In this document: positions 1-64,000 of the stretch, one piece after another
Position numbering within the stretch: position 1 is the first letter of the stretch
Layout of the letters: the number at the start of each line of letters is the position of its first letter
DNA from: a virus
Lineage: Duplodnaviria; Caudoviricetes
IMG/VR virus record: IMGVR_UViG_3300033067_000343
Coordinates: 17,247-81,246 of that record
Direction: 5' to 3' (one strand)
DNA: 64,000 nt
Translations under genes and position numbers: made by a program
Notes under the pieces: model-generated
Told to the model about the DNA's origin: nothing
The model's database searches: none
What the model saw: the letters and a program-made list of their open reading frames with translations, nothing else

Positions 1-1
1 G

Positions 2-382
2 TTGGAAAAGATTGGTAAAATGCAGAACGAACAATTGCCTGCATTGCTAGACACAATCCGTGACCAATTGGGCATTGAGCAAGCTGACAGCTTCAAAGGT
101 GCTGTTGCTCCGTTGCTACAAGACTTGGCTTCTACACTACAACAAGGCCGTGAAACAGCAGACAATGCTGCTCGTGGTTTAGCTGGTGAGCAAGTTGATC
201 AGCCAATGGGCTTAGGTGGTGGCATGGGCGGTCCAGGAATGGGTGGCATGGGCGACCTAGGGGGTGATATGGGTGGCGCTGCCGATTTAGGCGAGCCAAG
301 TGACTTAGACATGGGTGGCGACTTTGCTGCTACTGATGCTGCTGCTGGCGGATCTGCTGAACTAGGTAGAGAGCGTAGATAA
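2..382 (+). CDS. hypothetical protein, 5'-truncated, Gly/Met/Asp-rich C-terminus (probable virion-associated)
   Basis: ORF open from window edge; low-complexity GGMG tail; TAATG overlap with next gene. Confidence 0.6.
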   Translation: MEKIGKMQNEQLPALLDTIRDQLGIEQADSFKGAVAPLLQDLASTLQQGRETADNAARGLAGEQVDQPMGLGGGMGGPGMGGMGDLGGDMGGAADLGEPSDLDMGGDFAATDAAAGGSAELGRERR

Positions 383-825
383 TGCGTCTAAGCGAATTTG
401 TCACAGAAAGCAGTGGCCTTGGGGGAATGATTGAGGACGAAGCCGAATCTCGCGGCGATAGCGTTCTTTTAACTGCCCTTGAAGAGTTACGCAATAGAGC
501 ACACGGACATTCAGTTCCGCGTGTTCGTGTTGACGCTTTAGTGAACTTGATCAAGCGTTTGCCAGGTGGCGAAATGTTTAACGCAGAAGCATTGGAAAAC
601 GCCCGCAAGAGCAATGAAGCTGTTAAGAATTTAATTGCAGACATTAAAGACGACGAAGTACATGATCCTGCCGCAGGCGGTACTTCTATTGTTAAGTACG
701 TATACCTAACTCCATTTGATGATGATCCATTCTCAAATGAAGGCGGCGGCGGCACTTCAGCTGGTCAAACTGCACCGGAAAAAACTGTTTCTGGTATGGC
801 TAGCAGAGCACTCGGAAAACGATAA
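382..825 (+). CDS. hypothetical protein
   Basis: 147-aa ORF translationally coupled (TAATG); MRLSEF-type N-terminus typical of large-phage late proteins. Confidence 0.65.
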   Translation: MRLSEFVTESSGLGGMIEDEAESRGDSVLLTALEELRNRAHGHSVPRVRVDALVNLIKRLPGGEMFNAEALENARKSNEAVKNLIADIKDDEVHDPAAGGTSIVKYVYLTPFDDDPFSNEGGGGTSAGQTAPEKTVSGMASRALGKR

Positions 826-860
826 ATTATATCATACTTGTAGTTTAGATAATTACAAGT

Positions 861-1943
861 ATGATATTAGTTTACAGCGACAGCCAAATCATTGACAATG
901 AATGGCTACCACACATAAATTTCAAAACCCCTTACACACTATCTCACAGCATTGATGAGTTTGAAGCAGCAGAAGCCTCGCTAAAGGTTGCGTTCACTAC
1001 ACATCGTTTGCACTGTGACTTTGATACTGCGTACATTGGGTTTGAAGATAAAATCAATCGTTTAAGTTACATCAGTGACTTGGTGTTTACTTTTGAAAGT
1101 GAACTCCACAACTTCCATTGGCAAATTTGGGAAAAGTGCCACCATGACAATGTGTACTGGCTATTACCCGGTGCCGTAAATGATCGTGATGACATTAACA
1201 GTCACATTATTTGCTGGGGCGATTGGTTTAAAACCACAGCCAACATTTACAAAGCATTACCGGACAAGGTGTTGAACATTAACCCATATAGCACAAAGCC
1301 CAAATACTTTGATGCATTGCTAGGTAGTCCAAAGCCACATAGAGACTTTGTGTTTAATGCAGTTAATGAAAATGACCTAAACCACAAGATTATTATGACT
1401 TACGGTGGCGACTGGAAAGAAGGCGAATTCTACGCCAAGGATTACTTTATCTGGGAAGAAGGCACAACACCAATTGGACAAACAATCGGCACAGCAGACT
1501 GGGCAGACTATTGCGGGCAACGTGTGCATCTAAGCCAAATTATTCCTATTAAAGTGATGAATGACAGTGCCTATTCTATCATTGCCGAAACAGACTTTGA
1601 CAACACCCTAAGTTGCTTCACAGAAAAAACAGCAAAGCCAATGATTGCTAGACGTTTGTTTATTGCATTCACTGGATACAAGTTCTTGCACAATCTACGT
1701 GCGTTAGGATTCCAAACATTTGACGGAATCATTGATGAAAGCTACGACTTAGAGATCGACGATGCTAAACGCTACGCAATGGCGTTTGAACAAGTTAAGT
1801 ATTTGTGTGAGCAAGAACAAGATGTGGTCTACCGGAAAATTAAATCCATTGTAGACCACAACTATAATTTACTAATGACTCGAGACTGGACGCAATGGCC
1901 AGCAAAACAAATCGAAACAGTTATTAACTCTTTATCTGTTTAG
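861..1943 (+). CDS. putative glycosyltransferase-like protein (paralog 1 of 3)
   Basis: C-terminal IIAET..FTEKTAKP..RRLF..G..LHNLRALGFQTFDGIIDESYD shared with 29709-30821 and 36509-37597. Confidence 0.55.
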   Translation: MILVYSDSQIIDNEWLPHINFKTPYTLSHSIDEFEAAEASLKVAFTTHRLHCDFDTAYIGFEDKINRLSYISDLVFTFESELHNFHWQIWEKCHHDNVYWLLPGAVNDRDDINSHIICWGDWFKTTANIYKALPDKVLNINPYSTKPKYFDALLGSPKPHRDFVFNAVNENDLNHKIIMTYGGDWKEGEFYAKDYFIWEEGTTPIGQTIGTADWADYCGQRVHLSQIIPIKVMNDSAYSIIAETDFDNTLSCFTEKTAKPMIARRLFIAFTGYKFLHNLRALGFQTFDGIIDESYDLEIDDAKRYAMAFEQVKYLCEQEQDVVYRKIKSIVDHNYNLLMTRDWTQWPAKQIETVINSLSV

Positions 1944-2673
1944 TAACATATTCTGCCCAGGCTTGGTGTGCTTTGTGTCCTGGGTGGAATCCATCTTCCA
2001 TAAAATCATTCATGCTCTTGGCCAATTCATAAAGGCCATTACGCTCTGCATCTGTAAAGATCCACTTGTCTAGTTCGAGCTCTCTGATCATTGAATGTAG
2101 TCCGGGCATTGCTGTTACGCCAAAGTCGCCATTGGGACTAACGTTCTTCTTATCGTTCCAGTAGTTTACGTAACTCATAAACTTGTACTTGATACCTTTC
2201 GCTTCCAAGAAGTTTTTGAGCTTAACCATTTCAGTAATGTTAATGGTTGCTAAACTGTAGTCACTGGACACTTTGTACATTTCGTAGAACATCTTATGTG
2301 CAACAGGGTTCTTAAACCATGTGCCCATTTGACCACCGCTGAAAATATAACCTAGTTGATTGTCGGGTAGCCTACGATAAAACCCATAACTGTCAAACAA
2401 TTCGTTCCACGATGGGTCAGTGATGTCAGTTAAGTAATCTAATCGACTCACGCCACTCCACATTACTAGAACTTGATCGTACTTGCCCGGATTGTCTAGC
2501 ACTTCTCTGATAACGCTATCTGCGATGTATTGATTACCTGCCGCTGCTTCTGCGAGATTGGTAATCTCGTCGGTTGGGTTCATCTCACTAAAGTATCTTG
2601 GCCAACATACATTGGGTCCGCCGGGGAAATCGGGCCATTGACTAAAACTGCATCCGGATATTAGAATTTTCAT
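1924..2673 (-). CDS. SGNH/GDSL-hydrolase-like protein
   Basis: ISGCSFS block I and DGFHP block V motifs; start moved to ATG 2673, 5 nt downstream of TAAATA. Confidence 0.55.
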   Translation of the reverse strand: MKILISGCSFSQWPDFPGGPNVCWPRYFSEMNPTDEITNLAEAAAGNQYIADSVIREVLDNPGKYDQVLVMWSGVSRLDYLTDITDPSWNELFDSYGFYRRLPDNQLGYIFSGGQMGTWFKNPVAHKMFYEMYKVSSDYSLATINITEMVKLKNFLEAKGIKYKFMSYVNYWNDKKNVSPNGDFGVTAMPGLHSMIRELELDKWIFTDAERNGLYELAKSMNDFMEDGFHPGHKAHQAWAEYVTKQIKS

Positions 2674-2718
2674 CAAAATATTTATTGACTAATCCTTTTG
2701 TAACATTTATAATTACAT

Positions 2719-3429
2719 ATGATCATTCAACGTTACAACTACGAACCACTTAATAGAACCACAGTAGAAGGCAAGAGACATTATTGTTTACCAGACGGCA
2801 GTAAAGTTCCTAGCGTTACAACTATTCTAGATAAAACAAAAAGCCAGGAATCCAAAATAGCTCTTGCAAACTGGAAAAAACGAGTTGGTGAACAACAAGC
2901 TCAACAAATTGTTACTGAAGCGGCTAACCGCGGAACCAGGATGCATGCATACCTTGAACAGTATATCCTTCAAGATGACATGAAGCCGTTGCCCGATAAT
3001 CCTTTTGCCCACCCTAGTTGGTTTATGGCAGCAGAAGTTATTCTTAAAGGACTTGTAAATGTAGACGAGTTTTGGGGTACAGAAGTTCCTGTTTATTATA
3101 GTGGGTTATATGCTGGCACCACAGACTGCTTAGGTGTGTGGAAAGGCAGGCCCGCAATCATGGACTTTAAGCAAAGTAACAAGGTCAAGAAGCGTGAATA
3201 CATTTCTGATTACTTTTTGCAATTAGCAGCCTATGCAGCAGCACATAATGAAACGTATGGTACCAATATACGTGACGGTGTAATTTTGATGGCTGTGCAG
3301 CCAAAACAGCTAGAAGATGGCACCTTTTCGGCGCCAGAATACCTGGAATTTGAAGTCTCAGGAGACGAGTTTGACCACTGGAGCCAAGAGTGGATGAAAC
3401 GTGTGGAGCTCTATTATCTAACTAACTAA
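2719..3429 (+). CDS. PD-(D/E)XK exonuclease (Cas4-like/phage exonuclease family)
   Basis: PSVTTIL, A.RGT.MH, E.PV, YAGTTD, IMDFKQS motifs. Confidence 0.8.
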   Translation: MIIQRYNYEPLNRTTVEGKRHYCLPDGSKVPSVTTILDKTKSQESKIALANWKKRVGEQQAQQIVTEAANRGTRMHAYLEQYILQDDMKPLPDNPFAHPSWFMAAEVILKGLVNVDEFWGTEVPVYYSGLYAGTTDCLGVWKGRPAIMDFKQSNKVKKREYISDYFLQLAAYAAAHNETYGTNIRDGVILMAVQPKQLEDGTFSAPEYLEFEVSGDEFDHWSQEWMKRVELYYLTN

Positions 3430-3455
3430 ATACACAATAGTTAGAGGATTGACAC

Positions 3456-5027
3456 ATGGCTGTCGTACAGATTAGTAGAATTCAAGCCCGTAGAGGTTTA
3501 CAACAAGATTTACCAACCCTAGCAAGTGCCGAACTTGGCTGGAGCGTTGACCAGCGTAGATTGTTTATTGGTAACGGTACCCTTACTGAAGGCGCCCCTA
3601 CCGAAGGTGTTACTGAAATTTTAACTCAGTACACAGACTTAACAACAGTATTACGTAACTACACATTCCGCGGCAACGCGGGTGGATACACAGCACAAAC
3701 TGGTCCATCTATGTTGAGTCCGACTGTTCGTAGTTTCCAAGATAAACTTGACGATTTTGTTAACGTTAAAGACTTTGGTGCAACCGGTAACGGAGTTACT
3801 GATGACACAGCAGCGATTAATAGAGCCATTACACAGATCTATTATGCTCCACACCTAAATGATACAAGAGTACGCAGAACCTTGTATTTTCCTGCAGGTA
3901 CTTACAATGTATCTGGCACAGTGTTGTTAATTCCACCTTATGCACGTTTAGTTGGCGACGGTATTGAAAGTACCGTTATCCAACAAACAGACGGAACACA
4001 ACCTTGCTTAATGCAGGTAACTGACAGCTTGTACCAAACTGGTGCTAGCCTAGGTCAAAACAGTGCAACCCTACCTGGTTATGTAACTATTGAAGAAATG
4101 AGTTTAGCAAACACCAACGACAAGGACATTATTATCCTTGACAGTGTGATGCACTTTACATTCTTCTCCGTTGAGTTTTTAGGCAGTTTGTCTAACCCAA
4201 CTACCGCAGGTAGCCAAGCATACGCTGGCGTTAAGGTTAAGTCTTTTGCTCGTACCAGTGAAAACGTTAACTTCTGGTCTTGCAACTTTAAGAATACTCG
4301 TTACGCTGTGCTAAGTGATGACGCAGGTGCCGATGTTAAATTTAACGGATGCTCCTTCGTTGGTTTGTATAAAGGCATGAAGTTGGGCCAAAACAGTACG
4401 CCCACAACAATGCCATCTAACTACAAGATTATCAACTGCGTATTCTATAGCATTGCTAACTCCGCAATTGAATGCTATGCAGGTGTAAGCGGGGTATTGA
4501 GCTCTGGTAACAACTACCTTGACGTTGGCAATAACTTTGCTGGTGTGGGTAGCCCTGTAGCTCCTGTGTTGAGCTTTGTGTCTGACGGTAACTACAGCTT
4601 GTGCGACACCTTTGCACGTACTGATGCCGACGACCTTGTGCAAAAACGTATCAGCTACAACGGAAGCAAGTTTGTAAGCATTCAGTCTAACGTGGGCTTG
4701 GTATCTGGTAATTATGTAACTGGTATCGGCGGCACTGTGGTGTTAACAAACAATACACCAGTCTATGCGTCCACAGGTATTGTGTTACGTGATGCATGTC
4801 AAGTAAACTATACAATCATTCGTGGCATTACGTTAAGACATGGATCCTTTGTTTACGCTGGATCTAACTCTCAACAAAACTTTTCCGACAACTACATGAT
4901 GTCTGGATTAAATACTATCACATTATCAGCAGGCCTAACCCTAGGCGGCGATGCTGTTATTGTGTATCAGACTACTGATACTGGCGTTGACGCCACAATG
5001 AAATACAACATCAACTATTTTGATTAA
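3456..5027 (+). CDS. tail fibre/spike with pectate-lyase-like beta-helix
   Basis: N-terminal RIQARRG..L..AELGW..D..RLFIGNG anchor motif; VNVKDFGATGNGVTDDTAAINRAI; LYFPAGTY. Confidence 0.75.
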   Translation: MAVVQISRIQARRGLQQDLPTLASAELGWSVDQRRLFIGNGTLTEGAPTEGVTEILTQYTDLTTVLRNYTFRGNAGGYTAQTGPSMLSPTVRSFQDKLDDFVNVKDFGATGNGVTDDTAAINRAITQIYYAPHLNDTRVRRTLYFPAGTYNVSGTVLLIPPYARLVGDGIESTVIQQTDGTQPCLMQVTDSLYQTGASLGQNSATLPGYVTIEEMSLANTNDKDIIILDSVMHFTFFSVEFLGSLSNPTTAGSQAYAGVKVKSFARTSENVNFWSCNFKNTRYAVLSDDAGADVKFNGCSFVGLYKGMKLGQNSTPTTMPSNYKIINCVFYSIANSAIECYAGVSGVLSSGNNYLDVGNNFAGVGSPVAPVLSFVSDGNYSLCDTFARTDADDLVQKRISYNGSKFVSIQSNVGLVSGNYVTGIGGTVVLTNNTPVYASTGIVLRDACQVNYTIIRGITLRHGSFVYAGSNSQQNFSDNYMMSGLNTITLSAGLTLGGDAVIVYQTTDTGVDATMKYNINYFD

Positions 5028-5030
5028 TTA

Positions 5031-5468
5031 ATGTTTAAACTAGCAGCTACCGAGCGTTTGTCTCGGTGGCGTGAATTTCGAAAATCGCTGGACACCTTAT
5101 CTTTAGAACAAGCCGTAAAGGCCACTGTAGACTTTTGGCACGGGTGTCCTTTCTCTCCTTACTACCTTGATCCGGCAAAGCCTGAAGAATGGCCAAACCC
5201 GTGGACATTAATTGAAGAAAACTACTATTGCGATATTGCAAAAGCACTAGGCATGCTGTATACTATTAAGTTCACTGCACACAATCCTAGTGTAGAGCTA
5301 CGAATATATCTCGATCCAGAAACGCGGTACAGTTATAATTTAGTCTGGATTGACGACGGGAAATATGTTATTAATTTGATTGAAGGTGAAGTCGTAAATA
5401 AACAACTTGCCGATAATCTAACATTAAAGGTCAAATACGCAGACGAACTAAATTTGAATAGTTATTAA
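5031..5468 (+). CDS. hypothetical protein
   Basis: 145-aa ORF between tail fibre and nrdA. Confidence 0.65.
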   Translation: MFKLAATERLSRWREFRKSLDTLSLEQAVKATVDFWHGCPFSPYYLDPAKPEEWPNPWTLIEENYYCDIAKALGMLYTIKFTAHNPSVELRIYLDPETRYSYNLVWIDDGKYVINLIEGEVVNKQLADNLTLKVKYADELNLNSY

Positions 5469-5477
5469 GAGGAATCA

Positions 5478-7781
5478 ATGAGTCAAATACAAGTAACAAA
5501 AAGAGACGGACGTAAAGAGCCGCTAAATCTAGAAAAATTACATAAGGTTGTGTTTTGGGCAACCGAGGGCATTACAGGAGTTAGTGCTAGCGAAGTAGAA
5601 ATTAATAGTCATGTGCAGTTTTATAACGGTATCAAAAGCACAGACATCCAAGAAACCCTAATCAAGAGTGCAGCAGATTTAATTAGTGAAGAGTCACCCA
5701 ACTATCAATACGTTGCAGGTAGACTACTAACATATCACATCTACAAACAAGTATACGGCGGCTACACACCTTGGCCTCTACTAAAATTAGTTAAGCGTAA
5801 CATTGACATTGGTTACTACACTCCTGAGCTGTTGGAAAACTACTCAGAGGATGAGATCAATCAACTGGATACCTACCTCCACCACCGTCGTGATGAGAAC
5901 TTCACCTATGTTGCAATGGAACAATGGCGTGGCAAGTACCTAGTACAAAACCGCGTCACCAATGAGCTATACGAAACTCCACAGTCAGCATACATGATGA
6001 TTGCTGCCACGTTGTTTATGGCTTATCCTAAAGAAACACGTATGCAATGGGTAAAGGATTACTATGATGCTATTTCTAACTTTGATATTTCCTTGCCTAC
6101 TCCTGTTATGGCTGGGGTTCGCACTCCACAAAAACAATTTAGTTCGTGTGTGCTTATCGAGTCTGGCGATAGTTTGGACAGTATCAATGCTACTGCATCT
6201 TCAATCGTTAAATACGTCTCACAAAAAGCTGGAATTGGTATTGGAGCAGGACGAATTCGGGCGTTGGGTTCGCCTATCCGCTCCGGCGATGCGTACCACA
6301 CAGGAGTTACGCCCTTCCTTAAACTATTTCAGGCCGCAACACGCTCTTGTTCGCAAGGTGGCGTAAGAAACGGTGCAGCAACAATCTACTATCCAATTTG
6401 GCACTTAGAAGCCGAAGACCTATTGGTGTTGAAAAACAACAAAGGTACAGAAGACAACCGTGTTCGTCAAATGGACTACGGTGTGCAGTTCAACAAACTA
6501 ATGTATGAGCGTTTGATCACAGGCGGTGACATTACCCTGTTTAGCCCACATGATGTTCCTGAGATGTATGAAGCATTCTTTAACGACCAGGACAAGTTCC
6601 GTGAGTTGTATGAGAAAGCAGAACGTAACACCAAGCTACGTAAAAAGACTTTCAAGGCATCAGAACTGTTTAGCAAGTTCATGACTGAGCGTAAAGACAC
6701 TGGTCGCATTTATTTGATGAACGTGGACCATGCCAATACACATAGCCCATTCAAAGAAAAGCTACATCCTATCAAGATGAGCAACTTGTGTACAGAGATT
6801 GACTTGCCTACTAAGCCATTGAACGACATCAATGACGAACTAGGTCGTATTGCATTGTGTACTCTATCTGCACAGAACTGGGGCAACGTTAAGAAGCCGC
6901 AAGACTTTGAGCGTATGTGTACTCTAAGCGTTCGCGGTCTAGATGCTTTGTTGAGCTATCAGAACTATCCTGTTAAGGCAGCAGAACTAGCAACAAAAGA
7001 ATTCCGTCCAATTGGTAACGGCATTATCAACTTTGCTTACTTCTTGGCCAAGCACGATGTTAGCTACAGTGACCCTGCTGCACTTGCACTAGTTGACGAG
7101 TATGCAGAAGCATGGTCATACTACTTGATCAAAGCAAGTGCTGACCTAGCTAAAGAGCAAGGACCTTGCGAGAAGTGGGAAGAACTAAAGTATGCCGATG
7201 GTATCTTGCCAATCGACACACGTAAGAAAGAAGTTGACGAACTTGTTGAGCATAAAGAGCGTATGCCATGGCGTGCTCTGCGTGAACAGATCCTAGACTC
7301 CGGCATTCGCAATGCAACACTAATGGCTCTAATGCCAGCAGAAACATCTGCACAGATCTCTAATGCCACTAACGGTATTGAAGCTCCACGCAGCTATGTT
7401 TCTATTAAGCAAAGCAAGCACGGTGTATTGAAACAGGTTGTACCTGAATTTAAGAAACTTAAGAACAAATACGAATTGTTATGGGACCAACGTAGCCCGG
7501 AAGGCTACTTAAAACTTTGTGCAGTATTGCAAAAATGGATTGATCAAGGCATTAGTGTCAACACTTCGTACAATCCTAAGTTCTACGAAGATGAAAAGAT
7601 CCCTATGAGTGAGATGCTCCAGCACCTGATCATGTGCTACAAATACGGAACTAAACAACTTTACTATTTCAACACCAATGATGGTCAGGGCGAAATTGAC
7701 GTTGATAAGTTATCAGCTGCATTACAATTGCCAGCAGAAGAACTTATGGACCAAGAAGATTGCGATTCCTGCGTAATTTAA
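5478..7781 (+). CDS. nrdA: class Ia ribonucleotide reductase alpha subunit
   Basis: ATP cone (VTKRDG), SSCVLI, GGVRNGA, SNLCTEI, PAETS, C-terminal CDSC. Confidence 0.97.
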   Translation: MSQIQVTKRDGRKEPLNLEKLHKVVFWATEGITGVSASEVEINSHVQFYNGIKSTDIQETLIKSAADLISEESPNYQYVAGRLLTYHIYKQVYGGYTPWPLLKLVKRNIDIGYYTPELLENYSEDEINQLDTYLHHRRDENFTYVAMEQWRGKYLVQNRVTNELYETPQSAYMMIAATLFMAYPKETRMQWVKDYYDAISNFDISLPTPVMAGVRTPQKQFSSCVLIESGDSLDSINATASSIVKYVSQKAGIGIGAGRIRALGSPIRSGDAYHTGVTPFLKLFQAATRSCSQGGVRNGAATIYYPIWHLEAEDLLVLKNNKGTEDNRVRQMDYGVQFNKLMYERLITGGDITLFSPHDVPEMYEAFFNDQDKFRELYEKAERNTKLRKKTFKASELFSKFMTERKDTGRIYLMNVDHANTHSPFKEKLHPIKMSNLCTEIDLPTKPLNDINDELGRIALCTLSAQNWGNVKKPQDFERMCTLSVRGLDALLSYQNYPVKAAELATKEFRPIGNGIINFAYFLAKHDVSYSDPAALALVDEYAEAWSYYLIKASADLAKEQGPCEKWEELKYADGILPIDTRKKEVDELVEHKERMPWRALREQILDSGIRNATLMALMPAETSAQISNATNGIEAPRSYVSIKQSKHGVLKQVVPEFKKLKNKYELLWDQRSPEGYLKLCAVLQKWIDQGISVNTSYNPKFYEDEKIPMSEMLQHLIMCYKYGTKQLYYFNTNDGQGEIDVDKLSAALQLPAEELMDQEDCDSCVI

Positions 7782-7793
7782 TAAAGAACTAAT

Positions 7794-8921
7794 ATGAGCG
7801 TATTCAATTTAAACGACACTAAAAAACACACTGAAAAATTGGCGTTCTTAGATAACTCTGGGCCCACAGCGGTCCAGCGTTACGAGACACTAAAGTACAG
7901 ACAATTCGACAAGCTCACAGACAGACAACTAGGCTTCTTTTGGAGACCAGAAGAAATCGACGTTATGCGTGACTCCAAAGACTTCAAGGAGTTAACAGAC
8001 TTTGAACAACACATTTTTACAAGCAATCTTAAGCGACAAATACTTTTGGATAGTGTGCAAGGCCGTAGCCCTAACCTCGCTTTTCTACCTCTATGCAGTT
8101 TGCCTGAGCTGGAGACATGGATCCAAACTTGGGCATTCAATGAAACGATCCACAGTCGTTCTTACACCCATATTATTCGTAATGTCTATAGCGACCCTGG
8201 CCGAGTGTTTGATGAGCTAATGCAAATTGAGCCAATTGTTAACTGTGCAAAAGACATCAGCAAGTATTACGATGATGTAATTGAGTACAGCACTTGGCAT
8301 CGTGCATTGGGCGTGGGCAAGCATTTTGTCAATGGCAAGGAAATTGTCGTTGACGAGTATGAACTAAAGAAGCGTCTATGGCTAGCGATTAACAGCGTTA
8401 ACGCACTTGAAGGCATTCGCTTCTACGTTAGCTTTGCTTGCTCATGGGCATTCGCAGAGTTGAAGAAGATGGAAGGTAACGCCAAGATCATTAAACTGAT
8501 CTGCCGCGATGAAAACTTGCACCTAGCGTCTACACAGACACTAATCAAGTTGTTGCCACAAGATGACCCAGACTTTGCAAAGATTAAAGAAGAGACTAAA
8601 GAAGAATGTACGGCCATGTTCTTGAGTGCAGCAGCACAAGAAAAAGACTGGGCAAAGTACTTGTTCAAGGACGGTTCAATGATTGGACTTAACACACAAT
8701 TGCTATGCCAGTATGTTGACTGGTTAACATGCAAGCGTATGAACACTGTTGGCTTAGAGTGTGGCATGAAGCCAGGTTCTAACCCATTGCCTTGGACACA
8801 GAAATGGATTGCAGGCAGCGAAGTGCAAGTGGCACCACAGGAAACTGAAATCACTACATACGTAGTTGGTGGTACCAAGCAAGACGTTGATGGCAATACT
8901 TTTAAAGGCTTTAGTCTCTAA
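7794..8921 (+). CDS. nrdB: class Ia ribonucleotide reductase beta subunit
   Basis: FFWRPEE, LLDSVQ, ETIHSRSYTHI, LEGIRFYVSF, RDENLH, QETEITTY tail. Confidence 0.97.
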   Translation: MSVFNLNDTKKHTEKLAFLDNSGPTAVQRYETLKYRQFDKLTDRQLGFFWRPEEIDVMRDSKDFKELTDFEQHIFTSNLKRQILLDSVQGRSPNLAFLPLCSLPELETWIQTWAFNETIHSRSYTHIIRNVYSDPGRVFDELMQIEPIVNCAKDISKYYDDVIEYSTWHRALGVGKHFVNGKEIVVDEYELKKRLWLAINSVNALEGIRFYVSFACSWAFAELKKMEGNAKIIKLICRDENLHLASTQTLIKLLPQDDPDFAKIKEETKEECTAMFLSAAAQEKDWAKYLFKDGSMIGLNTQLLCQYVDWLTCKRMNTVGLECGMKPGSNPLPWTQKWIAGSEVQVAPQETEITTYVVGGTKQDVDGNTFKGFSL

Positions 8922-8945
8922 GATATATAATACACAAGGAGACAT

Positions 8946-9188
8946 ATGTTAACAGTTTATTCAAAGAACCATTGCCCCTTTTGCGATCAAGCAAAGGCGC
9001 TACTAAAAAGCAAAGACATTCCGTTTGAGGAAGTTAAGATTGACGAAAGCACTGAAGCCCGTGAGTTTATCATGGCAGAAGGTCATCGCACAGTCCCACA
9101 AATTTACAAAGACGGTAAAGTGTTTGTAGAAGGTGGCTTCCAAGGACTACGTAAACTAAATGAAGATCAATTAAAGGCAGCTCTATAA
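8946..9188 (+). CDS. glutaredoxin
   Basis: CPFC active site, RTVPQI motif; follows nrdB. Confidence 0.9.
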   Translation: MLTVYSKNHCPFCDQAKALLKSKDIPFEEVKIDESTEAREFIMAEGHRTVPQIYKDGKVFVEGGFQGLRKLNEDQLKAAL

Positions 9189-9505
9189 TGCTAGTTTCAA
9201 ATTCAAGTAAGTATGAAAAAGATGACGTTGTCACTTTCAAGATGGTCAACGGTGACGAGATTGTTGCCAAGATTATTGAAGACGGCGGTATGAGCTTTAC
9301 TGTGGATCGCCCCTGCACTGTTGTGCCAAGCCACCAAGGCATCGGCCTAACACAGAGCTTGTTCACTAGTGATGTTCGTAAGCCAATTGTCATTAGCAAG
9401 AATCACGTCATGTTCTCTTGCGAAACAATTAAGGAAATGGCCAATCACTATTTCCAAATCACTACAGGTATTCAACCTGTAACCGCAGGAAGCATTGTAA
9501 CCTAA
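9188..9505 (+). CDS. hypothetical protein (Sm/LSm-like beta fold possible)
   Basis: VVTFKMVNGDEIVAK pattern; coupled to neighbours. Confidence 0.55.
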   Translation: MLVSNSSKYEKDDVVTFKMVNGDEIVAKIIEDGGMSFTVDRPCTVVPSHQGIGLTQSLFTSDVRKPIVISKNHVMFSCETIKEMANHYFQITTGIQPVTAGSIVT

Positions 9506-9792
9506 TGGCAGGAGCAGCACGCCTTGGAGACCCAGACACTAGTGACGGAACAATCATTAGTGGAGTAAGCACGGATGTGATTATCAATGGGCAAGGTGCT
9601 GCTATTGTGGGCAGTGTAGACAGCCCACATGCCCCTTACGGTCCACCACACCCACCTCATGCGGCTGCTACTATTACTGTTGGCAGCAGTTCTGTTATTG
9701 TTAACGGACAAGGTTTGGCGTTTGCGGGCAGTGACTTAAGTTGCGGCCATGCCATTAAAAGTGGCAGCGATGACGTCGATATTGCGCCATAA
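9505..9792 (+). CDS. PAAR-domain spike tip protein
   Basis: AARLGD, VIINGQGAAIVG, PH..H, CGH metal-binding pattern. Confidence 0.88.
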   Translation: MAGAARLGDPDTSDGTIISGVSTDVIINGQGAAIVGSVDSPHAPYGPPHPPHAAATITVGSSSVIVNGQGLAFAGSDLSCGHAIKSGSDDVDIAP

Positions 9793-9813
9793 GTACTATA
9801 ATAGGATAAAAAT

Positions 9814-11394
9814 ATGTCTGGAATTAGTCCAACAATGCTCATTGCTGCTGATGGTATCACTAGTGGCAGCGGACTTGGCGTAAGTGCCAATTTAACCGCA
9901 ACTTTAAGTTCATTTGATTCGTCAGAGTTAGTTCAACTGTACACTGACGTTCGTGCTGCACTAAACGGTGCAAACGTTGCTATCCCTAGTGTGCCTAGTT
10001 ACTTAAATGGCAAGGTTGCATCGGATTCTGAGGTAAGTATCACTGCCGCAGTTACAACAGCGGCCGCAGCTATTGCACCAAACACTAAAAAGTTTATTGC
10101 TAACTTTGCAGCGGCAGACAGCTTTGCACAAACCAGCTTTACTTGGTTAGGTGCAATGAGCGACATGGGTACCAAGACCTTTGAAAGTTTTGGATTGGGT
10201 GTAACTAATTTTAGTGAGATGGTGTCCGGTGGCGCAGGCAAGATCTTTGCAGCAGCAGATGGAGTAAAAGCAGACCTTAACACATTGTCTAGCTCAATGT
10301 CCAAGTTCGGTACTGCATTTGATCCAAGTAACTTACAGAAGATGTTTGAGCCAGCTGGCTTTATTGCCAACTTAACCAAACAAGGTCTGGGTAACGTAGG
10401 TGGATTAACTGATGCACTTGAATCGGCGGGGCTAGATACTGCTAACCTTGACAAGGCTAACCCAGAAGTTGTTAAGCAGACGTTGGCAACTGTAACCGGT
10501 TCCGACTTGGAAAAGATCATTGCTCAAACAAAGATCGCCTTACCAGTTGGACACATGGTCAAGACCGCAGCAGACTTATTGGATGCAAAGAAGATGATGA
10601 GTCCCGCAGACTTGGCAGCACTGCCAGGAGGCTCACTAGCCGGCTTAGGTAATGCGTTAACTAACATGGGTGGTAACTTTAAAAAGGTTACTGACATTGC
10701 TAAGAACCTTGCAGCAACAAAGATTCCAACGCTTAAACATTTAGACGCATTGCCTAACCCATTGCCGTCTGGTGTTATGAGCAGCTTTGCAAGCAAGATG
10801 GGCTCCGGGGGCGGCCCATTTGGCAATCCAACTATCATGGACATTATCGGAACTGCCGCAGGTTACAAGCACACTGATGCTTTCACCACATTGGTAAATG
10901 GCCATACTGCTATCCTTGCTTCAAGTCAAGGGCAAGCTCTACAATCTGCTGCTGATGCGTTGATTGCTGATCCAACTAACTCATCTAAGCTGAGTGCATT
11001 CACTTCTGCCCAGGCTGCAATCACTGGCGCCACTGATGTTAACTTGGCAAAGATTGTTAGTGACTGTGCTGCTGCCGTAACAGCAAGTAGCACTCAGTTG
11101 GCAACTGAAGCGTCTAATCAAACAAAGGCAGGCCTGGTTCCGTCTGCTGCAACTACTCCTGCAACTGCACAACTTTTGGCCTTTGCTGCCAAGTTGCCAG
11201 TGTATGGACTTGACAAAACACAAGCAGGATACAACTACATCCTCACCAATATGGTCACTGATGATCAGTATGGTGAAGCCATTACGGCCAGCTTGTCCGA
11301 GGGGGCAAATGCAGCGAAAAATGCTGCCGCAGGCATTGCAAGTACCACCCAAAGCAGTGCCGCAGATGCTCTGGCTAAGATACAAACTAGCTAA
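9814..11394 (+). CDS. putative virion/baseplate-associated protein (Ala/Ser/Thr-rich)
   Basis: 526-aa ORF directly after PAAR gene; composition. Confidence 0.5.
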   Translation: MSGISPTMLIAADGITSGSGLGVSANLTATLSSFDSSELVQLYTDVRAALNGANVAIPSVPSYLNGKVASDSEVSITAAVTTAAAAIAPNTKKFIANFAAADSFAQTSFTWLGAMSDMGTKTFESFGLGVTNFSEMVSGGAGKIFAAADGVKADLNTLSSSMSKFGTAFDPSNLQKMFEPAGFIANLTKQGLGNVGGLTDALESAGLDTANLDKANPEVVKQTLATVTGSDLEKIIAQTKIALPVGHMVKTAADLLDAKKMMSPADLAALPGGSLAGLGNALTNMGGNFKKVTDIAKNLAATKIPTLKHLDALPNPLPSGVMSSFASKMGSGGGPFGNPTIMDIIGTAAGYKHTDAFTTLVNGHTAILASSQGQALQSAADALIADPTNSSKLSAFTSAQAAITGATDVNLAKIVSDCAAAVTASSTQLATEASNQTKAGLVPSAATTPATAQLLAFAAKLPVYGLDKTQAGYNYILTNMVTDDQYGEAITASLSEGANAAKNAAAGIASTTQSSAADALAKIQTS

Positions 11395-11411
11395 AAAACA
11401 CCCCACATAAC

Positions 11412-11440
11412 TTGCAAATAACTGAAAAAAGTGCTATAAT
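11412..11440 (+). promoter_or_regulatory. sigma70-type promoter
   Basis: TTGCAA-17 bp-TATAAT with extended TG. Confidence 0.65.
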
Positions 11441-11524
11441 AGGCGTACTTAACCAGTTATAGTAGTCTTTATCTACCTGTTTTTATAGGTTATATAAACT
11501 ACAGAAAGAAACAAAGGAGAAAGT

Positions 11525-12100
11525 ATGACAACAAAAGCGTCAAACGGTAATCCAAATTTTTGGTTTACTCTTTCTAGAAATGTTATCCAATTTCTAGCAT
11601 TTATGTTAGTGATGTCACTGTTATGGTCAGTGACACAAACAAAACTAGCAACCCTTGAAGAAGGTAGCGATGTCTACCGCCAAGGTTTCGTCAGTGCGGA
11701 AGACCGCACCAAGCAACTTGATTGCTTGACAAAAAACATTTACAATGAAGCAGCCACCGAGCCTTTTGAAGGCAAAGTTGCAGTCGCACAAGTTACAATG
11801 AACCGCGTGGATAGTGGTAAGTTTGGTAAGGGTGTCTGTGGCGTGGTTTATCAGAAGAACGTAATCTATGAAAAAGTCATTTGCCAATTTAGTTGGGCAT
11901 GCATGCCAAGCGTTGCTAAGAAAGCAGTTTACCCTGCTCTCTATAAAGAAAGCGAAGAAGTCGCTAAGAAGGTTCTACTAGAGAACTTCCGTCTGCCAAG
12001 CATGACACAGGCCATGTACTATCACGCAGACTATGTCAACCCAAAGTGGGGCAAACCAAAAATCACACAAATTGGTCACCACATTTTCTACAAGGAATAA
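11525..12100 (+). CDS. cell wall hydrolase (SleB/Hydrolase_2 family) with N-terminal TM
   Basis: CLTKNIYNEA, GKVAVAQVTMNRV, CQFSW, YYHADYVNPKW, IGHHIFY. Confidence 0.9.
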   Translation: MTTKASNGNPNFWFTLSRNVIQFLAFMLVMSLLWSVTQTKLATLEEGSDVYRQGFVSAEDRTKQLDCLTKNIYNEAATEPFEGKVAVAQVTMNRVDSGKFGKGVCGVVYQKNVIYEKVICQFSWACMPSVAKKAVYPALYKESEEVAKKVLLENFRLPSMTQAMYYHADYVNPKWGKPKITQIGHHIFYKE

Positions 12101-12101
12101 A

Positions 12102-12416
12102 ATGACTCTCAATCTAGACTTCGTTAAAAACGCTGTACAGAAATTCTTTGAGGAACACCTTTTAAAGATTTCCGCAGAGACATTGGAATGGCTCAGCATC
12201 ATTGTTATTCATTGTGCAACTGTTCCAACACTGTTGGCTATGATGACAGGACTTAGTGATCGTGCTCCGAGCTTGGACATTGTTATGTTTGTTTGGGGCG
12301 CCTTGCTGTTGATGTTTATCCGTGCTATCATTCTCAAGAATAGCCTAAACATCATCACTAACGGTTTTGGATTTATTTCCCAAGCTGTTATTATGGCATT
12401 TATCTTGTTCCGCTAA
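12102..12416 (+). CDS. small multi-pass membrane protein
   Basis: three hydrophobic segments; ATG at 12102 after SD AAGGA. Confidence 0.6.
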   Translation: MTLNLDFVKNAVQKFFEEHLLKISAETLEWLSIIVIHCATVPTLLAMMTGLSDRAPSLDIVMFVWGALLLMFIRAIILKNSLNIITNGFGFISQAVIMAFILFR

Positions 12417-13060
12417 TGCACCCTACCGAGCCATACTTAATCTATTTTCTAACTGCGTACAAACGCATAATGGATCTGAGATTCCGTGTGGCCGGTTGTT
12501 CATACACGCCTGCGAAATTCACAGACTTGATTCGCAGACAATTTAATGCAGCAGCATTTATCGTAAAGACAGACCGTGATCCAGCAGTAGACCCAGACCA
12601 GGTTATTGTTGCTGGACTTTATGACTGTCATGACGATTCAGAAATGCTGCCCAGCATTACTATCACGCTTTGCTACCATCCCTCACAAAACACATACTTT
12701 GTTGATCTAATCAATTGGGGACAATTTGCATTTGATCTCGCAGAGTGCATGGGGCACGAAATGGTGCATATGAACCAATACAAATTTCCTAGAGTGCCTG
12801 CACTAAAGGATTACAAGAGTCCAACTGGTGCAGAGCTAACACTGGACCAAGAGTATCTCGGCGACGAGAGTGAAATTGAAGCATACGGTTTTAGCATTGC
12901 TGCTGAAATGTGCATATTCAAAAAACCCATACAGGATTGCGTAATGTATGGTGTGTATCAGGAAACGTTTGCATCTGACACACGAGTGGTTCTACAATTA
13001 GAACAACAAGTAGAACAATACCATAAGACTTTGGAGCGACTATATGAGCAAATTAACTAA
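12416..13060 (+). CDS. hypothetical protein with HEXXH motif (possible metallopeptidase)
   Basis: GHEMVH and EIEAY motifs. Confidence 0.55.
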   Translation: MHPTEPYLIYFLTAYKRIMDLRFRVAGCSYTPAKFTDLIRRQFNAAAFIVKTDRDPAVDPDQVIVAGLYDCHDDSEMLPSITITLCYHPSQNTYFVDLINWGQFAFDLAECMGHEMVHMNQYKFPRVPALKDYKSPTGAELTLDQEYLGDESEIEAYGFSIAAEMCIFKKPIQDCVMYGVYQETFASDTRVVLQLEQQVEQYHKTLERLYEQIN

Positions 13061-13277
13061 ACAACAAGAAGAGCAAATCGACGAGCTTGCTGAAATGATG
13101 GAAGACACGCTGGCCGATGATGACTACTGCATTATTGTTGGTCCAGACGGAGAAGTTAAGTCCATTATGTTGCCGGACAATGTGCCATTTGAACTACCGG
13201 AAAATGTAAGTAAAATGCTTGCAGTATTTGGTATCACAGACGTAGACAATATTTCAGGTAACGCTACCTTACATTAA
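13044..13277 (+). CDS. hypothetical acidic protein
   Basis: 77-aa ORF with upstream GGAG. Confidence 0.6.
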   Translation: MSKLTKQQEEQIDELAEMMEDTLADDDYCIIVGPDGEVKSIMLPDNVPFELPENVSKMLAVFGITDVDNISGNATLH

Positions 13278-13299
13278 TCGTTTCATGCTATAATACAGC

Positions 13300-13425
13300 A
13301 TGACATTTAAAGAATGGCTCCGTTCCTTGGAGCCTGAGCGTAAAGCAACACCTAGCGAAGATTTTGCAGACACTATAGCCCTAATGGTAATTGTGGGGCT
13401 AGTGTACATGATGATCTTTGGCTAA
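13300..13425 (+). CDS. small membrane protein (41 aa, not in ORF track)
   Basis: MTFKEWLRSLEPERKATPSEDFADTIALMVIVGLVYMMIFG; TATAAT 5 nt before ATG. Confidence 0.55.
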   Translation: MTFKEWLRSLEPERKATPSEDFADTIALMVIVGLVYMMIFG

Positions 13426-13426
13426 A

Positions 13427-13501
13427 AGTGTTGTATTTTTACAACAAACCAAACAATCCCGAAATTTGTGCTATAATCTAAGCATTGTTAAACAAAACGG
13501 A
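13427..13501 (+). promoter_or_regulatory. early promoter with upstream palindrome
   Basis: GTTGTA-N4-TACAAC palindrome, then TGcTATAAT; 37-bp block 13465-13501 identical to 41962-41998. Confidence 0.7.
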
Positions 13502-13508
13502 GTTCGAA

Positions 13509-13838
13509 ATGCGTAAAGTTACTACTACCCTTAACACAGATGGTTGCGGCTACTGGAGTGAAGTTGCCAAGCCAGTTAAGATTGTTGGCATTAATTTGCC
13601 CTATGTTAACGACGAAGAAGACTTCGGCGAACTCCTTGTGATGTTTGACAAAAAGACTTGGGACGTTAACAAGGACGGCCTCATCTACACTGACCGCCAA
13701 TTTGAAGAAGAACTCAAGGCATTTTTGACCACTATTGGTCTGGCAGGCGAAGACATTACCTACAGCGAGCAAGGTATGCAAGGTGACGACTATGTGTCGT
13801 TTGATGTAGGCGAAGCATTCATTCAAAGCTATGCATAA
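13509..13838 (+). CDS. hypothetical early protein
   Basis: ATG 13509 after SD GGAG; in frame with track ORF 13485. Confidence 0.65.
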   Translation: MRKVTTTLNTDGCGYWSEVAKPVKIVGINLPYVNDEEDFGELLVMFDKKTWDVNKDGLIYTDRQFEEELKAFLTTIGLAGEDITYSEQGMQGDDYVSFDVGEAFIQSYA

Positions 13839-14229
13839 TACACCACCCGATTTTGATGAGACCAATGTGTTCCTGGTTTACTGGGACTGTTACGGTCTTG
13901 AGTCCTGCATAGACATTACAGAAGACATGCGTGAAGCAAATCATCTTGAGTCTGAGAACTTGTTTGAGCGTCTCAAGAATCCAGAAGACGAACCGCCCAA
14001 TGCTGCGGTACGTAAAATTACTCATATGATTAACAGTATGAGTATGCGGGCACGTTTTAATCCGCAGCGTGACTACGAACTGTACTTTATCCATACAGAC
14101 AAATCCATTACTAAGGATCAATTTGAAACCATGTTTGAGGAGGATCCGCAGGCCGCTGTAGATTTGATCCGTGAACGTGGACAAAAACTTTTTAGCCACC
14201 GCAACTCCGTTGAAAGGGTAATATCATGA
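13831..14229 (+). CDS. hypothetical protein
   Basis: 132-aa coupled ORF. Confidence 0.6.
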   Translation: MHNTPPDFDETNVFLVYWDCYGLESCIDITEDMREANHLESENLFERLKNPEDEPPNAAVRKITHMINSMSMRARFNPQRDYELYFIHTDKSITKDQFETMFEEDPQAAVDLIRERGQKLFSHRNSVERVIS

Positions 14230-14408
14230 ACGACAAGAAAATCCACCTCTACACTATTGTGTATCAACTGCCACTGTCCAATGCTCAACTGTTTGGCGAG
14301 CTTGAATCGTACATGTCTAACTCTAATCCAGAGCAGCCTGAGCCCGAGATTACAGAGTTTGCTGAAGCAAACGAAGTTATTGCCCGTTACACATTGGGAA
14401 AAAAATGA
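14226..14408 (+). CDS. hypothetical protein
   Basis: ATGA overlap. Confidence 0.55.
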   Translation: MNDKKIHLYTIVYQLPLSNAQLFGELESYMSNSNPEQPEPEITEFAEANEVIARYTLGKK

Positions 14409-14674
14409 GCCCGTTAACTAAGCTGCTAATTGATGTGCAAAACGGCGAGGTTGATCCCAGCGAGTTAACCCTGGAACAGCAAGAAATGGTACTCAAAGGG
14501 TACAGGGAACTTGCTGGACGTTTGCTTGATGATCCAACGTTTCTCGAAGCAGGAGAACAAATCCTCGAAATCATTGACTCAGTTGAAATAAATGACCCGT
14601 TTGAAGAAGCCATTGTAGCTGCTGAAACCCGTGGTAGCACTTACTGGGATTTAGAAACAGACAGCTTGCATTAA
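14405..14674 (+). CDS. hypothetical protein
   Basis: ATGA overlap. Confidence 0.55.
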   Translation: MSPLTKLLIDVQNGEVDPSELTLEQQEMVLKGYRELAGRLLDDPTFLEAGEQILEIIDSVEINDPFEEAIVAAETRGSTYWDLETDSLH

Positions 14675-14697
14675 ACCCCGTTAGATTTGCATTTTAT

Positions 14698-14725
14698 GGA
14701 CCCGCCTTTGTGCGGGTTTCCTTTT
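14698..14725 (+). terminator. probable intrinsic terminator
   Basis: ACCCGC-CTTTGT-GCGGGT stem followed by TTCCTTTT. Confidence 0.5.
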
Positions 14726-14742
14726 GGCCGGCTAAATACACT

Positions 14743-14940
14743 ATGAGCTACTCTTACCAACAATCGTTTAATGCCACGCTTAACGCCCTTCCTAAAGATC
14801 AGCGTAGAGACTACAAACTTGCAAACATTGCAGCAGTTGACCGCCAACAAGTAGGCACACCTAGTTACAGAGAGTACAACCAATATACCAGCCCGGGAAC
14901 TGTTGCGCCAGCAGAAGGTCGCCCGTGGACTAAACTATAA
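14743..14940 (+). CDS. hypothetical late protein
   Basis: ATG 14743 just after TAAATA motif. Confidence 0.6.
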   Translation: MSYSYQQSFNATLNALPKDQRRDYKLANIAAVDRQQVGTPSYREYNQYTSPGTVAPAEGRPWTKL

Positions 14941-14949
14941 GGATATCCC

Positions 14950-15273
14950 ATGAAAGCAGCAGAAATACTACGCAGCCTAGCAGACGTTATCGATCGTGCA
15001 GAATCAGGCGCAGCACCAGCAGAAGTGCCAACACAAATCCAAAAGCCACAGTTTCATAAAGTTGCGGTAGCAAACGACGAACAAGGTGATCCATATTCTA
15101 CAATGACTAGCCCATTGCAGCAAAAACTAGAATTGCTAAAGAAGGCAGCGGGCGTAGAAAGTGCATACGATGAACAAGACTGCGAAGAAGCAGATCCTTT
15201 AGATCAAATGAAAAAGATGGCCGGTCTTCAAACAGTAATGGTGGCTTCCGAAGATAACGATATCGAAGGGTAA
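14950..15273 (+). CDS. hypothetical protein
   Basis: 107-aa ORF with SD AAGGA. Confidence 0.6.
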   Translation: MKAAEILRSLADVIDRAESGAAPAEVPTQIQKPQFHKVAVANDEQGDPYSTMTSPLQQKLELLKKAAGVESAYDEQDCEEADPLDQMKKMAGLQTVMVASEDNDIEG

Positions 15274-15278
15274 TCCCA

Positions 15279-17357
15279 ATGGCTATTAAAAAGTTTCGTG
15301 CCGGTAGAGTATCTAGTGCAGATGCTAGTACGTGGATCGGCGAGCCGGGCACAATGTTTTATGACGAAGCCACGGGTCAGCTAAAGATAGCTGACGGTGT
15401 TACCCCTGGCGGCAGCTACATACCACTAGTTATTGCAACACCCACTGTAGCCGGTGCTATTAAAGCAGGGCCTGGTGCCAACGTTGCAGTTGACGGAACA
15501 CTAACTATTGACACAGCCGGCTTGCCACTAAGCATCGGTAACTTGTCTATTATTGGCGCAAATATCAGCACAGTTGGTACCGATGAAAATTTGAACTTAA
15601 TTTCAAACGGCTCCGGCGAAATCAACGTTGTAGGCAACTTCCACGTTCACACAGTTGAACAGGGCCCAAACTCAGCAAGCCCGATCTTCTCAGTGGTCTC
15701 TGATGGTCAAGTGCGAATGATTATCCCAAGTGTTGATAGCATTGCAGGCGCAGCCCAAATCATCGGCAATGCCGACAGTTCGTTCGTTGTTCCCAACAAT
15801 ACCGGCGTGATGTTTCACGTCACCGGCCAACTAAACGATCCCGGACGTATTTACAATGACGGGCAAGGAGCATACGCCGCGTACATTGGTAGACGATACA
15901 ACGGTACAAGTGTAAGCCCAAGCCAAGTTTTAGCTAATCAAATGATCAGCCGTGTTGGTGCGACTCCGTACACTAATACCGGATGGCCAACTATTTCCAC
16001 AGCTCGTATTGATTTTGTTGCTAGTCAAAATCAAACCACAACGGCACTAGGCAGCAGAATCGAATTCTGGGCAACAGCAAATAATTCATCTACTATCACT
16101 AAAGTCGCAACAATTGATGCCGACAATGGCGTAACAACCATTGGAAACTTAACTGTCTCAGGTAGAATCCTGCCAATCGACGGTAACGACATTGGCATAT
16201 CAACCCACCGCTGGGGTAACATTTGGCTAGGTCCAACTGCTATTCACATGCAGGACACTGTGACAATGGATGATGTGGCCTTGCAAGTCACTAACGGCAC
16301 ACTGTATCTAAATGGTGCAGAAAACATTGCACTGGGTAACTTGGTAATCCAAAACGCCACGTTAAAAACTATTACTCCTGACTTAGACATTAACATAGGC
16401 GAATTGCCTGACACTGGCAACGTAAACGTCTATCGCCCAATATATGTTTACGATACCGGTGGTAATGTGCGTTTCAACACCGACCGTAACGGGTTTGTAA
16501 CTATCCATGCCCCTACTGTAACCACTACTAATGCAGGTTTAATGATCATCGGCAGCACAAGTGGCAACATACAACCAGCTGGCGGGACCAGCACAGGGCG
16601 AATGGTGCATATCACTGGTAATGACGGTGCAAGTGCTAGATTTACAATGGATGCATTTGGCACCGGTGCATTTGCTAGTTATATTGGTCGAGCTGCAAGG
16701 GGCACAGCGGATAGCCCAACGGCATTACAAGCCGGTGATGTGATGATGCGTTTTAGTGCGACCGGATGGGCGGAACCGGGATACAACACAACCAACACAG
16801 GCGGACCTCCTACAAGTATCGACTTTGTAGCCACCGACAACTATACTCATAGTGTCTACGGTAGTGCTATTAAGTTCTACACAAGTCCACAGGGTTCAAT
16901 TGGTCGTAATCTAAGTCTAACCGTAGATACAACTGGGATAACTGCTAACAGTCTTACTAGCAATACTGCATCCATTGTGGGCAACGTAACAGCCGGCAAC
17001 GTTAATGCAAAAGTTTATGGCGAATTACACGGTACACTATTCCGCCCAATTCGCAACGCCGGTGTAATTGCAGACGGTGGTACCTTAACTATCGACTTCA
17101 GCACAGACGCTATTGTTTATTGCACATGGGCTAACGGTATGAATTTGGCATACTCTAACTATACAGCAGGCCGAATAGTTAAAGTTATGTGTACTAAAGC
17201 ATCCGGTTCAGGCACTGACAGTATAGGTTTAGATGGTATAACGGCTGCACAAGTGTCTAGCGGATCAACATCAATTACGGCAGCGGCTGATACTACTACA
17301 TTTATCGAACTTGTTTGTACAAACGGCACTATTGGTGGCTTGTTTGCTAAAGTGTAA
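15279..17357 (+). CDS. tail fibre protein with internal duplicated module
   Basis: GEPGTMFYD..TGQLKIADGVTPGG N-terminal anchor; Gly/Thr/Asn-rich; two copies of HVTG..YIGR..G...P..RIDFVA..G..I.F. Confidence 0.7.
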   Translation: MAIKKFRAGRVSSADASTWIGEPGTMFYDEATGQLKIADGVTPGGSYIPLVIATPTVAGAIKAGPGANVAVDGTLTIDTAGLPLSIGNLSIIGANISTVGTDENLNLISNGSGEINVVGNFHVHTVEQGPNSASPIFSVVSDGQVRMIIPSVDSIAGAAQIIGNADSSFVVPNNTGVMFHVTGQLNDPGRIYNDGQGAYAAYIGRRYNGTSVSPSQVLANQMISRVGATPYTNTGWPTISTARIDFVASQNQTTTALGSRIEFWATANNSSTITKVATIDADNGVTTIGNLTVSGRILPIDGNDIGISTHRWGNIWLGPTAIHMQDTVTMDDVALQVTNGTLYLNGAENIALGNLVIQNATLKTITPDLDINIGELPDTGNVNVYRPIYVYDTGGNVRFNTDRNGFVTIHAPTVTTTNAGLMIIGSTSGNIQPAGGTSTGRMVHITGNDGASARFTMDAFGTGAFASYIGRAARGTADSPTALQAGDVMMRFSATGWAEPGYNTTNTGGPPTSIDFVATDNYTHSVYGSAIKFYTSPQGSIGRNLSLTVDTTGITANSLTSNTASIVGNVTAGNVNAKVYGELHGTLFRPIRNAGVIADGGTLTIDFSTDAIVYCTWANGMNLAYSNYTAGRIVKVMCTKASGSGTDSIGLDGITAAQVSSGSTSITAAADTTTFIELVCTNGTIGGLFAKV

Positions 17358-17427
17358 TAGCCAGAACTTTTGACTTCGCCCACATCATAACGTATACTAC
17401 GGGACTAAAACCCAATAAATATACGTT

Positions 17428-19119
17428 ATGATATTCGGATACTTTACCCTTCTTGTAGCACTAACAATTAGTGCCGTGGCAGAGTTCTACAGCATTGTAG
17501 GTCTTACTGCTATTTTCTCCGCGGCCTTTTGGCCCATTGTTATCATGGGTGCCAGTCTTGGCGTTGGCAAAGTCACTGCCGCAGTTTGGTTAAAGCTAAA
17601 CTGGGAACGAGCTAGTTGGACCTACAAACTATACCTGGTACCCGCAGTGGCATTCTTAATGGTGTTAACCAGCATGGGCATCTTTGGTTTTTTAAGTAAA
17701 GCACACAGTGATCAAAGTTTGGTATCAGGTGACGGACAAGCCAAGGTAGCAATATATGATGAGAAAATCAAGACAGCCAAGGACAATATCGATGCGAACC
17801 GAACTGCTCTTAAGCAGATGGATGCAGCCGTTGATCAAGTTATGGGTCGAAGCACTGATGAAAAAGGTGCTGACAAAGCAGTTAGTATTCGGAGAAGTCA
17901 GGCCAAAGAACGAGCCAGACTATTGGCGGAAATTGCAGCCGAACAGAAAGTTGTTGCCCAGCTTAGTGAAGAACGGGCACCCTTGGCCGCAGAATTCCGC
18001 AAAGTCGAAGCTGAGGTTGGACCAATTAAGTACATTGCCGCACTAGTCTACGGCGATAACCCTGACGCAAACATTCTCGAAAAAGCAGTACGACTTGTTA
18101 TTATTCTAATTGTTGCAGTATTTGACCCGCTTGCCTTGGTATTAATCTTGGCAGCTCAACAAAGTATTCGTTGGGCAAAGGAAGAGAAGGATGAACACAC
18201 ACCTGGCGAGGTGAACAAACATACGCAACCTTCCGGGTTAGAACAAGTTACGCAAGAATCAACTGTAGAGGAACAAGATGCAGTGGCAACCGCGCCGGCT
18301 GCGGACGCTGAGCCCACAGTTCAGGAAGTTACAGCTGAGCCACAAACTACAGTTGATCCACTTGCGTATCTAAAGCAACCATTTGTACACTTTGAAAACT
18401 TACAGCCAATGGTTCACAAACCAGAAGTCATTGAGCAGCCTGAGATTTATGCAGGCAACCCAGAGGACTTTAAAGAGCCATGGCCCGAAGAAGATAAAGC
18501 AAAGCTAGTAGAAGCTATGCAAACCTTCTTTGATCAAAACAAAGAAGAAAAGGCGAGTGAAGTAAATGAAGTCAAGGCCGAAATCATTGCAGATGACGGA
18601 GTAGACGAAGCTGCGTTCTTGGAACGGTTCGATGAGAACCTAGCCAAGAATACCATAGACATTCTCACGATGGGCATCGACGAAGTTGAACGCCCAGGTG
18701 ATTACTTAACTCCACCTGAGCCAGAATACACTGGCCCAATGAAGGAAATTGTAGAAGAGTACGTTGATCCAAACACACGTATCAAAACCCTAAACCACCG
18801 TTGGGTTCCTGACTTATCTGCTACAGCGGATAATGCACCAGACGGTACACAGGCCAATGCAGACTTTGGTACAACATTCCCAGCTAAAGCCACTAAAGGT
18901 GACATGCACGTTCGCGTAGACTTCTTGCCACCACGCTTGTTTAAGTTCAACGGCGTAAAGTGGATGGAAGTTGACAAGAGCATGACTGACAGTCACTATA
19001 GCGACGAGTACATCAAGCACTTAATTGACAAGATCAACAGCGGCGAGTATGCTGTTGAAGATCTAAGCGAAAGCGAACAAGATCAGATTCGTGAATACCT
19101 AAGTAAAAACGACGAATGA
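17428..19119 (+). CDS. membrane protein with coiled coil and acidic C-terminal region
   Basis: three N-terminal TM segments, coiled coil, EVGPIKYIA..FDPLA motif, fourth TM. Confidence 0.65.
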   Translation: MIFGYFTLLVALTISAVAEFYSIVGLTAIFSAAFWPIVIMGASLGVGKVTAAVWLKLNWERASWTYKLYLVPAVAFLMVLTSMGIFGFLSKAHSDQSLVSGDGQAKVAIYDEKIKTAKDNIDANRTALKQMDAAVDQVMGRSTDEKGADKAVSIRRSQAKERARLLAEIAAEQKVVAQLSEERAPLAAEFRKVEAEVGPIKYIAALVYGDNPDANILEKAVRLVIILIVAVFDPLALVLILAAQQSIRWAKEEKDEHTPGEVNKHTQPSGLEQVTQESTVEEQDAVATAPAADAEPTVQEVTAEPQTTVDPLAYLKQPFVHFENLQPMVHKPEVIEQPEIYAGNPEDFKEPWPEEDKAKLVEAMQTFFDQNKEEKASEVNEVKAEIIADDGVDEAAFLERFDENLAKNTIDILTMGIDEVERPGDYLTPPEPEYTGPMKEIVEEYVDPNTRIKTLNHRWVPDLSATADNAPDGTQANADFGTTFPAKATKGDMHVRVDFLPPRLFKFNGVKWMEVDKSMTDSHYSDEYIKHLIDKINSGEYAVEDLSESEQDQIREYLSKNDE

Positions 19120-19499
19120 CAACCAATTTTATAACACCACCGGACTTTGTAGAAGATCCGAACCATACTATTCTGCTAATTGATGCAGACCCTGTTGATG
19201 TAGAAACATTGGCTTACCTGTGTGCAGGACACGAAGAAGCATTTAACGTTTATTTGTATCGTGAAGATATGGATAACGATCTTTGGCTCAATCAAGTTGC
19301 TGACCGTGCTGATACAATTATCGTAAATACTATAGATAACAAACTAAGTATCATTAAAGATAATTTTATTGACTTTCAAAAAACTTATTACTATGGACCC
19401 AAGCATTTCTTGCATAACACAAGACGATGCGAAACTCTATTAGATTATTTTGTAATTCGAGCTAATGACAGAAAACATCAAACTCCAAGTCCATTGTAA
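19116..19499 (+). CDS. hypothetical protein
   Basis: 127-aa coupled ORF. Confidence 0.6.
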   Translation: MTTNFITPPDFVEDPNHTILLIDADPVDVETLAYLCAGHEEAFNVYLYREDMDNDLWLNQVADRADTIIVNTIDNKLSIIKDNFIDFQKTYYYGPKHFLHNTRRCETLLDYFVIRANDRKHQTPSPL

Positions 19500-20673
19500 C
19501 TTCTGCGGTAAGAACCGTAATGAAGTAGATAAACTAATTGTTGCAAACGATGCAGGTATCTGTAACGAGTGCATCAGCTTATGCAGTAACATCATTAACA
19601 AAGAGCGTAATGATGAGTTCCGCAAAGACAAAAAGGTCAGTAAAGCACTAGACCCTATTAAGATTAAGAACCACCTCGACGAGTATGTGATTGGGCAGGA
19701 TGCTGCTAAGATTGCCCTAAGCGTTGGCGTTGTTAATCACTACAAACGCATCTTCTTTGAAAGTGCAGTAGAGCTAGAGAAGTCAAACATTCTAGTATTT
19801 GGGCCAACAGGATCGGGTAAAACACTGTTAGCCAAAACAATTGCACGTTACCTAAACGTTCCATTTGTTGTAGCAGATGCAACTACCTTAACTGAAGCAG
19901 GATACGTAGGCGACGATGTGGAAAGCATTATTGGTGGACTGCTATCCGCAGCAGACAATGACGTTGCACGTTGTGAGCAGGGCATTATCTTCCTAGACGA
20001 AGTAGACAAGATTGCCCGAAAAAGCGAAGGCGCAAGTATTACCCGCGACGTAAGTGGCGAAGGTGTACAGCAAGCTCTACTAAAGCTAGTAGAAGGCACC
20101 AAGTGCAAGGTAAGTGTAAACGGTGGCAAGAAGCATCCTGCATTGGATCAAGTGGAAATTGATACAAGCAAGATTCTGTTTGTTGCAGGTGGTGCATTTC
20201 CGGGACTAGAGAAACTAGTGGAACGTAGACAGCGTGGATCTAACATTGGATTTAACGGCCCACTATCAACTGAGAATTTAGACAGCACACAAGTTACGCC
20301 CGAAGACTTTATCAAGTTTGGAATGATTCCCGAATTCTGCGGACGTTTTCCTATTACAGTTCAAATCGATGAGCTAACTGTAGACGACTTTATTCGGATT
20401 CTCAAAGAACCTAAAAACAACTTGCTGGCACAAATGAAGTTCTATTTTGAAAGCGACGAAATAGAATTAACGTTTACAGACGATGCAGTGTTAGCAGTAG
20501 CAGAATTGGCGCATGAGCAGCATGTAGGTGCTCGTGGACTAAAAACCATATTAGAGCGTACTCTAATGCCCTACATGTACACCCTAGCTGAAATTAAAAA
20601 GCAGGGGTTTAAAAAGATCGAAATAACTGACAAAGTTGTTAAATATAACGATCCACCCAATTTTATAGAATAA
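19465..20673 (+). CDS. clpX: ATP-dependent Clp protease ATPase subunit ClpX
   Basis: C4 zinc domain (CNFC..C..C), [12 protein letters not shown] pore loop, [13 protein letters not shown] loop, GARGL. Confidence 0.96.
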
Positions 20674-20681
20674 GGACACAG

Positions 20682-20915
20682 ATGAACGAACGAATCAAAT
20701 TACACGGCAGCAGCGTACTCGTACAAAACGATAACGTTGAAAAAGCACTTCGCAAATTTAAAAAGAAAATCATGGAAAGCGGTAAGCTACAAGAGCTACG
20801 TGAACGTGAGTTTTATGAGAAGCCAACTACTGCCCGTAAACGTGCAAAAAATCAAGCCCGCAGACGCTGGCAAAAGAAGCTTGAATCACAAGCTCTACCA
20901 AAAAAATTGTATTAA
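20682..20915 (+). CDS. rpsU: ribosomal protein bS21
   Basis: NVEKALRKFKKK..REREFYEKPTTARKRAK..ARRR. Confidence 0.93.
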   Translation: MNERIKLHGSSVLVQNDNVEKALRKFKKKIMESGKLQELREREFYEKPTTARKRAKNQARRRWQKKLESQALPKKLY

Positions 20916-21006
20916 TACTTTTTTGAAAGTATAATAAATACATGTGCAGTGCCAATAATGGGCTGCACACTAAACGTCATAAACTTGCTTATTAAAGGAG
21001 AAAAAC

Positions 21007-21453
21007 ATGACACAATTCAACATCCGTACTCTAGACCTACCTTCCCTACATCGTTCAGCCATTGGCTTTGACCGCATGTTTGAGGAATTGAATCGCACCT
21101 TTGCAAACAGCAAACAAGGTAACTATCCTCCACACAATATTGTCCAACAAGACGATACCCATTTTGTGGTTGAAGTTGCTGTAGCTGGCTTCGCAGAAAG
21201 CGAAATCAATGTAGAACTAGCAGACAATGTTCTTACCGTAACTGGTGAAAAAGTTCGCAGCGAAGATGAAGTAGCTCCGAATTACCTACACCAAGGCATC
21301 AGCAATCGCAATTTCGTTCGCAGCTTTACTCTAGCTGACAACGTTGAAGTTCGCGAAGCTGTTGTTGAAAACGGTATCCTTTCGGTTAACTTGGAACTGG
21401 TTATCCCAGAAGAAAAGAAGCCGAAAACTATTGCATTGACTTTTAAGAAGTAA
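21007..21453 (+). CDS. small heat shock protein (Hsp20/IbpA family)
   Basis: IGFDRMF, YPPHNI, VAVAGF, YLHQGIS.R.F.R.F.LAD, NGILSV..IPEEKKP. Confidence 0.93.
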   Translation: MTQFNIRTLDLPSLHRSAIGFDRMFEELNRTFANSKQGNYPPHNIVQQDDTHFVVEVAVAGFAESEINVELADNVLTVTGEKVRSEDEVAPNYLHQGISNRNFVRSFTLADNVEVREAVVENGILSVNLELVIPEEKKPKTIALTFKK

Positions 21454-21496
21454 TCAGCTATAATGCAATATACACAGAGCAATCACGCTCTGTGTA
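21436..21496 (+). promoter_or_regulatory. sigma70 promoter plus 10-bp hairpin upstream of clpS
   Basis: TTGACT-17-TATAAT; TACACAGAGC/GCTCTGTGTA inverted repeat 21471-21496. Confidence 0.6.
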
Positions 21497-21512
21497 CTTC
21501 AGTTTTAATTTT

Positions 21513-21833
21513 ATGCCAACATCTACATCAACTAAAACACGTCAACAAATTCGCATTCAACCTAAGCTAGACGTTCAGCCACCATCGCAGTTCAATGTTA
21601 TCTACGTTAACGATAACACCACTACTATGGAATTCGTTGTTGAAACTCTATGCACTATTTTCGATCACAGTGATGAAGCTGCGATGGCGTTGACTATGAA
21701 AATCCACGAAGATGGCTCTGCTGTTGTGGGCACATACCCATATGAAATTGCAGAACAAAAAGGCGTAGAAGTAACTTTGCTTGCACGTAACAACGGTTTC
21801 CCTCTAGCTGTTAAGCTAGAAGCAGATCAGTGA
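21513..21833 (+). CDS. clpS: ClpS N-degron adaptor
   Basis: VIYVNDNTTTMEFVV, M.IHEDG.AVVG.Y.YEIAEQK, FPL. Confidence 0.92.
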   Translation: MPTSTSTKTRQQIRIQPKLDVQPPSQFNVIYVNDNTTTMEFVVETLCTIFDHSDEAAMALTMKIHEDGSAVVGTYPYEIAEQKGVEVTLLARNNGFPLAVKLEADQ

Positions 21834-22090
21834 TTAAACCTAAAGAGTTTGCAACTAGAGAAGAAGCCCGTGCCTTCTTAAAAAGGTGCGGGTTACTTAA
21901 GACTACGCGAGTCTTAGAGGGCGAAGAACGTAAACAAGTTGAGACTATGCTGCGGTTACTTGGACCCGGTGAAGATTCTAACAGCCAAAGATTCTGGACC
22001 GAAGAGTGGGTAGTGGGAGACAAAACTTATCAGCACACTGTTGGTGAGGGTGTTGACGAGTTATCTGAGACTACAGAAGATGACGTCTGA
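21830..22090 (+). CDS. hypothetical protein
   Basis: GTGA overlap; 86 aa. Confidence 0.55.
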   Translation: MIKPKEFATREEARAFLKRCGLLKTTRVLEGEERKQVETMLRLLGPGEDSNSQRFWTEEWVVGDKTYQHTVGEGVDELSETTEDDV

Positions 22091-22286
22091 AGAAGAAAAC
22101 ACATTCCGAGTCTTAAAGGATGAAGACCCAATTGTAACTAGCAAATGGTGTTTCTGGGGTCTACACAAGTGGACCAAGTGGGATAATTCTCATCAAAGCA
22201 GGGATTATCGAGAGTCGTGGGTAATACAGAAAAAGACTTGTGTTCACTGCAACGACTTTAAAGAACGAAAAAAAATTTTAAAATGA
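22080..22286 (+). CDS. hypothetical protein with Cys/His motif
   Basis: CFWGLHKWTKW..CVHC; ATG 22080. Confidence 0.55.
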   Translation: MTSEEENTFRVLKDEDPIVTSKWCFWGLHKWTKWDNSHQSRDYRESWVIQKKTCVHCNDFKERKKILK

Positions 22287-22762
22287 TCTTCAATCACATT
22301 AAACAACTTAAAGCAGAAGGCAAAAGGATTGGCATTACCTTTTCAACATTCGATATGCTTCATGCAGGACATGTGGCTATGCTTAGTGAAGCCAAGAATC
22401 ACTGCGATTACCTTATATGCGGGCTCCAGACAGACCCGACTATCGACCGCCCAGACACGAAAAATAAGCCTGTCCAGAGTATTGTTGAACGTCAGATTCA
22501 ATTGGCTGCTTGTCGTTACGTGGACGAGGTGGTGGTTTATTCTACGGAGCAAGACCTTACTGACCTTTTGCTCATCTTACCAGTTGACGTTCGAATCCTT
22601 GGAGTAGAATACCAAGACAAAGACTTTACTGGACGCCACGAATGTGCAATGCGTAGAATTGAATTAGTGTTTAATGGACGCGATCACAGCTTTAGCAGCA
22701 GTGGATTAAGAAGCCGTGTTGTTATGGCAGAATCAATGAAGGCTTTATCCACAAAGGGATAA
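22283..22762 (+). CDS. cytidylyltransferase (TagD-like)
   Basis: FSTFDMLHAGH (HXGH), LICGLQTDP, RDHSFSSS. Confidence 0.88.
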   Translation: MIFNHIKQLKAEGKRIGITFSTFDMLHAGHVAMLSEAKNHCDYLICGLQTDPTIDRPDTKNKPVQSIVERQIQLAACRYVDEVVVYSTEQDLTDLLLILPVDVRILGVEYQDKDFTGRHECAMRRIELVFNGRDHSFSSSGLRSRVVMAESMKALSTKG

Positions 22763-22763
22763 T

Positions 22764-23294
22764 ATGGATGTAATGCTTGACCTCGAGACACTGGGCACTA
22801 GGCCCGAGTGTGTTATTTTAACTTTAGGTGCAGTAAAGTTTGACCCTTTTTCAATGAAGGAACCTGGCCCGGGATTGTATGTTCGTCCTAACGTAGACGA
22901 GCAAATTGCAAAAGGACGAGAAGTCCAAGAAGATACAATGCTGTGGTGGATGGATCAGTCAGAGGACGTTCGAGAAGAAGCACTCGGAGAAGAAGGTCGT
23001 ATTAGCGTTGAACAAATGTACAAGGAGCTTAACCGGTTCCTTGTTGGTGTGAATACTATTTGGTGTCAAGGACCAGTCTTTGACATTGCCATCTTGGAAA
23101 ATCTGTATAGACAATACGGTTGGCCAACTCCGTGGCAATTCTGGCAGATTAGCGATAGCCGAACAGTATTCAAAATGCACGGTGACCCACGTGTAAAAGG
23201 TAAAGTGGGCCTTCACAATGCATTAGAGGATTGTGTAAGCCAAGCAACTGCGGTTCAGCAAGTGTATAAAAAATTAGGACTAGAAAAACGATGA
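22764..23294 (+). CDS. DEDDh 3'-5' exo(ribo)nuclease
   Basis: MLDLETLG, QGPVFDI, HNALED. Confidence 0.85.
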   Translation: MDVMLDLETLGTRPECVILTLGAVKFDPFSMKEPGPGLYVRPNVDEQIAKGREVQEDTMLWWMDQSEDVREEALGEEGRISVEQMYKELNRFLVGVNTIWCQGPVFDIAILENLYRQYGWPTPWQFWQISDSRTVFKMHGDPRVKGKVGLHNALEDCVSQATAVQQVYKKLGLEKR

Positions 23295-23743
23295 CTACAA
23301 TTCTTAAAGAAACTCATGCTCGCACAGTGGCTAAGACCATTAGTTGGCGAGTTCTACTTACACTTAGCCATGTTATTAACGGGCTTATTGTATCTGGAAG
23401 CCTGTTAGTTGGGTTGCAAATTGCAGGCCTGTCGGCGATTATTAACAGCATTTTGTTCTGGGGCCACGAACGTGCCTGGAATATCTTTCTGTGGAACCGT
23501 AAACAAACAGACCAGGACTTTGTCGAAGGACATCCTCGCACATTGAGCAAGATTATCACCTGGCGCATTCTTATCACAGGCAGCAACTTCTTAATTCCTT
23601 TCATCATGACAGGTAGTTGGGGTGCCGCGGCAGCGTTCCTTGGTATTGCAACCTTTGTGAACATTGGGTTGTTCTGGGGACACGAACGTGTGTGGAACAA
23701 GATCCATTGGGGCAAAAAGGCGGATGTTGCTACAGCAGAATAA
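23291..23743 (+). CDS. DUF2061-like membrane protein, tandem duplicated domain
   Basis: two copies of RT..K.I.WR......FWGHER.WN. Confidence 0.7.
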   Translation: MTTILKETHARTVAKTISWRVLLTLSHVINGLIVSGSLLVGLQIAGLSAIINSILFWGHERAWNIFLWNRKQTDQDFVEGHPRTLSKIITWRILITGSNFLIPFIMTGSWGAAAAFLGIATFVNIGLFWGHERVWNKIHWGKKADVATAE

Positions 23744-24860
23744 GCTAGGTCACTATAAGGTCGGTGACCTTATAACCCATAGCAAGTTAGAAGCAATAGA
23801 TCTACATAGCAAGACAGGCATTCATCCTCATTGGGACTTTAATGAAGCTGCCTTTTCTTGCTATAACTGGACAGTAGAACCTGCCCAACACATCCTAGAG
23901 CTGTATCGTGCAAGGGCACAACAGCTTAGGGACAAATACGATTACATTGTGCTATTGTATAGTGGTGGCGCTGATAGCGAAACTGTTCTGCAAAGTTTTA
24001 TTGACAACGACATTAAGCTAGACGAGATTGCTTCCTACAGCAACTACGATGCTACCAGCGACAAGGACAATAACCTAAACTGCGAACTGTTTAAGGTTAG
24101 CGGACCACGAGCTGAACAGTTAAAACAAGACTACCCATGGATGCAGCACCGTGTCATTGACCTAAGTCAAATGACTGTAGACTACTTTAATAAAGTTGGG
24201 TTAGATTGGATTGAGGATCTCAACATGTTCTTTACTCCAAACAGTGCAGTACGTGAAAGCCTTGGATTAAAGATCAAAGAATGGGCAGACATTATTCACA
24301 GTGGCAAAAGCTTCTGCTTGCTATGGGGTCACGATAAGCCACGGCTATTGCACATCAATGGGCGATACACTATTAGGTTCATGGACTTATTAGACAACGG
24401 CCCAACAGTTAAAAGTTTTGCAGGACAATTGCCTTACGCAGACGAACTTTTTTACTGGACACCAGACATGCCTGAGATTGTGATCAAGCAAGGGCACATG
24501 CTTAAAAACTATCTAAACAGCAATCTAACAACCAGCCCATTTGTAAGCACACAAAAAAGTGATCTGGCATACAAAGAAGTTAACGGTGTTAAGTACTGGT
24601 TAAATAATCATGGAGTTCATAGTGTCATTTATCCTAGATGGAACATTGATACTTTTAGCCCCGGCAAACCTGCTAGTATTATCTTCAGTCCTAGAGACGA
24701 ATGGTTCTTTAACTTGAATCAAGAAGACTCAGCTAAACGTATATGGCGTGCAGGCATCGATAAAGTGTGGGATATGATTCCGGACTATTGGAAAAACGAT
24801 ACACACAATTTAGCAACAGGATTTAAAGCCTGTTGGAGCAAAGATTACTATTTGGAATAA
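23724..24860 (+). CDS. PP-loop (adenine nucleotide alpha hydrolase)-like protein
   Basis: LLYSGGADS motif; probable start ATG 23724. Confidence 0.6.
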   Translation: MLLQQNKLGHYKVGDLITHSKLEAIDLHSKTGIHPHWDFNEAAFSCYNWTVEPAQHILELYRARAQQLRDKYDYIVLLYSGGADSETVLQSFIDNDIKLDEIASYSNYDATSDKDNNLNCELFKVSGPRAEQLKQDYPWMQHRVIDLSQMTVDYFNKVGLDWIEDLNMFFTPNSAVRESLGLKIKEWADIIHSGKSFCLLWGHDKPRLLHINGRYTIRFMDLLDNGPTVKSFAGQLPYADELFYWTPDMPEIVIKQGHMLKNYLNSNLTTSPFVSTQKSDLAYKEVNGVKYWLNNHGVHSVIYPRWNIDTFSPGKPASIIFSPRDEWFFNLNQEDSAKRIWRAGIDKVWDMIPDYWKNDTHNLATGFKACWSKDYYLE

Positions 24861-24861
24861 C

Positions 24862-25176
24862 ATGCAATTAATTTTTAATCGAGAAGCCGCAGATCAATTG
24901 CGGGAAAGATATACAGTATTAGAGCTTGAAACATTCGACGTTGACGGCAAAGAACTTGAGGTATTCTGCGTTGTTCCTGCAGAGAAGATTGCCTTAACAG
25001 AAATCACAACAGTAGATCATTCTACTAAGATGCACAATGAATTTGTGGCTGCATTAAAGAGCAAAGACTACAAACTTTGCCGAGATTTGTATGTGCATGT
25101 TATGGGTCGCTTTGGCGGGGAACTAGACAGTTTCTACGAAGAAATCCTTAAGCGTATTGATTCTAGCGATACATAA
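24862..25176 (+). CDS. hypothetical protein
   Basis: 104-aa ORF. Confidence 0.6.
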   Translation: MQLIFNREAADQLRERYTVLELETFDVDGKELEVFCVVPAEKIALTEITTVDHSTKMHNEFVAALKSKDYKLCRDLYVHVMGRFGGELDSFYEEILKRIDSSDT

Positions 25177-25217
25177 TACCCAACTCCTTACTTGTAAATA
25201 GAGTAAGGAGATCACAT

Positions 25218-25355
25218 ATGAGCTGGTTTAAACGCAGACCTAGGACTCGAGACCCTATCAAAACGCCACCACGTGACGTTAGTCCATTAACAGAAAAGCT
25301 CTTAGAGGAATCTAAGCAAGCAATTCGAACCACAAAACCCAAGAAATATAAGTAG
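25218..25355 (+). CDS. small basic protein (45 aa, not in ORF track)
   Basis: SD TAAGGAG; MSWFKRRPRTRDPIKTPPRDVSPLTEKLLEESKQAIRTTKPKKYK. Confidence 0.6.
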   Translation: MSWFKRRPRTRDPIKTPPRDVSPLTEKLLEESKQAIRTTKPKKYK

Positions 25356-25438
25356 CATTTAATCTAGAACAAACTCTCTGTAAATAATAATAAGCATTTT
25401 TCAACAACAACAAGAAAAATTATTACAGGAGCTAGAAA

Positions 25439-25924
25439 ATGCAAGGGTTAAAAAAACTAATAGCAGTAACCGTTGGGGTTATTTTCGCCGCCACAGCCAT
25501 GGCGCAGAGTGACCCAATTGTGACTCAGTCTACATCAGATAGTAAGACTTACAACAAGAGCGACAGTACGACTACCGTTAAGTCGCCACCACCAAGTGCC
25601 ATTGCACCAGCAGTAACCGTTATCAATAACGATGTTTGTGCAGTAGCAGCGTCAGGTGCAGTTCAGACCCAAATCTTGGGTATTAGCATGGGTGGAACCA
25701 CTACAGACTATAACTGTGAACGCATCAAACTATCACGTTCACTATTTGACATGGGCATGAAGGTTGCGGCGGTTGCAACAATGTGCCAAGATCGTCGCGT
25801 GTGGGACGCTATGATGGATGCTGGCACACCTTGTCCAATTGATGGCAAGATTGGTGCAGAAGCAAAATCAATCTGGGATATTAGCCCGGACCGCAAGCCA
25901 GTATTTAAAACTGAGAAGAAATGA
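25439..25924 (+). CDS. secreted hypothetical protein
   Basis: signal peptide; Cys pattern C..CER..MCQ..PCP. Confidence 0.65.
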   Translation: MQGLKKLIAVTVGVIFAATAMAQSDPIVTQSTSDSKTYNKSDSTTTVKSPPPSAIAPAVTVINNDVCAVAASGAVQTQILGISMGGTTTDYNCERIKLSRSLFDMGMKVAAVATMCQDRRVWDAMMDAGTPCPIDGKIGAEAKSIWDISPDRKPVFKTEKK

Positions 25925-28350
25925 AACAACTAATTGCCCTATTTGCGGCGTTAGTGGTTTCAGTTTCTGGGGCACAAACAGTACAAACCACGCCTAACTT
26001 GATTACGTCAGGTACTAACCATACCTGGACGGGTGTAACTACGGGCACGGTTCCTTCTAACTATATGCCCGGCGGTCCCACACCGTTGTACGACCCAAGC
26101 ACAAACACTGTTTACTTCAGTTACAATGCCAATGCCTACGTAGGACAAACTATTGCGATCAACAATGCTCTAGCTAATGTAGGCGCAGGGGTTAAGATCA
26201 ACGGCTACAATTACGGGTACGAAGTTCGCAACATGAACGGTGACGACCGTCAGCCTGGCGTTGATACTTTCACAGTGGCAACAGCATTACGTGGAGTTAA
26301 CAACTCAGTGTTGTTATCATCAAGTCAGTATTACAATACCAAGTTTGATTGGACCGCAGTTTCTGGAAACAGAACAGCAGCAACACCAATTGATATAGCA
26401 GATGCAACTTATTTGCAAATTGGTATTACTGGTGGAGACAACGGCTACTGGGGCGGTTACTTTGGACCGCAGGTTCGTAACGTTAGCATGAAGTTAAACT
26501 ACACAGTGGATCCATGTGTATCTAACCCTGCGTACAGCCCGTCATGTGCAAATTACAATACCGTAACCACTAGCAACAACCTTGTACCTAATCCAACCGG
26601 ATATGCTACATTTGGTAACACAATTAACAACTCATACGCTATTAACCAAGCGTTGAATCTAAGCGGTGCAGGTGTAATGATCCATGGATTCCAATGGGGT
26701 TATCAAGCTAATGCCAATGGCCCGTGGTGTTCTTCGTGGGATATATTTGGTTGCTGGGGAGCCACAATAACTCCGTCGGTAACAACCAATGTAAACATCA
26801 CTGATAACAATAATGCAAGTTTGTATAATGTGTCACGTACCTACACAAACAGCTACAACACCACAAGCTATCAATACGTATTTCCGTCTAGTAGAAACTT
26901 AGGAACACTTGGTAACTTTAACTTTACTGCAAGCACAAACGATGCAGCTTATATTGGTGACATGTGGAGCAAGGCTTTGTATACACCTGATCCATGTACA
27001 GTTAATCCGTTGAGCTCAACTAGTTGCCCTGGCTACCAACAAGCGTACCAAGACCAACAATGCAGTGCAAACCCACTGTATGCAACCGTTTGCCCAGGAT
27101 ATGCCGCAGCATACCTAACACAACAGTGTTCTGCTAATCCGTTGTATAGCCCAAGTTGCCCTGGGTATGCATCTGCGTATTACTCACAACAATGTTCTAT
27201 CAACCCACTGTATGCAAGTGATTGTCCGGGATATGCATCTGCGTATAAAGCACAACAGTGTTCACTGGATGCGTTGTACGCCACAGATTGTCCTGGGTAT
27301 GAGCAGGCATATTTTAACCAACAGTGTACAGCCAATCCGTTGTACAACACACAATGCCCAGGCTACGGTGTTGCTTACCACGACCAGCAATGTCGCCTTA
27401 ACCCACTTTTTGCAAGTGACTGTACTGGATATCAGCAAGCGTACTTAACACAGCAATGTAACATTAACCAATTGTATAGCAGCCAATGCCCTGGGTATGC
27501 GGAAGCCTACAAGACACAACAATGTTCAATGAATGCGTTGTATGCAACTGATTGCCCGGGTTACGCCGCTGCATATAAATCACAACAGTGTACCATTAAT
27601 CCATTGTATGCAACAGACTGCCCTGGCTACGACCAAGCGTACCTAAATGCACAATGTATTAGAGACAGCTTGTATAGCAAATTGTGTGAAGGATACAAAA
27701 CAGCCTACGCCATTAAGTATCTGGCACCACTTGATTCGGCAGTAACTACAGCAGTTAACCAACAGCTAACAACCACAGTTGAAGTAGCCAAGGCAGATCC
27801 TGCTAACGTAGTATCCGCCACAGGTAGCAGCACAACTGACTCAGTATTAGCAACACCTAGCACAACCAGCGCCACAAGTGTTACAAGCGTGACTAGCGTT
27901 ATTGCACCCCCTCCGCCTGCAACAGGACCAGCTGGTGCAGCACCACCTCCACCACCTCCACCTCCTCCTGCACAACAGCAAGAACGTGCAGCAGAAGGCA
28001 AGAAGACCGACACAGCGGTGGCAAGTGTTGAAAAGAAGGCAGGTGGTAACCAAGCCGCAGCGAAAGCCGCAGCCACAGAACGTGCCAAAGAACTTGCCAA
28101 CGAAGCTGGTAAAGCAGCAACGTTAGAAGCTCAAGCAGCAACACAAGGTTTAGTAGTGGGATTAATGGGGTATGTTCCAGGTTTTACAGCATACCAAAAT
28201 TCAATTGTTCCTGATACAATGGCAAATGCAGTAGCCCGCCAGTATCATAAACCCACAATCGATAATCGCAATGCCCAGAGACGACTAAGCGGCGCGAGTG
28301 AAACACGATGGCAAGAAATAGTCGACAGCCAATATAACTTAGGAAAATAA
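25921..28350 (+). CDS. secreted Cys-rich repeat protein
   Basis: signal peptide; 11 tandem 22-aa repeats; poly-Pro linker; helical C-terminus. Confidence 0.75.
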   Translation: MKQLIALFAALVVSVSGAQTVQTTPNLITSGTNHTWTGVTTGTVPSNYMPGGPTPLYDPSTNTVYFSYNANAYVGQTIAINNALANVGAGVKINGYNYGYEVRNMNGDDRQPGVDTFTVATALRGVNNSVLLSSSQYYNTKFDWTAVSGNRTAATPIDIADATYLQIGITGGDNGYWGGYFGPQVRNVSMKLNYTVDPCVSNPAYSPSCANYNTVTTSNNLVPNPTGYATFGNTINNSYAINQALNLSGAGVMIHGFQWGYQANANGPWCSSWDIFGCWGATITPSVTTNVNITDNNNASLYNVSRTYTNSYNTTSYQYVFPSSRNLGTLGNFNFTASTNDAAYIGDMWSKALYTPDPCTVNPLSSTSCPGYQQAYQDQQCSANPLYATVCPGYAAAYLTQQCSANPLYSPSCPGYASAYYSQQCSINPLYASDCPGYASAYKAQQCSLDALYATDCPGYEQAYFNQQCTANPLYNTQCPGYGVAYHDQQCRLNPLFASDCTGYQQAYLTQQCNINQLYSSQCPGYAEAYKTQQCSMNALYATDCPGYAAAYKSQQCTINPLYATDCPGYDQAYLNAQCIRDSLYSKLCEGYKTAYAIKYLAPLDSAVTTAVNQQLTTTVEVAKADPANVVSATGSSTTDSVLATPSTTSATSVTSVTSVIAPPPPATGPAGAAPPPPPPPPPAQQQERAAEGKKTDTAVASVEKKAGGNQAAAKAAATERAKELANEAGKAATLEAQAATQGLVVGLMGYVPGFTAYQNSIVPDTMANAVARQYHKPTIDNRNAQRRLSGASETRWQEIVDSQYNLGK
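26989..27708 (+). repeat. 11 tandem 66-bp coding repeats (QQCxxNPLYxxxCPGYxxAYxx)
   Basis: read directly from translation. Confidence 0.9.
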
Positions 28351-28351
28351 A

Positions 28352-28885
28352 ATGGCAGAAGAAATTAAAGACGTCAACGCAAAGATTGACGAAGCAGAAG
28401 CAGCAGTAAAAAAGTATGCTAGCAAAGACACTGTAATTAGCATTGGCGGATATGAATTTACTCCGGCTAAGCTAATGGTTGCATTCACATTAGCATCATC
28501 GTTGTTAGGTGGTCTATATGGGTGTTTCGAAGTGTACAAAGACTACATGAGCATGAAGAAGCGTATTGCTGAATACGTTGCTCCAGACTTATCAGTGTTC
28601 GACAAGCGTTTAGCTGTAATTGAAGAGAACAGCCAAAAGGCAACAGATTACACTCGCGACATTAAGAACGACTTGAAGCAGGACGTTCGTCGTCTTGAAG
28701 GTGTTGTTGAAGGTGTTGAGCGTAGTGTTAAGCAAAGTGCCCGCGAAAGCGATTTAGCAGTTCGTGAAGTTCAAGGTGAACTACGCAAGAACACTAAAGA
28801 GATGGACCAAACAGTTAAGCAACTACAACGCGAAGTTGATCACAAGATCAAGCAAGCACTTGACAATCCTTTAGCAGGTAAGTAA
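28352..28885 (+). CDS. membrane-anchored coiled-coil protein
   Basis: single TM then heptad pattern. Confidence 0.6.
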   Translation: MAEEIKDVNAKIDEAEAAVKKYASKDTVISIGGYEFTPAKLMVAFTLASSLLGGLYGCFEVYKDYMSMKKRIAEYVAPDLSVFDKRLAVIEENSQKATDYTRDIKNDLKQDVRRLEGVVEGVERSVKQSARESDLAVREVQGELRKNTKEMDQTVKQLQREVDHKIKQALDNPLAGK

Positions 28886-28956
28886 AATATACATGCACCC
28901 CCTCGTGGGGTGCATAGTAATCACATTATGAATTACTACACAAATTATTTAGATCA

Positions 28957-29712
28957 ATGTATCGCTTTATTCTTATTTTGGCATTACTTGCCAACAGCAA
29001 TAGTTGGGCAAAACCTGCCGCAACTATTGACGACACTAACGACCTTACAGCAAAAACGTGGCTAGTCGCTGACGCCGACAATCGAATCCTTGCTAGCAAA
29101 GATATCGAAACTATTCGTCCAATGGCCAGCATTACTAAGGTAATGACAGTGTTAACAGTAATGGATGCTAAACAGGATTTGGGTCAGTACATTAGATACA
29201 ACAAGACCCTAATGTTAACTAGGGCAGAGTTAATTGAGTTAGCAATGGTTAAGAGCGATAACCATGCAGCAGACTTACTGTGTAGAAATTACATAGGCGG
29301 GTATGGTAATTGTATCGGGGACATGAATGCCAACGCTGTTAAGTACGGGATGAAGCACACAAACTATGTTGATGCAACCGGACTGTTACCAGACAATACA
29401 AGTACTGCCGAAGACCTGTTGCTGTTGTTAGTTGTAGCAGAAAAGAATTACTTAATCAATCACGCTGCCACAAAGACCAAAGTGGAAATACAGCACAAGA
29501 AGAAGTGGTTAATATTTAAACAAACCAATCCCTTAATCGGTCACAAGCACAAGTTTATTGTTAGCAAAACTGGCACAACTAATGCAGCAGGTGGTTGCAT
29601 TATCCTAACAGTTGAAACAGAACGCGGCCTTCGCCGCGTTATTGTGTTAGGTAGTAAAAACGGTAGAACCCGTATTCCTGAAGCAGAGTTTATCTACAAA
29701 CAAGTAGATTAA
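28957..29712 (+). CDS. serine DD-carboxypeptidase/endopeptidase (peptidase S11, PBP5/PBP7-like)
   Basis: SXXK (ASITK), SXN (SDN), KTG motifs; signal peptide. Confidence 0.88.
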   Translation: MYRFILILALLANSNSWAKPAATIDDTNDLTAKTWLVADADNRILASKDIETIRPMASITKVMTVLTVMDAKQDLGQYIRYNKTLMLTRAELIELAMVKSDNHAADLLCRNYIGGYGNCIGDMNANAVKYGMKHTNYVDATGLLPDNTSTAEDLLLLLVVAEKNYLINHAATKTKVEIQHKKKWLIFKQTNPLIGHKHKFIVSKTGTTNAAGGCIILTVETERGLRRVIVLGSKNGRTRIPEAEFIYKQVD

Positions 29713-30821
29713 TAAGTTAGGATCGTTCCCAATTCCCTCATGTCATCTGGGTTATACTGAATCTCTGCTTGATCCAATGCAGACCCTAAATTAGTAATCA
29801 GCTCATCAACAACTGTGGTACGCATTGTCTTAAAGAAGGTATTAAAGTTGTGGTCCAATATGTGTTGCATATCTCGCTTCATTTCAACAAGCTCGTGGTG
29901 CGGTGTGTTACATAGCTTCTCTAGAATGGTTAGCACAGCATCGAAGCGATCAACATTGTTTGTCATGCTGTCATAACTCTCATCCCAATAGTCCCCAAAT
30001 GTTTTAAATCCGTACGACCTTAGATATGCAAGATTACCGGCACCAGCTAACAGCAAAAACGGAGTTCGGGCAACAATAGGTTTGAATATCTTTTCAGTTA
30101 AGTGAACCTTGTCTTCGTAGAAGATTGTTTCGGTTACAAGATTAACAAACGCAGATTGCATGTCACCGATGTTAATTTCTGCACTTAGCCCACCGTGTGC
30201 ATTTTTAGTGTCAATGGTTCTTTTTTGATTTAAGAGTTCTAGGTTGTTCTCTATTAGAGATTTGTGTGCAGCCGGCAGTAGTTTGTAATTTGCCAACGAT
30301 TCGATGATGTGAGAGTAATGATCGTTGTTGTAGCTCACATACCCGTGATCCATTAGACCTCTATTAGACAGTTCAGAGATTAGTGCAGCACGGTACAAAC
30401 GTTTATTGGCAATCAAATTGTTATAAGTAATATATACGCGATCGAAATTTACGTTGGCTTGCACAGTATACCAATAGTTTCTGTACCATTCGTGGCACAG
30501 AAGAGCATGGTAAAAATAATGACACGGTATGAGTGAATAGTCTCTACACAATAGGTCTTGCTCTGTGCTATACTCACTGGATATTAAAATTTTTTTATTG
30601 CTGAGTTGAATGCTGCCGTTACGGTATATGCGTGTATAGAAAATAGATAAATCAATCGGTTCTTGATCATAAAAGATAACAGTATTTTTACTGTTTATAT
30701 TCTCTTTATACTCTGTAAAATTTAAAGCAACATTGGTCAAGAGCGGACATATAGATCGTAGTCCTGCATCAGTTAGCAGTCGATCTTGAAACACTTTATA
30801 AAAGAAATCATAAGGAATCAT
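29709..30821 (-). CDS. putative glycosyltransferase-like protein (paralog 2)
   Basis: VNLVTET..HLTEKIFKPI..PF..GAGNLAYLRSYGFKTFGDYWDESYD; probable start ATG 30821. Confidence 0.55.
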   Translation of the reverse strand: MIPYDFFYKVFQDRLLTDAGLRSICPLLTNVALNFTEYKENINSKNTVIFYDQEPIDLSIFYTRIYRNGSIQLSNKKILISSEYSTEQDLLCRDYSLIPCHYFYHALLCHEWYRNYWYTVQANVNFDRVYITYNNLIANKRLYRAALISELSNRGLMDHGYVSYNNDHYSHIIESLANYKLLPAAHKSLIENNLELLNQKRTIDTKNAHGGLSAEINIGDMQSAFVNLVTETIFYEDKVHLTEKIFKPIVARTPFLLLAGAGNLAYLRSYGFKTFGDYWDESYDSMTNNVDRFDAVLTILEKLCNTPHHELVEMKRDMQHILDHNFNTFFKTMRTTVVDELITNLGSALDQAEIQYNPDDMRELGTILTY

Positions 30822-30824
30822 AGT

Positions 30825-32060
30825 ATGAATAAACAGGTAGGTTTTATTGGGATTGGCAAACTCGGTATGGCGTGCGCCGAAGTAATGGGTGAGAAGTATG
30901 ATGTCACTGGATATGATATTTACCCCAAAACCAGTACCAAGATCAAAATTGCATCTACTCTCAAGGATGCAGTGCTTGGTAAAGATATTGTGTTTATTGC
31001 AGTACAAACACCACACGACCCAAAGTACGATGGGTCCGGTCCTATTGCACAATTACCTAACGTAGACTTTGACTACACCATAGTCGAAAATGTATTAAAG
31101 CAGGTTAACTGTTGGGCAAGACCTAATCAGCTAATTGTACTTATCAGTACAGTATTACCTGGCACTGTGCGGGGTACGCTTAAGCAGCATATCACAAATG
31201 GACGTTTCATTTACAACCCTTACCTAATTGCTATGGGTAGTGTTGAATGGGACATGGTTAACCCAGAGATGGTTATTATCGGAACAGAGGACGGAAGTCT
31301 TACAGGAGATGCTCAAGAACTAATCGATTTCTACAAGACCTTAATGCAAAACGAACCACGATACGAAGTGGGCACATGGGATGAAGCGGAATGTATCAAG
31401 GTGTTTTACAATACGTTTATTAGCGCCAAGATTGGATTAGCAAACATGATCCAAGACGTTGCTATTAAACAAGGTAACATCGACGTAGACGTTGTTACCA
31501 ACGCATTAGCTAAATCCAGCATGCGGATTATGGGGCCTAAGTATATGACAGCGGGGATGGGCGATGCTGGTCCCTGCCACCCACGTGACAACATTGCATT
31601 AAGGTATCTTGCAGAACGATTAGATCTTGGCTACGATTTGTTTGATGCTATCATGAATGCCCGTGAGATTCAAGCTCGTAACCTTGCTAAGTTTATTGCA
31701 GATGAAGCCAACAATGCATTGCTACCAGTATACATTCACGGTAAAGCATACAAGCCAGATGTTGCTTACTTAGAAGGTAGTTATAGTTTGCTAGTTGGAC
31801 ATTTCCTTGAAAAGGAGTTTGGCATTGTACCGCAGTACATCGATCCATTAACCGAGGAATTGAATCCCAAGTCTATCAAAGGTGTAATGCTATTGGCGCA
31901 CAATAGAAAGATCACCTATGGTTATGCAGGCGAAGAAAACGAGCAGGAGCTTTATTGTAAGATTAACCAGGGCAGCATTATCATCGATCCGTGGAGACAA
32001 TATACAACCTCTGCACCGGGCGTTAAGGTAATCCACTATGGCAATACACGTTCACAGTAA
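30825..32060 (+). CDS. ugd: UDP-glucose/GDP-mannose 6-dehydrogenase
   Basis: GFIGIGKLG, ISTVLPG, YNP, AECIKVFYNTF, GMGDAGPCHPRD, GKAYKP. Confidence 0.85.
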   Translation: MNKQVGFIGIGKLGMACAEVMGEKYDVTGYDIYPKTSTKIKIASTLKDAVLGKDIVFIAVQTPHDPKYDGSGPIAQLPNVDFDYTIVENVLKQVNCWARPNQLIVLISTVLPGTVRGTLKQHITNGRFIYNPYLIAMGSVEWDMVNPEMVIIGTEDGSLTGDAQELIDFYKTLMQNEPRYEVGTWDEAECIKVFYNTFISAKIGLANMIQDVAIKQGNIDVDVVTNALAKSSMRIMGPKYMTAGMGDAGPCHPRDNIALRYLAERLDLGYDLFDAIMNAREIQARNLAKFIADEANNALLPVYIHGKAYKPDVAYLEGSYSLLVGHFLEKEFGIVPQYIDPLTEELNPKSIKGVMLLAHNRKITYGYAGEENEQELYCKINQGSIIIDPWRQYTTSAPGVKVIHYGNTRSQ

Positions 32061-32556
32061 GTACAAGATTCCAAAGTTCTGGGATATTGAATTTAAGCTG
32101 TTAGACTACGAACAGGAAGAATTTAATGATGCAGAAAGTCTCCGAGTATGGAGACACCAAGGTTATACTGGGCCATTTACTGGGCACATGTGCGACATGC
32201 GTAAGACACAACCATCATGGAATGACCAGTTTGTAAAGATCTACAAAGAGCTAGGGTGGAAGGACATTGGCACCAGTTACTACAGAATGGACACTGGTAC
32301 AGTCTTACCAACTCACAGCGATTTATATACACGCTATGTTAAACTACACAACTTGCAAGGCAAGGAGCAACGCATTCGCAGGGCTGTAGTTTTCCTAGAA
32401 GATTGGAAGCCAGGTCACTACAGTGAGATTAATGGCATAGGACTAGTTAACTGGGAAGCTGGCACAGTTCTAGAATGGGATTACGATACGCCACACGCAG
32501 CAGCAAACATTGGCATTGAGCCACGCTACACATTACAAATCACAGGTTGGGTATGA
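32038..32556 (+). CDS. 2OG-Fe(II) oxygenase-like (cupin) protein
   Basis: LPTHSD (HXD), distal PHAAAN, PRYTLQITG. Confidence 0.7.
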   Translation: MAIHVHSKYKIPKFWDIEFKLLDYEQEEFNDAESLRVWRHQGYTGPFTGHMCDMRKTQPSWNDQFVKIYKELGWKDIGTSYYRMDTGTVLPTHSDLYTRYVKLHNLQGKEQRIRRAVVFLEDWKPGHYSEINGIGLVNWEAGTVLEWDYDTPHAAANIGIEPRYTLQITGWV

Positions 32557-33467
32557 TATCAAGTTACAATGAGTGGGACAAACTCAAGAGGGTAGTAGTA
32601 GGATCTGCAACACATGCTAATTGGCCAGTGTTAGACAAAGTTTTTCGCAATGAAGCAAAGAACAGTTTATGGACAGAGACTCCGGCCCCTTCGGGACCTG
32701 TCCCACAATGGATCATTGATGAAACAGAAGAAGATTTGCATTCTCTTTGTTCTACACTGAGCCAATTGGGTGTGGAAGTATTACGCCCTGATCCGTTGAA
32801 CTTCCAAGTACACGATGGCCTGTATAACTATTGCCCACGTGATCGTTTACTTGTATACGGTGATACTATTGTTGATCCTGCAATGATGTATCCTTGCCGC
32901 GATATGGAATATCAGTGTTACATTGATGTTCTAGAAGAAGCGAAGCAAATTATCTCTATGCCACGTGATAAAGGTATGGTGCTAGATGCAGCAAACATTC
33001 TACGCCTTAACGATAAGATGTTGATGCTGGAAAGTGCAAGTGGTAATCGTGCCTCATACGATTGGATGTGCCATCACTTTCCTAACGTAGAGATTGAATT
33101 GTGTAACTTTTATGCAGGTGTACATATTGATAGCACTGTTGTGCCACTAAAGGAAGGATTGGTATTATTAAATGGATCAAGAGTCAATGAATCAAACTGT
33201 CCCAAAGTCTTCCGCGATTGGGAGAAGATTTATGTGGATGATGTTGTGCCTCAAGATTTTTATCAGTATCCGTATGCAAGTAAATGGATCGCCCTTAACA
33301 TGCTTGTTGTGGACCCGCAAACAGTTATATGTGATGCTCAACAAACAGCCTTACGCAGTTTGTTGGAGAAGAGAGGCTTTACAGTCATCCCCCTGGTTCT
33401 TCGGCATAGTCGCACACTGGGTGGAGGCTTCCACTGTGTAACCTTGGATTTACATCGCGGCGAATAA
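32553..33467 (+). CDS. amidinotransferase (glycine/inosamine-phosphate amidinotransferase family)
   Basis: SYNEWDKLKRVVVG, CPRD, LDAANI, HIDST, GGGFHCVT catalytic motifs. Confidence 0.88.
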   Translation: MISSYNEWDKLKRVVVGSATHANWPVLDKVFRNEAKNSLWTETPAPSGPVPQWIIDETEEDLHSLCSTLSQLGVEVLRPDPLNFQVHDGLYNYCPRDRLLVYGDTIVDPAMMYPCRDMEYQCYIDVLEEAKQIISMPRDKGMVLDAANILRLNDKMLMLESASGNRASYDWMCHHFPNVEIELCNFYAGVHIDSTVVPLKEGLVLLNGSRVNESNCPKVFRDWEKIYVDDVVPQDFYQYPYASKWIALNMLVVDPQTVICDAQQTALRSLLEKRGFTVIPLVLRHSRTLGGGFHCVTLDLHRGE

Positions 33468-33494
33468 ATACTCTTATATAACTATAACTATAAC

Positions 33495-34262
33495 ATGGAT
33501 TTTATAAGATACTCGGACGCACTATTATCGGCAATCGAACACACAAGTAAGGAACAAGAGATTGTAACCAAGAAGCAAGAAATCTTGGATAGTATTTACA
33601 ACTTTCATAACTTTACTCCAAGTACAACATTGTTCATGGGCTTTAGTCCGGCCCTGCTAAGTCGACGCAATGGCAAGATTTTTGTTACTAGCGTAAGCGA
33701 TGCTGTATTAGCATACCTAGACGCAAACAAAGTTGACTATACTTACGTTAGCGAAACCGACCTTATTACTAAGGCCCAAACGTTTGACGTTGTAGTTGCA
33801 ATGGACGAATTCTTTACGTATTCGTCTACCGACTTAGATCAACAAAATCTTGTAAAGCAAATTTGTAACCTAGCCCAAGAAATTGTGGTAAGTACATTAC
33901 GTGATTACAAAAATCAAGATTTTAAAGATCGTGAGTTTAGTGTTCCTGCTGTAGTACGTTCTGGAAAGACTAATCGAATTTTTAACGAATTCCATGATTG
34001 GGACTTAACAAATCGCAACAGTTGGAATACCACAGTGTACGAAGTTTCTAACCCAGATCATGAGTTAACCACTTATGGTCCGTTTGCTAGACGAACCATG
34101 TTCTTCAAACAGTTGGCAAAGTTTAGTATTGATGCAGGTGCAAGCGACTTCACTGTCCACAAGAATCTCATGTATAAGAGCCTTATAAAGAAAAATTATG
34201 AGCATGTAATCAGTATTAGATTCGAAGATAAATGGACACATCAAAAACCATCCAACAACTAA
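33495..34262 (+). CDS. methyltransferase-fold-like hypothetical protein
   Basis: FDVVVAMDEFF resembles class I MTase motif; Gly-rich motif I degenerate. Confidence 0.45.
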   Translation: MDFIRYSDALLSAIEHTSKEQEIVTKKQEILDSIYNFHNFTPSTTLFMGFSPALLSRRNGKIFVTSVSDAVLAYLDANKVDYTYVSETDLITKAQTFDVVVAMDEFFTYSSTDLDQQNLVKQICNLAQEIVVSTLRDYKNQDFKDREFSVPAVVRSGKTNRIFNEFHDWDLTNRNSWNTTVYEVSNPDHELTTYGPFARRTMFFKQLAKFSIDAGASDFTVHKNLMYKSLIKKNYEHVISIRFEDKWTHQKPSNN

Positions 34263-35287
34263 CCGAAGCGTTAGTAACTGAACTAGCAACTAATCTTGAA
34301 CAAGAAGCTGTTGCTAAGTTTGAACAAGACATCAAAGACAGACTAGCCAAGGTAGACTTTAACGCAGTAATTCAAACTGCAATTAGAAGCTACCTTGACA
34401 TCAAACTAAAAGAGTTTGAGTTTCCTGCAGATAGCATCCCTGTAACAGCAATCCAGACCGCCAACCTTAAGTTAAGCGGTGATCAAATCAGCAACGGAAT
34501 TATTAAAGGGTTTGGTAGCACCGGCATTGATGATCGTGCTACAGGATGTGTGGTAACCATTTTAGATTCTGCTGTGGTTGTGGAAAACAATCTGGTGACC
34601 ATGGACCTAACCGTTCAAGGTAACCTAGATGTTAAAGGCACAGTCCCTGAGACCAGCGAGTTTTACAAGCAACTAACTACAGCCGTTACAAACAGTGTAC
34701 AAAGCGGGCTGGACACCACACTGTTTACTGGCTTCAGTGATGTGATCTTTAACAAGATCAAAACAGACGGCATTGACTTATCCAAGATTACAGTTGATGG
34801 CAAGGAAGTTGTGGCAGGTAATCGTATTGGTTACAACATTACCGAAAGTAACCTACAGAAGCTAGGTTTACTAAAAGAGTTGCAAGTACAAGGTGAAACT
34901 CAGCTTTCGGATACACTGTACGTAGGCAGCAAACGTGTAGGCGTAAACACAGTTGAACCAAGTGCAGCATTAGCAGTTTGGGACGAAGACATTGAAATTA
35001 CAGCAAGCAAGTTCAAAGACGGTGTAGGCAAGATCTCTACACCACGTAGTCAAGCTCTAGTATTGGGCAGCAACAAAAACAATAACATAACCTTACACAC
35101 AGATGGCTCCACAGAAATTGCAGAGCTAAAGGTTGGATCTTCTAAAGTAAGCAGCAGCGATGCCCCGCCACGCTTTACTAGCACAAAGGGTCACATTGTG
35201 TTTAACGCTAATCCGAGCCCTGGCGGCCCTATGGGTTGGGTATGTTTAGGTGCTGCAAATTGGGCAAACTTTGGTATTATAGACTAA
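34232..35287 (+). CDS. hypothetical, probable structural protein
   Basis: 351 aa; beta-rich repeats; C-terminal GWVC..W..FG. Confidence 0.55.
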   Translation: MDTSKTIQQLTEALVTELATNLEQEAVAKFEQDIKDRLAKVDFNAVIQTAIRSYLDIKLKEFEFPADSIPVTAIQTANLKLSGDQISNGIIKGFGSTGIDDRATGCVVTILDSAVVVENNLVTMDLTVQGNLDVKGTVPETSEFYKQLTTAVTNSVQSGLDTTLFTGFSDVIFNKIKTDGIDLSKITVDGKEVVAGNRIGYNITESNLQKLGLLKELQVQGETQLSDTLYVGSKRVGVNTVEPSAALAVWDEDIEITASKFKDGVGKISTPRSQALVLGSNKNNNITLHTDGSTEIAELKVGSSKVSSSDAPPRFTSTKGHIVFNANPSPGGPMGWVCLGAANWANFGIID

Positions 35288-35314
35288 TAAACCCAAAACA
35301 TGCTATAATGCAGC

Positions 35315-35536
35315 ATGTCACGAAAACAGCAAGCTGAACGCAGAGCAGAAATCAAACGAATTCTGGGCTTTCTGGACGACCGAAATCATCTAGTGTTCAT
35401 GCGTATGTACTCCCACACTGATCTTGAAAAAGATATTAATGAAGTGGTAGACAACATGCCCGCAAGACAGTTACAATGGGCACTTCATCAAGTAACAGCC
35501 AGTTATCACAGCATCTTTAGGATTTTAAAACAATGA
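35315..35536 (+). CDS. hypothetical protein
   Basis: TGcTATAAT 5 nt before ATG. Confidence 0.6.
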   Translation: MSRKQQAERRAEIKRILGFLDDRNHLVFMRMYSHTDLEKDINEVVDNMPARQLQWALHQVTASYHSIFRILKQ

Positions 35537-36579
35537 CAGCACGAATAGGTTTCGCTTGCAAGTACAGTGAACTGGACAACAAAGGTCAAGTGATCTCTGT
35601 GCCCGAGTTAAATACTCGTAGCACAACCGGCGCATGGCTCCGTCGCCAAAGTGAACATATCGCAGAGGAACGTCTCTGGGATATTATGAAACACAACATC
35701 GAATCAGCTAAACAGCTGGTAGCAAAGGTAGGATCTCTTGAACAACATCTCCGAATGGTTCGACTTAGTAGCGACCTTCTTCCTCTATATACCGAGCCTA
35801 CTTGGCGTTATTTTTGGCGTCTCAGTGACGTTAGGGCTTATTGCGAGAAACACTTTGCGGAAGTGGGTGCTATTGCTCGTAGCCGCGATGTGCGTCTTAG
35901 TTTTCACCCAGGTCAATTCTGCGTTCTCGCAAGTGATAATGGAGATGTTGTTGAACGTTCAATCGACGAATTCGAATACCACACTGATATGACACGTATG
36001 ATGGGTTTTGGTCGCGAGTTCCAAGACTTTAAGATCAACGTACACATCAGTGGTCGCAAAGGCACACAAGGTATCCGTGACGTATACGGACGCCTTAGCC
36101 CCGAAGCACGTAACTGCTTAACCCTTGAGAATGAAGAGTATACACATGGCGTATTGGATTGTTTGGAGTTGCGTGATCTTGTACCTACTGTGCTCGATAT
36201 ACATCATCACTGGATCCGAGAAGGTGAGTACATTGATGTTGGCGGCGATACTGTTAAGGCAGTTATTGATAGCTGGCGCGGCGTGCGTCCTACTCTTCAC
36301 TACTCTATTAGCCGAGAAGACGTCCTCGTCGGACACTGCACAGCAACAGAGCCCGATCACAAGACGCTTTTAGAGTCTGGTCATAAAAAGGCAAAGCTAC
36401 GTGCCCACAGTGACTATTACTGGAATCACGAGGTGAATGCGTGGGCTGCTCAATTCCTGCAAAACTTTGATATCATGTGCGAGAGCAAAGCCAAGAACTT
36501 GGCCAGCTTTAAGTTTGCGGAAGAATTCCATCAACCGCAGACTCCAGAGAGTCAACGTAATCCTGCATCCACCCCTTAG
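35533..36579 (+). CDS. uvsE: UV damage endonuclease (UvsE/UVDE)
   Basis: RIGFACK, MVRLSSD, RLSFHPGQF.VL.S, LTLENEE, LDIHHH, RAHSDY, DIMCESKAK. Confidence 0.9.
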   Translation: MTARIGFACKYSELDNKGQVISVPELNTRSTTGAWLRRQSEHIAEERLWDIMKHNIESAKQLVAKVGSLEQHLRMVRLSSDLLPLYTEPTWRYFWRLSDVRAYCEKHFAEVGAIARSRDVRLSFHPGQFCVLASDNGDVVERSIDEFEYHTDMTRMMGFGREFQDFKINVHISGRKGTQGIRDVYGRLSPEARNCLTLENEEYTHGVLDCLELRDLVPTVLDIHHHWIREGEYIDVGGDTVKAVIDSWRGVRPTLHYSISREDVLVGHCTATEPDHKTLLESGHKKAKLRAHSDYYWNHEVNAWAAQFLQNFDIMCESKAKNLASFKFAEEFHQPQTPESQRNPASTP

Positions 36580-37597
36580 ACATCATAACCGCAAAGTTGT
36601 GATCCACTAGGGGTTTTATTTTGTCTAAAATTTCTGCAGGGTTTTGGGTAGATAGCCAACGCAGTTGTTCGCATGCCATTGCCCAACGTGTGCGGCCGTC
36701 TTCTATAGTATCGTAACTTTCGTCAATGATTCCGTCAAATGTTCGGAACCCTAACGCACGAAGGTTACGCAAGTAATGCTGGCCTGCAAACATAACAAAC
36801 AAGCGTCGAGCAATAATAGGTTTGGCGGTCTTTTCGGTGTAGAAGCTGTATTCGTTGCTAAAGTTTGTTTCTGCAATTACAGTGTAATTGGTACGATTAT
36901 AAATGTCTATGGGAATCACTTGGCTCAAGCTCATGTGGTGCCCAAAGTAATCGACCATGTCAACGGTCCATTGTGGGGTATTAATAAATCTGAGACCAGG
37001 TTGCTGCCATGACCATAAATCGTGTTCGCTTGCAAAATCAATCTGATGCTCGTTAAAGTACGTCATCATGTATTGTTCTACACGCAAGTTTGATCTTGCA
37101 AAATTGTGTATGAAATCTCTATGCTGTTTCTTTCTTCCCAGCAGTATGTCGAAGTGAGATTCCTTTGGGCCATCTTTTAATCTAGACAATATCTCTGGCA
37201 AATGTTCTTTGTAGAAATGCCGACTGGTTTCAAACCAATCTAAGTATTCGTGTACTTGTGCATTTTGCAAAGAGAAATTTAACTTGCCACAGATAAAGAA
37301 CGTGATATTTGCGTGATCGTTGTCACGAATGAATTGTGTAGTTACATCGTGTAACTCACTGCCCACAACAAATACATGATTGCTAAACTCTCTTAGCTGA
37401 TCTAGTTTACTTTGTGTGTCGCGGGTAAAGGGATAGGGTAAGTGGACAAACGCTATGTTAACAGGATGGCCACTATTCAAAAAATGACCTAGATCACTGT
37501 AAACTGCCCACTCGTTAGGAGTGTGTGTTTTAAAATGATCTAGGTGATATCGTATAGTTTCGGAATCTCTAAAGACCCCGATATTACGAAAAAACAT
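36509..37597 (-). CDS. putative glycosyltransferase-like protein (paralog 3)
   Basis: HMSLSQVIPIDIY..YTVIAET..YTEKTAKPIIARRLF..LRALGFRTFDGIIDESYD, close to paralog 1. Confidence 0.55.
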   Translation of the reverse strand: MFFRNIGVFRDSETIRYHLDHFKTHTPNEWAVYSDLGHFLNSGHPVNIAFVHLPYPFTRDTQSKLDQLREFSNHVFVVGSELHDVTTQFIRDNDHANITFFICGKLNFSLQNAQVHEYLDWFETSRHFYKEHLPEILSRLKDGPKESHFDILLGRKKQHRDFIHNFARSNLRVEQYMMTYFNEHQIDFASEHDLWSWQQPGLRFINTPQWTVDMVDYFGHHMSLSQVIPIDIYNRTNYTVIAETNFSNEYSFYTEKTAKPIIARRLFVMFAGQHYLRNLRALGFRTFDGIIDESYDTIEDGRTRWAMACEQLRWLSTQNPAEILDKIKPLVDHNFAVMMSKGWMQDYVDSLESAVDGILPQT

Positions 37598-37929
37598 TAC
37601 TTGGTCTTTTTAGCAGGTGGCTTTTTGCCTGGTTGCTTTTTGTCACCAGCTTTAGCCAATGTCTTCTTAGCAGGTGCTTTAGCAGGTGCTTTAGCTTTTG
37701 GTGCCGCTGCCTTCTTAGCAGGTGCTTTAGCTTTTGGCTTGGCTTTAGTTGCAGTAACAACGCCGGCGCCTTCTACAACCAACGCCGCGGGTTGCGGGGC
37801 AACGTCACCTGCTGGTACAGGTGCTTCAACTTTGTAAGGTGCTGCATTAACTGCTTCTACTTTAGTGTCTTCAACTTTTGGTGCAGGTGTTTCTTTACCG
37901 AAGAAGAATTCTTTGATTGATTTGAACAT
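37597..37929 (-). CDS. histone H1-like Lys/Ala/Pro-rich protein
   Basis: AKPKAKAPAKKAAAPK repeats; SD AAGGAG before ATG 37929. Confidence 0.7.
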   Translation of the reverse strand: MFKSIKEFFFGKETPAPKVEDTKVEAVNAAPYKVEAPVPAGDVAPQPAALVVEGAGVVTATKAKPKAKAPAKKAAAPKAKAPAKAPAKKTLAKAGDKKQPGKKPPAKKTK

Positions 37930-38096
37930 TTTTACTCCTTTGAATGTTTCAATGTATATGTATTTAATTAGTGATCGCTCACTAGGAAAATTTCGTGAAA
38001 CCGCTTGACTCTTAGTATAAATACTAATACAATAGAACATATAAGATGCTGCATAGGGCGGGTCTTATAGTAAACTTTCGTCTAAAGGAGAAAAAC

Positions 38097-38366
38097 ATGT
38101 TTACACTTGATACTACAATCGACGCCATCCAAACTGGCAAAAAGAATTTCGTTAACACCGTATTTGCACAGAACAAAACTGTTGCCGATGCATTGAATCA
38201 ATTTGTTGACGCCCAAACTGCATACACCAAATCTGCTGTTAAAGCAGGTACTGATGTTGCAACAACTTTGGCTAGCGAAGGTGTTAAAACTGCTCAAGAA
38301 GCTGCTAAAGTGGACTTCAGCAAAGTGACTGAAACTTTCACAAAGGCTTTCCAAGCTAAAAAGTAA
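38097..38366 (+). CDS. phasin-like amphipathic helical protein
   Basis: SD AAGGAG, ATG 38097; Ala/Thr/Lys amphipathic pattern. Confidence 0.5.
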   Translation: MFTLDTTIDAIQTGKKNFVNTVFAQNKTVADALNQFVDAQTAYTKSAVKAGTDVATTLASEGVKTAQEAAKVDFSKVTETFTKAFQAKK

Positions 38367-38387
38367 TACTAAGGTATTGCTTACTTT

Positions 38388-38410
38388 AAACCCGCTTCGG
38401 CGGGTTTTTT
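38388..38410 (+). terminator. intrinsic terminator
   Basis: AAACCCGC-TTCG-GCGGGTTT plus T run. Confidence 0.88.
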
Positions 38411-38421
38411 AATGGCCAAAC

Positions 38422-38769
38422 GTGCTACAATTAGGCATGACAAAATACTTAGGCGAAACTCCTGTAGACATTGCAACCCACCCTGAGTACAGTAAGTACA
38501 CCGCAAAGGATTGGGCTATGCTGTGCATTTACTTATATGGTGCAATTGATGGTGCCCATCACAAACAATGGGTCATTGATCGAGTTACACGAGTTCTCAA
38601 CGGCGTTGTTCCCACTGTTACACTTGCGGCATGGTCCAATGGTGCAGAAGATTATCGATATAACTTTGACGGCACTAGCCCCGAGTACGAAGCGTTTGTG
38701 CTTAAATGCACAGACCCAGATAAAGACGGCGAACCACAGTACGATTACGATGAAGGAATTGCACCATGA
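38422..38769 (+). CDS. hypothetical protein
   Basis: GAIDGAHHKQWVID motif. Confidence 0.6.
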   Translation: MLQLGMTKYLGETPVDIATHPEYSKYTAKDWAMLCIYLYGAIDGAHHKQWVIDRVTRVLNGVVPTVTLAAWSNGAEDYRYNFDGTSPEYEAFVLKCTDPDKDGEPQYDYDEGIAP

Positions 38770-39071
38770 AAAAACTTATCGCCCTTGCTATTGTTATGGC
38801 TATTTCTGCAACTGCACACGCTAAAGGTGGTGGCGGCGGTGGCCACGCTAGCTCGGGTGGGCATAGTAGCTCTAGTGGCGGACACACTTCCACAGCACCA
38901 GCTAAAGGATCTAGCACAAGCACAGCAGGCAAAAGCTCGTCAGCTGAAAGTACTGGATCTAAATCCACTAGCTCAAGCAGCTCTAGTTGGTTCCCATTCT
39001 GGGGTGGCTCACACGGTGGCACAAGCTCTAAAACCTGCGATCCCGGCAAAGATAAAGACTGCAAGCGTTAA
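38766..39071 (+). CDS. secreted Gly/Ser-rich protein
   Basis: signal peptide then low complexity. Confidence 0.55.
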   Translation: MKKLIALAIVMAISATAHAKGGGGGGHASSGGHSSSSGGHTSTAPAKGSSTSTAGKSSSAESTGSKSTSSSSSSWFPFWGGSHGGTSSKTCDPGKDKDCKR

Positions 39072-39154
39072 AGTGTTGTAAAAATGCCACACTTGAAAAT
39101 ATTTTTCAAGTTTTTTACTCTTTTTGGTTAAATTGCCCATTTTGGTGTTATACT
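39071..39154 (+). promoter_or_regulatory. early promoter with upstream palindromes
   Basis: GTGTTGTAAAAATGCCACAC variant, ACTTGAAAA/TTTTCAAGT inverted repeat, TTTTGGTT..TGtTATACT. Confidence 0.6.
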
Positions 39155-39190
39155 AATGACATAGCAACAAACATTAACCAGGAGTTAAAA

Positions 39191-39601
39191 ATGGCATACA
39201 TGAACCAGCAACGTAAAGCAGAAATCGCACCAGTGGTGAAAGCAATCTGCAAAAAGTACGGCATCAAGGCAACAATGGCTGTACGTCATCATAGCACACT
39301 GGTTCTCAACATCAAGTCGGGCAAGATTGATTTTGTTGAAAACTACATCAATGGCAACCCACACAAGATGACCGAAGAAGCTGCTAACCGCGTTCGCAAC
39401 AGTGGCAGCATTGACGTTAATCCTTACTGGTATCAAGAACACTTTACTGGTACTGCACTGAAGTTCATGAAGGAAGTGTTTGCGGCAATGAACAATGGCA
39501 ACCATGATCACAGCGACATCCAAACTGACTACTTTAATGTGGGCTGGTATGTTGATGTTAACATTGGCGCTTGGAACAAACCTTACCAATTGGTGGCTTA
39601 A
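39191..39601 (+). CDS. hypothetical early protein
   Basis: SD AGGAG; 136 aa. Confidence 0.7.
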   Translation: MAYMNQQRKAEIAPVVKAICKKYGIKATMAVRHHSTLVLNIKSGKIDFVENYINGNPHKMTEEAANRVRNSGSIDVNPYWYQEHFTGTALKFMKEVFAAMNNGNHDHSDIQTDYFNVGWYVDVNIGAWNKPYQLVA

Positions 39602-39602
39602 T

Positions 39603-39812
39603 ATGCGTAAATTCATTCTAACCCAACAACACTACGACATGGCACCAGGCACCGAACTGGACTATGTAAAGCAGAGCATGCCTGAGCAAAATTGTATCGG
39701 GTACTCGATGCTGATTGGTCGTCATGCAGATGGCTCATTGCGTGAAGTACCAGCTCACAAGACTGTGCCACACAAAGACAACACCGAGTTTCCTACACTG
39801 GATGCACAATGA
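39603..39812 (+). CDS. hypothetical protein
   Basis: ATG 39603. Confidence 0.55.
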   Translation: MRKFILTQQHYDMAPGTELDYVKQSMPEQNCIGYSMLIGRHADGSLREVPAHKTVPHKDNTEFPTLDAQ

Positions 39813-39994
39813 CACCTTATACCATTACACTTGTGTTTGCGGACGTAGACGACAACTACTACACAAAAGGTCAGGCCACAATGTCGTTTCCGATTAAAGC
39901 CGACGATGATCACACAGCACAGAATCTAGGCCAACGCCTACAATCAAAATTCGGTGCCGATCATCTAATTGTCAAGAATGGAGTTGAAGAATGA
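39809..39994 (+). CDS. hypothetical protein
   Basis: ATGA overlap. Confidence 0.55.
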   Translation: MTPYTITLVFADVDDNYYTKGQATMSFPIKADDDHTAQNLGQRLQSKFGADHLIVKNGVEE

Positions 39995-40242
39995 ACGAAC
40001 GAATTGTTAAACTTTTTATGGAATCAGTAGATTCCAATTATATTCCTGTGCCCATAGAAGATCATATTCCGTCGTGGACAGAAAAGTTCGCCGAGTTGAT
40101 TGTTCGGGAATGTATCAAAGTTTGTGAGCCAGTTTTTTTAGACGAGTCGTATGAGGATATGAGTGAGTTTGGTAAAGGATTGGTTGAAGGACAAGATGTT
40201 GCAGTAGAAAAGATTAAAGAACATTTCGGAGTTGAAGAATGA
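39991..40242 (+). CDS. hypothetical protein
   Basis: MNERI..KFAELIVREC..IKEHFGVEE pattern common in phage small genes. Confidence 0.65.
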   Translation: MNERIVKLFMESVDSNYIPVPIEDHIPSWTEKFAELIVRECIKVCEPVFLDESYEDMSEFGKGLVEGQDVAVEKIKEHFGVEE

Positions 40243-40430
40243 AACTAGAAGACATGACCCATGATCAATTGGTCGCTGCATTACGGGAAGAACGTGCTGC
40301 CCATTACGATACACTTTCCCGACTTGAACGAATGGAAGATCGTTACAAGATGGCAAACAAGATGACCAAGTGTTATATCGACGAGTTTGAGGCTCGTGGC
40401 TTGATGTACATTCCAAAGGTTGAAAAATGA
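40239..40430 (+). CDS. hypothetical protein
   Basis: ATGA overlap. Confidence 0.55.
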   Translation: MKLEDMTHDQLVAALREERAAHYDTLSRLERMEDRYKMANKMTKCYIDEFEARGLMYIPKVEK

Positions 40431-40552
40431 TTCAAAAACTTGCTGATTATTTGTTTGCTGATGCAATCCGAAAAGGTGTTGAGCAGTATAATTATGCTGT
40501 AGAAACTTTTAACTTGAAAGCACGAGATGGAACTAAACGGACACGAGATTAA
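40427..40552 (+). CDS. small hypothetical protein (41 aa, not in track)
   Basis: ATGA overlap with previous gene fills the gap. Confidence 0.45.
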   Translation: MIQKLADYLFADAIRKGVEQYNYAVETFNLKARDGTKRTRD

Positions 40553-40736
40553 ATTTAGTAGCTTAGAAGTCGACGGTGTTGATAGCAGAGACTACCCTGA
40601 CTTTTGCGATGCTTATTTCTGTTATGGTGAATACACTAATGGTATCGAACTCACTGACGACGAGCTGGAACAACTAACCGACATGTACGGCGATGTGGTC
40701 AACGAGCTCGCCTACGACTCACTTGTTACTTGCTAA
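40527..40736 (+). CDS. hypothetical acidic protein
   Basis: VDGVDSRDYPDFCDAY motif. Confidence 0.65.
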   Translation: MELNGHEIKFSSLEVDGVDSRDYPDFCDAYFCYGEYTNGIELTDDELEQLTDMYGDVVNELAYDSLVTC

Positions 40737-40744
40737 GGAAATAT

Positions 40745-40948
40745 ATGACTGACCGTTTTGATCTTGAACAGCAAATTCTAGACTGCTGGAAAGCAACTGA
40801 TGACATTAAACTGTTGTCTAAGCGTGATGCTAAACCCGAAGACTTTGAAGCACTGGCTAAGGTCTACGAGTTTAAGTTTAATCAACTGTGGGACACCTTT
40901 GAAAAGATGTGTGCTGAACGTCAATTTGTAAACCCAAACAAGGATTAA
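40745..40948 (+). CDS. hypothetical protein
   Basis: MTDRFDLEQQILDCW; SD AAGGA. Confidence 0.65.
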   Translation: MTDRFDLEQQILDCWKATDDIKLLSKRDAKPEDFEALAKVYEFKFNQLWDTFEKMCAERQFVNPNKD

Positions 40949-40950
40949 CT

Positions 40951-41919
40951 ATGGGATGCTGGAATCAAACTTGTGGACTTTCTCAACTGCACATTCGTCA
41001 TGGACAAGACGTGATGGTGGTTGCTCTTGTAAAGAACAACGGATACGATAGCCTTTGCTACACTACACCGTTTTGGGCTCCTGTGATGATGCCGTTCTAC
41101 GCCAAGTACAACGACTACGGCGGTGGCGAAGACTGTACTGGCGTTGGCCTCAACATTGTGATGAACGCGATTAAAGAAGAATTGATTGAGCTGCCACAAG
41201 GTGCAAATCAATTCCATGACATCGCTGTTAAGAAGGAAGGATTTGACGACGAAGTGTTCTTTGAAGCTGTGCATGAAGGTCGCTTGTTTGTTAAAGGGCT
41301 CCATGAGCGCCAACGTCAACATGTGGAATTCGTTATGCTCCACATGGGTGTTGTTAATCACATTCTTGAGAACCGCAAGATCGAACGTTACGTTGGAGCA
41401 AACAATGGCACCACTGGCTGGGACAATGCCTATGTTGAATACTCATTCAAAGATGTGTTAGCTGACTTGCCAGCATGTGTTGCTCAAATGTTTGAGCAAT
41501 ACGCAGATGAAAGCAACCCATTGCGATACTACGAACCTCTTCGTTCTCTGCGCCGCATGAATGATCGCGAAGGCAACCAAGTTAACCACGCTGCCAGCTT
41601 GCTCAGTATGGACGAGTATCGTTTCAGCGGGTTGGTTCGTGTTAACTTTTTGGTAGATGACTACCTTAAGTCCAACGATCGTGCAGGGCTTACTGAGCTG
41701 TTAGCAGAGAATCTCAAAGCACTGTGGATTGATAGCTTTATGCTTTCTACTCGCAAGTTTTGGAGTCCGCAGGCAGGTGCAGGTAGCCAACAGCAAGAAC
41801 CCGAAGGTTACGAGCTGCTCATTGGCGCCATGCAGAATGTACTTGCTGCTGAAAAGCGTGAGTATGACGAAGAAAACGACGAAGTAGAGCCAGAAGTAGA
41901 GCTAGAAGCTACTACTTAA
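40951..41919 (+). CDS. hypothetical protein
   Basis: 322-aa ORF, MGCWN.TC start. Confidence 0.7.
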   Translation: MGCWNQTCGLSQLHIRHGQDVMVVALVKNNGYDSLCYTTPFWAPVMMPFYAKYNDYGGGEDCTGVGLNIVMNAIKEELIELPQGANQFHDIAVKKEGFDDEVFFEAVHEGRLFVKGLHERQRQHVEFVMLHMGVVNHILENRKIERYVGANNGTTGWDNAYVEYSFKDVLADLPACVAQMFEQYADESNPLRYYEPLRSLRRMNDREGNQVNHAASLLSMDEYRFSGLVRVNFLVDDYLKSNDRAGLTELLAENLKALWIDSFMLSTRKFWSPQAGAGSQQQEPEGYELLIGAMQNVLAAEKREYDEENDEVEPEVELEATT

Positions 41920-41946
41920 GTATTACAAAATTTTTGTAATTTTTGG

Positions 41947-41998
41947 TTGCAGATAATCCGTTTTGTGCTATAATCTAAGCATTGTTAAACAAAACGGA
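41947..41998 (+). promoter_or_regulatory. early promoter (repeat copy)
   Basis: TTGCAG-16-TGcTATAAT; shares 37 bp with 13465-13501. Confidence 0.75.
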
Positions 41999-42006
41999 TC
42001 TGCAAA

Positions 42007-42270
42007 ATGGCTAAACCCAATCACTACATTGCAACAGTTGAGTTCACCCTAGGTGGTATTCCTTGCCAAATTGGCGTAATCAGTTATGATTGCGTTGAGG
42101 GTTCTTACTCGTACAATGCGGCCAGCGATTGGGATTACCATGGCTACACCGATCTGGAATATGATATTCTGGACCGCAAAGGCTATCGTGCAAAGTGGCT
42201 TGATTACAAGCTCGACAGTGATGCCGAAGCTGAGATTGAAGAAGCAGTAGCAAATTATTTCAAGGATTAA
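42007..42270 (+). CDS. hypothetical early protein
   Basis: downstream of repeated promoter. Confidence 0.65.
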   Translation: MAKPNHYIATVEFTLGGIPCQIGVISYDCVEGSYSYNAASDWDYHGYTDLEYDILDRKGYRAKWLDYKLDSDAEAEIEEAVANYFKD

Positions 42271-42306
42271 CACTGTTTCGAAATTCGAGATAGTGTATAA
42301 TACGGT

Positions 42307-42465
42307 ATGAAAAAGCAGAATCCGATTAGAATTGAAGCACCCAAACGCCGTTCGCATCGGGCACTGTTTGATCCGACACTACCGTTCCGCCCCAAGGTGG
42401 AGAAAAGTGTCAAAGCCTATGTTCGTAAACCCAAGCATCCTAAAGGAGATCCTGATGCAACTTAA
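42307..42465 (+). CDS. ArfA-like alternative ribosome rescue factor (52 aa, not in track)
   Basis: MKKQNPIRIEAPKRRSHRALFDPTLPFRPKVEKSVKAYVRKPKHPKGDPDAT resembles ArfA core AL..DPLFR.RVE..K...Y.RK.KH; TATAAT 5 nt upstream. Confidence 0.7.
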   Translation: MKKQNPIRIEAPKRRSHRALFDPTLPFRPKVEKSVKAYVRKPKHPKGDPDAT

Positions 42466-42637
42466 CCAAGCTGAACGCTTCGCAAATGAAGCAGTGTTTG
42501 TTCTTCAATTTAACAGCCGCGATGCTGTACGCTATATTCAGCGTAACGCAGGCGTGGAGAAGAAGGATGCAGAAGCAGCCTTCAAGCGTGTGGTAACGTT
42601 CCACAAGCCAGCAAAATGTCAGCCCGTTGCTGCCTAA
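42455..42637 (+). CDS. hypothetical protein
   Basis: SD AAGGAG before ATG 42455 (true start of track ORF 42332). Confidence 0.6.
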   Translation: MQLNQAERFANEAVFVLQFNSRDAVRYIQRNAGVEKKDAEAAFKRVVTFHKPAKCQPVAA

Positions 42638-42852
42638 TACTTGCTTTGTTGCTAGCGGGGTGTGCAACACAGCATCGCCCCAGCTACGACAAAACAGTAA
42701 CAGACTTGGTGCCTGACTGCGCCAATAAAGATGCTCAGATCCGCTACCTTACAAAACTTAAACGTTTTCCTGCTAAGTTAGAAGACGACGAGCTGTTGTA
42801 TAATCAAACAATTAACATTCAAATCCAACGTTTACAATGGTACTGCCGATGA
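42616..42852 (+). CDS. putative lipoprotein
   Basis: lipobox LLAGC. Confidence 0.65.
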   Translation: MSARCCLILALLLAGCATQHRPSYDKTVTDLVPDCANKDAQIRYLTKLKRFPAKLEDDELLYNQTINIQIQRLQWYCR

Positions 42853-43292
42853 AATTGTTATTTGTTTTCGCTGCTGTATTGCTTGCAGGATGCACAACAC
42901 CATCCCGCATGAATGTACAGGACCTCAATCACTATCAAATTGATTGCAGTCGCCGCGAAGAACAGTTAGCATTTTTACAAGGCTTTTTCCCAACCCCAAA
43001 TGAACGTATTGTTAATGGTTTACGTATCACAAGCCCGCTAGGTATTGTGGACACCACAGCAGATGGGACATACTATGAAGAACGTGCAATGTACGACCGC
43101 CGGCAAGAATCTGCTGCCCGTGTTATCATTCATCAAATCCATTCGTATTGCCCTGCGCCGCGACCACAGCCACAAGGTTGTGTACACATCAATGAAACTT
43201 TCCCGGCTGGAAGCAGTCAAGGAGCCCGTTGCTATCAAAAATCTAATCCAAAACCTGTGGTAAATCGCTGGGAAGTGGTTAGTCCGAAATGA
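42849..43292 (+). CDS. putative lipoprotein
   Basis: lipobox LLAGC. Confidence 0.65.
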   Translation: MKLLFVFAAVLLAGCTTPSRMNVQDLNHYQIDCSRREEQLAFLQGFFPTPNERIVNGLRITSPLGIVDTTADGTYYEERAMYDRRQESAARVIIHQIHSYCPAPRPQPQGCVHINETFPAGSSQGARCYQKSNPKPVVNRWEVVSPK

Positions 43293-43338
43293 TAGTTGTG
43301 TTATAATTTGTATATCTTAACAACCGAAAGGTAAAATC

Positions 43339-44040
43339 ATGAAACGTATCGCATCAATCGCCGCAGTGCTCGCTCTCGCAGCTTGTTCAACTGCTCAACC
43401 TGTAGCACAAGCCCCTGCCCCAAAGCCCGTTTACGCAAACGCAGGCGAAGCAGCGGCACAGAATGTCATTGACAATGTGCCTGAGTGGTTTGTGGATGTT
43501 CCTAAAAAGGACAATGTGATTTACGCAGTTGGCGATGGCGTGAGTGGTAGCCTTTCGGGTGCCATTGGCAATGCTCGTGCTAACGCATTTGAAGGCATTT
43601 GCCAAGCAGCAGGTGGTAAGGTTCGCAGCCAAACTAAAGTGTATCGCCAAGATACCGAAGCTTCAAGCACTAGCGTTACAACTACTGCGATCCGCAACAT
43701 TTGCCCGGACGTGGATGTAACTGGTGCAAACGTTGAAAAACGCCATGTAATCCGTGATGGCAATCGTTTCCGTGCATACGTGCTAGTTGGGTTACCGGTA
43801 GGCGAAGCCAATAAGCTGGCTCGCACCAAGCAAATGGACAAACTGCAAGAACGTGCAATGGCTAACCGCGAACGTGAGTTCAAAGAGCTGGATAACATTG
43901 TGGACGGCAAAGCAGCAGAGCCTGCAAGCAAAGTTGAAGGTATTACACTGATGCCTGTGGACAATGAAGAATACAAGCGTAAGCGTGATGCTGCACTGCA
44001 AAAAGAAGGCGCTGTAATCGGGCAAACTGTAGTTCGTTAA
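43339..44040 (+). CDS. putative lipoprotein (LPP20-like)
   Basis: lipobox LAAC; PEWF..YAVG.G..A..A.A pattern. Confidence 0.65.
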   Translation: MKRIASIAAVLALAACSTAQPVAQAPAPKPVYANAGEAAAQNVIDNVPEWFVDVPKKDNVIYAVGDGVSGSLSGAIGNARANAFEGICQAAGGKVRSQTKVYRQDTEASSTSVTTTAIRNICPDVDVTGANVEKRHVIRDGNRFRAYVLVGLPVGEANKLARTKQMDKLQERAMANREREFKELDNIVDGKAAEPASKVEGITLMPVDNEEYKRKRDAALQKEGAVIGQTVVR

Positions 44041-44050
44041 ACGCTAGTAT

Positions 44051-44095
44051 AAAAAGCTCTCCTGCGGTAGTTAAATACCGTAGCGAGGGCTTTTT
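44051..44095 (+). promoter_or_regulatory. long hairpin/terminator containing late TAAATA motif and RBS of next gene
   Basis: 11+8 bp stem, loop GTTAAA, GAGG on 3' arm. Confidence 0.6.
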
Positions 44096-44096
44096 C

Positions 44097-44594
44097 ATGG
44101 CTAGACCGAATCCTATACGCAGTATAATGGCGCAAGCGTTACCCAGCATAACGTACCAACGCCGCAAGAGTTTCCGACCCACAAACGCAGATGTAACGTA
44201 TGCTTACAACATCATTAACAGATATGTTTTTGATGGCGTTTTAACCAAGCCCACAATACAGCAAGGACGCATTCCTAAGTGTTGGGGAACATGCTATTGG
44301 CTAGAACAAGAACAAAACACTGGATCCTGGTGCCGCATTAAGCTAGTGGATAAATGGTTCTGCGAGCAGTGGTTCATGAACACACTTGCACACGAAATGG
44401 TACATCAATACCAATGGGACATAGACCGTTGGGAACACATTGATTACTATGGCAGGGACATACACCAAAACAGTGGCGGGCATGGGCCTAGCTTCTATGA
44501 ATGGCGTGAACGTTTTACCCACTATGGACTTAACCTAAAGATATCGTTTGGACAAAAACGCTGGTTCAAACACCAAGATTTCACTAAGTGCTAA
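44097..44594 (+). CDS. SprT-like zinc metalloprotease domain protein
   Basis: LAHEMVH, GHGPSF motifs. Confidence 0.8.
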   Translation: MARPNPIRSIMAQALPSITYQRRKSFRPTNADVTYAYNIINRYVFDGVLTKPTIQQGRIPKCWGTCYWLEQEQNTGSWCRIKLVDKWFCEQWFMNTLAHEMVHQYQWDIDRWEHIDYYGRDIHQNSGGHGPSFYEWRERFTHYGLNLKISFGQKRWFKHQDFTKC

Positions 44595-44641
44595 TTCAAA
44601 TCCTGTTATAATAGTGGTTCAATAACTACTAACAGGACACT

Positions 44642-45265
44642 ATGCCTAACTTTGTACCTACCGTACTCGAAAAAACCGCTAACGGCGAACGTGCCTACGA
44701 CATCTACAGTCGTTTGCTCAAAGATCGCATTGTTATGTTGGACACAGACGTAAGCGAGCATTCTGCTAGCTTGGTCGTTGCTCAAATGCTTTTCCTTGAA
44801 AGTGAGAATCCCGATGCCGATATCCTCTTCTACATCAATTCACCCGGTGGCCTCGTCACTGCTGGCTTGGCAATCTATGATACTATGCAGTTCATTAAGC
44901 CTGATGTTTCTACCATTGTACTTGGCCAAGCCTGCTCTATGGGAAGTTTCCTTGCCCAAGCAGGAGCCCCAGGCAAACGACTAGTATTGCCCGAAAGCCG
45001 CACAATGATTCACCGTGTTAGCTCAGGTACTCCTAGCACACGTGGTTCTGTGCATGTGCAAGAACTGCAATTTGAAGATGCAAAACGCAGCTTCGAAGAA
45101 AGCCAACGCTTGAATCAGCGACTGACTGAACTGTATGTTAAGCACAACACCAAGGGCAAAACATACGACGAAATGTTTGGCACCATGAAGTTTGACACAT
45201 TCCTTTCTGCCCAAGAAGCAGTGGACATGGGTCTTGCTGATGAAGTGGTATCTAAGCGCCCATAA
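44642..45265 (+). CDS. clpP: Clp protease proteolytic subunit
   Basis: [27 protein letters not shown] (Ser), MIHR (His), [13 protein letters not shown]. Confidence 0.96.
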
Positions 45266-45576
45266 TGGCTGTTTTTGACATAACCCCCAACATACTCAAG
45301 GCCCACGGCGTTTACGATCCGTATAACCGTGACCCAATTACTCTACGATCTGCTATGAGCAGCATTCGCGAGTGGTTAGAGGACAATGTTGGGGAATGTT
45401 ACGGCCCCGGGGATGATCACGTTGTGACTATTGGGGCAGGGTGGGAGATATTTAGGATGTACGATGGCAAGCCTAGGCTCCCGCGGGGAGATCAAGATAC
45501 TTCAATTACGTGGCACGTAGACATTACCGACGAGCAAAAGGCCGTGATGTTTGCACTTAGATGGACCACTAAGTAG
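45265..45576 (+). CDS. hypothetical protein
   Basis: TAATG coupling. Confidence 0.6.
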   Translation: MAVFDITPNILKAHGVYDPYNRDPITLRSAMSSIREWLEDNVGECYGPGDDHVVTIGAGWEIFRMYDGKPRLPRGDQDTSITWHVDITDEQKAVMFALRWTTK

Positions 45577-45640
45577 AAACCATGAGAGGATGTTGCATCG
45601 CAGCATAAATATTAGTACAAATACTAATAAGGAAACTGAG

Positions 45641-45793
45641 ATGCAACTACTTAAATGGATCAAAAGTCTATTTGCAGCACCGTCTTACCAAGATGAACTC
45701 GAGGTTTACGTAAGCAGCAAAAGCCCAACAACTACCGCAGAGGTAGAACACTGGATTCGCCAGTACGACAGCCGCAAGGGGTGGTCACTATGA
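45641..45793 (+). CDS. small protein (DUF3563-like)
   Basis: L..YV..K.P....EVEHWIRQYD pattern; SD AAGGA. Confidence 0.55.
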   Translation: MQLLKWIKSLFAAPSYQDELEVYVSSKSPTTTAEVEHWIRQYDSRKGWSL

Positions 45794-45885
45794 AAACCCT
45801 TCACAAAGCTGTATGGGACTTTTTTATCGCTTGGGGCGAATACCGTTATAAACTGGCCAAGAAAAATGGCCACATGATCTACTGA
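45790..45885 (+). CDS. small hypothetical protein (31 aa, not in track)
   Basis: ATGA overlap. Confidence 0.45.
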   Translation: MKTLHKAVWDFFIAWGEYRYKLAKKNGHMIY

Positions 45886-45886
45886 T

Positions 45887-46450
45887 ATGATTACCTACAG
45901 AGTTCTTTTTGACCAAGAGTTGCCCAAGTACGCTGTGTTCTTGAAACAACGCTCAATGGGCTCGTTAAGCATCTATTTCGGACATGCTGTTACCAACGAA
46001 AACATTGAAATGTTAGTTGATGACATGGTTGCTAAACCGGCTATGCATCACATTGTGGTGGCAGAAGATGTAGATGGGGAAATTGTAGGAACTGTGCATA
46101 TTGCACAAATCAACAATCACGAAGTTGAGTTTGGTGTAATGGTTGCTGAAGGTTATCGCCAGCAGGGCATTGCAAGCGGTCTAATGGACTATGCAATGAC
46201 TTGGTCACGTAACAGAGGCTACACAGACCTTTACATGCACTGCTTAAGCTATAACGCACCTATTAAGCACCTTGTAACCAAGCACGGACTAGCAATTAGC
46301 CGTGACGGAATCGAAAGCGATGCCCGTGTTACTATGCCCCCTACTAATATCTTTAGTATCGGGCACGAAATTGCATTGCGACAGAAGAACGTAGTTAACG
46401 CTACAATGAATCACACAATTCAAAGTTTCCGCAAGGCGCTAGCGTTATAA
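45887..46450 (+). CDS. GNAT acetyltransferase
   Basis: EIVGTVH, EFGVMV..YRQQGIASGLM, N.PIKHL..KHG. Confidence 0.85.
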   Translation: MITYRVLFDQELPKYAVFLKQRSMGSLSIYFGHAVTNENIEMLVDDMVAKPAMHHIVVAEDVDGEIVGTVHIAQINNHEVEFGVMVAEGYRQQGIASGLMDYAMTWSRNRGYTDLYMHCLSYNAPIKHLVTKHGLAISRDGIESDARVTMPPTNIFSIGHEIALRQKNVVNATMNHTIQSFRKALAL

Positions 46451-47038
46451 CGTTTTCTTTTTGAGCATACCAGGAACCCACTCAGCACCAGTGGGTTTTT
46501 CTTTTCTAGAAACTGCAACCGTACCATTATTGTACCATTTATTGCCATCAGTAGTCGGTTTTTGATTTAATCTACCTAATACCCAACCATTGGGGCATTC
46601 GGGCAAAAATGCAGTTTCGGTGTCGTTATTATACCATTTTCGTAAGCTGTTGGTCTTTGCCCTACGAATGCTTGATTCCAGTTTTACCTTATCGCTATGT
46701 TTCTTCCCAAACATACCATTTTTATCTCCGGGCTTAGAATATTTTTGTCTAACATGTGCAGGTGGGTTGTAGCCCGAAATTCCATCACCGCCGTCTGTCT
46801 TGTTTATTAATATCCCAGAATCAGTATCTTTGCGACCATACCACCTTATATACCGGCGTTCAAGTGCCAATGCACCCAATTCTGTCAAATTTTGTTCTAG
46901 TATTACTATTCTAGATCTGTCAGATGGCGGTTGGTGCCATGCGTGGTTGCCGTAGCATCGATTGTTTTTACCTTTTCCGATGTAATAAGGTGTGCCATCT
47001 TTTCTAAGATAGGCATATACATAAAAGTGTAAATACAT
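46445..47038 (-). CDS. GIY-YIG-like homing endonuclease with NUMOD3-type repeat
   Basis: FYVYAY.R.DG.PYYIGKG..R, E..YI..YGR, NGMFGKKHS, WYNN repeats; start ATG 47038. Confidence 0.8.
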   Translation of the reverse strand: MYLHFYVYAYLRKDGTPYYIGKGKNNRCYGNHAWHQPPSDRSRIVILEQNLTELGALALERRYIRWYGRKDTDSGILINKTDGGDGISGYNPPAHVRQKYSKPGDKNGMFGKKHSDKVKLESSIRRAKTNSLRKWYNNDTETAFLPECPNGWVLGRLNQKPTTDGNKWYNNGTVAVSRKEKPTGAEWVPGMLKKKTL

Positions 47039-47114
47039 GTGCTGATTGCTCCTTGTAGCATTAGAGTAGTTGGGGAGTGGACGCCCGCGAACTACACTAA
47101 TATTTATCACTATT

Positions 47115-48047
47115 ATGAAAAGTTTTGAATTAGAATCTACCCACGAAAGCCGGCCAGTTGTGTACGTCGATCTTGACGGCGTTCTCGCGGACATGTTTGG
47201 GGAAGTGGCCAAACGTGAAGGTGCTCCGCATTGGCGCCAAGCCCGTAAGCTAAAAGATCGCATTGATCAAGTTGCAAAAGAACCGGGCTTCTTTGAAGAA
47301 TTACCACCTTTACCTAACGCAGGTAAACTTGTGCGTGGTGTTATAAAGCTAGCAGGACACTTTAGTATCTTGTCTAGTCCTTTAATGAGCAGGGTAGAGC
47401 AAAGCAGCGAAGAAAAGTCCCAATGGATTGATCGCTACATGAGCAAGTACCCAATTGAAAGCGTTATATTTGATCACCAGAAAGAGAAGTTTGCTAAACA
47501 AGCAGACGGTACTCCTAACATTCTAATTGACGACTTTGATTCTAACATCAAGCTATGGGAAGCAAATGGCGGCATTGGTATCCTGTACGAAGATGGCAAG
47601 GTAGATCAAGCTCTGCGTAAACTAAGCTATGCACTTGATGGCCTGATCCCTGTTGACGAGCCTGCGACAGAAGACGATGCTATACACACTAGCGACTCTG
47701 CAAACAATAAGCTCTACACAGACAAGCAGGTGCTAAAGTATGTTAAAGGTATTCACCACGAGTACCATTTAGAAAAGCCTATTGTTAAACACAAGGTATG
47801 GGTATTGCGTAACGTTCCATTGTCTGACTTACAAACTCCTGAGTTCTATGACCAAGACGATCCTTATCGAAGAGTCATTGACTTAGACTGGGACCACATT
47901 GGTAATATCTCTGTGGACGATATTAAACGTAGACCAGTTGTAGCAGATGAGAATGGTTGGTTGCTCGATGGTAACCACAGATTTACTGCTGCCCGTGCCA
48001 AGGGCATGGAATCTATTCCTACTCTAGTTCCTTATATCCCTGAATAA
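47115..48047 (+). CDS. HAD 5'-nucleotidase-like domain fused to ParB-like domain
   Basis: YVDLDGVLAD, ILSSP, NILIDD; C-terminal PVVADENG.LLDGNHRFTAA. Confidence 0.75.
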   Translation: MKSFELESTHESRPVVYVDLDGVLADMFGEVAKREGAPHWRQARKLKDRIDQVAKEPGFFEELPPLPNAGKLVRGVIKLAGHFSILSSPLMSRVEQSSEEKSQWIDRYMSKYPIESVIFDHQKEKFAKQADGTPNILIDDFDSNIKLWEANGGIGILYEDGKVDQALRKLSYALDGLIPVDEPATEDDAIHTSDSANNKLYTDKQVLKYVKGIHHEYHLEKPIVKHKVWVLRNVPLSDLQTPEFYDQDDPYRRVIDLDWDHIGNISVDDIKRRPVVADENGWLLDGNHRFTAARAKGMESIPTLVPYIPE

Positions 48048-48095
48048 TTTCGTTTTTCTCAATTCGAAATAAATACGCATATTAAGGTTTTCAAT

Positions 48096-48716
48096 ATGCT
48101 GTCACATCTTCGCGCCCCAAACTTCTCTAATCACTTTCTACGCTTCGTAGATCAAGATCCAGTACACAGTTTAACAGAGCAACGAAACCTTGAACGAAGA
48201 TGTCGTTACGATCGCAACATATTTTTCTTAATTGAAAACGAGGTGCCAGTTGCTGTGCTATGCGTTGCATTTACAAATGGCCTGCCAGATGATATTGCAG
48301 ACATATTGGACGTAGACAGCCAAATAAGTTTGCTTGCAAATCATGCAATCTTCTACAGTGTATTCCGCACAGACAAACCTTGCACTATTCAAAACGCAGG
48401 AGCAAAGTTAATCCGTGAAGCAGCACAATGGATTAAAGGAAACATGCCACAGATCACAAACTTTGTGACAATGAGTCCTATTCCAAACCTTAGTGCCCAC
48501 TTTCCGGAGCCACCTAGCATGGAAGCTATCATGGAATTCTTGCAAGCACAACGTGATCCAGTTGCCAAGTTCCATATTCGCAACGGTGCTAGAGTATTGC
48601 GTACCATCCCTAACGCAGACACAAGCGAAAAGCGTAAAGCACAGAGCTTTGGACATATGGTTAACTACGACTACACCCCAAACATCATAGGCACACAAGA
48701 TTCAATAAATAACTAA
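48096..48716 (+). CDS. malonyl-CoA decarboxylase catalytic-domain-like protein
   Basis: AIFYSV, FVTMSPIP, DPVAKFH.RNGA, AD.S....QSFG.MVNY.Y. Confidence 0.75.
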   Translation: MLSHLRAPNFSNHFLRFVDQDPVHSLTEQRNLERRCRYDRNIFFLIENEVPVAVLCVAFTNGLPDDIADILDVDSQISLLANHAIFYSVFRTDKPCTIQNAGAKLIREAAQWIKGNMPQITNFVTMSPIPNLSAHFPEPPSMEAIMEFLQAQRDPVAKFHIRNGARVLRTIPNADTSEKRKAQSFGHMVNYDYTPNIIGTQDSINN

Positions 48717-48729
48717 TACTGGTTATTTT

Positions 48730-49398
48730 ATGTTTCTTAATGAACTGTTTGAAAAAGATGTAGACGAGGGCTGGAAGGATTGGGCTGCTGGTGCCGCTAT
48801 GGGTGCAGCAGCTTTAACAACTCCACCTGCTACAGCAAAAGTAATGCCCACTCAGCCCGCTGCACAAGTGCAAAAAGCAGACCAGGGCATTAACCTACTC
48901 AGCTACAACACCGCAGCAGAAGAAACACTACACCGTGCAGCAAAAGCAGCGGGACTAAAAGGCACAGAGCTAGCACAGTTTATGGCCCAAACAAAGCACG
49001 AGAGTGCAGACTTTGCCCGCATGAAGGAAATTGGCGGTAAGACCTATTTTCACAAGCGTTATGACCCTAAAGTGGCGCCTAAGACTGCAAAAATACTGGG
49101 TAATAAACAAGTAGGCGACGGTGTTAGATATCACGGTCGCGGATTCATTCAAATCACTGGTAGAGACAACTATCGCATGGCAGGACAAGCACTAGGCTTA
49201 CCTCTGGAACAAAAGCCCGAGATGGCAGCAGATCCTAAGGTAGCTGCTAAGATTGCAGTATGGTATTGGAATACCCGTGTTAAGCCACACATCAATAACT
49301 TCGCAGATACTGCGGCAGTAACCAAATTAATTAATCCCGCTATGCGTGGACTACAAGATCGTCACAATAACTTTGTGAGTTACAAAAAGATACTATAA
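48730..49398 (+). CDS. GH19 chitinase/lysozyme-family lytic enzyme
   Basis: AQFMAQTKHES, YHGRGFIQITGRDNY, IN.A.RGL.DR. Confidence 0.88.
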   Translation: MFLNELFEKDVDEGWKDWAAGAAMGAAALTTPPATAKVMPTQPAAQVQKADQGINLLSYNTAAEETLHRAAKAAGLKGTELAQFMAQTKHESADFARMKEIGGKTYFHKRYDPKVAPKTAKILGNKQVGDGVRYHGRGFIQITGRDNYRMAGQALGLPLEQKPEMAADPKVAAKIAVWYWNTRVKPHINNFADTAAVTKLINPAMRGLQDRHNNFVSYKKIL

Positions 49399-49407
49399 GA
49401 GCACACT

Positions 49408-49782
49408 ATGAGAATTAACGAAATCATCACAGAAGCATGCTGGGACGGATACAAGCAAATTGGCATGAAGAAAAAGAACGGCAAGCAAGTTCCTAACTGT
49501 GTGCCAAAAGACGGTGTAGACGAAGACTGGCAAAAGACCAACAAGCAAGACAAGACTGATGGCATGAGCTCTAAGGCTGTTAAAGCATACCGTAGAGAAA
49601 ATCCAGGTAGCAAGTTACAAACTGCTGTAACTAAAAAGCCTAGCGAATTAAAAGCAGGCAGCAAGGATGCTAAACGCCGTAAGAGTTTCTGTGCTCGTAT
49701 GAGTGGTGTTGATGGTCCAATGAAGGACGAGAAGGGTCGCCCGACTGCAAAAGCAAAAGCATTAAAGCGTTGGAACTGCTAA
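49408..49782 (+). CDS. hypothetical basic protein
   Basis: ACWDGYKQIGMKKK.GKQVPNCVP and RRKSFCARM motifs typical of T4-like phages. Confidence 0.7.
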   Translation: MRINEIITEACWDGYKQIGMKKKNGKQVPNCVPKDGVDEDWQKTNKQDKTDGMSSKAVKAYRRENPGSKLQTAVTKKPSELKAGSKDAKRRKSFCARMSGVDGPMKDEKGRPTAKAKALKRWNC

Positions 49783-51296
49783 TGAGAGCAAAAGAGTTTT
49801 TAGACAAGCCAACTATGTCACCCGAGCAGGTGGCAGCAAAACACGGCGTTAGTGTTGAGTACGTTAACAAGCAATTAGTCGACGGCGTTAAACATGAACA
49901 TGAACACACTAGCGACACTGCCATTGCTAGAGAAATTGCTCTAGACCACTTAGGCGAAGATCCAGAGTACTACAACAAACTATCTAAGGTAGAAAAAGTA
50001 GACGAAGAAGATGACATGTTTGCTCCTTCCAAGGACCTTGCCCGTAGAATGGCTGTAATGATTGCAGCAGGCAAAGAGATTTGGGTCAAGGACAGTCGCA
50101 ATGATGTATGGAAGATTAACAAAGTTGAGCGTGATCCAAACAATGCAAATCGTTGGTTAGCACGTTGGGACTTTGGTGAGTTTGTGGTTAGCGGTGGTGA
50201 CTTTGAACTTAGACCAGAAGATGGCCACACATACTGGTTAGACCCAGTTAAACATATTAACGAAGCCAAGAGCAAGGTAATTGCCCGCACTGCTGATGCT
50301 CTTATGCCAAGAGCACCCGACGACAGACTGTCAAGTAAGAATAAAACTGTGAGAGACGTAGAGCACGGGTTAGATAGCTTGGAGTGGGAATTTAGACAAC
50401 TCACAGGAATGGATAACGAGAAACTTGAGCTAGACGAAGGTGCAACCAGCGTTCTGTATCATTACACAAGTCCAATGCCTGCATTGCGTATTATGAAGGG
50501 CGGCGAGTTTGAATTAACCAGCAGCGTAGGTAGCCCACAAGAAGCAAAGATTGCACCACCGGGTTACCCATACTTTATGAGTACAACTCGCAGCAAGGTA
50601 GGTGACTACCATGCACGAACTCCCGGCTCGCATGCTGTTATGTTTGTGCTAGATGGTAACAAACTATCTCAGCATTACAAAGTAAAGCCTGTAGACTATT
50701 GGGAAGGCATGTGGCAACGTGATAACTCCAATGAGCGTACACGCGAAGCCGAAGACCGCGTATACAGCAAGACCCCAACGATTCCAACAGAAGGTGTTAT
50801 AAAAGAGATCCACCAGCTGGTTAGTGATCAAGATGATTTCCGTAGCCCTGTAATTCGTCAGATGGCTATCATTGCCAAGACACAGGGCATACCAATTTAC
50901 TTCTACGCAGACAAGCAAGGGTGGCTACTACAAGCACCTAATCGTAGATTCAACGTATCGCAATTGCCAAGTCGCTTTAAAGGTCAGCCAAAGAAGAGTA
51001 TGGCATACCGCAGCAGACGCATTACTCCATTAGAGCAATGGGTGGAGTTACTATACAAAAAGAACAAGAGTGAATTAAGCCAAGAGGCTAGTCATTTAAG
51101 ACACAATCTTGTATACTATGGATCACGCTATCCTGAAGAGGATAACAACTTGAGAATTGATCTAGCAAACGCACGTAAGCCTAACGACCCAGAGCGTGGG
51201 CTTGCTGATAGGATCATTCAGTTCTTACGTAAAAACAATATGTCTACTGTGGACCTAAAGAACGCCATGGTTGCAAAATGGGAGAAAGCTCCATAA
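49782..51296 (+). CDS. multi-domain hypothetical protein (DUF5661-like N-terminus)
   Basis: EHEHT....AREIALDHL.EDP.YY.KL; LYHYT motif. Confidence 0.6.
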   Translation: MRAKEFLDKPTMSPEQVAAKHGVSVEYVNKQLVDGVKHEHEHTSDTAIAREIALDHLGEDPEYYNKLSKVEKVDEEDDMFAPSKDLARRMAVMIAAGKEIWVKDSRNDVWKINKVERDPNNANRWLARWDFGEFVVSGGDFELRPEDGHTYWLDPVKHINEAKSKVIARTADALMPRAPDDRLSSKNKTVRDVEHGLDSLEWEFRQLTGMDNEKLELDEGATSVLYHYTSPMPALRIMKGGEFELTSSVGSPQEAKIAPPGYPYFMSTTRSKVGDYHARTPGSHAVMFVLDGNKLSQHYKVKPVDYWEGMWQRDNSNERTREAEDRVYSKTPTIPTEGVIKEIHQLVSDQDDFRSPVIRQMAIIAKTQGIPIYFYADKQGWLLQAPNRRFNVSQLPSRFKGQPKKSMAYRSRRITPLEQWVELLYKKNKSELSQEASHLRHNLVYYGSRYPEEDNNLRIDLANARKPNDPERGLADRIIQFLRKNNMSTVDLKNAMVAKWEKAP

Positions 51297-51328
51297 ATAG
51301 TTGACAAACTCAACTAAGGAGATTTTCA

Positions 51329-52138
51329 ATGAAGAAGTTTTTAACAGCAGTAGCCTTCCTGGCTACTGTATTCACTGCTAATGCGTGGGACCAACGGGCA
51401 CCATTGCCAGTGGAAGCATGCCAAACGCATAGCCCGTACGGCTTTGCCGCAACACAACGACAAGCACAACCCATCTGCCGAGAAGGCTACTTAGTTGCAT
51501 ACGATGCACCTGTAAAGATTCCTGTCTACGTTGCTTATACCCTGTATCCACAAAATGCACTAGGTTGCTTTCCACGCACCAACGCCTTTGTTGCAGATGC
51601 CAGCTTAGGTGGCACAGGTGCTCGTCCAGATGATTATGCTGGCACAGGTTACGACAAAGGACACGCTGCCCCAGACGGCGACTTGTCGTATACACAGCAA
51701 GTGGAGTACGAAAGTTTTTTAATGACAAACATGTATCCACAGCATGGCAGTCTAAACCGTGGAATTTGGAAGTTACTGGAAACTTCAGTGCGTGGGTGGG
51801 CCGTACAGACGAACCAAAGCTATACAATATACGTTGGAGCTATATATGGCGCTGGTGACGAATCGTTTAACGGAATCATTGTCCCACATGCCTATTACAA
51901 AATTGTAATCAACAATGCAACTGGAGAAGTTGCAGGGTGGAGATTCCCGCACACAAAGCCTTATGTTAACCTTGGCAATGACTTAACCAAGTTCCGTGCA
52001 ATGATATCCGCTATCCAAAGCGAAGCTGGTGTGCAGTTTGCTTACCCGCCTAATGCCAGAGAAATTACCCCAGGCACAGAATGGCGAGTCGACTTTGGTG
52101 CATTAACCAATGCAAAACGTGCCAAGTGTAAAGGTTAA
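51329..52138 (+). CDS. secreted DNA/RNA non-specific endonuclease (NucA-like)
   Basis: signal peptide; GYDKGHAAP, TNMYPQ..LNRG.W..LE, VPHAYYK. Confidence 0.9.
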   Translation: MKKFLTAVAFLATVFTANAWDQRAPLPVEACQTHSPYGFAATQRQAQPICREGYLVAYDAPVKIPVYVAYTLYPQNALGCFPRTNAFVADASLGGTGARPDDYAGTGYDKGHAAPDGDLSYTQQVEYESFLMTNMYPQHGSLNRGIWKLLETSVRGWAVQTNQSYTIYVGAIYGAGDESFNGIIVPHAYYKIVINNATGEVAGWRFPHTKPYVNLGNDLTKFRAMISAIQSEAGVQFAYPPNAREITPGTEWRVDFGALTNAKRAKCKG

Positions 52139-52151
52139 TACTTAATACTAC

Positions 52152-52175
52152 AACCCGCTTCGGCGGGTTTCTCTT
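52152..52175 (+). terminator. intrinsic terminator
   Basis: AACCCGC-TTCG-GCGGGTT plus TCTCTT. Confidence 0.8.
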
Positions 52176-52202
52176 GACCGTAAATTCATAATCCCATACA
52201 AT
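52174..52202 (+). promoter_or_regulatory. sigma70 promoter
   Basis: TTGACC-17-TACAAT, 5 nt before ATG 52208. Confidence 0.6.
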
Positions 52203-52207
52203 ATGGT

Positions 52208-52498
52208 ATGAAAATTGTGAAAACACAAAAAAACTGGAAACTGCACAAGCGTGGCTACAAGGTAGCTTTTCGTTTCCAGCGGCATATCCTGCCACAATCA
52301 TTTACTCAAATTGTCGGTTGGCTCGAAGCAAACCGCGGACCGAAAGCAATTTGGAGTTGGGACGATGACAAGCAATGGACGTGCGAAGCTGGCAGATCGA
52401 AGCGTTGGCAAGAAGCACACCCTTACTTCATTGGACTCAAAAATGAAGCAGACGTAACAGCAATCCTTTTATCACTAAACTTGCATGTCGAACAGTAG
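52208..52498 (+). CDS. hypothetical protein (paralog of next gene)
   Basis: KLH..G.KVA.RF ... PYFIG...EAD shared with 52485-52787. Confidence 0.65.
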   Translation: MKIVKTQKNWKLHKRGYKVAFRFQRHILPQSFTQIVGWLEANRGPKAIWSWDDDKQWTCEAGRSKRWQEAHPYFIGLKNEADVTAILLSLNLHVEQ

Positions 52499-52787
52499 AC
52501 CAAAAATTATAAACGTAACACGTAGAATGAAGCTGCACGAACACGGCTTTAAAGTTGCATTACGGTTTGACAACTATTCAAACGAGCTCAGTCATTTTGA
52601 GCAAAAACTCAGAGACCGGTTTGGCGGAGAATCGTGGTACGCAGGATCAAATGGATATTGGAAAAGTCATTGGGGGAAAGCTACATACACCTCAATTCCC
52701 GACGGCTATTCACGAGAGTACAATCGTCCTTACTTTATTGGCTTCCGCCATGAAGCGGACATTTCAGTGGCACTGTTATTACTATGA
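52485..52787 (+). CDS. hypothetical protein (paralog of previous gene)
   Basis: tandem paralogy visible in translation. Confidence 0.65.
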   Translation: MSNSRPKIINVTRRMKLHEHGFKVALRFDNYSNELSHFEQKLRDRFGGESWYAGSNGYWKSHWGKATYTSIPDGYSREYNRPYFIGFRHEADISVALLLL

Positions 52788-53044
52788 GAAATTGGAAAGT
52801 AGCACATTCGTCAGTGACTGAGTATGACAGGAAAGTTATTACCCGTTACTTTGTCACAGACGCAGACACAAATGACGAACTCGAGACTCGGGCAATTGCA
52901 GCGGAGTTTCCTGTTAGTCAAAAGTTTGATCAAGAGCTGCAAGAAACACGGGCCAGCGCCTATGCAGACTACATGAACAAGCTCGAAGAAGCTGCAAAAC
53001 AAGCGTATGCCAACAACCAATTAATTGATATTTTAAAAGCATGA
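52784..53044 (+). CDS. hypothetical protein
   Basis: ATGA overlap. Confidence 0.6.
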   Translation: MRNWKVAHSSVTEYDRKVITRYFVTDADTNDELETRAIAAEFPVSQKFDQELQETRASAYADYMNKLEEAAKQAYANNQLIDILKA

Positions 53045-53274
53045 GAGATTTAAACTGGTACCTTAAGTGGATCGCCACTGCTATTCTTATTGTAGGCACA
53101 GCAGTTAATAGCCTCGGATACTACCCCGAAGGGCCAATTATCCTTGCTGTTGGTGGCATTTTGTGGCTAATTGTTAGCATTAGATGGCGCGAACCTAGCC
53201 TAATTGTAGTGAATAGTGTTATGACCGCCACCGGCATTGCAGGTTTAGTTGCAAAATATTTTAATTTGTTGTAA
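53041..53274 (+). CDS. small membrane protein
   Basis: three hydrophobic segments. Confidence 0.65.
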   Translation: MRDLNWYLKWIATAILIVGTAVNSLGYYPEGPIILAVGGILWLIVSIRWREPSLIVVNSVMTATGIAGLVAKYFNLL

Positions 53275-53340
53275 AAATACAACACTATTTTGGTTGAATT
53301 TAACTCATTTTCGTGTATACTAAAGACTTGTTAAACAAAC
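53265..53340 (+). promoter_or_regulatory. early promoter with 22-bp palindromic element
   Basis: TTTGTTGTAAAAATACAACACT; TTGAAT-16-TATACT; TTGTTAAACAAA downstream. Confidence 0.7.
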
Positions 53341-53356
53341 TCAATGGAGTAACACA

Positions 53357-53686
53357 ATGCAAGCTGAACATTTAGAAGTTAAACGTGCCCCCAGCAAGTT
53401 GGGTGCAATTTTGGATATTAAGCGCCGTGCCGAAGCAGGCTGGAAAACTTACACCAAGACCCAGCGTAACGATGCTGCCGCTGTTCGCAAAGAATTGCAG
53501 GATGTGTACGGTGCAAAAGTGTACGAACCTAATCCACGTGACAGCTTCATCGCTATCAAAATTGCAGGCGAACGTCCTCGCGTTAAAACTCGTGCAGGGT
53601 TGGACCAACTCGAAACTCGTTTAACAGCCAAAGGTGTTACTAAGGTAACAACCAATCAAGGCATCATCTACCGTTTACCACGCTAA
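53357..53686 (+). CDS. hypothetical early protein
   Basis: SD GGAG. Confidence 0.65.
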   Translation: MQAEHLEVKRAPSKLGAILDIKRRAEAGWKTYTKTQRNDAAAVRKELQDVYGAKVYEPNPRDSFIAIKIAGERPRVKTRAGLDQLETRLTAKGVTKVTTNQGIIYRLPR

Positions 53687-53687
53687 T

Positions 53688-53816
53688 ATGTCAAAACGTT
53701 TTTTCTACGTCTACGAAGACCCAGACTACATTGACGAGCTCGAAGCTGAAGAAGAATTAGCAGAGCTCGCTGAAATGGAACAATTTTATCAACAACAAGA
53801 GGAACAACATGCGTAA
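53688..53816 (+). CDS. small acidic protein (42 aa, not in track)
   Basis: MSKRFFYVYEDPDYIDELEAEEELAELAEMEQFYQQQEEQHA. Confidence 0.5.
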   Translation: MSKRFFYVYEDPDYIDELEAEEELAELAEMEQFYQQQEEQHA

Positions 53817-53937
53817 TCTGCTTGTGGGCTTTGTGCTCGGAATCATTGTTGCCACTGTTGGCTTTGGCGGCATTGCACGTATTATGGACAACGGTGTGAA
53901 TGCAGTTAAGTCGCATAGCAAAGAACTCGCCCAGTAA
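53809..53937 (+). CDS. small membrane protein (42 aa, not in track)
   Basis: SD GAGG; MRNLLVGFVLGIIVATVGFGGIARIMDNG. Confidence 0.6.
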   Translation: MRNLLVGFVLGIIVATVGFGGIARIMDNGVNAVKSHSKELAQ

Positions 53938-53963
53938 ATGGGCAAACCCTGTTCGTATTACGG

Positions 53964-53992
53964 TTGACATAATACCGTTTGTCAACTATAAT
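53964..53992 (+). promoter_or_regulatory. consensus sigma70 promoter
   Basis: TTGACA-17-TATAAT; GTTGACA/TGTCAAC inverted repeat overlaps it. Confidence 0.8.
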
Positions 53993-54047
53993 TCGAATAT
54001 GTCCAGTGTGTGGACATTTCAACAATCCTTAATGGAGTATTTCGAAA

Positions 54048-54377
54048 ATGACTAAACTTTTTAAAGTTGGTGGTGTTAGTAAAAGCAAAGGTGGTTACAA
54101 GGTTCGTTTCGCAACTGACATGACCCGCGTCAAGATTCTCGCGAAGACTGATAGCGACATTCAGCTAGTTGAGCTGCCTTCTGAGATGGACAAGCCTGCA
54201 TTGGTTACCTACCTCAAAACAACTGAATTGTATGCAAACCCTACATACAAAGAAGCAATTGACAATGCTGATGCAAAATACAATGCAGTGGCAACAGTCA
54301 AGGTCAAGAAGGACAAAGCTGCACCTAGCATGGAAGCTATCAAAGCCCGTGTTGAAGCAGCAAAAGACGCAGCGTAA
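54048..54377 (+). CDS. hypothetical basic protein
   Basis: SD GGAG; followed by terminator. Confidence 0.7.
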   Translation: MTKLFKVGGVSKSKGGYKVRFATDMTRVKILAKTDSDIQLVELPSEMDKPALVTYLKTTELYANPTYKEAIDNADAKYNAVATVKVKKDKAAPSMEAIKARVEAAKDAA

Positions 54378-54397
54378 TAATCACTCGACTGTGTTTG

Positions 54398-54429
54398 AAA
54401 AAGGCAATCTTAGTGTTGCCTTTTTCTTT
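54398..54429 (+). terminator. intrinsic terminator
   Basis: AAAAAGGCAA/TTGCCTTTTT stem. Confidence 0.75.
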
Positions 54430-54462
54430 GGCTAAATATTTTTATAGTTTATAGGAAAAATT

Positions 54463-54870
54463 ATGACTATCAAAGTTACCCGTGTAGATACTTGGCCAGT
54501 TCAATCCGACGAATTGCACCCTTATCTCAAAGAAAAAAACAAAGAAATTTACGACACTCAGGAACAACTATTCCACAAATATCGTGATCAAGCAAGAGAT
54601 GTTGAAAAAAGCAAAATTATAAAGGATGGCATGGTTGTCCTAACAATTACAAGCTATTTCGAAACCGACGACAAACTTCAGCAATATCTCAGCGAACGTG
54701 CTGCGGTAATGCCTGCATTGTTTGGGCAGCTTGATGACACTGAAAAACCACACCATTTGAATATTTCCAGAGTTATCACAGTTACTGATCTTACAGCCAA
54801 CAAAGTCCTGCGAGTGCTAACGTATTCGTATGATAACTGGAACAATCCTGTACTAACAGTTCCAGAATAA
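54463..54870 (+). CDS. hypothetical protein
   Basis: TAAATA and SD AGGA upstream. Confidence 0.6.
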   Translation: MTIKVTRVDTWPVQSDELHPYLKEKNKEIYDTQEQLFHKYRDQARDVEKSKIIKDGMVVLTITSYFETDDKLQQYLSERAAVMPALFGQLDDTEKPHHLNISRVITVTDLTANKVLRVLTYSYDNWNNPVLTVPE

Positions 54871-55389
54871 TTATTTTCTGTATTTGGTCCGATTATCTGC
54901 TAGGGTACCCGGAAGTTCCAGGGTTAACGCATATCGAATAGAATCTGACGTATTGTTTGCTCCATGCGTTATGTCAACCCTAGAGATAATAGGACCACGA
55001 TACACATGCGTGTGAACTGGAATTCCGCACACAGAGTAAACTATTTCCCCTTTGTTTTTGCCTAACGGCATAAGAATAGCAGTTTTTCTATTCTTGTCTA
55101 TGTGCGGAAGCATATTGTAGTTAGGCGTTAGTTTAGTCACATAACTGTTTTCGACTACCACGTCAGGATACTGTTTCGATATTTCTTCTACAATAGATGG
55201 GAATTTTTTTAGTTTAGCAGTAAAGAATCCTGCTCCTTGTTTATCTTTAACAAACTGTATGGATCCATTGCTGCTCATTACAGCAGTAACCCACACTACA
55301 TTCTTGCTGTTTTTAATAGTGTCAAGGAACGATAATTCACGTTCCGTCCCAACACCTTCGATTTCCTTGAGAATAAATTTACTAAACAT
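54871..55389 (-). CDS. 2OG-Fe(II)/cupin oxygenase-like protein
   Basis: LPHID (HXD), THGANN, RYALT. Confidence 0.6.
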   Translation of the reverse strand: MFSKFILKEIEGVGTERELSFLDTIKNSKNVVWVTAVMSSNGSIQFVKDKQGAGFFTAKLKKFPSIVEEISKQYPDVVVENSYVTKLTPNYNMLPHIDKNRKTAILMPLGKNKGEIVYSVCGIPVHTHVYRGPIISRVDITHGANNTSDSIRYALTLELPGTLADNRTKYRK

Positions 55390-55431
55390 AAATTATATAT
55401 CCCTGCACAAATAAGGTAACTAAATATTGTC

Positions 55432-56037
55432 ATGAATACCGCTCGACTAATTACATCGTCAGAACTTGACTACGTTCGCGATTTATTTTCCATAGACAAC
55501 ACACTCATTGGCGAGGCCATTGACCCTGCATTTTTTGAAACAATGATGGTTAACTGGAAAAATCTATTAGACAAAGATCTAATGATGATAACCGTGTTGT
55601 TTAACGAACAAAACGAAGCCATTGCTATGTACACCGCAACCCTTTATCCAAACATGCGAGGGTGGTGGGTTGGTGCAACTAAAATCAAAGAATCAAACAA
55701 CCACTTTAATACTAGTGCAAAAATTATGTTGCCTGCCCTTGATTTGCTTCTAACAGAATTAGAATCAAGAGGGTACTATAAGTTTTGGATGGGTGCTCCT
55801 GAAAAACACCACAACATCAGAAACTCTGTAATGACAAAGTACAGCGAGAAGCTGAGTCGTTACGACTGGTACGACGAATATATTATTCCCCAAGGTCAGC
55901 GATGCGACATTGCGATATGGGAACAAAACCGAAGAACTTGCAATTGGTCAGACATTCTTGTTAGAATGTTTGTATTAAGACAAGAGTTTAGAAAACCACT
56001 AATTGCACAAGAAAGACTAACTAAATCCAATGTTTAA
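55432..56037 (+). CDS. hypothetical protein, possible acyltransferase (GNAT-like) fold
   Basis: weak fold pattern only; precedes desaturase. Confidence 0.4.
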   Translation: MNTARLITSSELDYVRDLFSIDNTLIGEAIDPAFFETMMVNWKNLLDKDLMMITVLFNEQNEAIAMYTATLYPNMRGWWVGATKIKESNNHFNTSAKIMLPALDLLLTELESRGYYKFWMGAPEKHHNIRNSVMTKYSEKLSRYDWYDEYIIPQGQRCDIAIWEQNRRTCNWSDILVRMFVLRQEFRKPLIAQERLTKSNV

Positions 56038-56818
56038 ATTTTATAAAAACTTAGGAGAAAATTTCAGGAAGGTATATATACCTCAACATATACTGGCAGC
56101 AGTGGGTATAGCAACACTGTTCACTGGTCACACTTCTTTATGGTGGCTAGCGTTAGTTTATCCTGCATGGTTTCTATTTGGTCATATTGGTTTTGCAATC
56201 TTTATTCACAAATACTACTGCCATAAAATGTTTGTCACTTATCCGTGGATCGCACGTCTAGGTGGATACCTGGGCATGTTAGCAGGTACTGGCAGTCCAG
56301 TAATGTTAAAAGTATTACACATAGGGTACCATCACCCAAATAGTGATACAGAATTAGATCCGCACACTCCAAGAAAAGGATTTTGGTGGAGCTACTTCTT
56401 GTGGCTCAATCATAAATGGGACTTTAAGAAACTTTGGCTAGCCAAGGACATTCTCAAAGATCCGTGGATGAAATTTTATCATCGCAATTACTACAAACTC
56501 TATTGGGGCACCTTTTTGCTGCTTTGTATCGTTGACTGGAGACTGGCCGTTTTTAGTATCAGCACTGCAACTGTTATTGAGTTTCATTTAAGTGGTATTG
56601 TTAATACCTTTGGACATACTCCACATAAATGGAGCTATCAAAATTACCCTGATGTCGACGACAGTCAAAATATTCCATGGCTAAACTGGCTTACACTAGG
56701 GCTCGGTTTACATAATAATCACCACGGACGTCCGTCCGATTACAACTATGCACACAAACCCGGCGAAATAGACTTTGCCAAATGGTTCGTGCCTTTAATT
56801 ACTAAAAAACATGAATGA
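56030..56818 (+). CDS. membrane fatty-acid desaturase (delta-9-like)
   Basis: His boxes HKYYCH, HIGYHH..D..DPHTP, LHNNHH; TM segments. Confidence 0.9.
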   Translation: MFKFYKNLGENFRKVYIPQHILAAVGIATLFTGHTSLWWLALVYPAWFLFGHIGFAIFIHKYYCHKMFVTYPWIARLGGYLGMLAGTGSPVMLKVLHIGYHHPNSDTELDPHTPRKGFWWSYFLWLNHKWDFKKLWLAKDILKDPWMKFYHRNYYKLYWGTFLLLCIVDWRLAVFSISTATVIEFHLSGIVNTFGHTPHKWSYQNYPDVDDSQNIPWLNWLTLGLGLHNNHHGRPSDYNYAHKPGEIDFAKWFVPLITKKHE

Positions 56819-57059
56819 TATCGAATTAAGAATTAAAAACATTGTTAGCCGCCAACTAGATGTGCCAGTCGCATCTATACAGAATCACCATTCATTTATT
56901 AAAGACTTAGGCGGCGATAGCCTAGACACTGTAGAGATGGTGCTTTGGCTAGAAGATGAATTTAAGATTTTAGTTGACGAAGAAGCAGCCGAAGAAATGA
57001 ATACTGTTCAAAAAGCAATCGACTACGTTACTAACTTGAAATCAGCTGAACAGTTATAA
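56811..57059 (+). CDS. acpP: acyl carrier protein
   Basis: DLGGDSLDTVEMV..LEDEF phosphopantetheine motif. Confidence 0.92.
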   Translation: MNDIELRIKNIVSRQLDVPVASIQNHHSFIKDLGGDSLDTVEMVLWLEDEFKILVDEEAAEEMNTVQKAIDYVTNLKSAEQL

Positions 57060-57791
57060 CAATAGCTGTTCCGCAAGCACTTTTGGATCACCGAGTACCG
57101 TTGATAAATTTACATTTATTGTAAGTCTATCTTCTGGTCCTTGGTTCCACACTGCGTGATACTTGCCAGTGTCTATAAAATACCAACTACCATCTGCGGG
57201 TATTTGGAATCTTTCTCCCCCAACTTCGTACCACGAATTTTCGCCGCCCTTGATTGTGGCATGCAAACGTATTCCTTTATAGTAAGGAAAGTCAACATGG
57301 CTTCCTAAGTAGCCCTTAGATCTTAAATCAAGCAAACTTGCTTTGCTGATATTGTGCTTGAATTTGCTAAAGACTTGCTTAAAGTATTCATTGTAAATGA
57401 CTGTGGGATTTACAAAATCATTTTCAATCAAGCACGGCAACGTTTCGTTTAGATGCAAGTCATCTGGGTACACTTCTCCGAATCGCTCATCCCGGCGAGT
57501 AAAATGATCCAGCAATGGGTTACTGGCTTCGGTACGTGCAAAGAATCCTAATCCTTTGTAACGTGTGTATTTTTTCTCTTCTTTATTTCTATTGATAGAT
57601 TGCAGATCGTGCTCTGCCAAGATTGCATCAATTTGTGCAGTCATTTCTTTTAAATCAAATGAATAATGCTCCGGCAACTTAAACACATTGTACGAGAGTG
57701 CAGGCTGTTCTGTGTACCACTCGTCTAGTGGTTTAGAGTGCTTTACTGTATCAATGGTGTCGCCCCACGGGGCATTAATAGATATTTTCAT
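57054..57791 (-). CDS. Asp/Asn beta-hydroxylase-like oxygenase
   Basis: GSHVD, RLHATI, F.IPADG.WYFIDTGKYHAVWN.G..DR. Confidence 0.75.
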   Translation of the reverse strand: MKISINAPWGDTIDTVKHSKPLDEWYTEQPALSYNVFKLPEHYSFDLKEMTAQIDAILAEHDLQSINRNKEEKKYTRYKGLGFFARTEASNPLLDHFTRRDERFGEVYPDDLHLNETLPCLIENDFVNPTVIYNEYFKQVFSKFKHNISKASLLDLRSKGYLGSHVDFPYYKGIRLHATIKGGENSWYEVGGERFQIPADGSWYFIDTGKYHAVWNQGPEDRLTINVNLSTVLGDPKVLAEQLLL

Positions 57792-58662
57792 TTAATTTAA
57801 CGTGCTCGAAGAACGGAGCAAGTTTAAAGTCTGGCGTTAAGCGACCGCGACGGTTGCTACCAGGGTCTGGAAAGTTTGAATTCACTGGGCTCCAATCGGT
57901 AATCTTAACCCAAGTCGATCTCATCTTTTTAGTCTCATCCATTGGGAAGAATATAACGTTCTTTTCTTTGAAACCGTTAATTGAATTGTGTGCTCTTGCC
58001 CACTCATTGTCAATACCGTACTGGCCGCAAACTAAATCAACCATTTGATCCCATGTCCAGTTCTTGTGTTTGTCTAATGCAAACCTTCCAACTTGACCCA
58101 CATTTCTAAAACGTAGAATATGACCACCACCGATTTGATTCGACAGTTCTAACAAACGCTGCGGAACCATGTCGTTAGTTCCTTTTTGTAGAATTGCACC
58201 GATGTTCACATTCATCCTAACATCGTGGCATTCCTGCCATCCACGCATCTTTCTATCAGCACAGCGAGCACCATCCATAACTTCGTAGATGTCGTCGTTG
58301 TTGGCACCGTTCATGCTAATATAGATGCTTCGCATACCAGCATCAGCAAGTTCTCTAGCATACCCAGGACGTGCAAGCATTAGACCATTGGTCATCATTG
58401 TGGGACGATGCCCTAGTTGTTTAACTTTTGCCACAATGTCAACAAGGTCTGTTCTAACAGTTGGTTCACCGCCAATTAAACGAATCTCTGCTTTACCCGG
58501 CAACTGTTCAAGTACTTCGTAAAATTTGTTTATGTCTAGATCAGGGACAGTTCTAATAGGCACATAGCAGTTAGCACATTCCATGTTACATCTATGTGTT
58601 ATATCCACAAATATACTGTAAAAGTGGTTGTCTTTTGGTTCCAATTCGTAATAGGTATTCAT
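57775..58662 (-). CDS. radical SAM enzyme (MoaA-like)
   Basis: CNMECANC, LIGGEPT, MTNG, ISMNG. Confidence 0.88.
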   Translation of the reverse strand: MNTYYELEPKDNHFYSIFVDITHRCNMECANCYVPIRTVPDLDINKFYEVLEQLPGKAEIRLIGGEPTVRTDLVDIVAKVKQLGHRPTMMTNGLMLARPGYARELADAGMRSIYISMNGANNDDIYEVMDGARCADRKMRGWQECHDVRMNVNIGAILQKGTNDMVPQRLLELSNQIGGGHILRFRNVGQVGRFALDKHKNWTWDQMVDLVCGQYGIDNEWARAHNSINGFKEKNVIFFPMDETKKMRSTWVKITDWSPVNSNFPDPGSNRRGRLTPDFKLAPFFEHVKLNENIY

Positions 58663-58718
58663 GCGAGTATTTATTGTGCATATGTTAACAAACTTATATT
58701 TCGCTACTTAATAAATAC

Positions 58719-58746
58719 TTGACATATTATAGCCTTGTGCTATAAT
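58719..58746 (+). promoter_or_regulatory. strong sigma70 promoter of tmRNA locus
   Basis: TTGACA-16-TATAAT with extended TG. Confidence 0.8.
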
Positions 58747-58756
58747 GTGAGTTATT

Positions 58757-58789
58757 GCTGTATGAAGCAAAGAGAAAAGTGTTCTGGAC
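58757..58789 (+). pseudogene. first, incomplete copy of tmRNA acceptor-piece start
   Basis: ends GTGTTCTGGAC; TGTTCTG can pair with CAGGGCA of coding piece; no T-arm or CCA follows. Confidence 0.5.
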
Positions 58790-58852
58790 GCAAGGGTGCT
58801 TAACCGTTCGCTAAAATAAGCAATCGAACTCGCGTGTGGCATAAATACATTT

Positions 58853-59611
58853 ATGTATTACTATGTCTACCAGATCACTAACCTACTAAACAATAAGATT
58901 TATGTAGGTAAACACAAATCAAAAAAACATCCGTCTGGGAACGGCTACTACGGTTCCGGGAAACAAATCAAAGCCGCCATAGAAAAGTATGGTATAGAAA
59001 ACTTCAAGAAAGAAGTTCTACACTACTGCAACTCTATGGAAGAAATGGCCAACAAAGAGTTGAGCATAGTAACAGAAGATTTTGTAAAGCGTAAAGATAC
59101 CTACAATATGCACAAGGGTGGTCCTGGAGGTTGGGATCACTATAACGGCAGCAAACAGCATAGTGCAAACTCAAGCAAAGGCGGTAAAAAGCGAGCTCGT
59201 GATCCTGCTAATCCTTTTTACAATGCAGAGTTTCAGGAAAAGTATAGCTGGACTCGTTCGCCCGAGCATATGAAACTAATGAATGAACGAGCCAAGGACC
59301 CAGAAGCTATTGCAAAAAGGCAAGCAACATTTAAGAAGCGTGGACACAGCCAAGGCGAAAAAAATTCTCAATTTGGAAGATTCTGGATTTCTAATGTGTT
59401 GACTAAAGAAGTCAAACGCATTACAATAAATGACACTATACCAGAAGGATGGGTCCGAGGTAAGAAAGGACATACAATTACCAAATGTTGGGTAAATAAT
59501 GGTATAAAAGAACATTACATCTTGTTAGAAAAAGAACAAGACTATAAACTTAAAGGGTTTAGTAGTGGCAGACTTAAACAAAGTATGCCACAAAACAGAA
59601 TAGTAGTTTAA
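58853..59611 (+). mobile_element. free-standing GIY-YIG (Seg-like) homing endonuclease gene
   Basis: YVYQITN..NNKIYVGKH, YYGSG, AIEKYG.ENFKKEVL, YNM..GG; flanked by direct repeat GTTCTGGAC. Confidence 0.85.
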
Positions 59612-59614
59612 GGC

Positions 59615-59930
59615 TTGAATAGAAAGAAGTTCTGGACCCGGCTATCGTAGGCCGGCAGGTCCACCATAAAACACATTTAAGGTTGTCCTAAGACTGTCGG
59701 GGGCTAAGGTAACAGGGGACAACTGTAATTCCCTCGTAGTGTGTTTTATAATGGGCCTGAAAGGTATCGACAGGGCAACAAGTATTGACAGGATCTACTC
59801 GGCAAGGTAGAAGCCGTTAGGGTTGGGGATTCCTGGCCGAAGACAACAAAAAGTTAGACGCAAACGACAACGTTTTCGCATTGGCAGCGTAAGCTGACTT
59901 GGGTAGTTATACCTCGAAACAGAAAATAAC
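59615..59930 (+). ncRNA. ssrA: circularly permuted two-piece tmRNA, tag ANDNVFALAA
   Basis: 3' acceptor CAGGTCC-A-CCA (59656-59666) precedes 5' GGGCCTG (59753-59759) with G3.U70; paired intervening segment; ATCGAC after D-loop; tag 59860-59892. Confidence 0.88.
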
Positions 59931-59956
59931 AAATAGGCTCTTCGGAGCCTATTTTT
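59931..59956 (+). terminator. intrinsic terminator after tmRNA
   Basis: AAATAGGCTC-TTCG-GAGCCTATTT plus T run. Confidence 0.9.
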
Positions 59957-59988
59957 CTATCTGCGTAATATACCCTATAAATATTTCT

Positions 59989-60966
59989 ATGAAAAAATTC
60001 TTTTGCCCAGCACCATGGCGGTCCTTGTACTACCATGTGGACAAATCTGCTGTTTGCTGTATTAGTGCAAAGAAGTTTGATATGAGTCCTGTTGAGTTTA
60101 TGAACAGCGACTATCTTAAGAATCTCAAGACCAAGTTCTTAAATGATGAATTTGATGAAACTTGCCAAGGCTGCAAGTCACTAGAGGATGCAGGACTACA
60201 GAGCATACGTCAACACCTGCTGAGATTGTACGGTGAGTCCACAGTAGAGAATCTCGACTATATGGAGTTACGGGCCAGCAATCTTTGCAACTTTCAATGC
60301 AAGATGTGTGACGGTGATAGCAGTTCATTGATCAGTGGGATTGTTAACACTGTATCAGAATCTGATTGGCTTGAGATACTAACGCTTGCAGAGAATCTCA
60401 AGTACCTTACCTTAACTGGCGGCGAGCCAATGTTAATTAAACACTACTATCAACTGCTGGATCATTTGATAGCAAAAGGCAAGGTAGATATTGACTTGCG
60501 TGTGTACACAAACGGAAGTGTTTACAATCCTATCTTTGTGAGCAAACTGCTACAGTTTAAATCTACATTGAATCTAAGCATAGACGGAGTAGGCAGAACC
60601 GCAGAGCTACAACGCACAGGAACAGAATGGCCCACTGTTAAAGGCAATGTGGATAAGTTTTTAGAGTTACCAGTTAACATCAAATTCCATACCACACTCA
60701 CAAATATTTCTATCATTGATGTGCATTCGTTGGCACAATACTTTATGGATATGGTTGCCCGTAAACCAGATTGTAGATTTGTTGCACACACTGCAAACTC
60801 TCCGGGACACCTAGCAATCTATAACCTAGCTGCACCCTTGTGTAAGACTGCATTACGCAGTATTGATCAAGCGTTAGAGATACTTGTTGGGCCGCAATTT
60901 GATCAATTAGTAGAACAATTAACAGCACATCGCTCTTTATTGGACAAACGTGTCAACGCAATCTAG
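59989..60966 (+). CDS. radical SAM enzyme with N-terminal Cys (SPASM/twitch-like) region
   Basis: CPAPW..CC..C..C; CNFQCKMC; TGGEPM; YTNG; start ATG 59989. Confidence 0.88.
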   Translation: MKKFFCPAPWRSLYYHVDKSAVCCISAKKFDMSPVEFMNSDYLKNLKTKFLNDEFDETCQGCKSLEDAGLQSIRQHLLRLYGESTVENLDYMELRASNLCNFQCKMCDGDSSSLISGIVNTVSESDWLEILTLAENLKYLTLTGGEPMLIKHYYQLLDHLIAKGKVDIDLRVYTNGSVYNPIFVSKLLQFKSTLNLSIDGVGRTAELQRTGTEWPTVKGNVDKFLELPVNIKFHTTLTNISIIDVHSLAQYFMDMVARKPDCRFVAHTANSPGHLAIYNLAAPLCKTALRSIDQALEILVGPQFDQLVEQLTAHRSLLDKRVNAI

Positions 60967-61001
60967 CTTTAAAACGTTGTATGTGTGTTAAGGAGTTCTG
61001 T

Positions 61002-61145
61002 ATGCAATGCTCAGATTCGAAACCATCAAAGAATGAACCAGTTACGTTTAGTAGAACATGGATGTTTGGCTGCGGTAGCTGCGACACCAAACGTTCCGTA
61101 CCTTGCAAAAACTGCAAACATTTTGTTCAAACTGTTGCAAAATAA
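61002..61145 (+). CDS. small zinc-finger protein (47 aa, not in track)
   Basis: SD AAGGAG; CGSC-x7-CKNC. Confidence 0.6.
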   Translation: MQCSDSKPSKNEPVTFSRTWMFGCGSCDTKRSVPCKNCKHFVQTVAK

Positions 61146-61163
61146 ATCTAGTTGTTATATAAT
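61135..61163 (+). promoter_or_regulatory. sigma70 promoter for tRNA operon
   Basis: TTGCAA-17-TATAAT, 8 nt before tRNA. Confidence 0.7.
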
Positions 61164-61171
61164 ACACACAT

Positions 61172-61246
61172 GCGTTAGTAGCTAAGTGGCATAGCAGGCG
61201 ATTCTAAACCGCTGAATCACGGGTTCGATTCCCGTCTAACGCACCA
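61172..61246 (+). tRNA. amber suppressor tRNA, anticodon CUA
   Basis: 7-bp acceptor GCGTTAG/CTAACGC, D-arm GCTA/TAGC, loop TT-CTA-AA, T-arm ACGGG-TTCGATT-CCCGT, A73, encoded CCA. Confidence 0.9.
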
Positions 61247-61456
61247 TAGTAGAGTGCATCGTAAGCCGTTAGTGGTTGAGCCTGAACGAGCACACAGTAT
61301 TCCTAGGATAGCTGGTCGCAGCCGAGGTAACGCTCATCGCCACATCCAATGTATTCTACTATGGTTCATATTGAAGTGCTTTGAAGGAGCAGACCGGCGC
61401 ACAACTCCGCGGTAAGTGATAGTGGCCTTAGCATGCAGCAGAACACTTCAATATGG
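61243..61456 (+). ncRNA. two tandem long-stem RNA modules trailing the tRNA
   Basis: 17-bp stem 61243-61259/61349-61365; 13+4-bp stem 61366-61383/61439-61456. Confidence 0.55.
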
Positions 61457-61472
61457 TTAATAAGGAAAATAC

Positions 61473-61754
61473 ATGCAAGTAATGCACGACAGAGTTTTAA
61501 TTAGAAAGCTCGAACCCGAAACAAAATCCGCAGGCGGCATTATGCTAACCTCTTCTGTTACTCCAGTTTACGAAGCTGAAGTGGTTGCAGTTGGCACAGG
61601 CAAACCAGTTAAAGACAGTGCTCCGATTCCGCTTACAGTAAAAGTAGGCGACCAAGTAATTTACAACCCTGCTGCGACTATCACAGTTTCAGTTAAAGGT
61701 GAAACTTTACTGGTCATCAAAGAAGAAGAAATCTTTGCAATTTTAGACAAGTGA
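61473..61754 (+). CDS. groES: co-chaperonin GroES
   Basis: HDRVLI, SAGGIML mobile loop, VVAVGTG, VKVGD.V, KEEEIFAI. Confidence 0.92.
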   Translation: MQVMHDRVLIRKLEPETKSAGGIMLTSSVTPVYEAEVVAVGTGKPVKDSAPIPLTVKVGDQVIYNPAATITVSVKGETLLVIKEEEIFAILDK

Positions 61755-62038
61755 CAGATTACCTGCTTCGTCATGCATTGAGCGATTCTGACATTGAGTT
61801 TCTAAATGAAACCACAGTGGATTTTGAGATTGTCGGCCCAGATGAGCCAGTATCAGACACAAACTCATTTGATAGTGGGTGGTGTGATATGGCAACTAAT
61901 GCACGTATCATTGCCCATACCAATAGAGCAGTGTTTAGAAATGTTGGCGATCAAGAGTACACGTACTTGAAACTTCGCTATCAAGATCGCCTAATTGAAA
62001 TGCATGACGGCATCAGAAAGATATATAATATAGCATAG
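61751..62038 (+). CDS. hypothetical protein (TAG stop, in frame with next gene)
   Basis: GTGA overlap with groES. Confidence 0.6.
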   Translation: MTDYLLRHALSDSDIEFLNETTVDFEIVGPDEPVSDTNSFDSGWCDMATNARIIAHTNRAVFRNVGDQEYTYLKLRYQDRLIEMHDGIRKIYNIA

Positions 62039-62059
62039 ACATTAACAAAGGAGAACCAA

Positions 62060-62644
62060 ATGTCAAAAACTCAATCGTAGATCAATTACCAATGTAAGGA
62101 ATTAGTGTTCCACTTCAATAAGGGACATCTTACAGATCCGACCATTCCTATGTGGGTCGTTAAAGCACATGGTGTAACATTCTACGTGAATCACGTTACA
62201 GCAGAAATACCTTGGAGCACCAAGGAAACTCCCGATAACCCCAGTACCAAAGGCAGCATCAAATTTAAACGATGTAAGCTAACCATTGACTCCGATAACT
62301 GTGCAACGTTATCTAAGTTAGGCATGCTTGATCGTAATTTGCCAACGCCACACTTGCCGTTTGACCGCATTATTGCACCTGCATATAATGACTTGGCAAC
62401 AGCATTGGAAAACAACGAGTTTAAGCACAGCAAGATCAAATACGTCGAAGGTGCGTGTAGCAGTGAGTTTATCATTTGCGACATTACTGACCGAGATGAT
62501 ATGTTGATGATGGGGCTCAAGTATCCAAATCAATTCCGAGTGCTAAATGCTAACGAAGCCTATTACAAGGACTACGATGGCAAACACAACTCACTTAACA
62601 TGCGTGGCGGTGAAGGGTTTGATGATGACGACTTTGAGGATTAA
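62060..62644 (+). CDS. hypothetical protein with in-frame TAG at codon 7 (candidate amber read-through)
   Basis: AAGGAG-6 nt-ATG TCA AAA ACT CAA TCG TAG ATC AAT ... continuous with track ORF 62105-62644. Confidence 0.6.
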
Positions 62645-62798
62645 AGCCCAGAACATTGCGGAAGTTGCAAAGCTGTTGAAAACCGAAAAGGTGTGGCATA
62701 TGCCTTTTCGTTACAATCAAGGGCACTATGAGATTACACTCAAAGCAGATTCCCCAATGGGCAGCTTATTGGAACTAAAGTACAACAATTTGGCGTAA
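62622..62798 (+). CDS. hypothetical protein
   Basis: probable start ATG 62622. Confidence 0.5.
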   Translation: MMTTLRIKAQNIAEVAKLLKTEKVWHMPFRYNQGHYEITLKADSPMGSLLELKYNNLA

Positions 62799-62823
62799 AA
62801 TCCATTTAGTGCTATAATTGGGT

Positions 62824-63159
62824 ATGACTCAAAAAACACGCTTAGACTACACCAGATATCGTGTGCCCGAACACACTCAAGAATCCTTGGAACGATATTT
62901 CTTCCACGGCCTTGAGCCAGGCAGCTTTCTAGTATCTGTACTATGCAATGACTTAATGGGTGCATGTACTCGCAGCGATCACGTTAACCGTGAGAGCATT
63001 GCAGGCATTGCTACCTGGATACTGCACAATGCCCCAGAAAACTCATGGGGGCATTTAACCACTGTATCCAATTGGATTAAAGACACAGATGGTCGTCGAA
63101 CCCGTTGGGTAGAAGCATTTGAAAAGAGAATGATGTGGGACGAGTTGTCGAAAAAGTAA
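62824..63159 (+). CDS. hypothetical protein
   Basis: TGcTATAAT 5 nt before ATG; PGSFL..VL.NDL..A...D..N motif. Confidence 0.7.
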   Translation: MTQKTRLDYTRYRVPEHTQESLERYFFHGLEPGSFLVSVLCNDLMGACTRSDHVNRESIAGIATWILHNAPENSWGHLTTVSNWIKDTDGRRTRWVEAFEKRMMWDELSKK

Positions 63160-63404
63160 TGCCCCGCGGCACCACTGTTTGTCGTTGGAACCCACATGTT
63201 CCTTATCCAACTCCACGGTCTATGTGGACTATCATTGAGCCCACAGGCCCAACAGTTAGAAGCTATTGGGCATATGGCATAGGGTGGGCTAAAACAACCC
63301 ATCGCATACGCATTGGTGCTGATGATTTGCTGACCATGCCCGAATATGAACGTGCCTACAAAGATTACTGCAACGAACAATTACTTAAGGTGTTGAAACG
63401 ATGA
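63159..63404 (+). CDS. hypothetical protein
   Basis: TAATG coupling. Confidence 0.55.
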   Translation: MPRGTTVCRWNPHVPYPTPRSMWTIIEPTGPTVRSYWAYGIGWAKTTHRIRIGADDLLTMPEYERAYKDYCNEQLLKVLKR

Positions 63405-63700
63405 CTGTACGCAGCTCATGGACTGTAATTGAAGCAGACGGCGATAACAAAATTGTTTTTATCGAAGACGATTGCCACTTAACCGGACTGATGTCAATTA
63501 CCAACGATGCCGAAAATGTGTTAAAATACTTTAAGACGATGTATTGGCGTGATTGGCGTGTGGTCTACAAAGACACCAACCAGGAATGGTGGGAAATTGC
63601 AGAGGACGTAGACGGAATGTGGGACAGTGATTTCTGCATAGAATTTAGGCCTTGGCACGGATTAGAATGGGACATTTTGTCTCGAAAGGAAAATGCGTAA
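63401..63700 (+). CDS. hypothetical protein
   Basis: MSITNDAENV..Y.DT..W motif. Confidence 0.65.
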   Translation: MTVRSSWTVIEADGDNKIVFIEDDCHLTGLMSITNDAENVLKYFKTMYWRDWRVVYKDTNQEWWEIAEDVDGMWDSDFCIEFRPWHGLEWDILSRKENA

Positions 63701-63999
63701 TGCTGTATACTGAGTACAAATGGAGCAAAGGTAAAAAGCGTGTAATAATTGGAGTCAAGGGCACCTTTGTTCGCGGAAGTCAAAGTGGACTGGCATTTTG
63801 GAAAGTGGAAAATCTAACAGATGAGTACAAACCAAGTGACTGGTTTAAGATTCTTGTGTGGGACAATTTGTCTAACAAAGTTGAAAACAGTCCAAGATGC
63901 ACACCGCAGCTTCGTGGAGCACACTATCGCAATTGGTCACAATATTCTCGCATTAGTCAAAACTATTGTGAAAAGTTAGCACCAAAGGAAACAGAATGA
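63700..63999 (+). CDS. hypothetical protein
   Basis: TAATG coupling. Confidence 0.5.
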   Translation: MLYTEYKWSKGKKRVIIGVKGTFVRGSQSGLAFWKVENLTDEYKPSDWFKILVWDNLSNKVENSPRCTPQLRGAHYRNWSQYSRISQNYCEKLAPKETE

Positions 64000-64000
64000 A

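Follow-up and report, generated by a model that had tools for sequence, protein, structure and literature searches.

Gene content of the locus

The window, the whole stretch of 64,000 nucleotides analysed here, belongs to an uncultured jumbo phage fragment estimated by IMG/VR to be 23% complete, for a whole genome of about 350 kb. A preliminary description had listed nine items as a phage-encoded kit for ribosome rescue, protein degradation and recoding: a tmRNA, clpX, bS21, hsp20, clpS, clpP, groES, a tRNA with a CUA anticodon and a 52-aa ORF. All nine were recovered and all lie within positions 19465-62644 (Table 1). They are spread through 43 kb of sequence that also contains unrelated genes, including Peptidase_S11 (D-Ala-D-Ala carboxypeptidase family), UvdE, radical SAM enzymes, a desaturase and nucleases, and a promoter scan gave separate promoter-like sites for the dispersed parts. 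The identity of the genes is established.

Two samples were used for comparison. The first comprised 18 related records chosen by ClpX, some of them 320-407 kb long and five at least 90% complete. The second comprised 11 big phage contigs chosen by tmRNA allele, 3 of them complete.

Table 1. Positions of the analysed features in the window
Feature	Positions	Strand	Evidence
clpX, 402 aa	19465..20673	+	Pfam AAA_2 and zf-C4_ClpX; NCBIfam ClpX equivalog 524 bits (cut-off 359)
rpsU, ribosomal protein bS21, 77 aa	20682..20915	+	Pfam Ribosomal_S21 62 bits; TIGR00030 63 bits (cut-off 29)
hsp20, IbpA-like small heat-shock protein, 148 aa	21007..21453	+	Pfam HSP20 68.5 bits
clpS adaptor, 113 aa as listed	21492..21833	+	Pfam ClpS 91 bits; under NCBIfam equivalog cut-offs
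ArfA-like basic ORF, 52 aa, DUF7230-like family, TAA stop	42307..42465	+	Translation; profile comparisons
60-aa ORF overlapping the ArfA-like 3' end	42455..42637	+	No Pfam family
SprT-like metallopeptidase, directly 5' of clpP	44097..44594	+	Pfam SprT-like
clpP proteolytic subunit, 207 aa	44642..45265	+	Pfam CLP_protease 205.5 bits
Sigma-70 promoter and first ~45 nt of an ancestral-type tmRNA acceptor piece, broken within the T-stem	58719..58791	+	Promoter 12/12 matches
GIY-YIG (SegE-like) endonuclease ORF within the tmRNA gene	58853..59611	+	Pfam SegE_GIY-YIG and GIY-YIG
Permuted (two-piece) tmRNA	59602..59892	+	Rfam tmRNA_permuted RF04321 92.5 bits (cut-off 47)
Intrinsic terminator hairpin 3' of the tmRNA	59931..59954	+	10-bp stem, then T run
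tRNA, anticodon CUA (amber suppressor), CCA encoded	61172..61246	+	ARAGORN; Rfam tRNA 62.7 bits
groES co-chaperonin, 93 aa	61473..61754	+	Pfam Cpn10 80.8 bits; NCBIfam GroES 84.8 bits, under cut-off
Gene with SD-ATG, few codons and in-frame TAG (62078-62080)	62060..62644	+	Translation; layout compared with G001-G003

Clp proteins and chaperones

ClpX carries the CxxC...CxxC zinc finger, the Walker A and B motifs, the GYVG pore loop and the IGF ClpP-docking loop, the last two being intact as previously claimed. Comparison of the loops with those of relatives indicated that the pore-2 loop is kept and that the basic loop reads KKH where RKH is expected. The catalytic triad attributed to ClpP was likewise found, in its Ser (GQACSMG), His (MIHR) and Asp (KFDTF) motifs. 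With NCBIfam, this protein scored 236.9 bits for the ClpP subfamily (cut-off 249) versus 72 bits for the ClpP-related head-maturation protease. Judged by motifs and profile scores, the phage-encoded ClpXP is of the cellular type. The pairing of the SprT-like gene with clpP is also kept in a distant relative, L075.

The true start of clpS may be an internal ATG. The ClpS pocket reads NDN in the window; that of E. coli ClpS is NDD. For Hsp20, the top NCBIfam match was IbpA (138.6 bits, under the IbpA cut-off). No GroEL was detected in the five relatives G001-G003, G008 and G014.

The two-piece tmRNA and its GIY-YIG insertion

A two-piece tmRNA with a tag ending in LAA was confirmed: both Rfam models score above their cut-offs, the second, beta_tmRNA (RF01850), matching positions 59546-59955 with 94.1 bits (cut-off 84). 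The acceptor piece has its 3' end CCA at 59664-59666, and the coding piece begins with GGGCCUG at 59753. The tag ORF (59860-59892) reads GCA AAC GAC AAC GTT TTC GCA TTG GCA GCG TAA, encoding ANDNVFALAA. The acceptor stem, GGGCCUG/CAGGUCC, contains the G3:U70 pair and the CCA is encoded.

The segment at 58719-58791 matches the beginning of the G001-G003 tmRNA gene almost exactly, and alignment of the tmRNA loci revealed no GIY-YIG ORF at that of the relatives. By this comparison, the tmRNA gene of the window is one reshaped by a GIY-YIG insertion, of which the upstream segment is the leftover. The T-loop, UAUCGUAG, is atypical, with 8 nt and no A at the A58 position. While the usual T-loop UUCGACU had exact matches in more than 120 IMG/VR contigs, no second occurrence of the variant T-arm and T-loop was found in IMG/VR, and ARAGORN missed the window tmRNA though it called those of relatives. 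With this aberrant T-loop, the tmRNA may function poorly.

Searches for smpB, run with positive controls on the 18 related records, detected none in the contig or in any of these records, and its absence is established there; host SmpB is thus needed, as the preliminary description had anticipated. The swap of the conserved T-arm for a variant by the insertion, implying that tagging may be weak or absent, combines with the lack of a phage SmpB into another reading, in which the tmRNA would be impaired or mainly a decoy tying up host SmpB, and could compete with the host tmRNA. There is a precedent in phage DS6A, whose tmRNA consists of the tRNA-like domain only and was proposed to inhibit trans-translation by SmpB titration (PMC4131195). 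We consider this reading unlikely, since the tmRNA still reaches twice the gathering score in Rfam, almost all its pairs are canonical, and the acceptor stem with its G3:U70 pair, the CCA, the tag ORF, the promoter and the terminator are all intact. Moreover, compensatory changes between the window and G001-G003 preserve the helices, including the long pairing between the acceptor start and the coding piece.

The match of the LAA end to ClpX was seen in the window but did not extend to the lineage. The closest relatives have tags with an MVA end, the tag of G008 is long and ends in LAV, and MVA, LAV, LAA and KAA ends all occur across the relatives, so that the LAA/ClpX match is not conserved.

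A survey of phage genomes counted tmRNA genes in 402 of them (2.3%), and 53 of 133 unique phage tmRNA structures are two-piece, mostly in aquatic phages (PMC9004378). The lytic myophage Melnitz, infecting OM43, resembles the window in having a permuted ssrA and bS21. It differs by its size (141 kb) and the glutamine riboswitch accompanying its tmRNA, ClpXP and an ArfA-like gene are not reported for it in that study (PMC9004378), and only the window tmRNA has its upstream part interrupted by a GIY-YIG element.

The ArfA-like ORF

The 52-aa ORF is a member of a large family of metagenomic sequences (23 representatives; 443 clusters in a deeper set). Taken alone, it matched neither the Pfam ArfA family PF03889 nor any NCBIfam model. 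Comparison of the family with ArfA by hhalign gave a probability of 81.6%, rising with the deeper profile to 93.7% (E 1.9e-7, ArfA residues 15-55). The only matches in a profile search of the whole PDB were six ArfA sequences (best E 0.008), and the ORF ranked first when the ArfA HMM was run over the 1311 open frames of the contig. Many members of the family are also named ArfA by the independent, KO-based annotation of JGI.

E. coli ArfA (YhdL) is an RF2-dependent alternative rescue factor (structures 5MDV, 5U4I and 5H5U) whose hydrophobic patch contacting RF2 comprises Leu19, Leu24 and Phe25, plus Ala18 (PMC5378476). The conserved A/V-L...L-P-F of the family aligns to these residues. The window ORF shares with ArfA the A-L...L-F patch, an F-R/K-x-K/R-V-E-K segment and a Y-x-R-K-x-K-H basic tail, and its length is close to that of the active truncated form. 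In contrast to ArfA, it lacks the GKG of the KGKGS motif, carries a basic N-terminal extension, and terminates at a normal stop with no hydrophobic tail. ArfA is regulated through its non-stop mRNA (PMC10107115), a regulation that would therefore not apply to the window ORF.

The ORF could instead be a small basic protein of the DUF7230 type, for example a peptide binding nucleic acid or the ribosome, rather than a rescue factor. The failure of PF03889 and NCBIfam, the weak single-profile E-values (0.008-0.03), the shortened KGKGS motif, the frequency of compositional matches among short basic peptides and the lack of an ArfA-like gene in several tmRNA/ClpP phages all point that way. We regard this as doubtful, given that the match strengthened with the deeper profile, that it spans both the hydrophobic RF2-contact region and the basic tail, that the PDB yielded nothing but ArfA chains and that the JGI naming agrees. 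The earlier assignment as ArfA-like is thus retained at the level of the family, whose homology to ArfA is profile-supported.

The gene was detected in 9 of the 18 relatives and lies about 2.2 kb 5' of clpP in the window and in G001-G004. The Shine-Dalgarno sequence of the 60-aa ORF sits within its 3' end, an arrangement recurring in G001-G003, G005 and other contigs.

Distribution in related phages

In near-complete relatives of 320-354 kb the gene set of the window is kept in unchanged order. Among the five ClpX-selected relatives at least 90% complete, a tmRNA was present in all, and ClpP, ClpS and a ClpA of about 765 aa in four each, G017 being the one devoid of ClpP. Conservation and synteny are thereby established. 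The distant relative L075, whose ArfA-like protein is about 40% identical, has a compact version of the window order: clpX-bS21-hsp20-clpS ... ArfA-like ... SprT-ClpP-GNAT. The preliminary description had suggested looking for smpB, clpA and release factors in the rest of the genome; the relatives yielded ClpA and, in the closest of them, a 129-aa GGQ release-factor fragment, but not SmpB.

Co-occurrence of the tmRNA, the ArfA-like gene and ClpXP was found in part. The tmRNA and ClpP go together in four of the five ClpX-selected genomes, and ClpP was found in 8 of the 11 contigs of the tmRNA-allele sample, including the three complete ones. True ClpX and the ArfA-like gene were each detected in only 2 of these 11 contigs; relatives with a tmRNA are frequently without both. 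Conversely, G016 and G017 have ClpX and a tmRNA without ClpP, and for Atu_ph07, which has ClpX, the listed tmRNA count is 0. Common descent largely explains the co-occurrence.

The closest described parallel in gene order came from the cultured 287-kb Pseudomonas jumbo phage vB_PaeM_PA5oct (MK797984; Arenbergviridae; genes EST35_0255-0260 and EST35_0272). According to its record annotations, nrdA and nrdB are followed, as in the window, by clpX, rpsU, small ORFs, Hsp20 and clpS, with clpP about 9 kb downstream. Unlike the window, PA5oct has no tmRNA above threshold in either Rfam model. It also encodes FtsH, none being seen in the window, its ClpX is less than 60% identical, and its only counterpart to the ArfA-like gene is a weak 50-aa ORF (EST35_0191) with an ArfA-like basic core (22 bits).

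Functional interpretation

The idea of an integrated kit was borne out in so far as relatives carry the set in the same order; the dispersal, the separate promoters and the PA5oct block without tmRNA speak against integration. The parts are best explained as separately transcribed auxiliary genes leaning on host partners, forming neither an operon nor a self-sufficient machine. That both rescue routes are encoded along with the protease is plausible, in view of the full tmRNA, the profile-supported ArfA relative and the cellular-type ClpXP.

On balance, we favour, with modest confidence, translation and proteostasis genes of bacterial type, inherited by the lineage as a set, whose most likely role would be to make the infected cell better able to release ribosomes that stall on broken mRNAs and to remove or refold what these have made. 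The inherited set would comprise ClpX, ClpP, ClpS (with ClpA elsewhere in complete relatives), the IbpA-like sHsp, GroES, bS21, the tmRNA, the short ArfA homologue and the amber-suppressor tRNA. Host AlaRS would charge the phage tmRNA, host SmpB together with EF-Tu would deliver it, the tag ANDNVFALAA would be added, and tagged chains would be degraded by ClpXP, of phage or host, or by ClpAP. The ArfA-like peptide, as the constitutive product of a stop-terminated ORF, would recognise an mRNA channel left empty and bring in a release factor. The activity and timing of these components are inferred, as is any coupling of the tag to phage ClpXP.

Possibly, though with clearly less probability, the genes are unrelated auxiliary functions co-travelling in a large syntenic genome, with no coupling of tagging to degradation: the Clp unfoldases and ClpP would target particular proteins of host or phage, whether for regulatory proteolysis, to remove defence proteins or in virion assembly, while bS21 would bias initiation and the tmRNA would have another purpose. 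Such a view accords with Iyer et al. 2021, who interpreted ClpP, ClpS, ClpA and ClpX of jumbo phages as anti-host or assembly factors (PMC7824862). It also agrees with the dispersed parts, the clpX-rpsU-hsp20-clpS block and clpP kept in PA5oct without a tmRNA, the relatives lacking ClpP and the differing tag ends. Arguing for coupling instead are the joint presence of tmRNA and ClpP in four of the five near-complete genomes of the first sample and in all three complete ones of the second, the canonical ALAA end of the window tag together with the GYVG, pore-2 and basic KKH loops of ClpX, and the proximity of the ArfA-like gene to clpP in several divergent relatives.

Ribosomes could also be stalled by host abortive-infection RNases or anticodon nucleases, the set then being a dedicated counter-defence that rescues them, much as the preliminary description had proposed. 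The rescue routes do adjoin RNA-related genes, namely a Rv2179c-like exoribonuclease and, in relatives, tRNA arrays and the GGQ mini release factor, from which such a function might be deduced. We find this improbable as a dedicated role: degradation of host mRNA by the phage itself, which encodes nucleases in the window, creates the same need, and nothing separates defence-made from phage-made stalled ribosomes.

Each kind of gene is already known from large phages, where tmRNAs, Clp genes, bS21 and one ArfA have been published. Huge phages above 200 kb carry tmRNA, bS21, release factors and many tRNAs, and their translation genes were interpreted as redirecting host translation (Al-Shayeb et al. 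2020, PMC7162821). Some of them have SmpB, unlike the lineage of the window, and that study does not discuss Clp proteins or ArfA. In the Sinorhizobium jumbo phage AP-J-162, a single tmRNA accompanies Hsp20 and six Clp-family ORFs, clpX among them (PMC11242549), while g10 of Citromicrobium phage RXM is annotated as ArfA (PMC8953757). Both belong to other phage groups, and the likeness is one of annotation, the genes being listed there and not analysed as a set.

The amber-suppressor tRNA

The proposed recoding function was narrowed to one conserved candidate, TAG being elsewhere an ordinary, rare stop. The tRNA has its own promoter-like site (61135-61163) and is kept in G001-G003 with the same anticodon and compensatory changes in its stems. 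These three relatives also share the SD-ATG and in-frame TAG layout of the gene at 62060-62644, with an in-frame 6-nt indel 5' of the TAG. This gene is a candidate target of the suppressor tRNA, or may consist of a leader peptide followed by a start at GTG 62105.

Genomic context and related phages

The source is a single 81,246-bp IMG/VR virus contig, of which the window covers bases 17247-81246. CheckV gives a completeness of 23%, which implies a genome of about 350 kb. A megablast search of cultured phages with 11 kb of the window returned no match, i.e. no near-identical cultured relative. Related uncultured records (G handles) were collected by a ClpX-based search: the closest, G001-G003, span 240-354 kb with a ClpX 83% identical to that of the window, and the more distant ones span 316-407 kb. 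The cultured Pseudomonas phage PA5oct has the same local gene order as the window, nrdA-nrdB ... clpX-rpsU-(two ORFs)-hsp20-clpS ... clpP, so that the window can be assigned to a distant PA5oct-like jumbo phage. The positions of the features discussed below are collected in the following table.

Positions of the features in the window and in related phages
Feature	Position	Remark
nrdA and nrdB	window 5478-8921	
767-aa ORF	window 5478-7781	NrdA
-10-like box, TGTATAAT	window 42288-42309; L075 ~9965-10003	L075, stretch of a distant relative
ArfA-like ORF	window 42307-42465 (+)	52 aa
ORF overlapping the ArfA-like 3' end	window 42455-42637	60 aa
ORF matching malonyl-CoA decarboxylase	window 48096-48716	206 aa
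Desaturase, ACP-like, hydroxylase-like and radical SAM ORFs	window 56030-57059, 57054-58662 (-) and 59899-60966	around the tmRNA
Promoter and remnant acceptor piece	window 58719-58791	
Remnant and GIY-YIG insertion	window 58719-59668	
Acceptor stem, CAGGUCC then ACCA	window 59657-59666	
Acceptor stem, GGGCCUG	window 59753-59759	
Tag reading frame	window 59860-59892	GCA resume codon, stop, hydrophobic Ala-Ala end; ANDNVFALAA*
Gene with in-frame TAG	window 62060-62644	TAG at 62078-62080
Alternative GTG start	window 62105	
Mini release factor, G003	L068:408-797 (-) = G003:C1:293707-294096	129 aa
Mini release factor, G002	G002:C1:63369-63683	
tmRNA, G014	L055, G014:C1:64868-65337	
EST35_0191, PA5oct	L080:1441-1593 = MK797984 115798-115950	50 aa

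A phage peptide family with profile-level kinship to ArfA

The 52-aa ORF that had been described as ArfA-like does not match the Pfam ArfA family PF03889, either in a six-frame search or with hmmscan at E-values up to 10, and has no NCBIfam match. Its closest Pfam family is DUF7230 (PF23876), for which it scores 16.3 bits, under the cut-off of 27, and its nearest Atlas cluster is annotated 'DUF7230 domain-containing protein' (score 0.91). Simple motif searches missed both this gene and ClpP, the latter being recovered by Pfam, and a tblastn search of cultured phages with the 52-aa ORF gave no match. Its family comprises 23 representative clusters in a library of 1.8 billion proteins and 443 clusters in a word-indexed search. 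The members are 38-73 aa long and nearly all metagenomic, many of them being carried by contigs of 100-360 kb. DUF7230 matches 10 of 24 relatives of the ORF (best E 1.3e-5), and PF03889 matches 3 of 24 members, weakly (best E 0.015). The 52-aa ORF is a real conserved gene.

Profiles built from the family retrieved ArfA chains only among PDB matches, with an E-value of 0.026 for 24 sequences and 0.008 for 131 sequences. The hhalign comparison with ArfA rose from 81.6% (24 sequences, enterobacterial ArfA) to 93.7% with an E-value of 1.9e-7 (131 sequences), the latter over 38 columns covering ArfA residues 15-55. In the reverse search with an ArfA HMM, the ORF came first (E 0.032) among the 1311 open frames of the contig. 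Residues A19, L20, L25 and F27 of the ORF align to Ala18, Leu19, Leu24 and Phe25 of ArfA; family columns in the aligned region are invariant or nearly so, L20 being invariant and F27 at least 90% conserved over the 131 sequences. In ArfA, the Leu19/Leu24/Phe25 patch and Ala18 touch the RF2 switch loop, and the basic tail fills the mRNA channel (PMC5378476). The aligned region also takes in this basic tail. Many family members are named ArfA by the JGI pipeline.

The family differs from ArfA by a 3-residue deletion, K---A/x-Y replacing KGKGS, and the ORF carries a basic N-terminal extension. Moreover, whereas ArfA is made from non-stop mRNA under tmRNA repression, the ORF stops at TAA after 52 codons and overlaps the next start. 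The ArfA-like gene noted at first is present, with profile-level kinship to ArfA but without a PF03889 match or the KGKGS motif. We consider true homology to ArfA probable, and an ArfA-like function, predicted from these alignments, somewhat less so. One phage gene has previously been annotated as ArfA (PMC8953757); the profile-level kinship proposed here for the widespread DUF7230-like phage peptides is new. This family of about 50 residues and 443 clusters, found mostly on large phage-like contigs and forming a probable ArfA relative without the regulatory tail, is the most useful output of the analysis, and its relationship to ArfA is open to direct E. coli genetics and release assays.

Of the 18 related records, 9 contain the gene. 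In the window and in G001-G004, clpP follows about 2.2 kb downstream of it; in three further relatives (G008, G010 and G011) the two are 2.5-9 kb apart. In the window and in L075, the -10-like box ends 5-7 nt 5' of the ATG and the ORF has no Shine-Dalgarno (SD) site, pointing to an mRNA with little or no leader; the arrangement is different in other relatives. The overlapping 60-aa ORF matches no Pfam family and has its own SD inside the ArfA-like ORF, a similar small partner being found downstream in G001-G003, G005, L075 and L076 (the last two being DNA stretches of relatives). In PA5oct, the hypothetical protein EST35_0191 contains an ArfA-like basic core, KPKVEKDKTKYSRKQKH; its N-terminal part differs and it matches the family profile weakly (22 bits).

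The two-piece tmRNA and the GIY-YIG insertion

The tmRNA passes two Rfam covariance models, RF04321 (92.5 bits, cut-off 47) and RF01850 (94.1 bits, cut-off 84), and has the permuted order, with the acceptor piece upstream of the coding piece. In the acceptor stem, GGGCCUG pairs with CAGGUCC, giving a G3:U70 pair and an encoded CCA. Together with the tag ANDNVFALAA, these features bear out the two-piece tmRNA with an LAA-ending tag. A strong terminator lies 3' of the tag. A sigma-70 promoter-like site (12/12) is found upstream of a remnant acceptor-piece fragment, and a second one (10/12) precedes the intact gene by about 120 nt.

ARAGORN made no call for this tmRNA. Its T-loop, UAUCGUAG, contains one base extra, with a U at the would-be A58 position, and is not the canonical 7-nt UUCGAnY; the T-arm is CCGGC-UAUCGUAG-GCCGG versus GCGGG-UUCGACU-CCCGC in G001-G003, and IMG/VR searches found no other occurrence of the variant. 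In the remnant, a perfect promoter is followed by ~45 nt from the start of an acceptor piece, near-identical to that of G001-G003 and interrupted inside the T-stem. It is followed, inside the tmRNA gene, by an insertion of about 810 nt with a SegE-like GIY-YIG endonuclease ORF, and then by a complete but divergent tmRNA. Compared with G001-G003, this tmRNA shows co-variation in the long pairing of the acceptor-piece start with the coding piece. More than 120 IMG/VR contigs contain exact copies of the canonical 36-nt T-arm sequence, and this conservation makes it a plausible homing target. A group I intron was rejected as the cause of the interruption, no intron family reaching its gathering score in the window. 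The simplest reading is that a homing endonuclease would have invaded the highly conserved target, bringing a cleavage-resistant allele.

SmpB was found neither in the contig nor in any of the 18 related records, five of which are at least 90% complete, and control genomes gave matches. The absence of smpB already noted for the window is thereby extended, and the requirement for host SmpB applies to the entire lineage. All five ClpX-selected records at least 90% complete carry a tmRNA. The permuted form occurs in G002, G003, G008 and G014; G017 and G016 (79% complete) have a one-piece tmRNA. The tags of relatives end in ...LMVA, ...SLAV, ...ALAAA or ...AKAA, so a specific match between LAA and ClpX is not conserved. 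The permuted tmRNA of G014 has about 200 nt more between its acceptor and coding pieces; this segment opens with AAGGAG-N7-ATG and may place a small ORF inside the tmRNA precursor.

Clp proteins, chaperones and bS21

The preliminary description had listed clpX (GYVG and IGF loops intact), clpP (catalytic triad intact), clpS, bS21, hsp20 and groES, and all of these assignments were confirmed. ClpX scores 524 bits with NF003745 (NCBIfam equivalog cut-off 359) and keeps the zinc finger, Walker A/B, GYVG and IGF motifs. At the RKH loop, the window and G001-G004 have KKH, G008 and G014 have RKV or RKN, and G016 and G017 have lost the loop. ClpP scores 205.5 bits in Pfam and contains the Ser, His and Asp motifs of the catalytic triad; with the NCBIfam ClpP subfamily model it reaches 236.9 bits, slightly below the cut-off of 249. 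A prohead protease was rejected, the head-maturation protease model giving 72 bits against this subfamily score, and the window ClpP is of the cellular type. Two ClpP paralogues, of about 215-263 and 94-116 bits, were observed in G008, G010, G011, G020 and G023; these pairs are reminiscent of ClpP1/ClpP2.

ClpS (Pfam ClpS domain, 91 bits), bS21, an IbpA-like Hsp20 and GroES all pass Pfam. The N-degron pocket of ClpS reads NDN, that of E. coli ClpS being NDD. The 767-aa ORF, considered as a candidate ClpA, is NrdA. Among the window and its relatives, ClpA (about 765 aa) was seen in relatives only, in 4 of the 5 ClpX-selected ones at least 90% complete; ClpP and ClpS were each detected in 4 of the same 5.

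A mini release factor in the closest relatives

No RF-1 domain, of ArfB or of a release factor, was found in the contig. G002 and G003 encode a stand-alone release-factor fragment of 129 aa that covers RF1 model positions ~210-334, GGQ included, and lacks the N-terminal portion. In a full release factor, the N-terminal part holds the codon-reading domain. At least 9 tRNA genes form an array about 2 kb from the fragment, which, among the relatives, occurs in the closest complete ones only. By synteny, ClpA and the mini release factor would fall outside the present contig. A search for smpB, clpA and release factors in the rest of the genome had been suggested at first: in the relatives, clpA and the release-factor fragment were recovered, but smpB was not.

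We regard as unlikely a broader scheme in which DUF7230-type peptides would be a phage branch of ArfA, synthesized constitutively and so escaping tmRNA control, and would act in this lineage with the codon-blind mini release factor in a release independent of host RF2; with the phage tmRNA and Clp proteases, ribosomes would keep cycling during host mRNA destruction or defence-RNase action.

The tRNA(CUA) and a conserved in-frame TAG

The cloverleaf of tRNA(CUA) was called by both ARAGORN and Rfam. The tRNA is 88% identical in G001-G003, where the CUA is unchanged and three stem changes are compensatory, in agreement with the amber suppressor proposed at first; its amino-acid identity was not assignable by similarity to the tRNAs of relatives. 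At a distance of about 0.8 kb 3' of it (about 1.7 kb in G001 and G002), a gene opens with an SD-ATG, 3-6 codons and a TAG followed by an in-frame continuation, as also seen in L072, L073 and L074, stretches from relatives. This layout is kept in four genomes, a 6-nt indel before the TAG preserving the frame. In place of TAG readthrough, the same arrangement could correspond to a leader peptide, with the gene itself starting at a later GTG. With a simple longest-ORF rule, TAG ends 11 of 99 plus-strand ORFs, often with a second stop behind; since it is rare as an ORF end and often backed up, the genome is not recoded. The recoding initially suggested is thus reduced to this conserved candidate for TAG readthrough near tRNA(CUA).

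Co-occurrence of the rescue and degradation genes

On one contig encoding an ArfA-like protein about 40% identical, the order clpX-bS21-hsp20-clpS-Rv2179c ... ArfA-like ... SprT-ClpP-GNAT is contained in 14 kb, which mirrors the window order spread over 27 kb. Shared ancestry accounts for most of the conserved co-occurrence of these genes. In PA5oct, no tmRNA accompanies the Clp/bS21/Hsp20 set, and Atu_ph07, with a ClpX, is tabulated with no tmRNA. We also considered a second sample of 11 large IMG/VR contigs, chosen by the exact 36-nt tmRNA T-arm sequence. ClpP was present in 8 of the 11, including all 3 complete ones, whereas a true ClpX and the ArfA-like gene were each found in 2, most contigs having a ClpA-sized AAA+ protein instead. 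Counted among tmRNA- or ClpX-selected phages, the best-supported pair is tmRNA and ClpP. The set recurs in ClpX-selected relatives, but ClpX and the ArfA-like gene are mostly absent when the tmRNA is the criterion of selection.

The preliminary description had read all these genes as one integrated system, an interpretation that is partly supported: all parts are present and their order is kept, but they are dispersed among unrelated genes and the LAA tag end is not conserved. The intervening genes encode a Peptidase_S11 (D-Ala-D-Ala carboxypeptidase family), UvdE, sugar-modification proteins and nucleases, as well as a desaturase, an ACP and radical SAM enzymes. Should the parts prove active, it would follow that large phages boost ribosome rescue and protein clearance, beyond tRNAs and initiation factors, which would mark stalled ribosomes as a bottleneck of infection.

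A published survey counted tmRNA genes in 402 phage genomes (2.3% of the total) and 133 unique tmRNA structures, 53 of them two-piece (PMC9004378). Huge phages encode tmRNA, SmpB, release factors and bS21 (PMC7162821), jumbo phages ClpP, ClpS, ClpA and ClpX (PMC7824862), and one jumbo phage combines a tmRNA with six Clp ORFs and Hsp20 (PMC11242549). Also documented here is a lineage joining an ArfA-like peptide, tmRNA, ClpXP and ClpA/ClpS without SmpB, with a mini release factor in the closest relatives; the remainder of the set repeats PA5oct-like and other huge-phage annotations.

The tmRNA is flanked by a fatty-acid desaturase, an acyl-carrier-protein-like ORF with a DSLD motif, an Asp/Asn hydroxylase-like ORF and two radical SAM ORFs. 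Together these genes may form a cluster for small-molecule or lipid modification that has no relation to the rescue genes. Finally, the 206-aa ORF matches the malonyl-CoA decarboxylase C-terminal domain with 107 bits, an unusual phage gene.

What the first reader, a model, noticed from the sequence alone, without database searches (positions are those of the whole stretch)
61172..61246. Amber-suppressor tRNA(CUA) in a phage that otherwise uses the standard code
Seen: a complete cloverleaf with anticodon loop UU-CUA-AA, short variable loop, A73, encoded CCA, an A31-C39 mismatch and its own sigma70 promoter. Long genes (nrdA, clpX, tail fibres) contain no in-frame TAG, and only about seven called genes end in TAG, so this is not a fully recoded genome. 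Three TAGs cluster within about 1.1 kb of the tRNA (60964, 62036, 62078). The inserted amino acid is unclear: there is no long Tyr/Ser/Leu arm, it is not Pyl-like, and Lys or Gln is possible by inference.
Basis: partly seen in the sequence, partly recalled or inferred. Interest (0 to 1): 0.8.

Follow-up and report, generated by a model that had tools for sequence, protein, structure and literature searches.

The report
Phage amber tRNA gating one gene
A large phage that otherwise uses the normal genetic code carries its own UAG-reading tRNA and, in the same apparent operon, one conserved gene with a UAG stop as its seventh codon. That gene can probably be made in full only when the tRNA overrides the stop, which would give the "orphan" suppressor tRNAs of big phages a natural target.

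Summary
The tRNA(CUA) at 61172-61246 is real (ARAGORN; Rfam tRNA 62.7 bits). It is one of 52 distinct, covarying phage tRNAs that all keep the anticodon CUA, A73 and an encoded CCA.

The genome is not recoded. Coding density is 90% under the standard code, there are no TAG-split genes, and TAG still ends about 9% of genes. A complete 354-kb relative behaves the same way.

TAG 62078-62080 is codon 7 of the gene 62060-62644 (AAGGAG-N6-ATG). Of 123 distinct homologues, 118 keep a TAG at this position, always followed by an Ile codon. A tRNA(CUA) was found in 78 of the 79 gated loci that have at least 3 kb of upstream DNA. The few gate-less homologues keep the tRNA and carry the same ATG-NNN-TAG-ATW gate on a neighbouring, weakly PTH2-like gene.

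Best reading (0.7): programmed amber read-through of one gene by the phage's own tRNA. It resembles a natural version of the synthetic suppressor-tRNA feed-forward "leak dampener".

The inserted amino acid and the gated protein's function remain unknown. This scan has already noted the same gene-tRNA pairing on other DNA. I found no paper describing it.

The parts
61135..61163 (+). sigma-70-like promoter TTGCAA-N17-TATAAT just upstream of the tRNA
   Evidence: 10 of 12 matches. It ends 8 nt before the tRNA 5' end. This is a consensus match only.
61172..61246 (+). tRNA with anticodon CUA (amber suppressor), A73, encoded CCA, A31.C39 mismatch
   Evidence: Family covariation. The 31-39 mismatch is seen in 42 of 52 relatives.
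61244..61472 (+). structured spacer between the tRNA and groES (two long-range hairpin domains); role unknown
   Evidence: Fold -69.8 kcal/mol, z -2.2. 89% identical in L002 and partly conserved in L167. No Rfam family.
61473..61754 (+). co-chaperonin GroES (Cpn10) gene
   Evidence: Pfam Cpn10 7.6e-23; PHROG 3188.
61751..62038 (+). 95-aa ORF of unknown function ending at TAG 62036-62038. In this genome it is in frame with the next gene.
   Evidence: The relative G002 has a sense codon at that column and other stops before the next gene.
62048..62053 (+). Shine-Dalgarno AAGGAG, 6 nt before ATG 62060
   Evidence: Read. An SD of 4-6 nt is present before the ATG in 60 of 61 distinct gate contexts.
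62060..62644 (+). gated gene of the 'FHFNK' family, 194 codons, function unknown, with in-frame TAG as codon 7
62078..62080 (+). the conserved in-frame amber codon (the gate), followed by Ile codon ATC
   Evidence: 118 of 123 distinct homologues keep a TAG here. The next codon is Ile in 113 of 113.
59546..59955 (+). permuted (two-piece) tmRNA gene, tag ANDNVFALAA; recurrent neighbour of the module
   Evidence: Rfam beta_tmRNA 94.1 bits and tmRNA_permuted 92.5 bits. A tmRNA lies in at least 16 of 60 distinct related loci, nine of them just downstream of the gated gene.

Best explanation
The tRNA(CUA) is a working phage-encoded amber suppressor, charged by a host synthetase. Its conserved natural target is the UAG at codon 7 of the gene 62060-62644, which lies about 0.8 kb downstream on the same strand and probably on the same transcript. 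Ribosomes start at the SD-ATG at 62060. Without the tRNA, RF1 releases a hexapeptide. With the charged tRNA, the ribosome reads through in frame and makes the full 194-residue protein. Because the tRNA and the gated mRNA appear to come from one promoter, the arrangement works like a coherent feed-forward AND-gate. The protein appears only when the phage tRNA has been made, processed and charged, and competes successfully with RF1. Shown here: the tRNA, the gate, and the conservation and co-location of the two. Inferred: expression, charging, suppression and the regulatory purpose.
For: (1) The tRNA is real and under selection. It scores 62.7 bits. Among 50 aligned relatives, 12 of 16 stem pairs show compensatory changes while CUA, G1-C72, C2-G71, A73 and CCA never vary.
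(2) The gate is conserved. 118 of 123 distinct homologues, down to about 51% amino-acid identity, keep a TAG 9-14 codons before the FHFNK motif, 1-8 codons after an SD-ATG.
(3) The stretch after the TAG is translated. Codons +1 to +9 keep I-E-Y-A-C-K-D-V-V with synonymous variation (TGT 98/TGC 14, AAG 51/AAA 41, GAT 64/GAC 41). In 21 of 61 contexts there is no ATG, GTG or TTG between the TAG and FHFNK.
(4) Gate-less homologues have a sense codon (GCA and others) at the same in-frame position behind the same ATG. The ATG before the TAG is therefore the family's start codon.
(5) Co-location is strong. 76 of 79 gated loci with at least 3 kb upstream have an ARAGORN tRNA(CUA) upstream on the same strand, and two more have one by Rfam or just downstream. 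The median distance is 342 nt.
(6) The four gate-less loci keep the tRNA and carry the same SD-ATG-NNN-TAG-ATW gate on a different neighbouring gene.
(7) A cultured phage, Rhizobium phage RHph_I1_18, has an unannotated short homologue with the TAG directly beside its annotated tRNA(cta).
(8) TAG stops look leaky. TAG ends only 4-9% of genes, and TAG-ended genes have a back-up stop closer than others (median 4 codons against 9, one-sided p 0.003).
(9) No other conserved in-frame TAG was found in the 81-kb contig or in the 354-kb relative.
Against: Nothing is experimental. Transcription, processing, charging and read-through are all inferred.

An Ile codon (ATT in most) always follows the TAG. 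Termination of a mini-ORF followed by re-initiation at AUU is therefore not excluded.

A strong suppressor would also read through the phage's own TAG-ended genes and many host genes, so it should be costly.

One gated locus (L106) shows no tRNA(CUA) within 8 kb.

Only about 23% of this phage's genome is in hand (CheckV estimate). Other targets could lie in the missing part.

My gene calls are a crude codon-usage caller, and the two genomes in the back-up-stop test are related, so that p-value is soft.
Confidence: 0.7

Rival explanations
1. Leader mini-ORF with re-initiation. ATG-(1-8 codons)-TAG is a tiny upstream ORF. The main protein starts at the adjacent AUU/AUC Ile codon (or at GTG 62105) after termination, and the tRNA(CUA) serves some other purpose.
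For: The Ile codon after the TAG is invariant (113 of 113; ATT 97), even in a second, unrelated gated gene. In 40 of 61 contexts the mini-ORF is only ATG plus one codon. In the window, GTG 62105 with an AAGGA upstream could give a truncated product.
Against: It does not explain why a tRNA(CUA) accompanies 78 of 79 gated loci. It does not explain why the stop is always TAG and never TAA or TGA. Gate-less homologues read straight from the same ATG through a sense codon. A GTG or other start between the TAG and FHFNK is missing in 21 of 61 contexts, and the SD-like AAGGA there is not conserved. AUU is a poor initiator (general knowledge).
Confidence: 0.12
2. The tRNA's main job is global: read-through of host or phage UAG stops, or a first step towards code-15 recoding. 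On this view the TAG in this gene is a tolerated, 'detoxified' nonsense mutation and not a regulatory device.
For: Borges et al. (10.1101/2021.08.26.457843) propose that suppressor acquisition by standard-code phages precedes recoding. TAG is depleted as a stop and backed up by nearby stops. A phage tmRNA nearby could deal with the non-stop consequences of read-through. Gate-less variants keep the tRNA.
Against: A neutral TAG would decay, since most single-base changes give a sense codon. Yet 118 of 123 diverged homologues keep it at one position while neighbouring codons vary freely. No other gene has acquired in-frame TAGs in 354 kb. When this gene loses the gate, a neighbouring gene carries the same gate architecture. 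All of this points to selection for a gate.
Confidence: 0.1
3. Artefact or pseudogene: an assembly error in the anticodon, or a broken gene next to a decaying tRNA.
For: This is a single metagenomic contig and no reads are available.
Against: The same anticodon and the same TAG recur in more than 100 independent contigs and in a cultured, finished phage genome.
Confidence: 0.01

Closest known systems
Stop-codon-recoded phages with their own suppressor tRNAs (TAG read as Gln, 'code 15'; crAss-like, Lak and other gut phages; Borges et al., 10.1101/2021.08.26.457843)
   Same: A phage-encoded tRNA(CUA) is proposed to open phage genes that a standard-code host would terminate. In-frame stops act as post-transcriptional control.
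   Different: There, tens to hundreds of late genes carry many in-frame stops and code-11 coding density collapses. Here the genome reads the standard code (90% and 88% density), TAG still ends genes, and a single codon in a single gene is gated.
'Orphan' CUA suppressor tRNAs of standard-code jumbo phages, e.g. Xanthomonas phage XacN1 (PMC5852040)
   Same: A large phage using the standard code carries CUA tRNA genes.
   Different: The XacN1 authors read through 18 terminal amber stops in silico and found no target. Here the target is an early in-frame TAG just behind a start codon. Extending genes past their annotated stops cannot find such a target.
Synthetic suppressor-tRNA coherent feed-forward 'leak dampener' (Ho et al. 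2020, PMC7969014)
   Same: A suppressor tRNA and a gene carrying silent nonsense codons are driven together, so output needs both. This lowers leak and sharpens induction.
   Different: That circuit is engineered in E. coli. The phage version is natural, uses one early UAG, and its input and purpose are unknown.
prfB (RF2) autoregulation through an early in-frame UGA
   Same: An in-frame stop a few codons into the gene makes expression depend on the outcome of competition at a stop codon.
   Different: prfB needs a +1 frameshift and senses its own product. Here the reading frame continues unchanged through the TAG and a cognate tRNA is supplied in cis. Nothing links the product to release factors.

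Membership tests
tRNA (Rfam RF00005), amber-suppressor type | Cloverleaf that scores above the family's gathering threshold | tested here: met
   62.7 bits against 29; ARAGORN.
tRNA (Rfam RF00005), amber-suppressor type | Anticodon CUA at positions 34-36 in a 7-nt loop with U33 and a purine at 37 | tested here: met
   Loop UU-CUA-AA. 50 of 52 relatives have YU-CUA-AA.
tRNA (Rfam RF00005), amber-suppressor type | Stems maintained by compensatory changes among relatives (a functional RNA, not a pseudogene) | tested here: met
   12 of 16 pairs show double changes in 50 sequences.
tRNA (Rfam RF00005), amber-suppressor type | The tRNA is aminoacylated and suppresses UAG in vivo | not testable with these tools
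   Indirect only: a conserved gate and back-up stops behind TAG-ended genes.
tRNA-Pyl (ARAGORN's label for any cta anticodon) | Pyl-specific architecture: a very small D-loop lacking G18G19, a 3-nt variable loop and an elongated anticodon stem (from general knowledge of tRNA-Pyl) | tested here: not met
   The tRNA has a normal D-loop with GG, a TTCGA T-loop, a 5-nt variable loop and a 4-5 bp anticodon stem.
Code-15 (TAG-recoded) phage | Low coding density and fragmented genes under code 11, restored when TAG is read as sense | tested here: not met
   90% (this contig) and 88% (complete relative) coding density under code 11. Zero and one doubtful TAG flanked by coding-like sequence on both sides.
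Code-15 (TAG-recoded) phage | TAG no longer used as a terminator | tested here: not met
   TAG ends 11 of 119 and 20 of 456 called genes.
Programmed stop-codon read-through gene | In-frame stop conserved at a homologous position while flanking codons evolve as coding sequence | tested here: met
   118 of 123 homologues keep it, and there is synonymous variation after the TAG.
Programmed stop-codon read-through gene | Detected full-length product containing an amino acid at the stop position | not testable with these tools
   No proteomic data. Database proteins with Q at this column match code-15 translations of a TAG (P0003 against locus L001).
prfB-type frameshift autoregulation | The downstream ORF lies in the +1 frame, with a slippery CUU-UGA-type site | tested here: not met
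   The ORF continues in frame 0 through the TAG.

The most novel reading that the evidence does not exclude
The tRNA(CUA) and the early-UAG gate form a portable, self-contained translational sensor used by many large standard-code phages. The gate moves between genes (the FHFNK family here, a PTH2-like gene in sister lineages). It sits among translation-rescue functions (phage tmRNA, an ArfB-like gene in relatives). It reports the balance between RF1 termination and tRNA charging in the infected cell, and so switches on translation-maintenance factors only in a defined state of the host translation apparatus.
Probability: 0.25. Interest if true: 0.9.

Novelty: new variant of a known kind. Interest (0 to 1): 0.8.

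Why it matters
Suppressor tRNAs in phages that use the standard code have been a loose end. The XacN1 authors could not find any target (PMC5852040), and Borges et al. treat them as a step towards recoding.

A single, deeply conserved early UAG next to the tRNA gives these tRNAs a concrete natural target. It suggests that phages use one-codon translational gates, a natural counterpart of synthetic suppressor-tRNA circuits.

It also has a practical side. Standard annotation pipelines miss or truncate these genes. The gene is unannotated in Rhizobium phage RHph_I1_18, and many database entries start at 'MFHFNK'.

Because a cultured phage carries the pair, the idea can be tested directly.

Tried and rejected
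- **Phage database (INPHARED) DNA searches**, both near and distant modes, around the locus: no match.
- **Rfam at a permissive threshold** for the tRNA-groES spacer: nothing beyond the tRNA and tmRNA.
- **Function of the gated protein.** Pfam and PHROGs gave no family. The PDB sequence profile gave nothing. For the whole-protein model (pLDDT 78), Foldseek had no hit at E<=0.001 and VIA-wide gave a best Z of 5.2, a generic ferredoxin-like match to the C-terminal half. For the N-domain model (pLDDT 91), Foldseek found nothing and VIA-wide gave a best Z of 3.2.
I reached the gate-less homologues through a metagenome scan instead.
- **Amino-acid identity of the tRNA.** Crude similarity to the 49 other tRNAs of the relative G002 was indecisive (Phe, His, Arg, Met at about 70%). 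No class IIa, class IIb or Glu/Gln synthetase family is present in G000-G003.
- **PTH2 family in this lineage:** absent.
- **Fusion of ORF 61751-62038 with the gated gene** by double suppression: in frame here but not conserved, so rejected as the point of the system.
- **Other apparent TAG-to-sense alignments** between this contig and G002 all lie in 5' leaders or gene overlaps.
- **Literature:** six full-text searches found no description of a single-gene amber gate in phages.

Full report
**1. The observation**

ARAGORN finds exactly one tRNA in the window, at 61172-61246 on the + strand, with anticodon cta. It is also the only tRNA in the whole 81,246-bp contig. Rfam's tRNA model scores it 62.7 bits against a gathering score of 29.

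- acceptor stem GCGTTAG/CTAACGC, discriminator A73 and an encoded CCA;
- a normal D-loop with GG and a TTCGA T-loop;
- a 5-nt variable loop and the anticodon loop UU-CUA-AA;
- an A31.C39 mismatch at the bottom of the anticodon stem.

A near-consensus TTGCAA-17-TATAAT lies at 61135-61163 and ends 8 nt before the tRNA. That scan finds no more sites than in shuffled sequence, so the promoter is only plausible. ARAGORN's label 'tRNA-Pyl' is just its name for a cta anticodon. The architecture is not Pyl-like.

**2. The genome uses the standard code**

The window is the 3' 64 kb of a single 81-kb viral contig with 43% G+C. CheckV rates it about 23% complete.

A simple codon-usage gene caller gives 119 genes covering 90% of the contig under table 11, with stops TAA 83, TGA 25 and TAG 11. 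nrdA (5478-7781), nrdB, clpX (19465-20673) and a tail-fibre-like gene (3456-5027) are intact. No TAG is flanked on both sides by coding-like sequence in frame.

Relatives are jumbo phages. I fetched one complete 354-kb relative, G002 (IMG/VR UViG_3300043418_000072). It behaves the same way:
- 456 genes at 88% coding density, with stops TAA 279, TGA 157 and TAG 20;
- 48 other tRNAs by ARAGORN, clustered at 280-303 kb;
- the CUA tRNA standing alone about 106 kb away, near a permuted tmRNA.

So 'a suppressor in a phage that otherwise uses the standard code' holds.

**3. What the tRNA is for**

Reading the 11 TAG-ended genes through, ten run into another stop within 0-40 codons. The exception is the ORF at 61751-62038, which continues through a second TAG into the next ORF.

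That next gene has a strong AAGGAG-N6-ATG at 62060. It reads MSKTQS-TAG-INYQCKELVFHFNKGHL... to TAA 62644. Standard callers would start it at GTG 62105.

The family has over 1,200 members in the protein database. The N-terminal segment I-x-Y-x-C-K-D/E-L/V-V upstream of that GTG is conserved.

I fetched three sets of loci: 14 and 80 from IMG/VR, and 80 from JGI metagenomes. Every gene was read upstream from the invariant FHFNK motif. Among 123 distinct genes:
- 118 have an in-frame TAG 9-14 codons before FHFNK with no ATG after it;
- 3 have a sense codon there;
- 2 have the TAG followed by an ATG.

In 61 distinct contexts examined in detail, 60 show SD (4-6 nt)-ATG-(1-8 codons)-TAG. Forty of those have a single codon between ATG and TAG.

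The codon after the TAG is Ile in 113 of 113 (ATT 97, ATC 15, ATA 1). The next eight codons keep their amino acids with free synonymous change: TGT 98/TGC 14, AAG 51/AAA 41, GAT 64/GAC 41, TAT 73/TAC 28. This stretch is therefore translated. Yet 21 of 61 contexts have no ATG, GTG or TTG between the TAG and FHFNK.

Database proteins with 'Q' at this column are code-15 translations of the TAG; P0003, for example, matches locus L001, which has TAG. Those that start 'MFHFNK' are truncated standard-code calls.

**4. Coupling to the tRNA**

Of the 79 gated loci with at least 3 kb upstream, 76 have an ARAGORN tRNA(CUA) upstream on the same strand. The median distance is 342 nt, with a range of 52-4129 nt. 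Two of the three exceptions also have one: L050 upstream by Rfam, and L054 just downstream. Only L106 has none within 8 kb.

The 52 distinct tRNAs form one family:
- CUA, A73, CCA, G1-C72 and C2-G71 never vary;
- 12 of 16 stem pairs show compensatory changes;
- pair 31-39 is mismatched in 42 of 52 (C.A 27, A.C 9, C.C 5, U.C 1), while pairs 28-42, 29-41 and 30-40 are always paired.

I leave it unexplained. The literature on 4-bp anticodon stems concerns the top pair 27-43 (PMC13092985).

In the window, no + strand terminator-like site lies between the promoter and 62644. The tRNA, a structured spacer, groES, the 95-aa ORF and the gated gene plausibly form one operon.

**5. The gate can sit on another gene**

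Four distinct loci carry an ungated FHFNK gene: L118 and L119 (sense GCA at the gate position), and L120 (the same contig as L033) and L126 (ATG start). Three of them still have the tRNA(CUA) upstream; L126 has too little upstream sequence to tell.

In all four, a different gene just upstream of the FHFNK gene (between it and the tRNA where the tRNA is seen) starts SD-ATG-NNN-TAG-ATW.... Its product (I-x-DKNY-x-YTIIRTDLPIEQQIVQA...) matches Pfam PTH2 only weakly, at E 0.0014 and below the cut-off. This gene is absent from the loci where the FHFNK gene is gated, and PTH2 is absent from G000-G003.

Each phage thus keeps at least one gene with the same early-UAG architecture next to its CUA tRNA. 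That is hard to square with a merely tolerated nonsense mutation.

**6. Cultured example**

tblastn against cultured phages finds four records representing three phages.

In Rhizobium phage RHph_I1_18 (MN988519, 171 kb) the match is unannotated. It reads MSEFM-TAG-NESCREVIFHFNK... and encodes only the N-terminal domain. The annotated tRNA-Pyl(cta) lies directly downstream.

Agrobacterium phage Atu_ph07 and Sinorhizobium phage Phosso carry the same domain fused behind a helical N-terminal part, without a TAG. Their neighbours include an RNA ligase, a peptidyl-tRNA hydrolase and a phosphatase.

**7. Indirect sign that UAG is leaky**

TAG makes up about 29% of stop-type trinucleotides in the DNA but ends only 4-9% of genes. 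TAG-ended genes meet the next in-frame stop after a median of 4 codons, against 9 for TAA/TGA genes (n = 23 and 467; one-sided Mann-Whitney p = 0.003).

The gene calls are crude and the two genomes are related, so this is supportive only.

**8. What remains unknown**

*The inserted amino acid.* The gate column is variable where it is a sense codon (A, T or N), so alignments do not tell. No synthetase of Pfam classes tRNA-synt_2b, tRNA-synt_2 or tRNA-synt_1c is encoded by the relatives, so a host enzyme must charge the tRNA. By analogy with E. coli amber suppressors (my recollection of the work of Normanly, Kleina, Abelson, Miller and McClain, not checked here), U35 with A73 favours Lys, and C34-U35 allows Gln. 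This is inference only.

*The function of the gated protein.* AlphaFold gives a confident beta-rich N-domain (pLDDT 91) and a ferredoxin-like C-domain, but no solved structure matches.

*Its company.* A permuted tmRNA lies at 59546-59955 here, with tag ANDNVFALAA. A tmRNA lies within the locus in at least 16 of 60 relatives, often directly downstream of the gene. An ArfB-like RF-1-domain gene sits in the tRNA array of relatives. This points towards translation quality control, but it is only guilt by association.

**9. Mechanism and rivals**

The best-supported reading is programmed in-frame read-through of one early UAG by the phage's own tRNA. It makes a cheap on/off gate: the aborted product is a hexapeptide here and a dipeptide in most relatives. 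The gate behaves like the synthetic suppressor-tRNA coherent feed-forward loop of Ho et al. (PMC7969014).

- The main rival is a mini-ORF with re-initiation at the invariant AUU. It explains the Ile codon but not the tRNA, nor the exclusive use of TAG.
- A 'global suppressor, neutral TAG' reading does not explain retention of one codon in 118 of 123 diverged genes, nor the transfer of the gate to a neighbouring gene.
- An assembly error is excluded by cross-sample conservation.

**10. Relation to earlier work**

Six literature searches found recoded phages, orphan CUA tRNAs in XacN1 whose targets 'could not be identified', and the synthetic analogue. None described a natural single-gene gate.

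The scan's own notebook shows that the same gene-tRNA pairing, and PTH2/HD-type gates, were already noted on other genomes and on this window. I reached the gate independently before reading those notes and re-tested the claims that I use.

Noticed in passing
window 59546-59955 (+): Permuted two-piece tmRNA gene (Rfam beta_tmRNA 94.1 bits, tmRNA_permuted 92.5 bits) with tag reading ANDNVFALAA. ARAGORN's default run misses it. A GIY-YIG homing-endonuclease gene (58853-59611) overlaps its 5' end.
   Followed up: partly
window 61244-61472 (+): The 229-nt spacer between the tRNA and groES folds into two long-range hairpin domains (-69.8 kcal/mol, z -2.2). It is 89% conserved in locus L002 and partly conserved in L167. 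There is no Rfam family, so it may be an unclassified structured RNA or a processing element.
   Followed up: partly
window 59899-60966 and 60981-61145 (+): A radical-SAM enzyme gene is followed by a 54-codon Cys-rich ORF (8 Cys). The pair looks like a peptide-modification (RiPP-like) pair or a zinc-ribbon protein, and it sits between the tmRNA and the tRNA.
   Followed up: no
tRNA family, alignment A3 (window 61172-61246 and 49 loci): Pair 31-39 at the base of the anticodon stem is mismatched in 42 of 52 distinct CUA tRNAs (mostly C.A or A.C), while the three pairs above it are always paired. G1-C72 and C2-G71 never vary although the rest of the acceptor stem covaries, so they are candidate identity elements.
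   Followed up: partly
G002 (L029-L030), about 299.6-300.1 kb of the 354-kb relative: Three 77-nt tRNAs have Leu anticodons (UAA, UAG, CAA) but no long variable arm. They sit beside ordinary 84-nt type-II Leu tRNAs in the same array.
   Followed up: no
L117 (G002 293773-294084) and L116 (G001): An RF-1-domain (ArfB-like) gene with a 187-aa open frame is embedded in the tRNA array of the complete relatives. It is not present in the 81-kb contig of this window.
   Followed up: no
L050 2714-2794 (-): Rfam 'freshwater-2' cis-regulatory RNA (78 bits) lies next to the CUA tRNA in one related locus.
   Followed up: no
window 29713-30785 and 36580-37596: Two gaps of about 1 kb have no confident ORF in my crude gene call. 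I did not examine them further.
   Followed up: no

What the first reader, a model, noticed from the sequence alone, without database searches (positions are those of the whole stretch)
61751..62644. In-frame TAG downstream of the suppressor tRNA: candidate suppressor-dependent gene or read-through fusion
Seen: strong SD AAGGAG 6 nt before ATG 62060, giving MSKTQS-TAG(62078-62080)-INYQCKELVFHFNKGHL, continuous to 62644. The preceding gene 61751-62038 also ends in TAG and is in the same frame with no other stop, so double suppression would give one 297-aa protein. Both lie in the apparent tRNA-groES operon. Caveats: GTG 62105 has a closely spaced AAGGA and could be an independent start, and the TAG could be a point mutation. 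Inference: expression may be gated by the phage's own suppressor tRNA.
Basis: partly seen in the sequence, partly recalled or inferred. Interest (0 to 1): 0.8.

Follow-up and report, generated by a model that had tools for sequence, protein, structure and literature searches.

The report
Amber-gated phage gene with own tRNA
A large freshwater phage with the normal genetic code keeps a UAG stop as the seventh codon of one conserved gene, downstream of its own UAG-reading tRNA. Dozens of diverged relatives keep the same pairing, so it looks like a natural one-codon translational switch that I could not find described.

Summary
AAGGAG, 6 nt, ATG 62060, five codons, TAG 62078-62080, then an open frame to TAA 62642-62644, 814 nt downstream of tRNA(CUA) 61172-61246.

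It is not a mutation. In 66 distinct related viral contexts the nearest in-frame upstream stop is always TAG, never TAA or TGA. In 55 it lies exactly 10 codons before the FHFNK motif. It follows an RBS, ATG and mostly 0-5 variable codons, and is followed by ATH (Ile).

Codons after the TAG vary synonymously and form the first beta-strand of a confident model. GTG 62105 is a non-start codon in 19 of 55 relatives.

A co-oriented tRNA(CUA) is present in 70 of 80 loci. Eight of the other ten have under 900 nt of upstream sequence.

The 81-kb record is not recoded: TAG ends about 13 of 134 ORFs and no other gene has this leader.

In a related operon, cultured Sinorhizobium phage Phosso has TAG with tRNA(CUA). 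Agrobacterium phage Atu_ph07 has TGA with tRNA(UCA).

The 297-aa fusion with the upstream ORF is not conserved. The protein's function and the inserted residue are unknown, and nothing is experimental.

This scan has noted the same module before on other DNA (50 findings, at least 43 genomes). I found no publication.

The parts
61135..61163 (+). sigma-70-like promoter match (TTGCAA, 17 nt, TATAAT) just upstream of the tRNA
   Evidence: This is a consensus match only, and the number found is not above the shuffled expectation. No + strand terminator-like site lies between here and 62644.
61172..61246 (+). amber-suppressor tRNA, anticodon CUA, A73, encoded CCA
   Evidence: It belongs to a family of 47 distinct sequences. 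In that family 98.4% of cells are paired and 14 of 19 pairs show compensatory changes. G1-C72, C2-G71, G3-C70, A73 and the loop U-CUA-A are invariant.
61473..61754 (+). GroES/Cpn10 gene between the tRNA and the gated gene
   Evidence: PF00166, E 7.6e-23. A GroES cluster is found upstream of the gene in 11 related loci.
61751..62038 (+). 95-aa ORF of unknown function that ends in TAG, in frame with the next gene by coincidence
   Evidence: no Pfam or PHROG match. In L001 and L003-L005 the upstream frame is closed by TAA.
62048..62053 (+). Shine-Dalgarno AAGGAG, 6 nt before the ATG
   Evidence: An SD-like site precedes the leader start codon in 64 of 66 distinct contexts.
62060..62077 (+). leader: ATG plus five sense codons (M-S-K-T-Q-S), variable in length and sequence among relatives
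   Evidence: Sense codons between the start and the TAG: 1 (32 contexts), 3 (17), 2 (8), 0 (3), 8 (2), 4 (1), 5 (1); two contexts have no SD-preceded start.
62078..62080 (+). conserved in-frame amber codon TAG
   Evidence: TAG is the nearest in-frame upstream stop in 66 of 66 distinct contexts, never TAA or TGA.
62081..62083 (+). invariant Ile codon (ATC here) directly after the TAG; base +4 is A
   Evidence: ATT 51, ATC 11, ATA 2; base +4 is A in 65 of 66 contexts. ATH also follows the TAG in the amber-led PTH2-like gene of the subclade whose X gene has no TAG.
62081..62644 (+). body of the gated protein (187 aa after the TAG; 194 aa with leader), unknown family, two domains
   Evidence: More than 1200 homologues, with no Pfam or PHROG family. 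Full model pLDDT 81. N-domain model (62081-62368) pLDDT 91.9, with its first strand starting right after the TAG. The C-domain (about residues 98-176) has a generic ferredoxin-like fold, Z at most 4.8.
62105..62107 (+). GTG that ORF finders take as the start (VFHFNK); probably an internal Val codon
   Evidence: This codon is GTG in 36 and GTC, GTT or GTA in 19 of 55 contexts. Starting here would remove 8 residues of beta-strand 1.
62625..62798 (+). small downstream ORF overlapping the end of the gated gene
   Evidence: A homologous ORF of about 71 aa lies directly downstream in 21 loci; no Pfam match.

Best explanation
Gene 62060-62644 is a real, intact gene whose seventh codon is a deliberately kept UAG. 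Ribosomes that start at the strong RBS and ATG are released by RF1 after a 6-residue peptide, unless the phage's own tRNA(CUA) decodes the UAG. That tRNA lies 814 nt upstream on the same strand, with no terminator-like site between. When it decodes the UAG, the 194-aa protein is made. The amber codon therefore works as a translational AND-gate or threshold. The protein appears only when, and in proportion as, the suppressor tRNA is made, processed and charged. Shown here: conservation of the TAG, its linkage to the tRNA, and protein-level constraint right after it. Inferred: the read-through itself, the residue inserted, co-transcription, and the purpose of the gate.
For: (1) All 66 distinct related contexts have TAG as the nearest in-frame upstream stop. 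In 55 of them it lies exactly 10 codons before FHFNK. None has TAA or TGA, although TAG is the rarest stop of long ORFs in these loci (50 of 804).
(2) The nine codons after the TAG are conserved as protein with synonymous variation: TAT 36 / TAC 14, AAG 23 / AAA 23, GAC 28 / GAT 21. They form beta-strand 1 of a pLDDT 91.9 model.
(3) No conserved start lies downstream: the Val codon before FHFNK is a non-start codon in 19 of 55 contexts.
(4) A tRNA(CUA) of one covarying family lies nearby in 70 of 80 loci, upstream and co-oriented in nearly all (57 by ARAGORN, 13 more by covariance model R1). Eight of the other ten loci hold under 900 nt of upstream sequence.
(5) The leader is portable. In the subclade whose X gene has no TAG (L028, L083, L086-L091), the tRNA(CUA) is kept. 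There a PTH2-like gene upstream in the same gene string carries RBS, ATG, one codon, TAG, ATH.
(6) Stop codon and anticodon covary in cultured phages. Bona fide PTH2 genes (PF01981, 73-74 bits) head the operon that also holds an X N-domain protein. They carry in-frame TAG in Phosso and in 12 metagenomic jumbo phages. Phosso and all five complete records searched have tRNA(CUA). Atu_ph07 instead carries in-frame TGA, and its only suppressor is tRNA(UCA).
(7) Cultured Rhizobium phage RHph_I1_18 has an unannotated 82-aa N-domain-only homologue with M-S-E-F-M-TAG, directly followed by tRNA(CUA).
(8) Database proteins with Q at this position are code-15 translations of TAG.
Against: Nothing is experimental. 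Expression, processing and charging of the tRNA, and the residue it inserts, are unknown. A strong suppressor should also read through the roughly 13 ordinary TAG stops of this record, including the two genes flanking the tRNA operon. One locus with 3.7 kb of upstream sequence (L017, whole record searched) and one with 7 kb (L073) show no tRNA(CUA), but both records are small fragments. The stop/anticodon covariation rests on a single TGA/UCA case, and in the sister PTH2 gene rather than in X itself. In some related phages with tRNA(CUA), such as XacN1, the PTH2 gene has an ordinary start. The function of the gated protein is unknown, so the benefit of gating is conjecture.
Confidence: 0.8

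Rival explanations
1. Termination-reinitiation. The ATG-to-TAG stretch is a separate minigene. After RF1 releases the short peptide, the ribosome restarts at the adjacent ATH codon or nearby. The TAG would then sense RF1, not the tRNA.
For: ATH follows the TAG in 64 of 66 contexts, and ATT is a known rare bacterial start codon (own knowledge, infC). The leader is very short, as in coupled minigenes.
Against: Any stop codon would serve for coupling, yet only TAG is found, 66 of 66. The tRNA(CUA) co-occurs in 70 of 80 loci. In the PTH2 clade the codon after the stop is GAA, GTT, GAC or CAA, none of them a start codon. TGA pairs with tRNA(UCA) in Atu_ph07.
Confidence: 0.08
2. The true start is GTG 62105, with AAGGA 4 nt upstream, giving a 179-aa protein. 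The upstream ATG-to-TAG stretch is an unrelated or merely regulatory uORF.
For: An AAGGA lies close before the GTG. 37 of 120 database homologues are called from this position.
Against: That codon is GTC, GTT or GTA in 19 of 55 relatives. The AAGGA is simply the Lys-Glu/Asp codons. The 8 residues upstream are conserved as protein and belong to beta-strand 1. The truncated database calls are what gene finders produce when they meet a TAG.
Confidence: 0.06
3. Double read-through makes a functional 297-aa fusion of ORF 61751-62038 with the downstream gene.
For: Both lie in the same frame, separated only by TAG codons.
Against: In the nearest relatives the upstream frame holds TAA stops (L001, L003-L005). 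The gene has its own strong RBS and ATG. One pair of neighbouring genes in three shares a frame by chance.
Confidence: 0.03
4. Genome-wide or block-wise TAG reassignment (code 15), as in crAss-like and Lak phages.
For: A suppressor tRNA(CUA) is present. Public gene callers translated relatives with TAG=Q.
Against: TAG ends about 13 of 134 ORFs in the 81-kb record. No two frames of at least 80 codons are joined by a TAG. No other gene has the leader. The one other candidate, at window 46770, is an antisense-frame artefact. Only 81 kb of a probably larger genome could be examined.
Confidence: 0.02
5. Pseudogene, recent nonsense mutation or assembly error.
For: A single in-frame stop early in a gene.
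Against: The same codon sits at the same place in 66 distinct contexts down to 51% protein identity. A related-strain contig from an independent river metagenome aligns from 62078, and its own upstream letters end in ATG plus three codons directly before the TAG.
Confidence: 0.01

Closest known systems
Stop-codon-recoded phages with phage-encoded suppressor tRNAs (TAG read as Gln, 'code 15': crAss-like, Lak and other gut phages; bioRxiv 10.1101/2021.08.26.457843; PMC9523058)
   Same: A phage-encoded tRNA(CUA) is proposed to decode in-frame UAG in phage genes, in a host with the standard code. Read-through is proposed to regulate expression.
   Different: In those phages many, mostly late, genes hold many in-frame TAGs, and TAG is lost as a stop. 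Here one codon in one gene (or two genes of one operon) is affected, always within the first few codons. TAG remains an ordinary stop elsewhere. That preprint does not describe such a single-gene leader.
prfB (RF2) autoregulation through an early in-frame UGA (own knowledge)
   Same: A stop codon placed early in a coding sequence acts as a sensor of how that stop is being decoded.
   Different: prfB is rescued by a +1 frameshift, and the product is the factor that reads the stop. Here no frameshift is needed, rescue is by a dedicated tRNA, and it is unknown whether the product acts on UAG decoding.
Synthetic suppressor-tRNA feed-forward circuits (PMC7969014; PMC13276491)
   Same: A suppressor tRNA plus an amber codon near the start of the target gene forms a coherent feed-forward AND-gate that removes leak.
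   Different: Those are engineered in E. coli. This is a natural, conserved arrangement in phages.
Suppressor tRNAs of standard-code cultured phages with no known target (XacN1, PMC5852040; Atu_ph07, PMC6102473; Summit, PMC9022506)
   Same: The same kind of phage and tRNA. Atu_ph07 itself belongs to the set analysed here.
   Different: The XacN1 authors looked only downstream of gene-terminal amber stops and reported no target, the Atu_ph07 authors only counted UGA stops as potential targets, and the Summit authors identified none. The target proposed here is an early in-frame stop that gene callers hide by choosing an internal start. XacN1's own PTH2 has an ordinary start.
Programmed stop-codon read-through in viruses (Q-beta A1 protein, MuLV gag-pol, alphavirus nsP3 opal; own knowledge; 10.1101/2024.08.21.609082)
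   Same: A conserved in-frame stop is partly read through to set the amount of a product.
   Different: Those use host near-cognate tRNAs, and the stop sits at the end of a first functional protein, giving a C-terminal extension. Here the stop precedes the whole protein and is paired with a virus-encoded cognate tRNA.

Membership tests
Code-15 (TAG-reassigned) phage | Many conserved genes interrupted by in-frame TAG | tested here: not met
   Only one gene in the 81-kb record has an in-frame TAG. No TAG joins two frames of at least 80 codons.
Code-15 (TAG-reassigned) phage | TAG no longer used as a stop | tested here: not met
   TAG ends about 13 of 134 ORFs here and 50 of 804 long ORFs in related loci.
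Code-15 (TAG-reassigned) phage | Phage-encoded suppressor tRNA(CUA) | tested here: met
   tRNA at 61172-61246.
tRNA (Rfam RF00005) | Cloverleaf scoring above the gathering threshold, supported by covariation | tested here: met
   62.7 bits against a threshold of 29. 98.4% of cells paired and 14 of 19 pairs with compensatory changes across 47 sequences; 0 of 500 shuffles reach this.
tRNA identity (which amino acid is inserted) | Identity elements or a closest isoacceptor that point to one synthetase | tested here: inconclusive
   G1-C72, C2-G71, G3-C70, A73 and U35 are invariant. The nearest typed phage tRNAs are mixed: Lys, Trp, Met, Thr.
Any Pfam or PHROG family for the gated protein | Profile match | tested here: not met
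   No Pfam-A or PHROG hit at E up to 0.1. No PDB sequence relative.
Known protein fold for the gated protein | Structural match clearly above background | tested here: inconclusive
   Foldseek E at least 0.027. VIA-align best Z 4.8 for the whole protein (C-domain, ferredoxin-like) and Z 3.2 for the N-domain.
PTH2 peptidyl-tRNA hydrolase (PF01981), the second amber-led gene in relatives | Pfam score above the gathering threshold | tested here: met
   Atu_ph07 73.9 bits and Phosso 72.9 bits against a threshold of 23. The match begins upstream of the annotated start. The L083/L028-type protein scores only 18.5 and 15.3 bits, which is inconclusive.
prfB-type autoregulatory early stop | Early in-frame stop in the coding sequence | tested here: met
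   TAG at codon 7 here, and mostly at codons 1-6 in relatives.
prfB-type autoregulatory early stop | The product controls decoding of that stop; rescue by +1 frameshift | not testable with these tools
   The function of the product is unknown. No frameshift is needed, as the frame is continuous.

The most novel reading that the evidence does not exclude
The amber leader is not only a gate but closes a feedback loop. The gated proteins are the unknown two-domain protein and, in sister phages, a PTH2-type hydrolase in the same operon. They would act on the suppressor tRNA, on its (peptidyl-)aminoacyl form or on termination at UAG. The phage would then measure and set its own level of stop-codon read-through. 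This would be a virus-borne counterpart of prfB autoregulation, built from a tRNA, one codon and an effector.
Probability: 0.2. Interest if true: 0.9.

Novelty: new variant of a known kind. Interest (0 to 1): 0.8.

Why it matters
Suppressor tRNAs are regularly found in cultured phages that use the standard code, and published genome papers state that no target could be identified (XacN1, Atu_ph07, Summit). This finding gives a concrete, conserved target class: genes whose first few codons include the matching stop. Gene callers hide that stop by choosing an internal start or by switching to code 15.

If confirmed, it would be a natural single-codon translational switch driven by a virus-encoded tRNA. 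It could be tested directly in cultured Rhizobium, Sinorhizobium and Agrobacterium phages. It may represent an intermediate stage on the way to full stop-codon reassignment.

It also corrects annotations. The RHph_I1_18 gene is missing from its record, and the PTH2 genes of Phosso and Atu_ph07 are annotated from an internal Met.

Tried and rejected
Function of the gated protein:
- Pfam, PHROGs, PDB sequence profiles and the ESM Atlas gave nothing.
- Foldseek and VIA-align on the whole model and on the N-domain gave only weak rows. Several ADP-ribosyltransferase and OB-fold chains scored Z 2-3.2, and ACT/RRM-like chains scored Z under 5 for the C-domain. I draw no function from them.
- Neighbour clustering showed frequent downstream AhpC/TSA, CMD/AhpD-like and GDSL genes but no link to translation.
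- A profile search of 1.84 billion representatives gave 140 clusters in three architectures and no informative fusion.

tRNA identity:
- Comparison with typed phage tRNAs was ambiguous.

Other TAG clients:
- A tblastn scan of read-through frames was swamped by off-frame hits.
- The candidate at window 46770 is an antisense-frame artefact.

Context of real TAG stops:
- Base +4 is not depleted in A (38% A), so there is no sign that real stops avoid the leader's context.

PTH2 in other cultured jumbo phages:
- XacN1, RsoM2USA and Xoo-sp13 PTH2 genes have ordinary starts.

Loci without the tRNA:
- Whole-record searches of five small fragments (3-14% complete) gave no top hit in the range of the confirmed tRNA(CUA) family. 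Four had no hit at all. The hits in the fifth (G009) were not typed.

Reads:
- Apart from the probable source run, no contig bridged the TAG with 31 letters on both sides.
- An RNA-library contig (62063-62219) covers the TAG but does not prove transcription.

Literature:
- Six full-text searches and three papers read found no description of the arrangement.

Full report
**1. What is in the window.**
The window is the last 64 kb of a single 81,246-bp viral record, with nearly all genes on the + strand. The order of features is as follows.
- A sigma-70-like site at 61135-61163.
- tRNA(CUA) at 61172-61246.
- A 214-nt non-coding stretch.
- GroES at 61473-61754.
- A 95-aa ORF at 61751-62038 that ends in TAG.
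- AAGGAG at 62048-62053, then ATG 62060, five codons, TAG 62078-62080, ATC, and an open frame to TAA 62642-62644.

**2. The genome is not recoded.**
Among + strand ORFs of at least 80 aa, the stops are TAA 76, TGA 28 and TAG 14. In a non-overlapping set they are 88, 33 and 13. No TAG joins two frames of at least 80 codons. A scan for 'RBS, start, at most 10 codons, stop, at least 60 open codons' finds only this gene convincingly. One other possible TAG junction, at window 46770, is an antisense-frame artefact. Only 81 kb could be examined. Relatives lie on contigs up to 374 kb, so this record is probably a fragment.

**3. The TAG is conserved.**
The protein has more than 1200 database homologues and no Pfam or PHROG family. 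Eighty related viral loci were fetched, at 51-88% identity.
- In 66 distinct sequence contexts the nearest in-frame upstream stop is always TAG.
- In 55 of these it lies exactly 10 codons before the F of FHFNK.
- It is preceded by an RBS and ATG with 1 (32 contexts), 3 (17), 2 (8), 0 (3), 8 (2), 4 (1) or 5 (1) sense codons. These codons are not conserved in sequence.
- It is followed by ATT (51), ATC (11) or ATA (2). Base +4 is A in 65 of 66 contexts.

TAA and TGA never occur here, although TAG is the rarest real stop in these loci, at 50 of 804 long ORFs. Database proteins that show Q at this position are code-15 translations of TAG, shown for the closest one. Another 37 of 120 are truncated calls that start at FHFNK.

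**4. The stretch after the TAG is coding, and no other start is conserved.**
The codons after the TAG read I-E-Y-x-C-K-D-(L/V)-V. They show typical synonymous variation: TAT 36 / TAC 14, TGT 47 / TGC 6, AAG 23 / AAA 23, GAC 28 / GAT 21. The Val codon that ORF finders use as a start is GTG in 36 contexts but GTC, GTT or GTA in 19. In AlphaFold models these residues form the first beta-strand of the fold. The whole-protein model has pLDDT 81 and the N-domain alone has pLDDT 91.9 and pTM 0.81.

**5. Linkage to the tRNA.**
ARAGORN finds a tRNA(CUA) in 57 of 80 loci, on the same strand and almost always 130-3500 nt upstream. A covariance model built from 47 distinct sequences finds 13 more, with unusual D- or T-loops. 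Of the 10 loci without it, 8 hold under 900 nt of upstream sequence. The other two are L017 and L073, both small fragments.

The tRNA family is clearly under selection. 98.4% of cells are paired, and 14 of 19 pairs show compensatory changes. The first three acceptor pairs, A73 and the loop U-CUA-A are invariant.

**6. The leader is a portable device.**
About a quarter of the homologues lack the TAG and start M-S-A-I-N-Y or M-L-N-Y. In eight such loci (L028, L083, L086-L091) two things hold.
- The tRNA(CUA) is still present, 1-2.6 kb upstream.
- A small PTH2-like gene upstream in the same gene string carries RBS, ATG, one codon, TAG, ATH. In L087/L088 this leader stands before the insertion described in section 12.

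The PTH2-like assignment is weak, at Pfam E 0.002. In those loci the X gene overlaps the end of the preceding ORF by about 8-14 nt, so it may remain indirectly gated by translational coupling. That is an inference.

**7. Covariation of stop and anticodon in cultured phages.**
Sinorhizobium phage Phosso and Agrobacterium phage Atu_ph07 share an operon: PTH2, a small ORF, a protein ending in the X N-domain, and a phosphatase.
- Both PTH2 genes are bona fide (PF01981, 72.9 and 73.9 bits). The Pfam match starts upstream of the annotated internal Met.
- In Phosso the upstream frame reads RBS, ATG, AAG, TAT, TAG. The best match in that genome to the tRNA model is a tRNA(CUA).
- In Atu_ph07 the upstream frame reads ATG, five codons, TGA, ATT. 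The best match in that genome is a tRNA(UCA). Its genome paper lists this as the only suppressor, and names no specific target.
- Twelve further jumbo-phage loci of this PTH2 clade all carry TAG in the leader. All five complete records searched hold tRNA(CUA), usually a few kb upstream on the same strand.

This is one compensatory switch, TGA with UCA against many TAG with CUA.

**8. A third cultured case.**
In Rhizobium phage RHph_I1_18 an unannotated 82-aa N-domain-only homologue reads M-S-E-F-M-TAG-N-E-S-C-R-E-V-I-F-H-F-N-K. It is followed 12 nt later by an annotated tRNA(cta).

**9. Rivals.**
- Reinitiation at the ATH codon would explain the invariant Ile. It does not explain the exclusive use of TAG, the tRNA linkage, the non-start codons after the stop in the PTH2 clade, or the TGA/UCA pair.
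- The GTG start is not conserved.
- The 297-aa fusion is not conserved, because TAA closes the upstream frame in L001 and L003-L005.
- Mutation or sequencing error is excluded by conservation. In addition, a related-strain contig from an independent river metagenome aligns from 62078, and its own upstream letters end in ATG plus three codons directly before the TAG.

**10. What remains unknown.**
- The function of the protein. Fold and profile searches gave nothing above background.
- The residue inserted. tRNA identity is ambiguous.
- Whether the tRNA is expressed and charged.
- How the phage tolerates read-through of its ordinary TAG stops.
- What the gate is for.

The invariant A at +4 fits the classical finding that amber suppression is most efficient with a 3' purine (own knowledge: Bossi 1983; Miller and Albertini 1983). 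This is an inference. The record also carries a tmRNA-like and an ArfA-like feature according to other first-stage notes, which I did not check.

**11. Relation to what is known.**
Full-text searches and reading of the main recoding preprint and of the XacN1 and Atu_ph07 papers found no description of a dedicated amber-led gene paired with a phage suppressor tRNA. The XacN1 paper states that no target could be identified, and the Atu_ph07 paper names none. The closest natural analogues are code-15 phages and prfB. The closest in logic is a synthetic suppressor-tRNA feed-forward loop (PMC7969014).

Within this scan the same module has already been noted on other DNA: 50 findings in at least 43 genomes, several on this very protein family. 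My conclusions rest on my own tests, and they agree with those notes.

**12. Things seen beside the question.**
In L087/L088 the PTH2-like gene appears to be split. Its amber leader is followed by a minus-strand NUMOD3 homing-endonuclease gene, and the PTH2-like body lies beyond that.

In the river metagenome X4, contigs of related strains skip 61244-61367 and 61359-61452. Each skip is roughly one of the two long-stem modules that follow the tRNA here.

Noticed in passing
window 61243-61456: River-metagenome contigs of related strains skip 61244-61367 (122 nt) and 61359-61452 (92 nt). Each is roughly one of the two long-stem modules after the tRNA, so these modules behave as insertions or deletions between strains (table 5). 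No Rfam family matches there.
   Followed up: partly
L083:9238-9330, L028:9234-9330, L087:4410-4500, L089:4848-4980, L091:5028-5125: In the subclade whose X gene has no TAG, an SD-less mini-ORF of about 30-45 codons starts M-x-TAG-I. In four of the five it lies right behind a TAAATA-like motif (in L089 the nearest is ATAAATATT, further upstream). It sits between the tRNA(CUA) and the amber-led PTH2-like gene.
   Followed up: partly
L087/L088:4510-5710: The amber-led PTH2-like gene seems to be split. The leader M-T-TAG-I is followed by a minus-strand NUMOD3 homing-endonuclease gene (4527-5282), and the PTH2-like body lies at 5340-5708.
   Followed up: no
L084:2983-3231 (MN988519.1, Rhizobium phage RHph_I1_18): An unannotated 82-aa ORF with an in-frame TAG, homologous to the N-domain, lies directly before the annotated tRNA-Pyl(cta). 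The public record has no CDS here.
   Followed up: yes
L092:1372-1866 (PV764938.1) and L085:1932-2381 (MF403008.1): The PTH2 genes of Phosso and Atu_ph07 are annotated from an internal Met that cuts off the start of the Pfam domain. The conserved frame continues upstream across TAG or TGA to an ATG, preceded by AGGAG in Phosso and by AAAGG in Atu_ph07.
   Followed up: yes
L010, L050, L034, L021, L027, L016, L018, L023, L024, L080, L007, L072, L045: ARAGORN misses 13 tRNA(CUA) genes that a covariance model finds at 51-84 bits. The alignments shown (six of them) have odd D-loops without the GG, or T-loops such as GGTTTGA or GGTTAGA.
   Followed up: partly
L022:6092-6260; window 62625-62798: The small ORF just downstream of the gated gene is conserved in 21 loci. 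In L022 it has its own M-N-V-T-T-I-TAG-I start, whereas the window has a sense codon (AGG) at that place.
   Followed up: no
80 related loci plus the 81-kb record: TAG is the rarest stop of long + strand ORFs (50 of 804, against TAA 520 and TGA 234). 21 of the 50 TAG stops are followed by another TAG as the next in-frame stop.
   Followed up: no
L008:733-2283 and 30-odd other loci: An AhpC/TSA peroxiredoxin, a CMD/AhpD-like protein and a GDSL hydrolase often lie just downstream of the gated gene in related phages. They are absent from this window.
   Followed up: no
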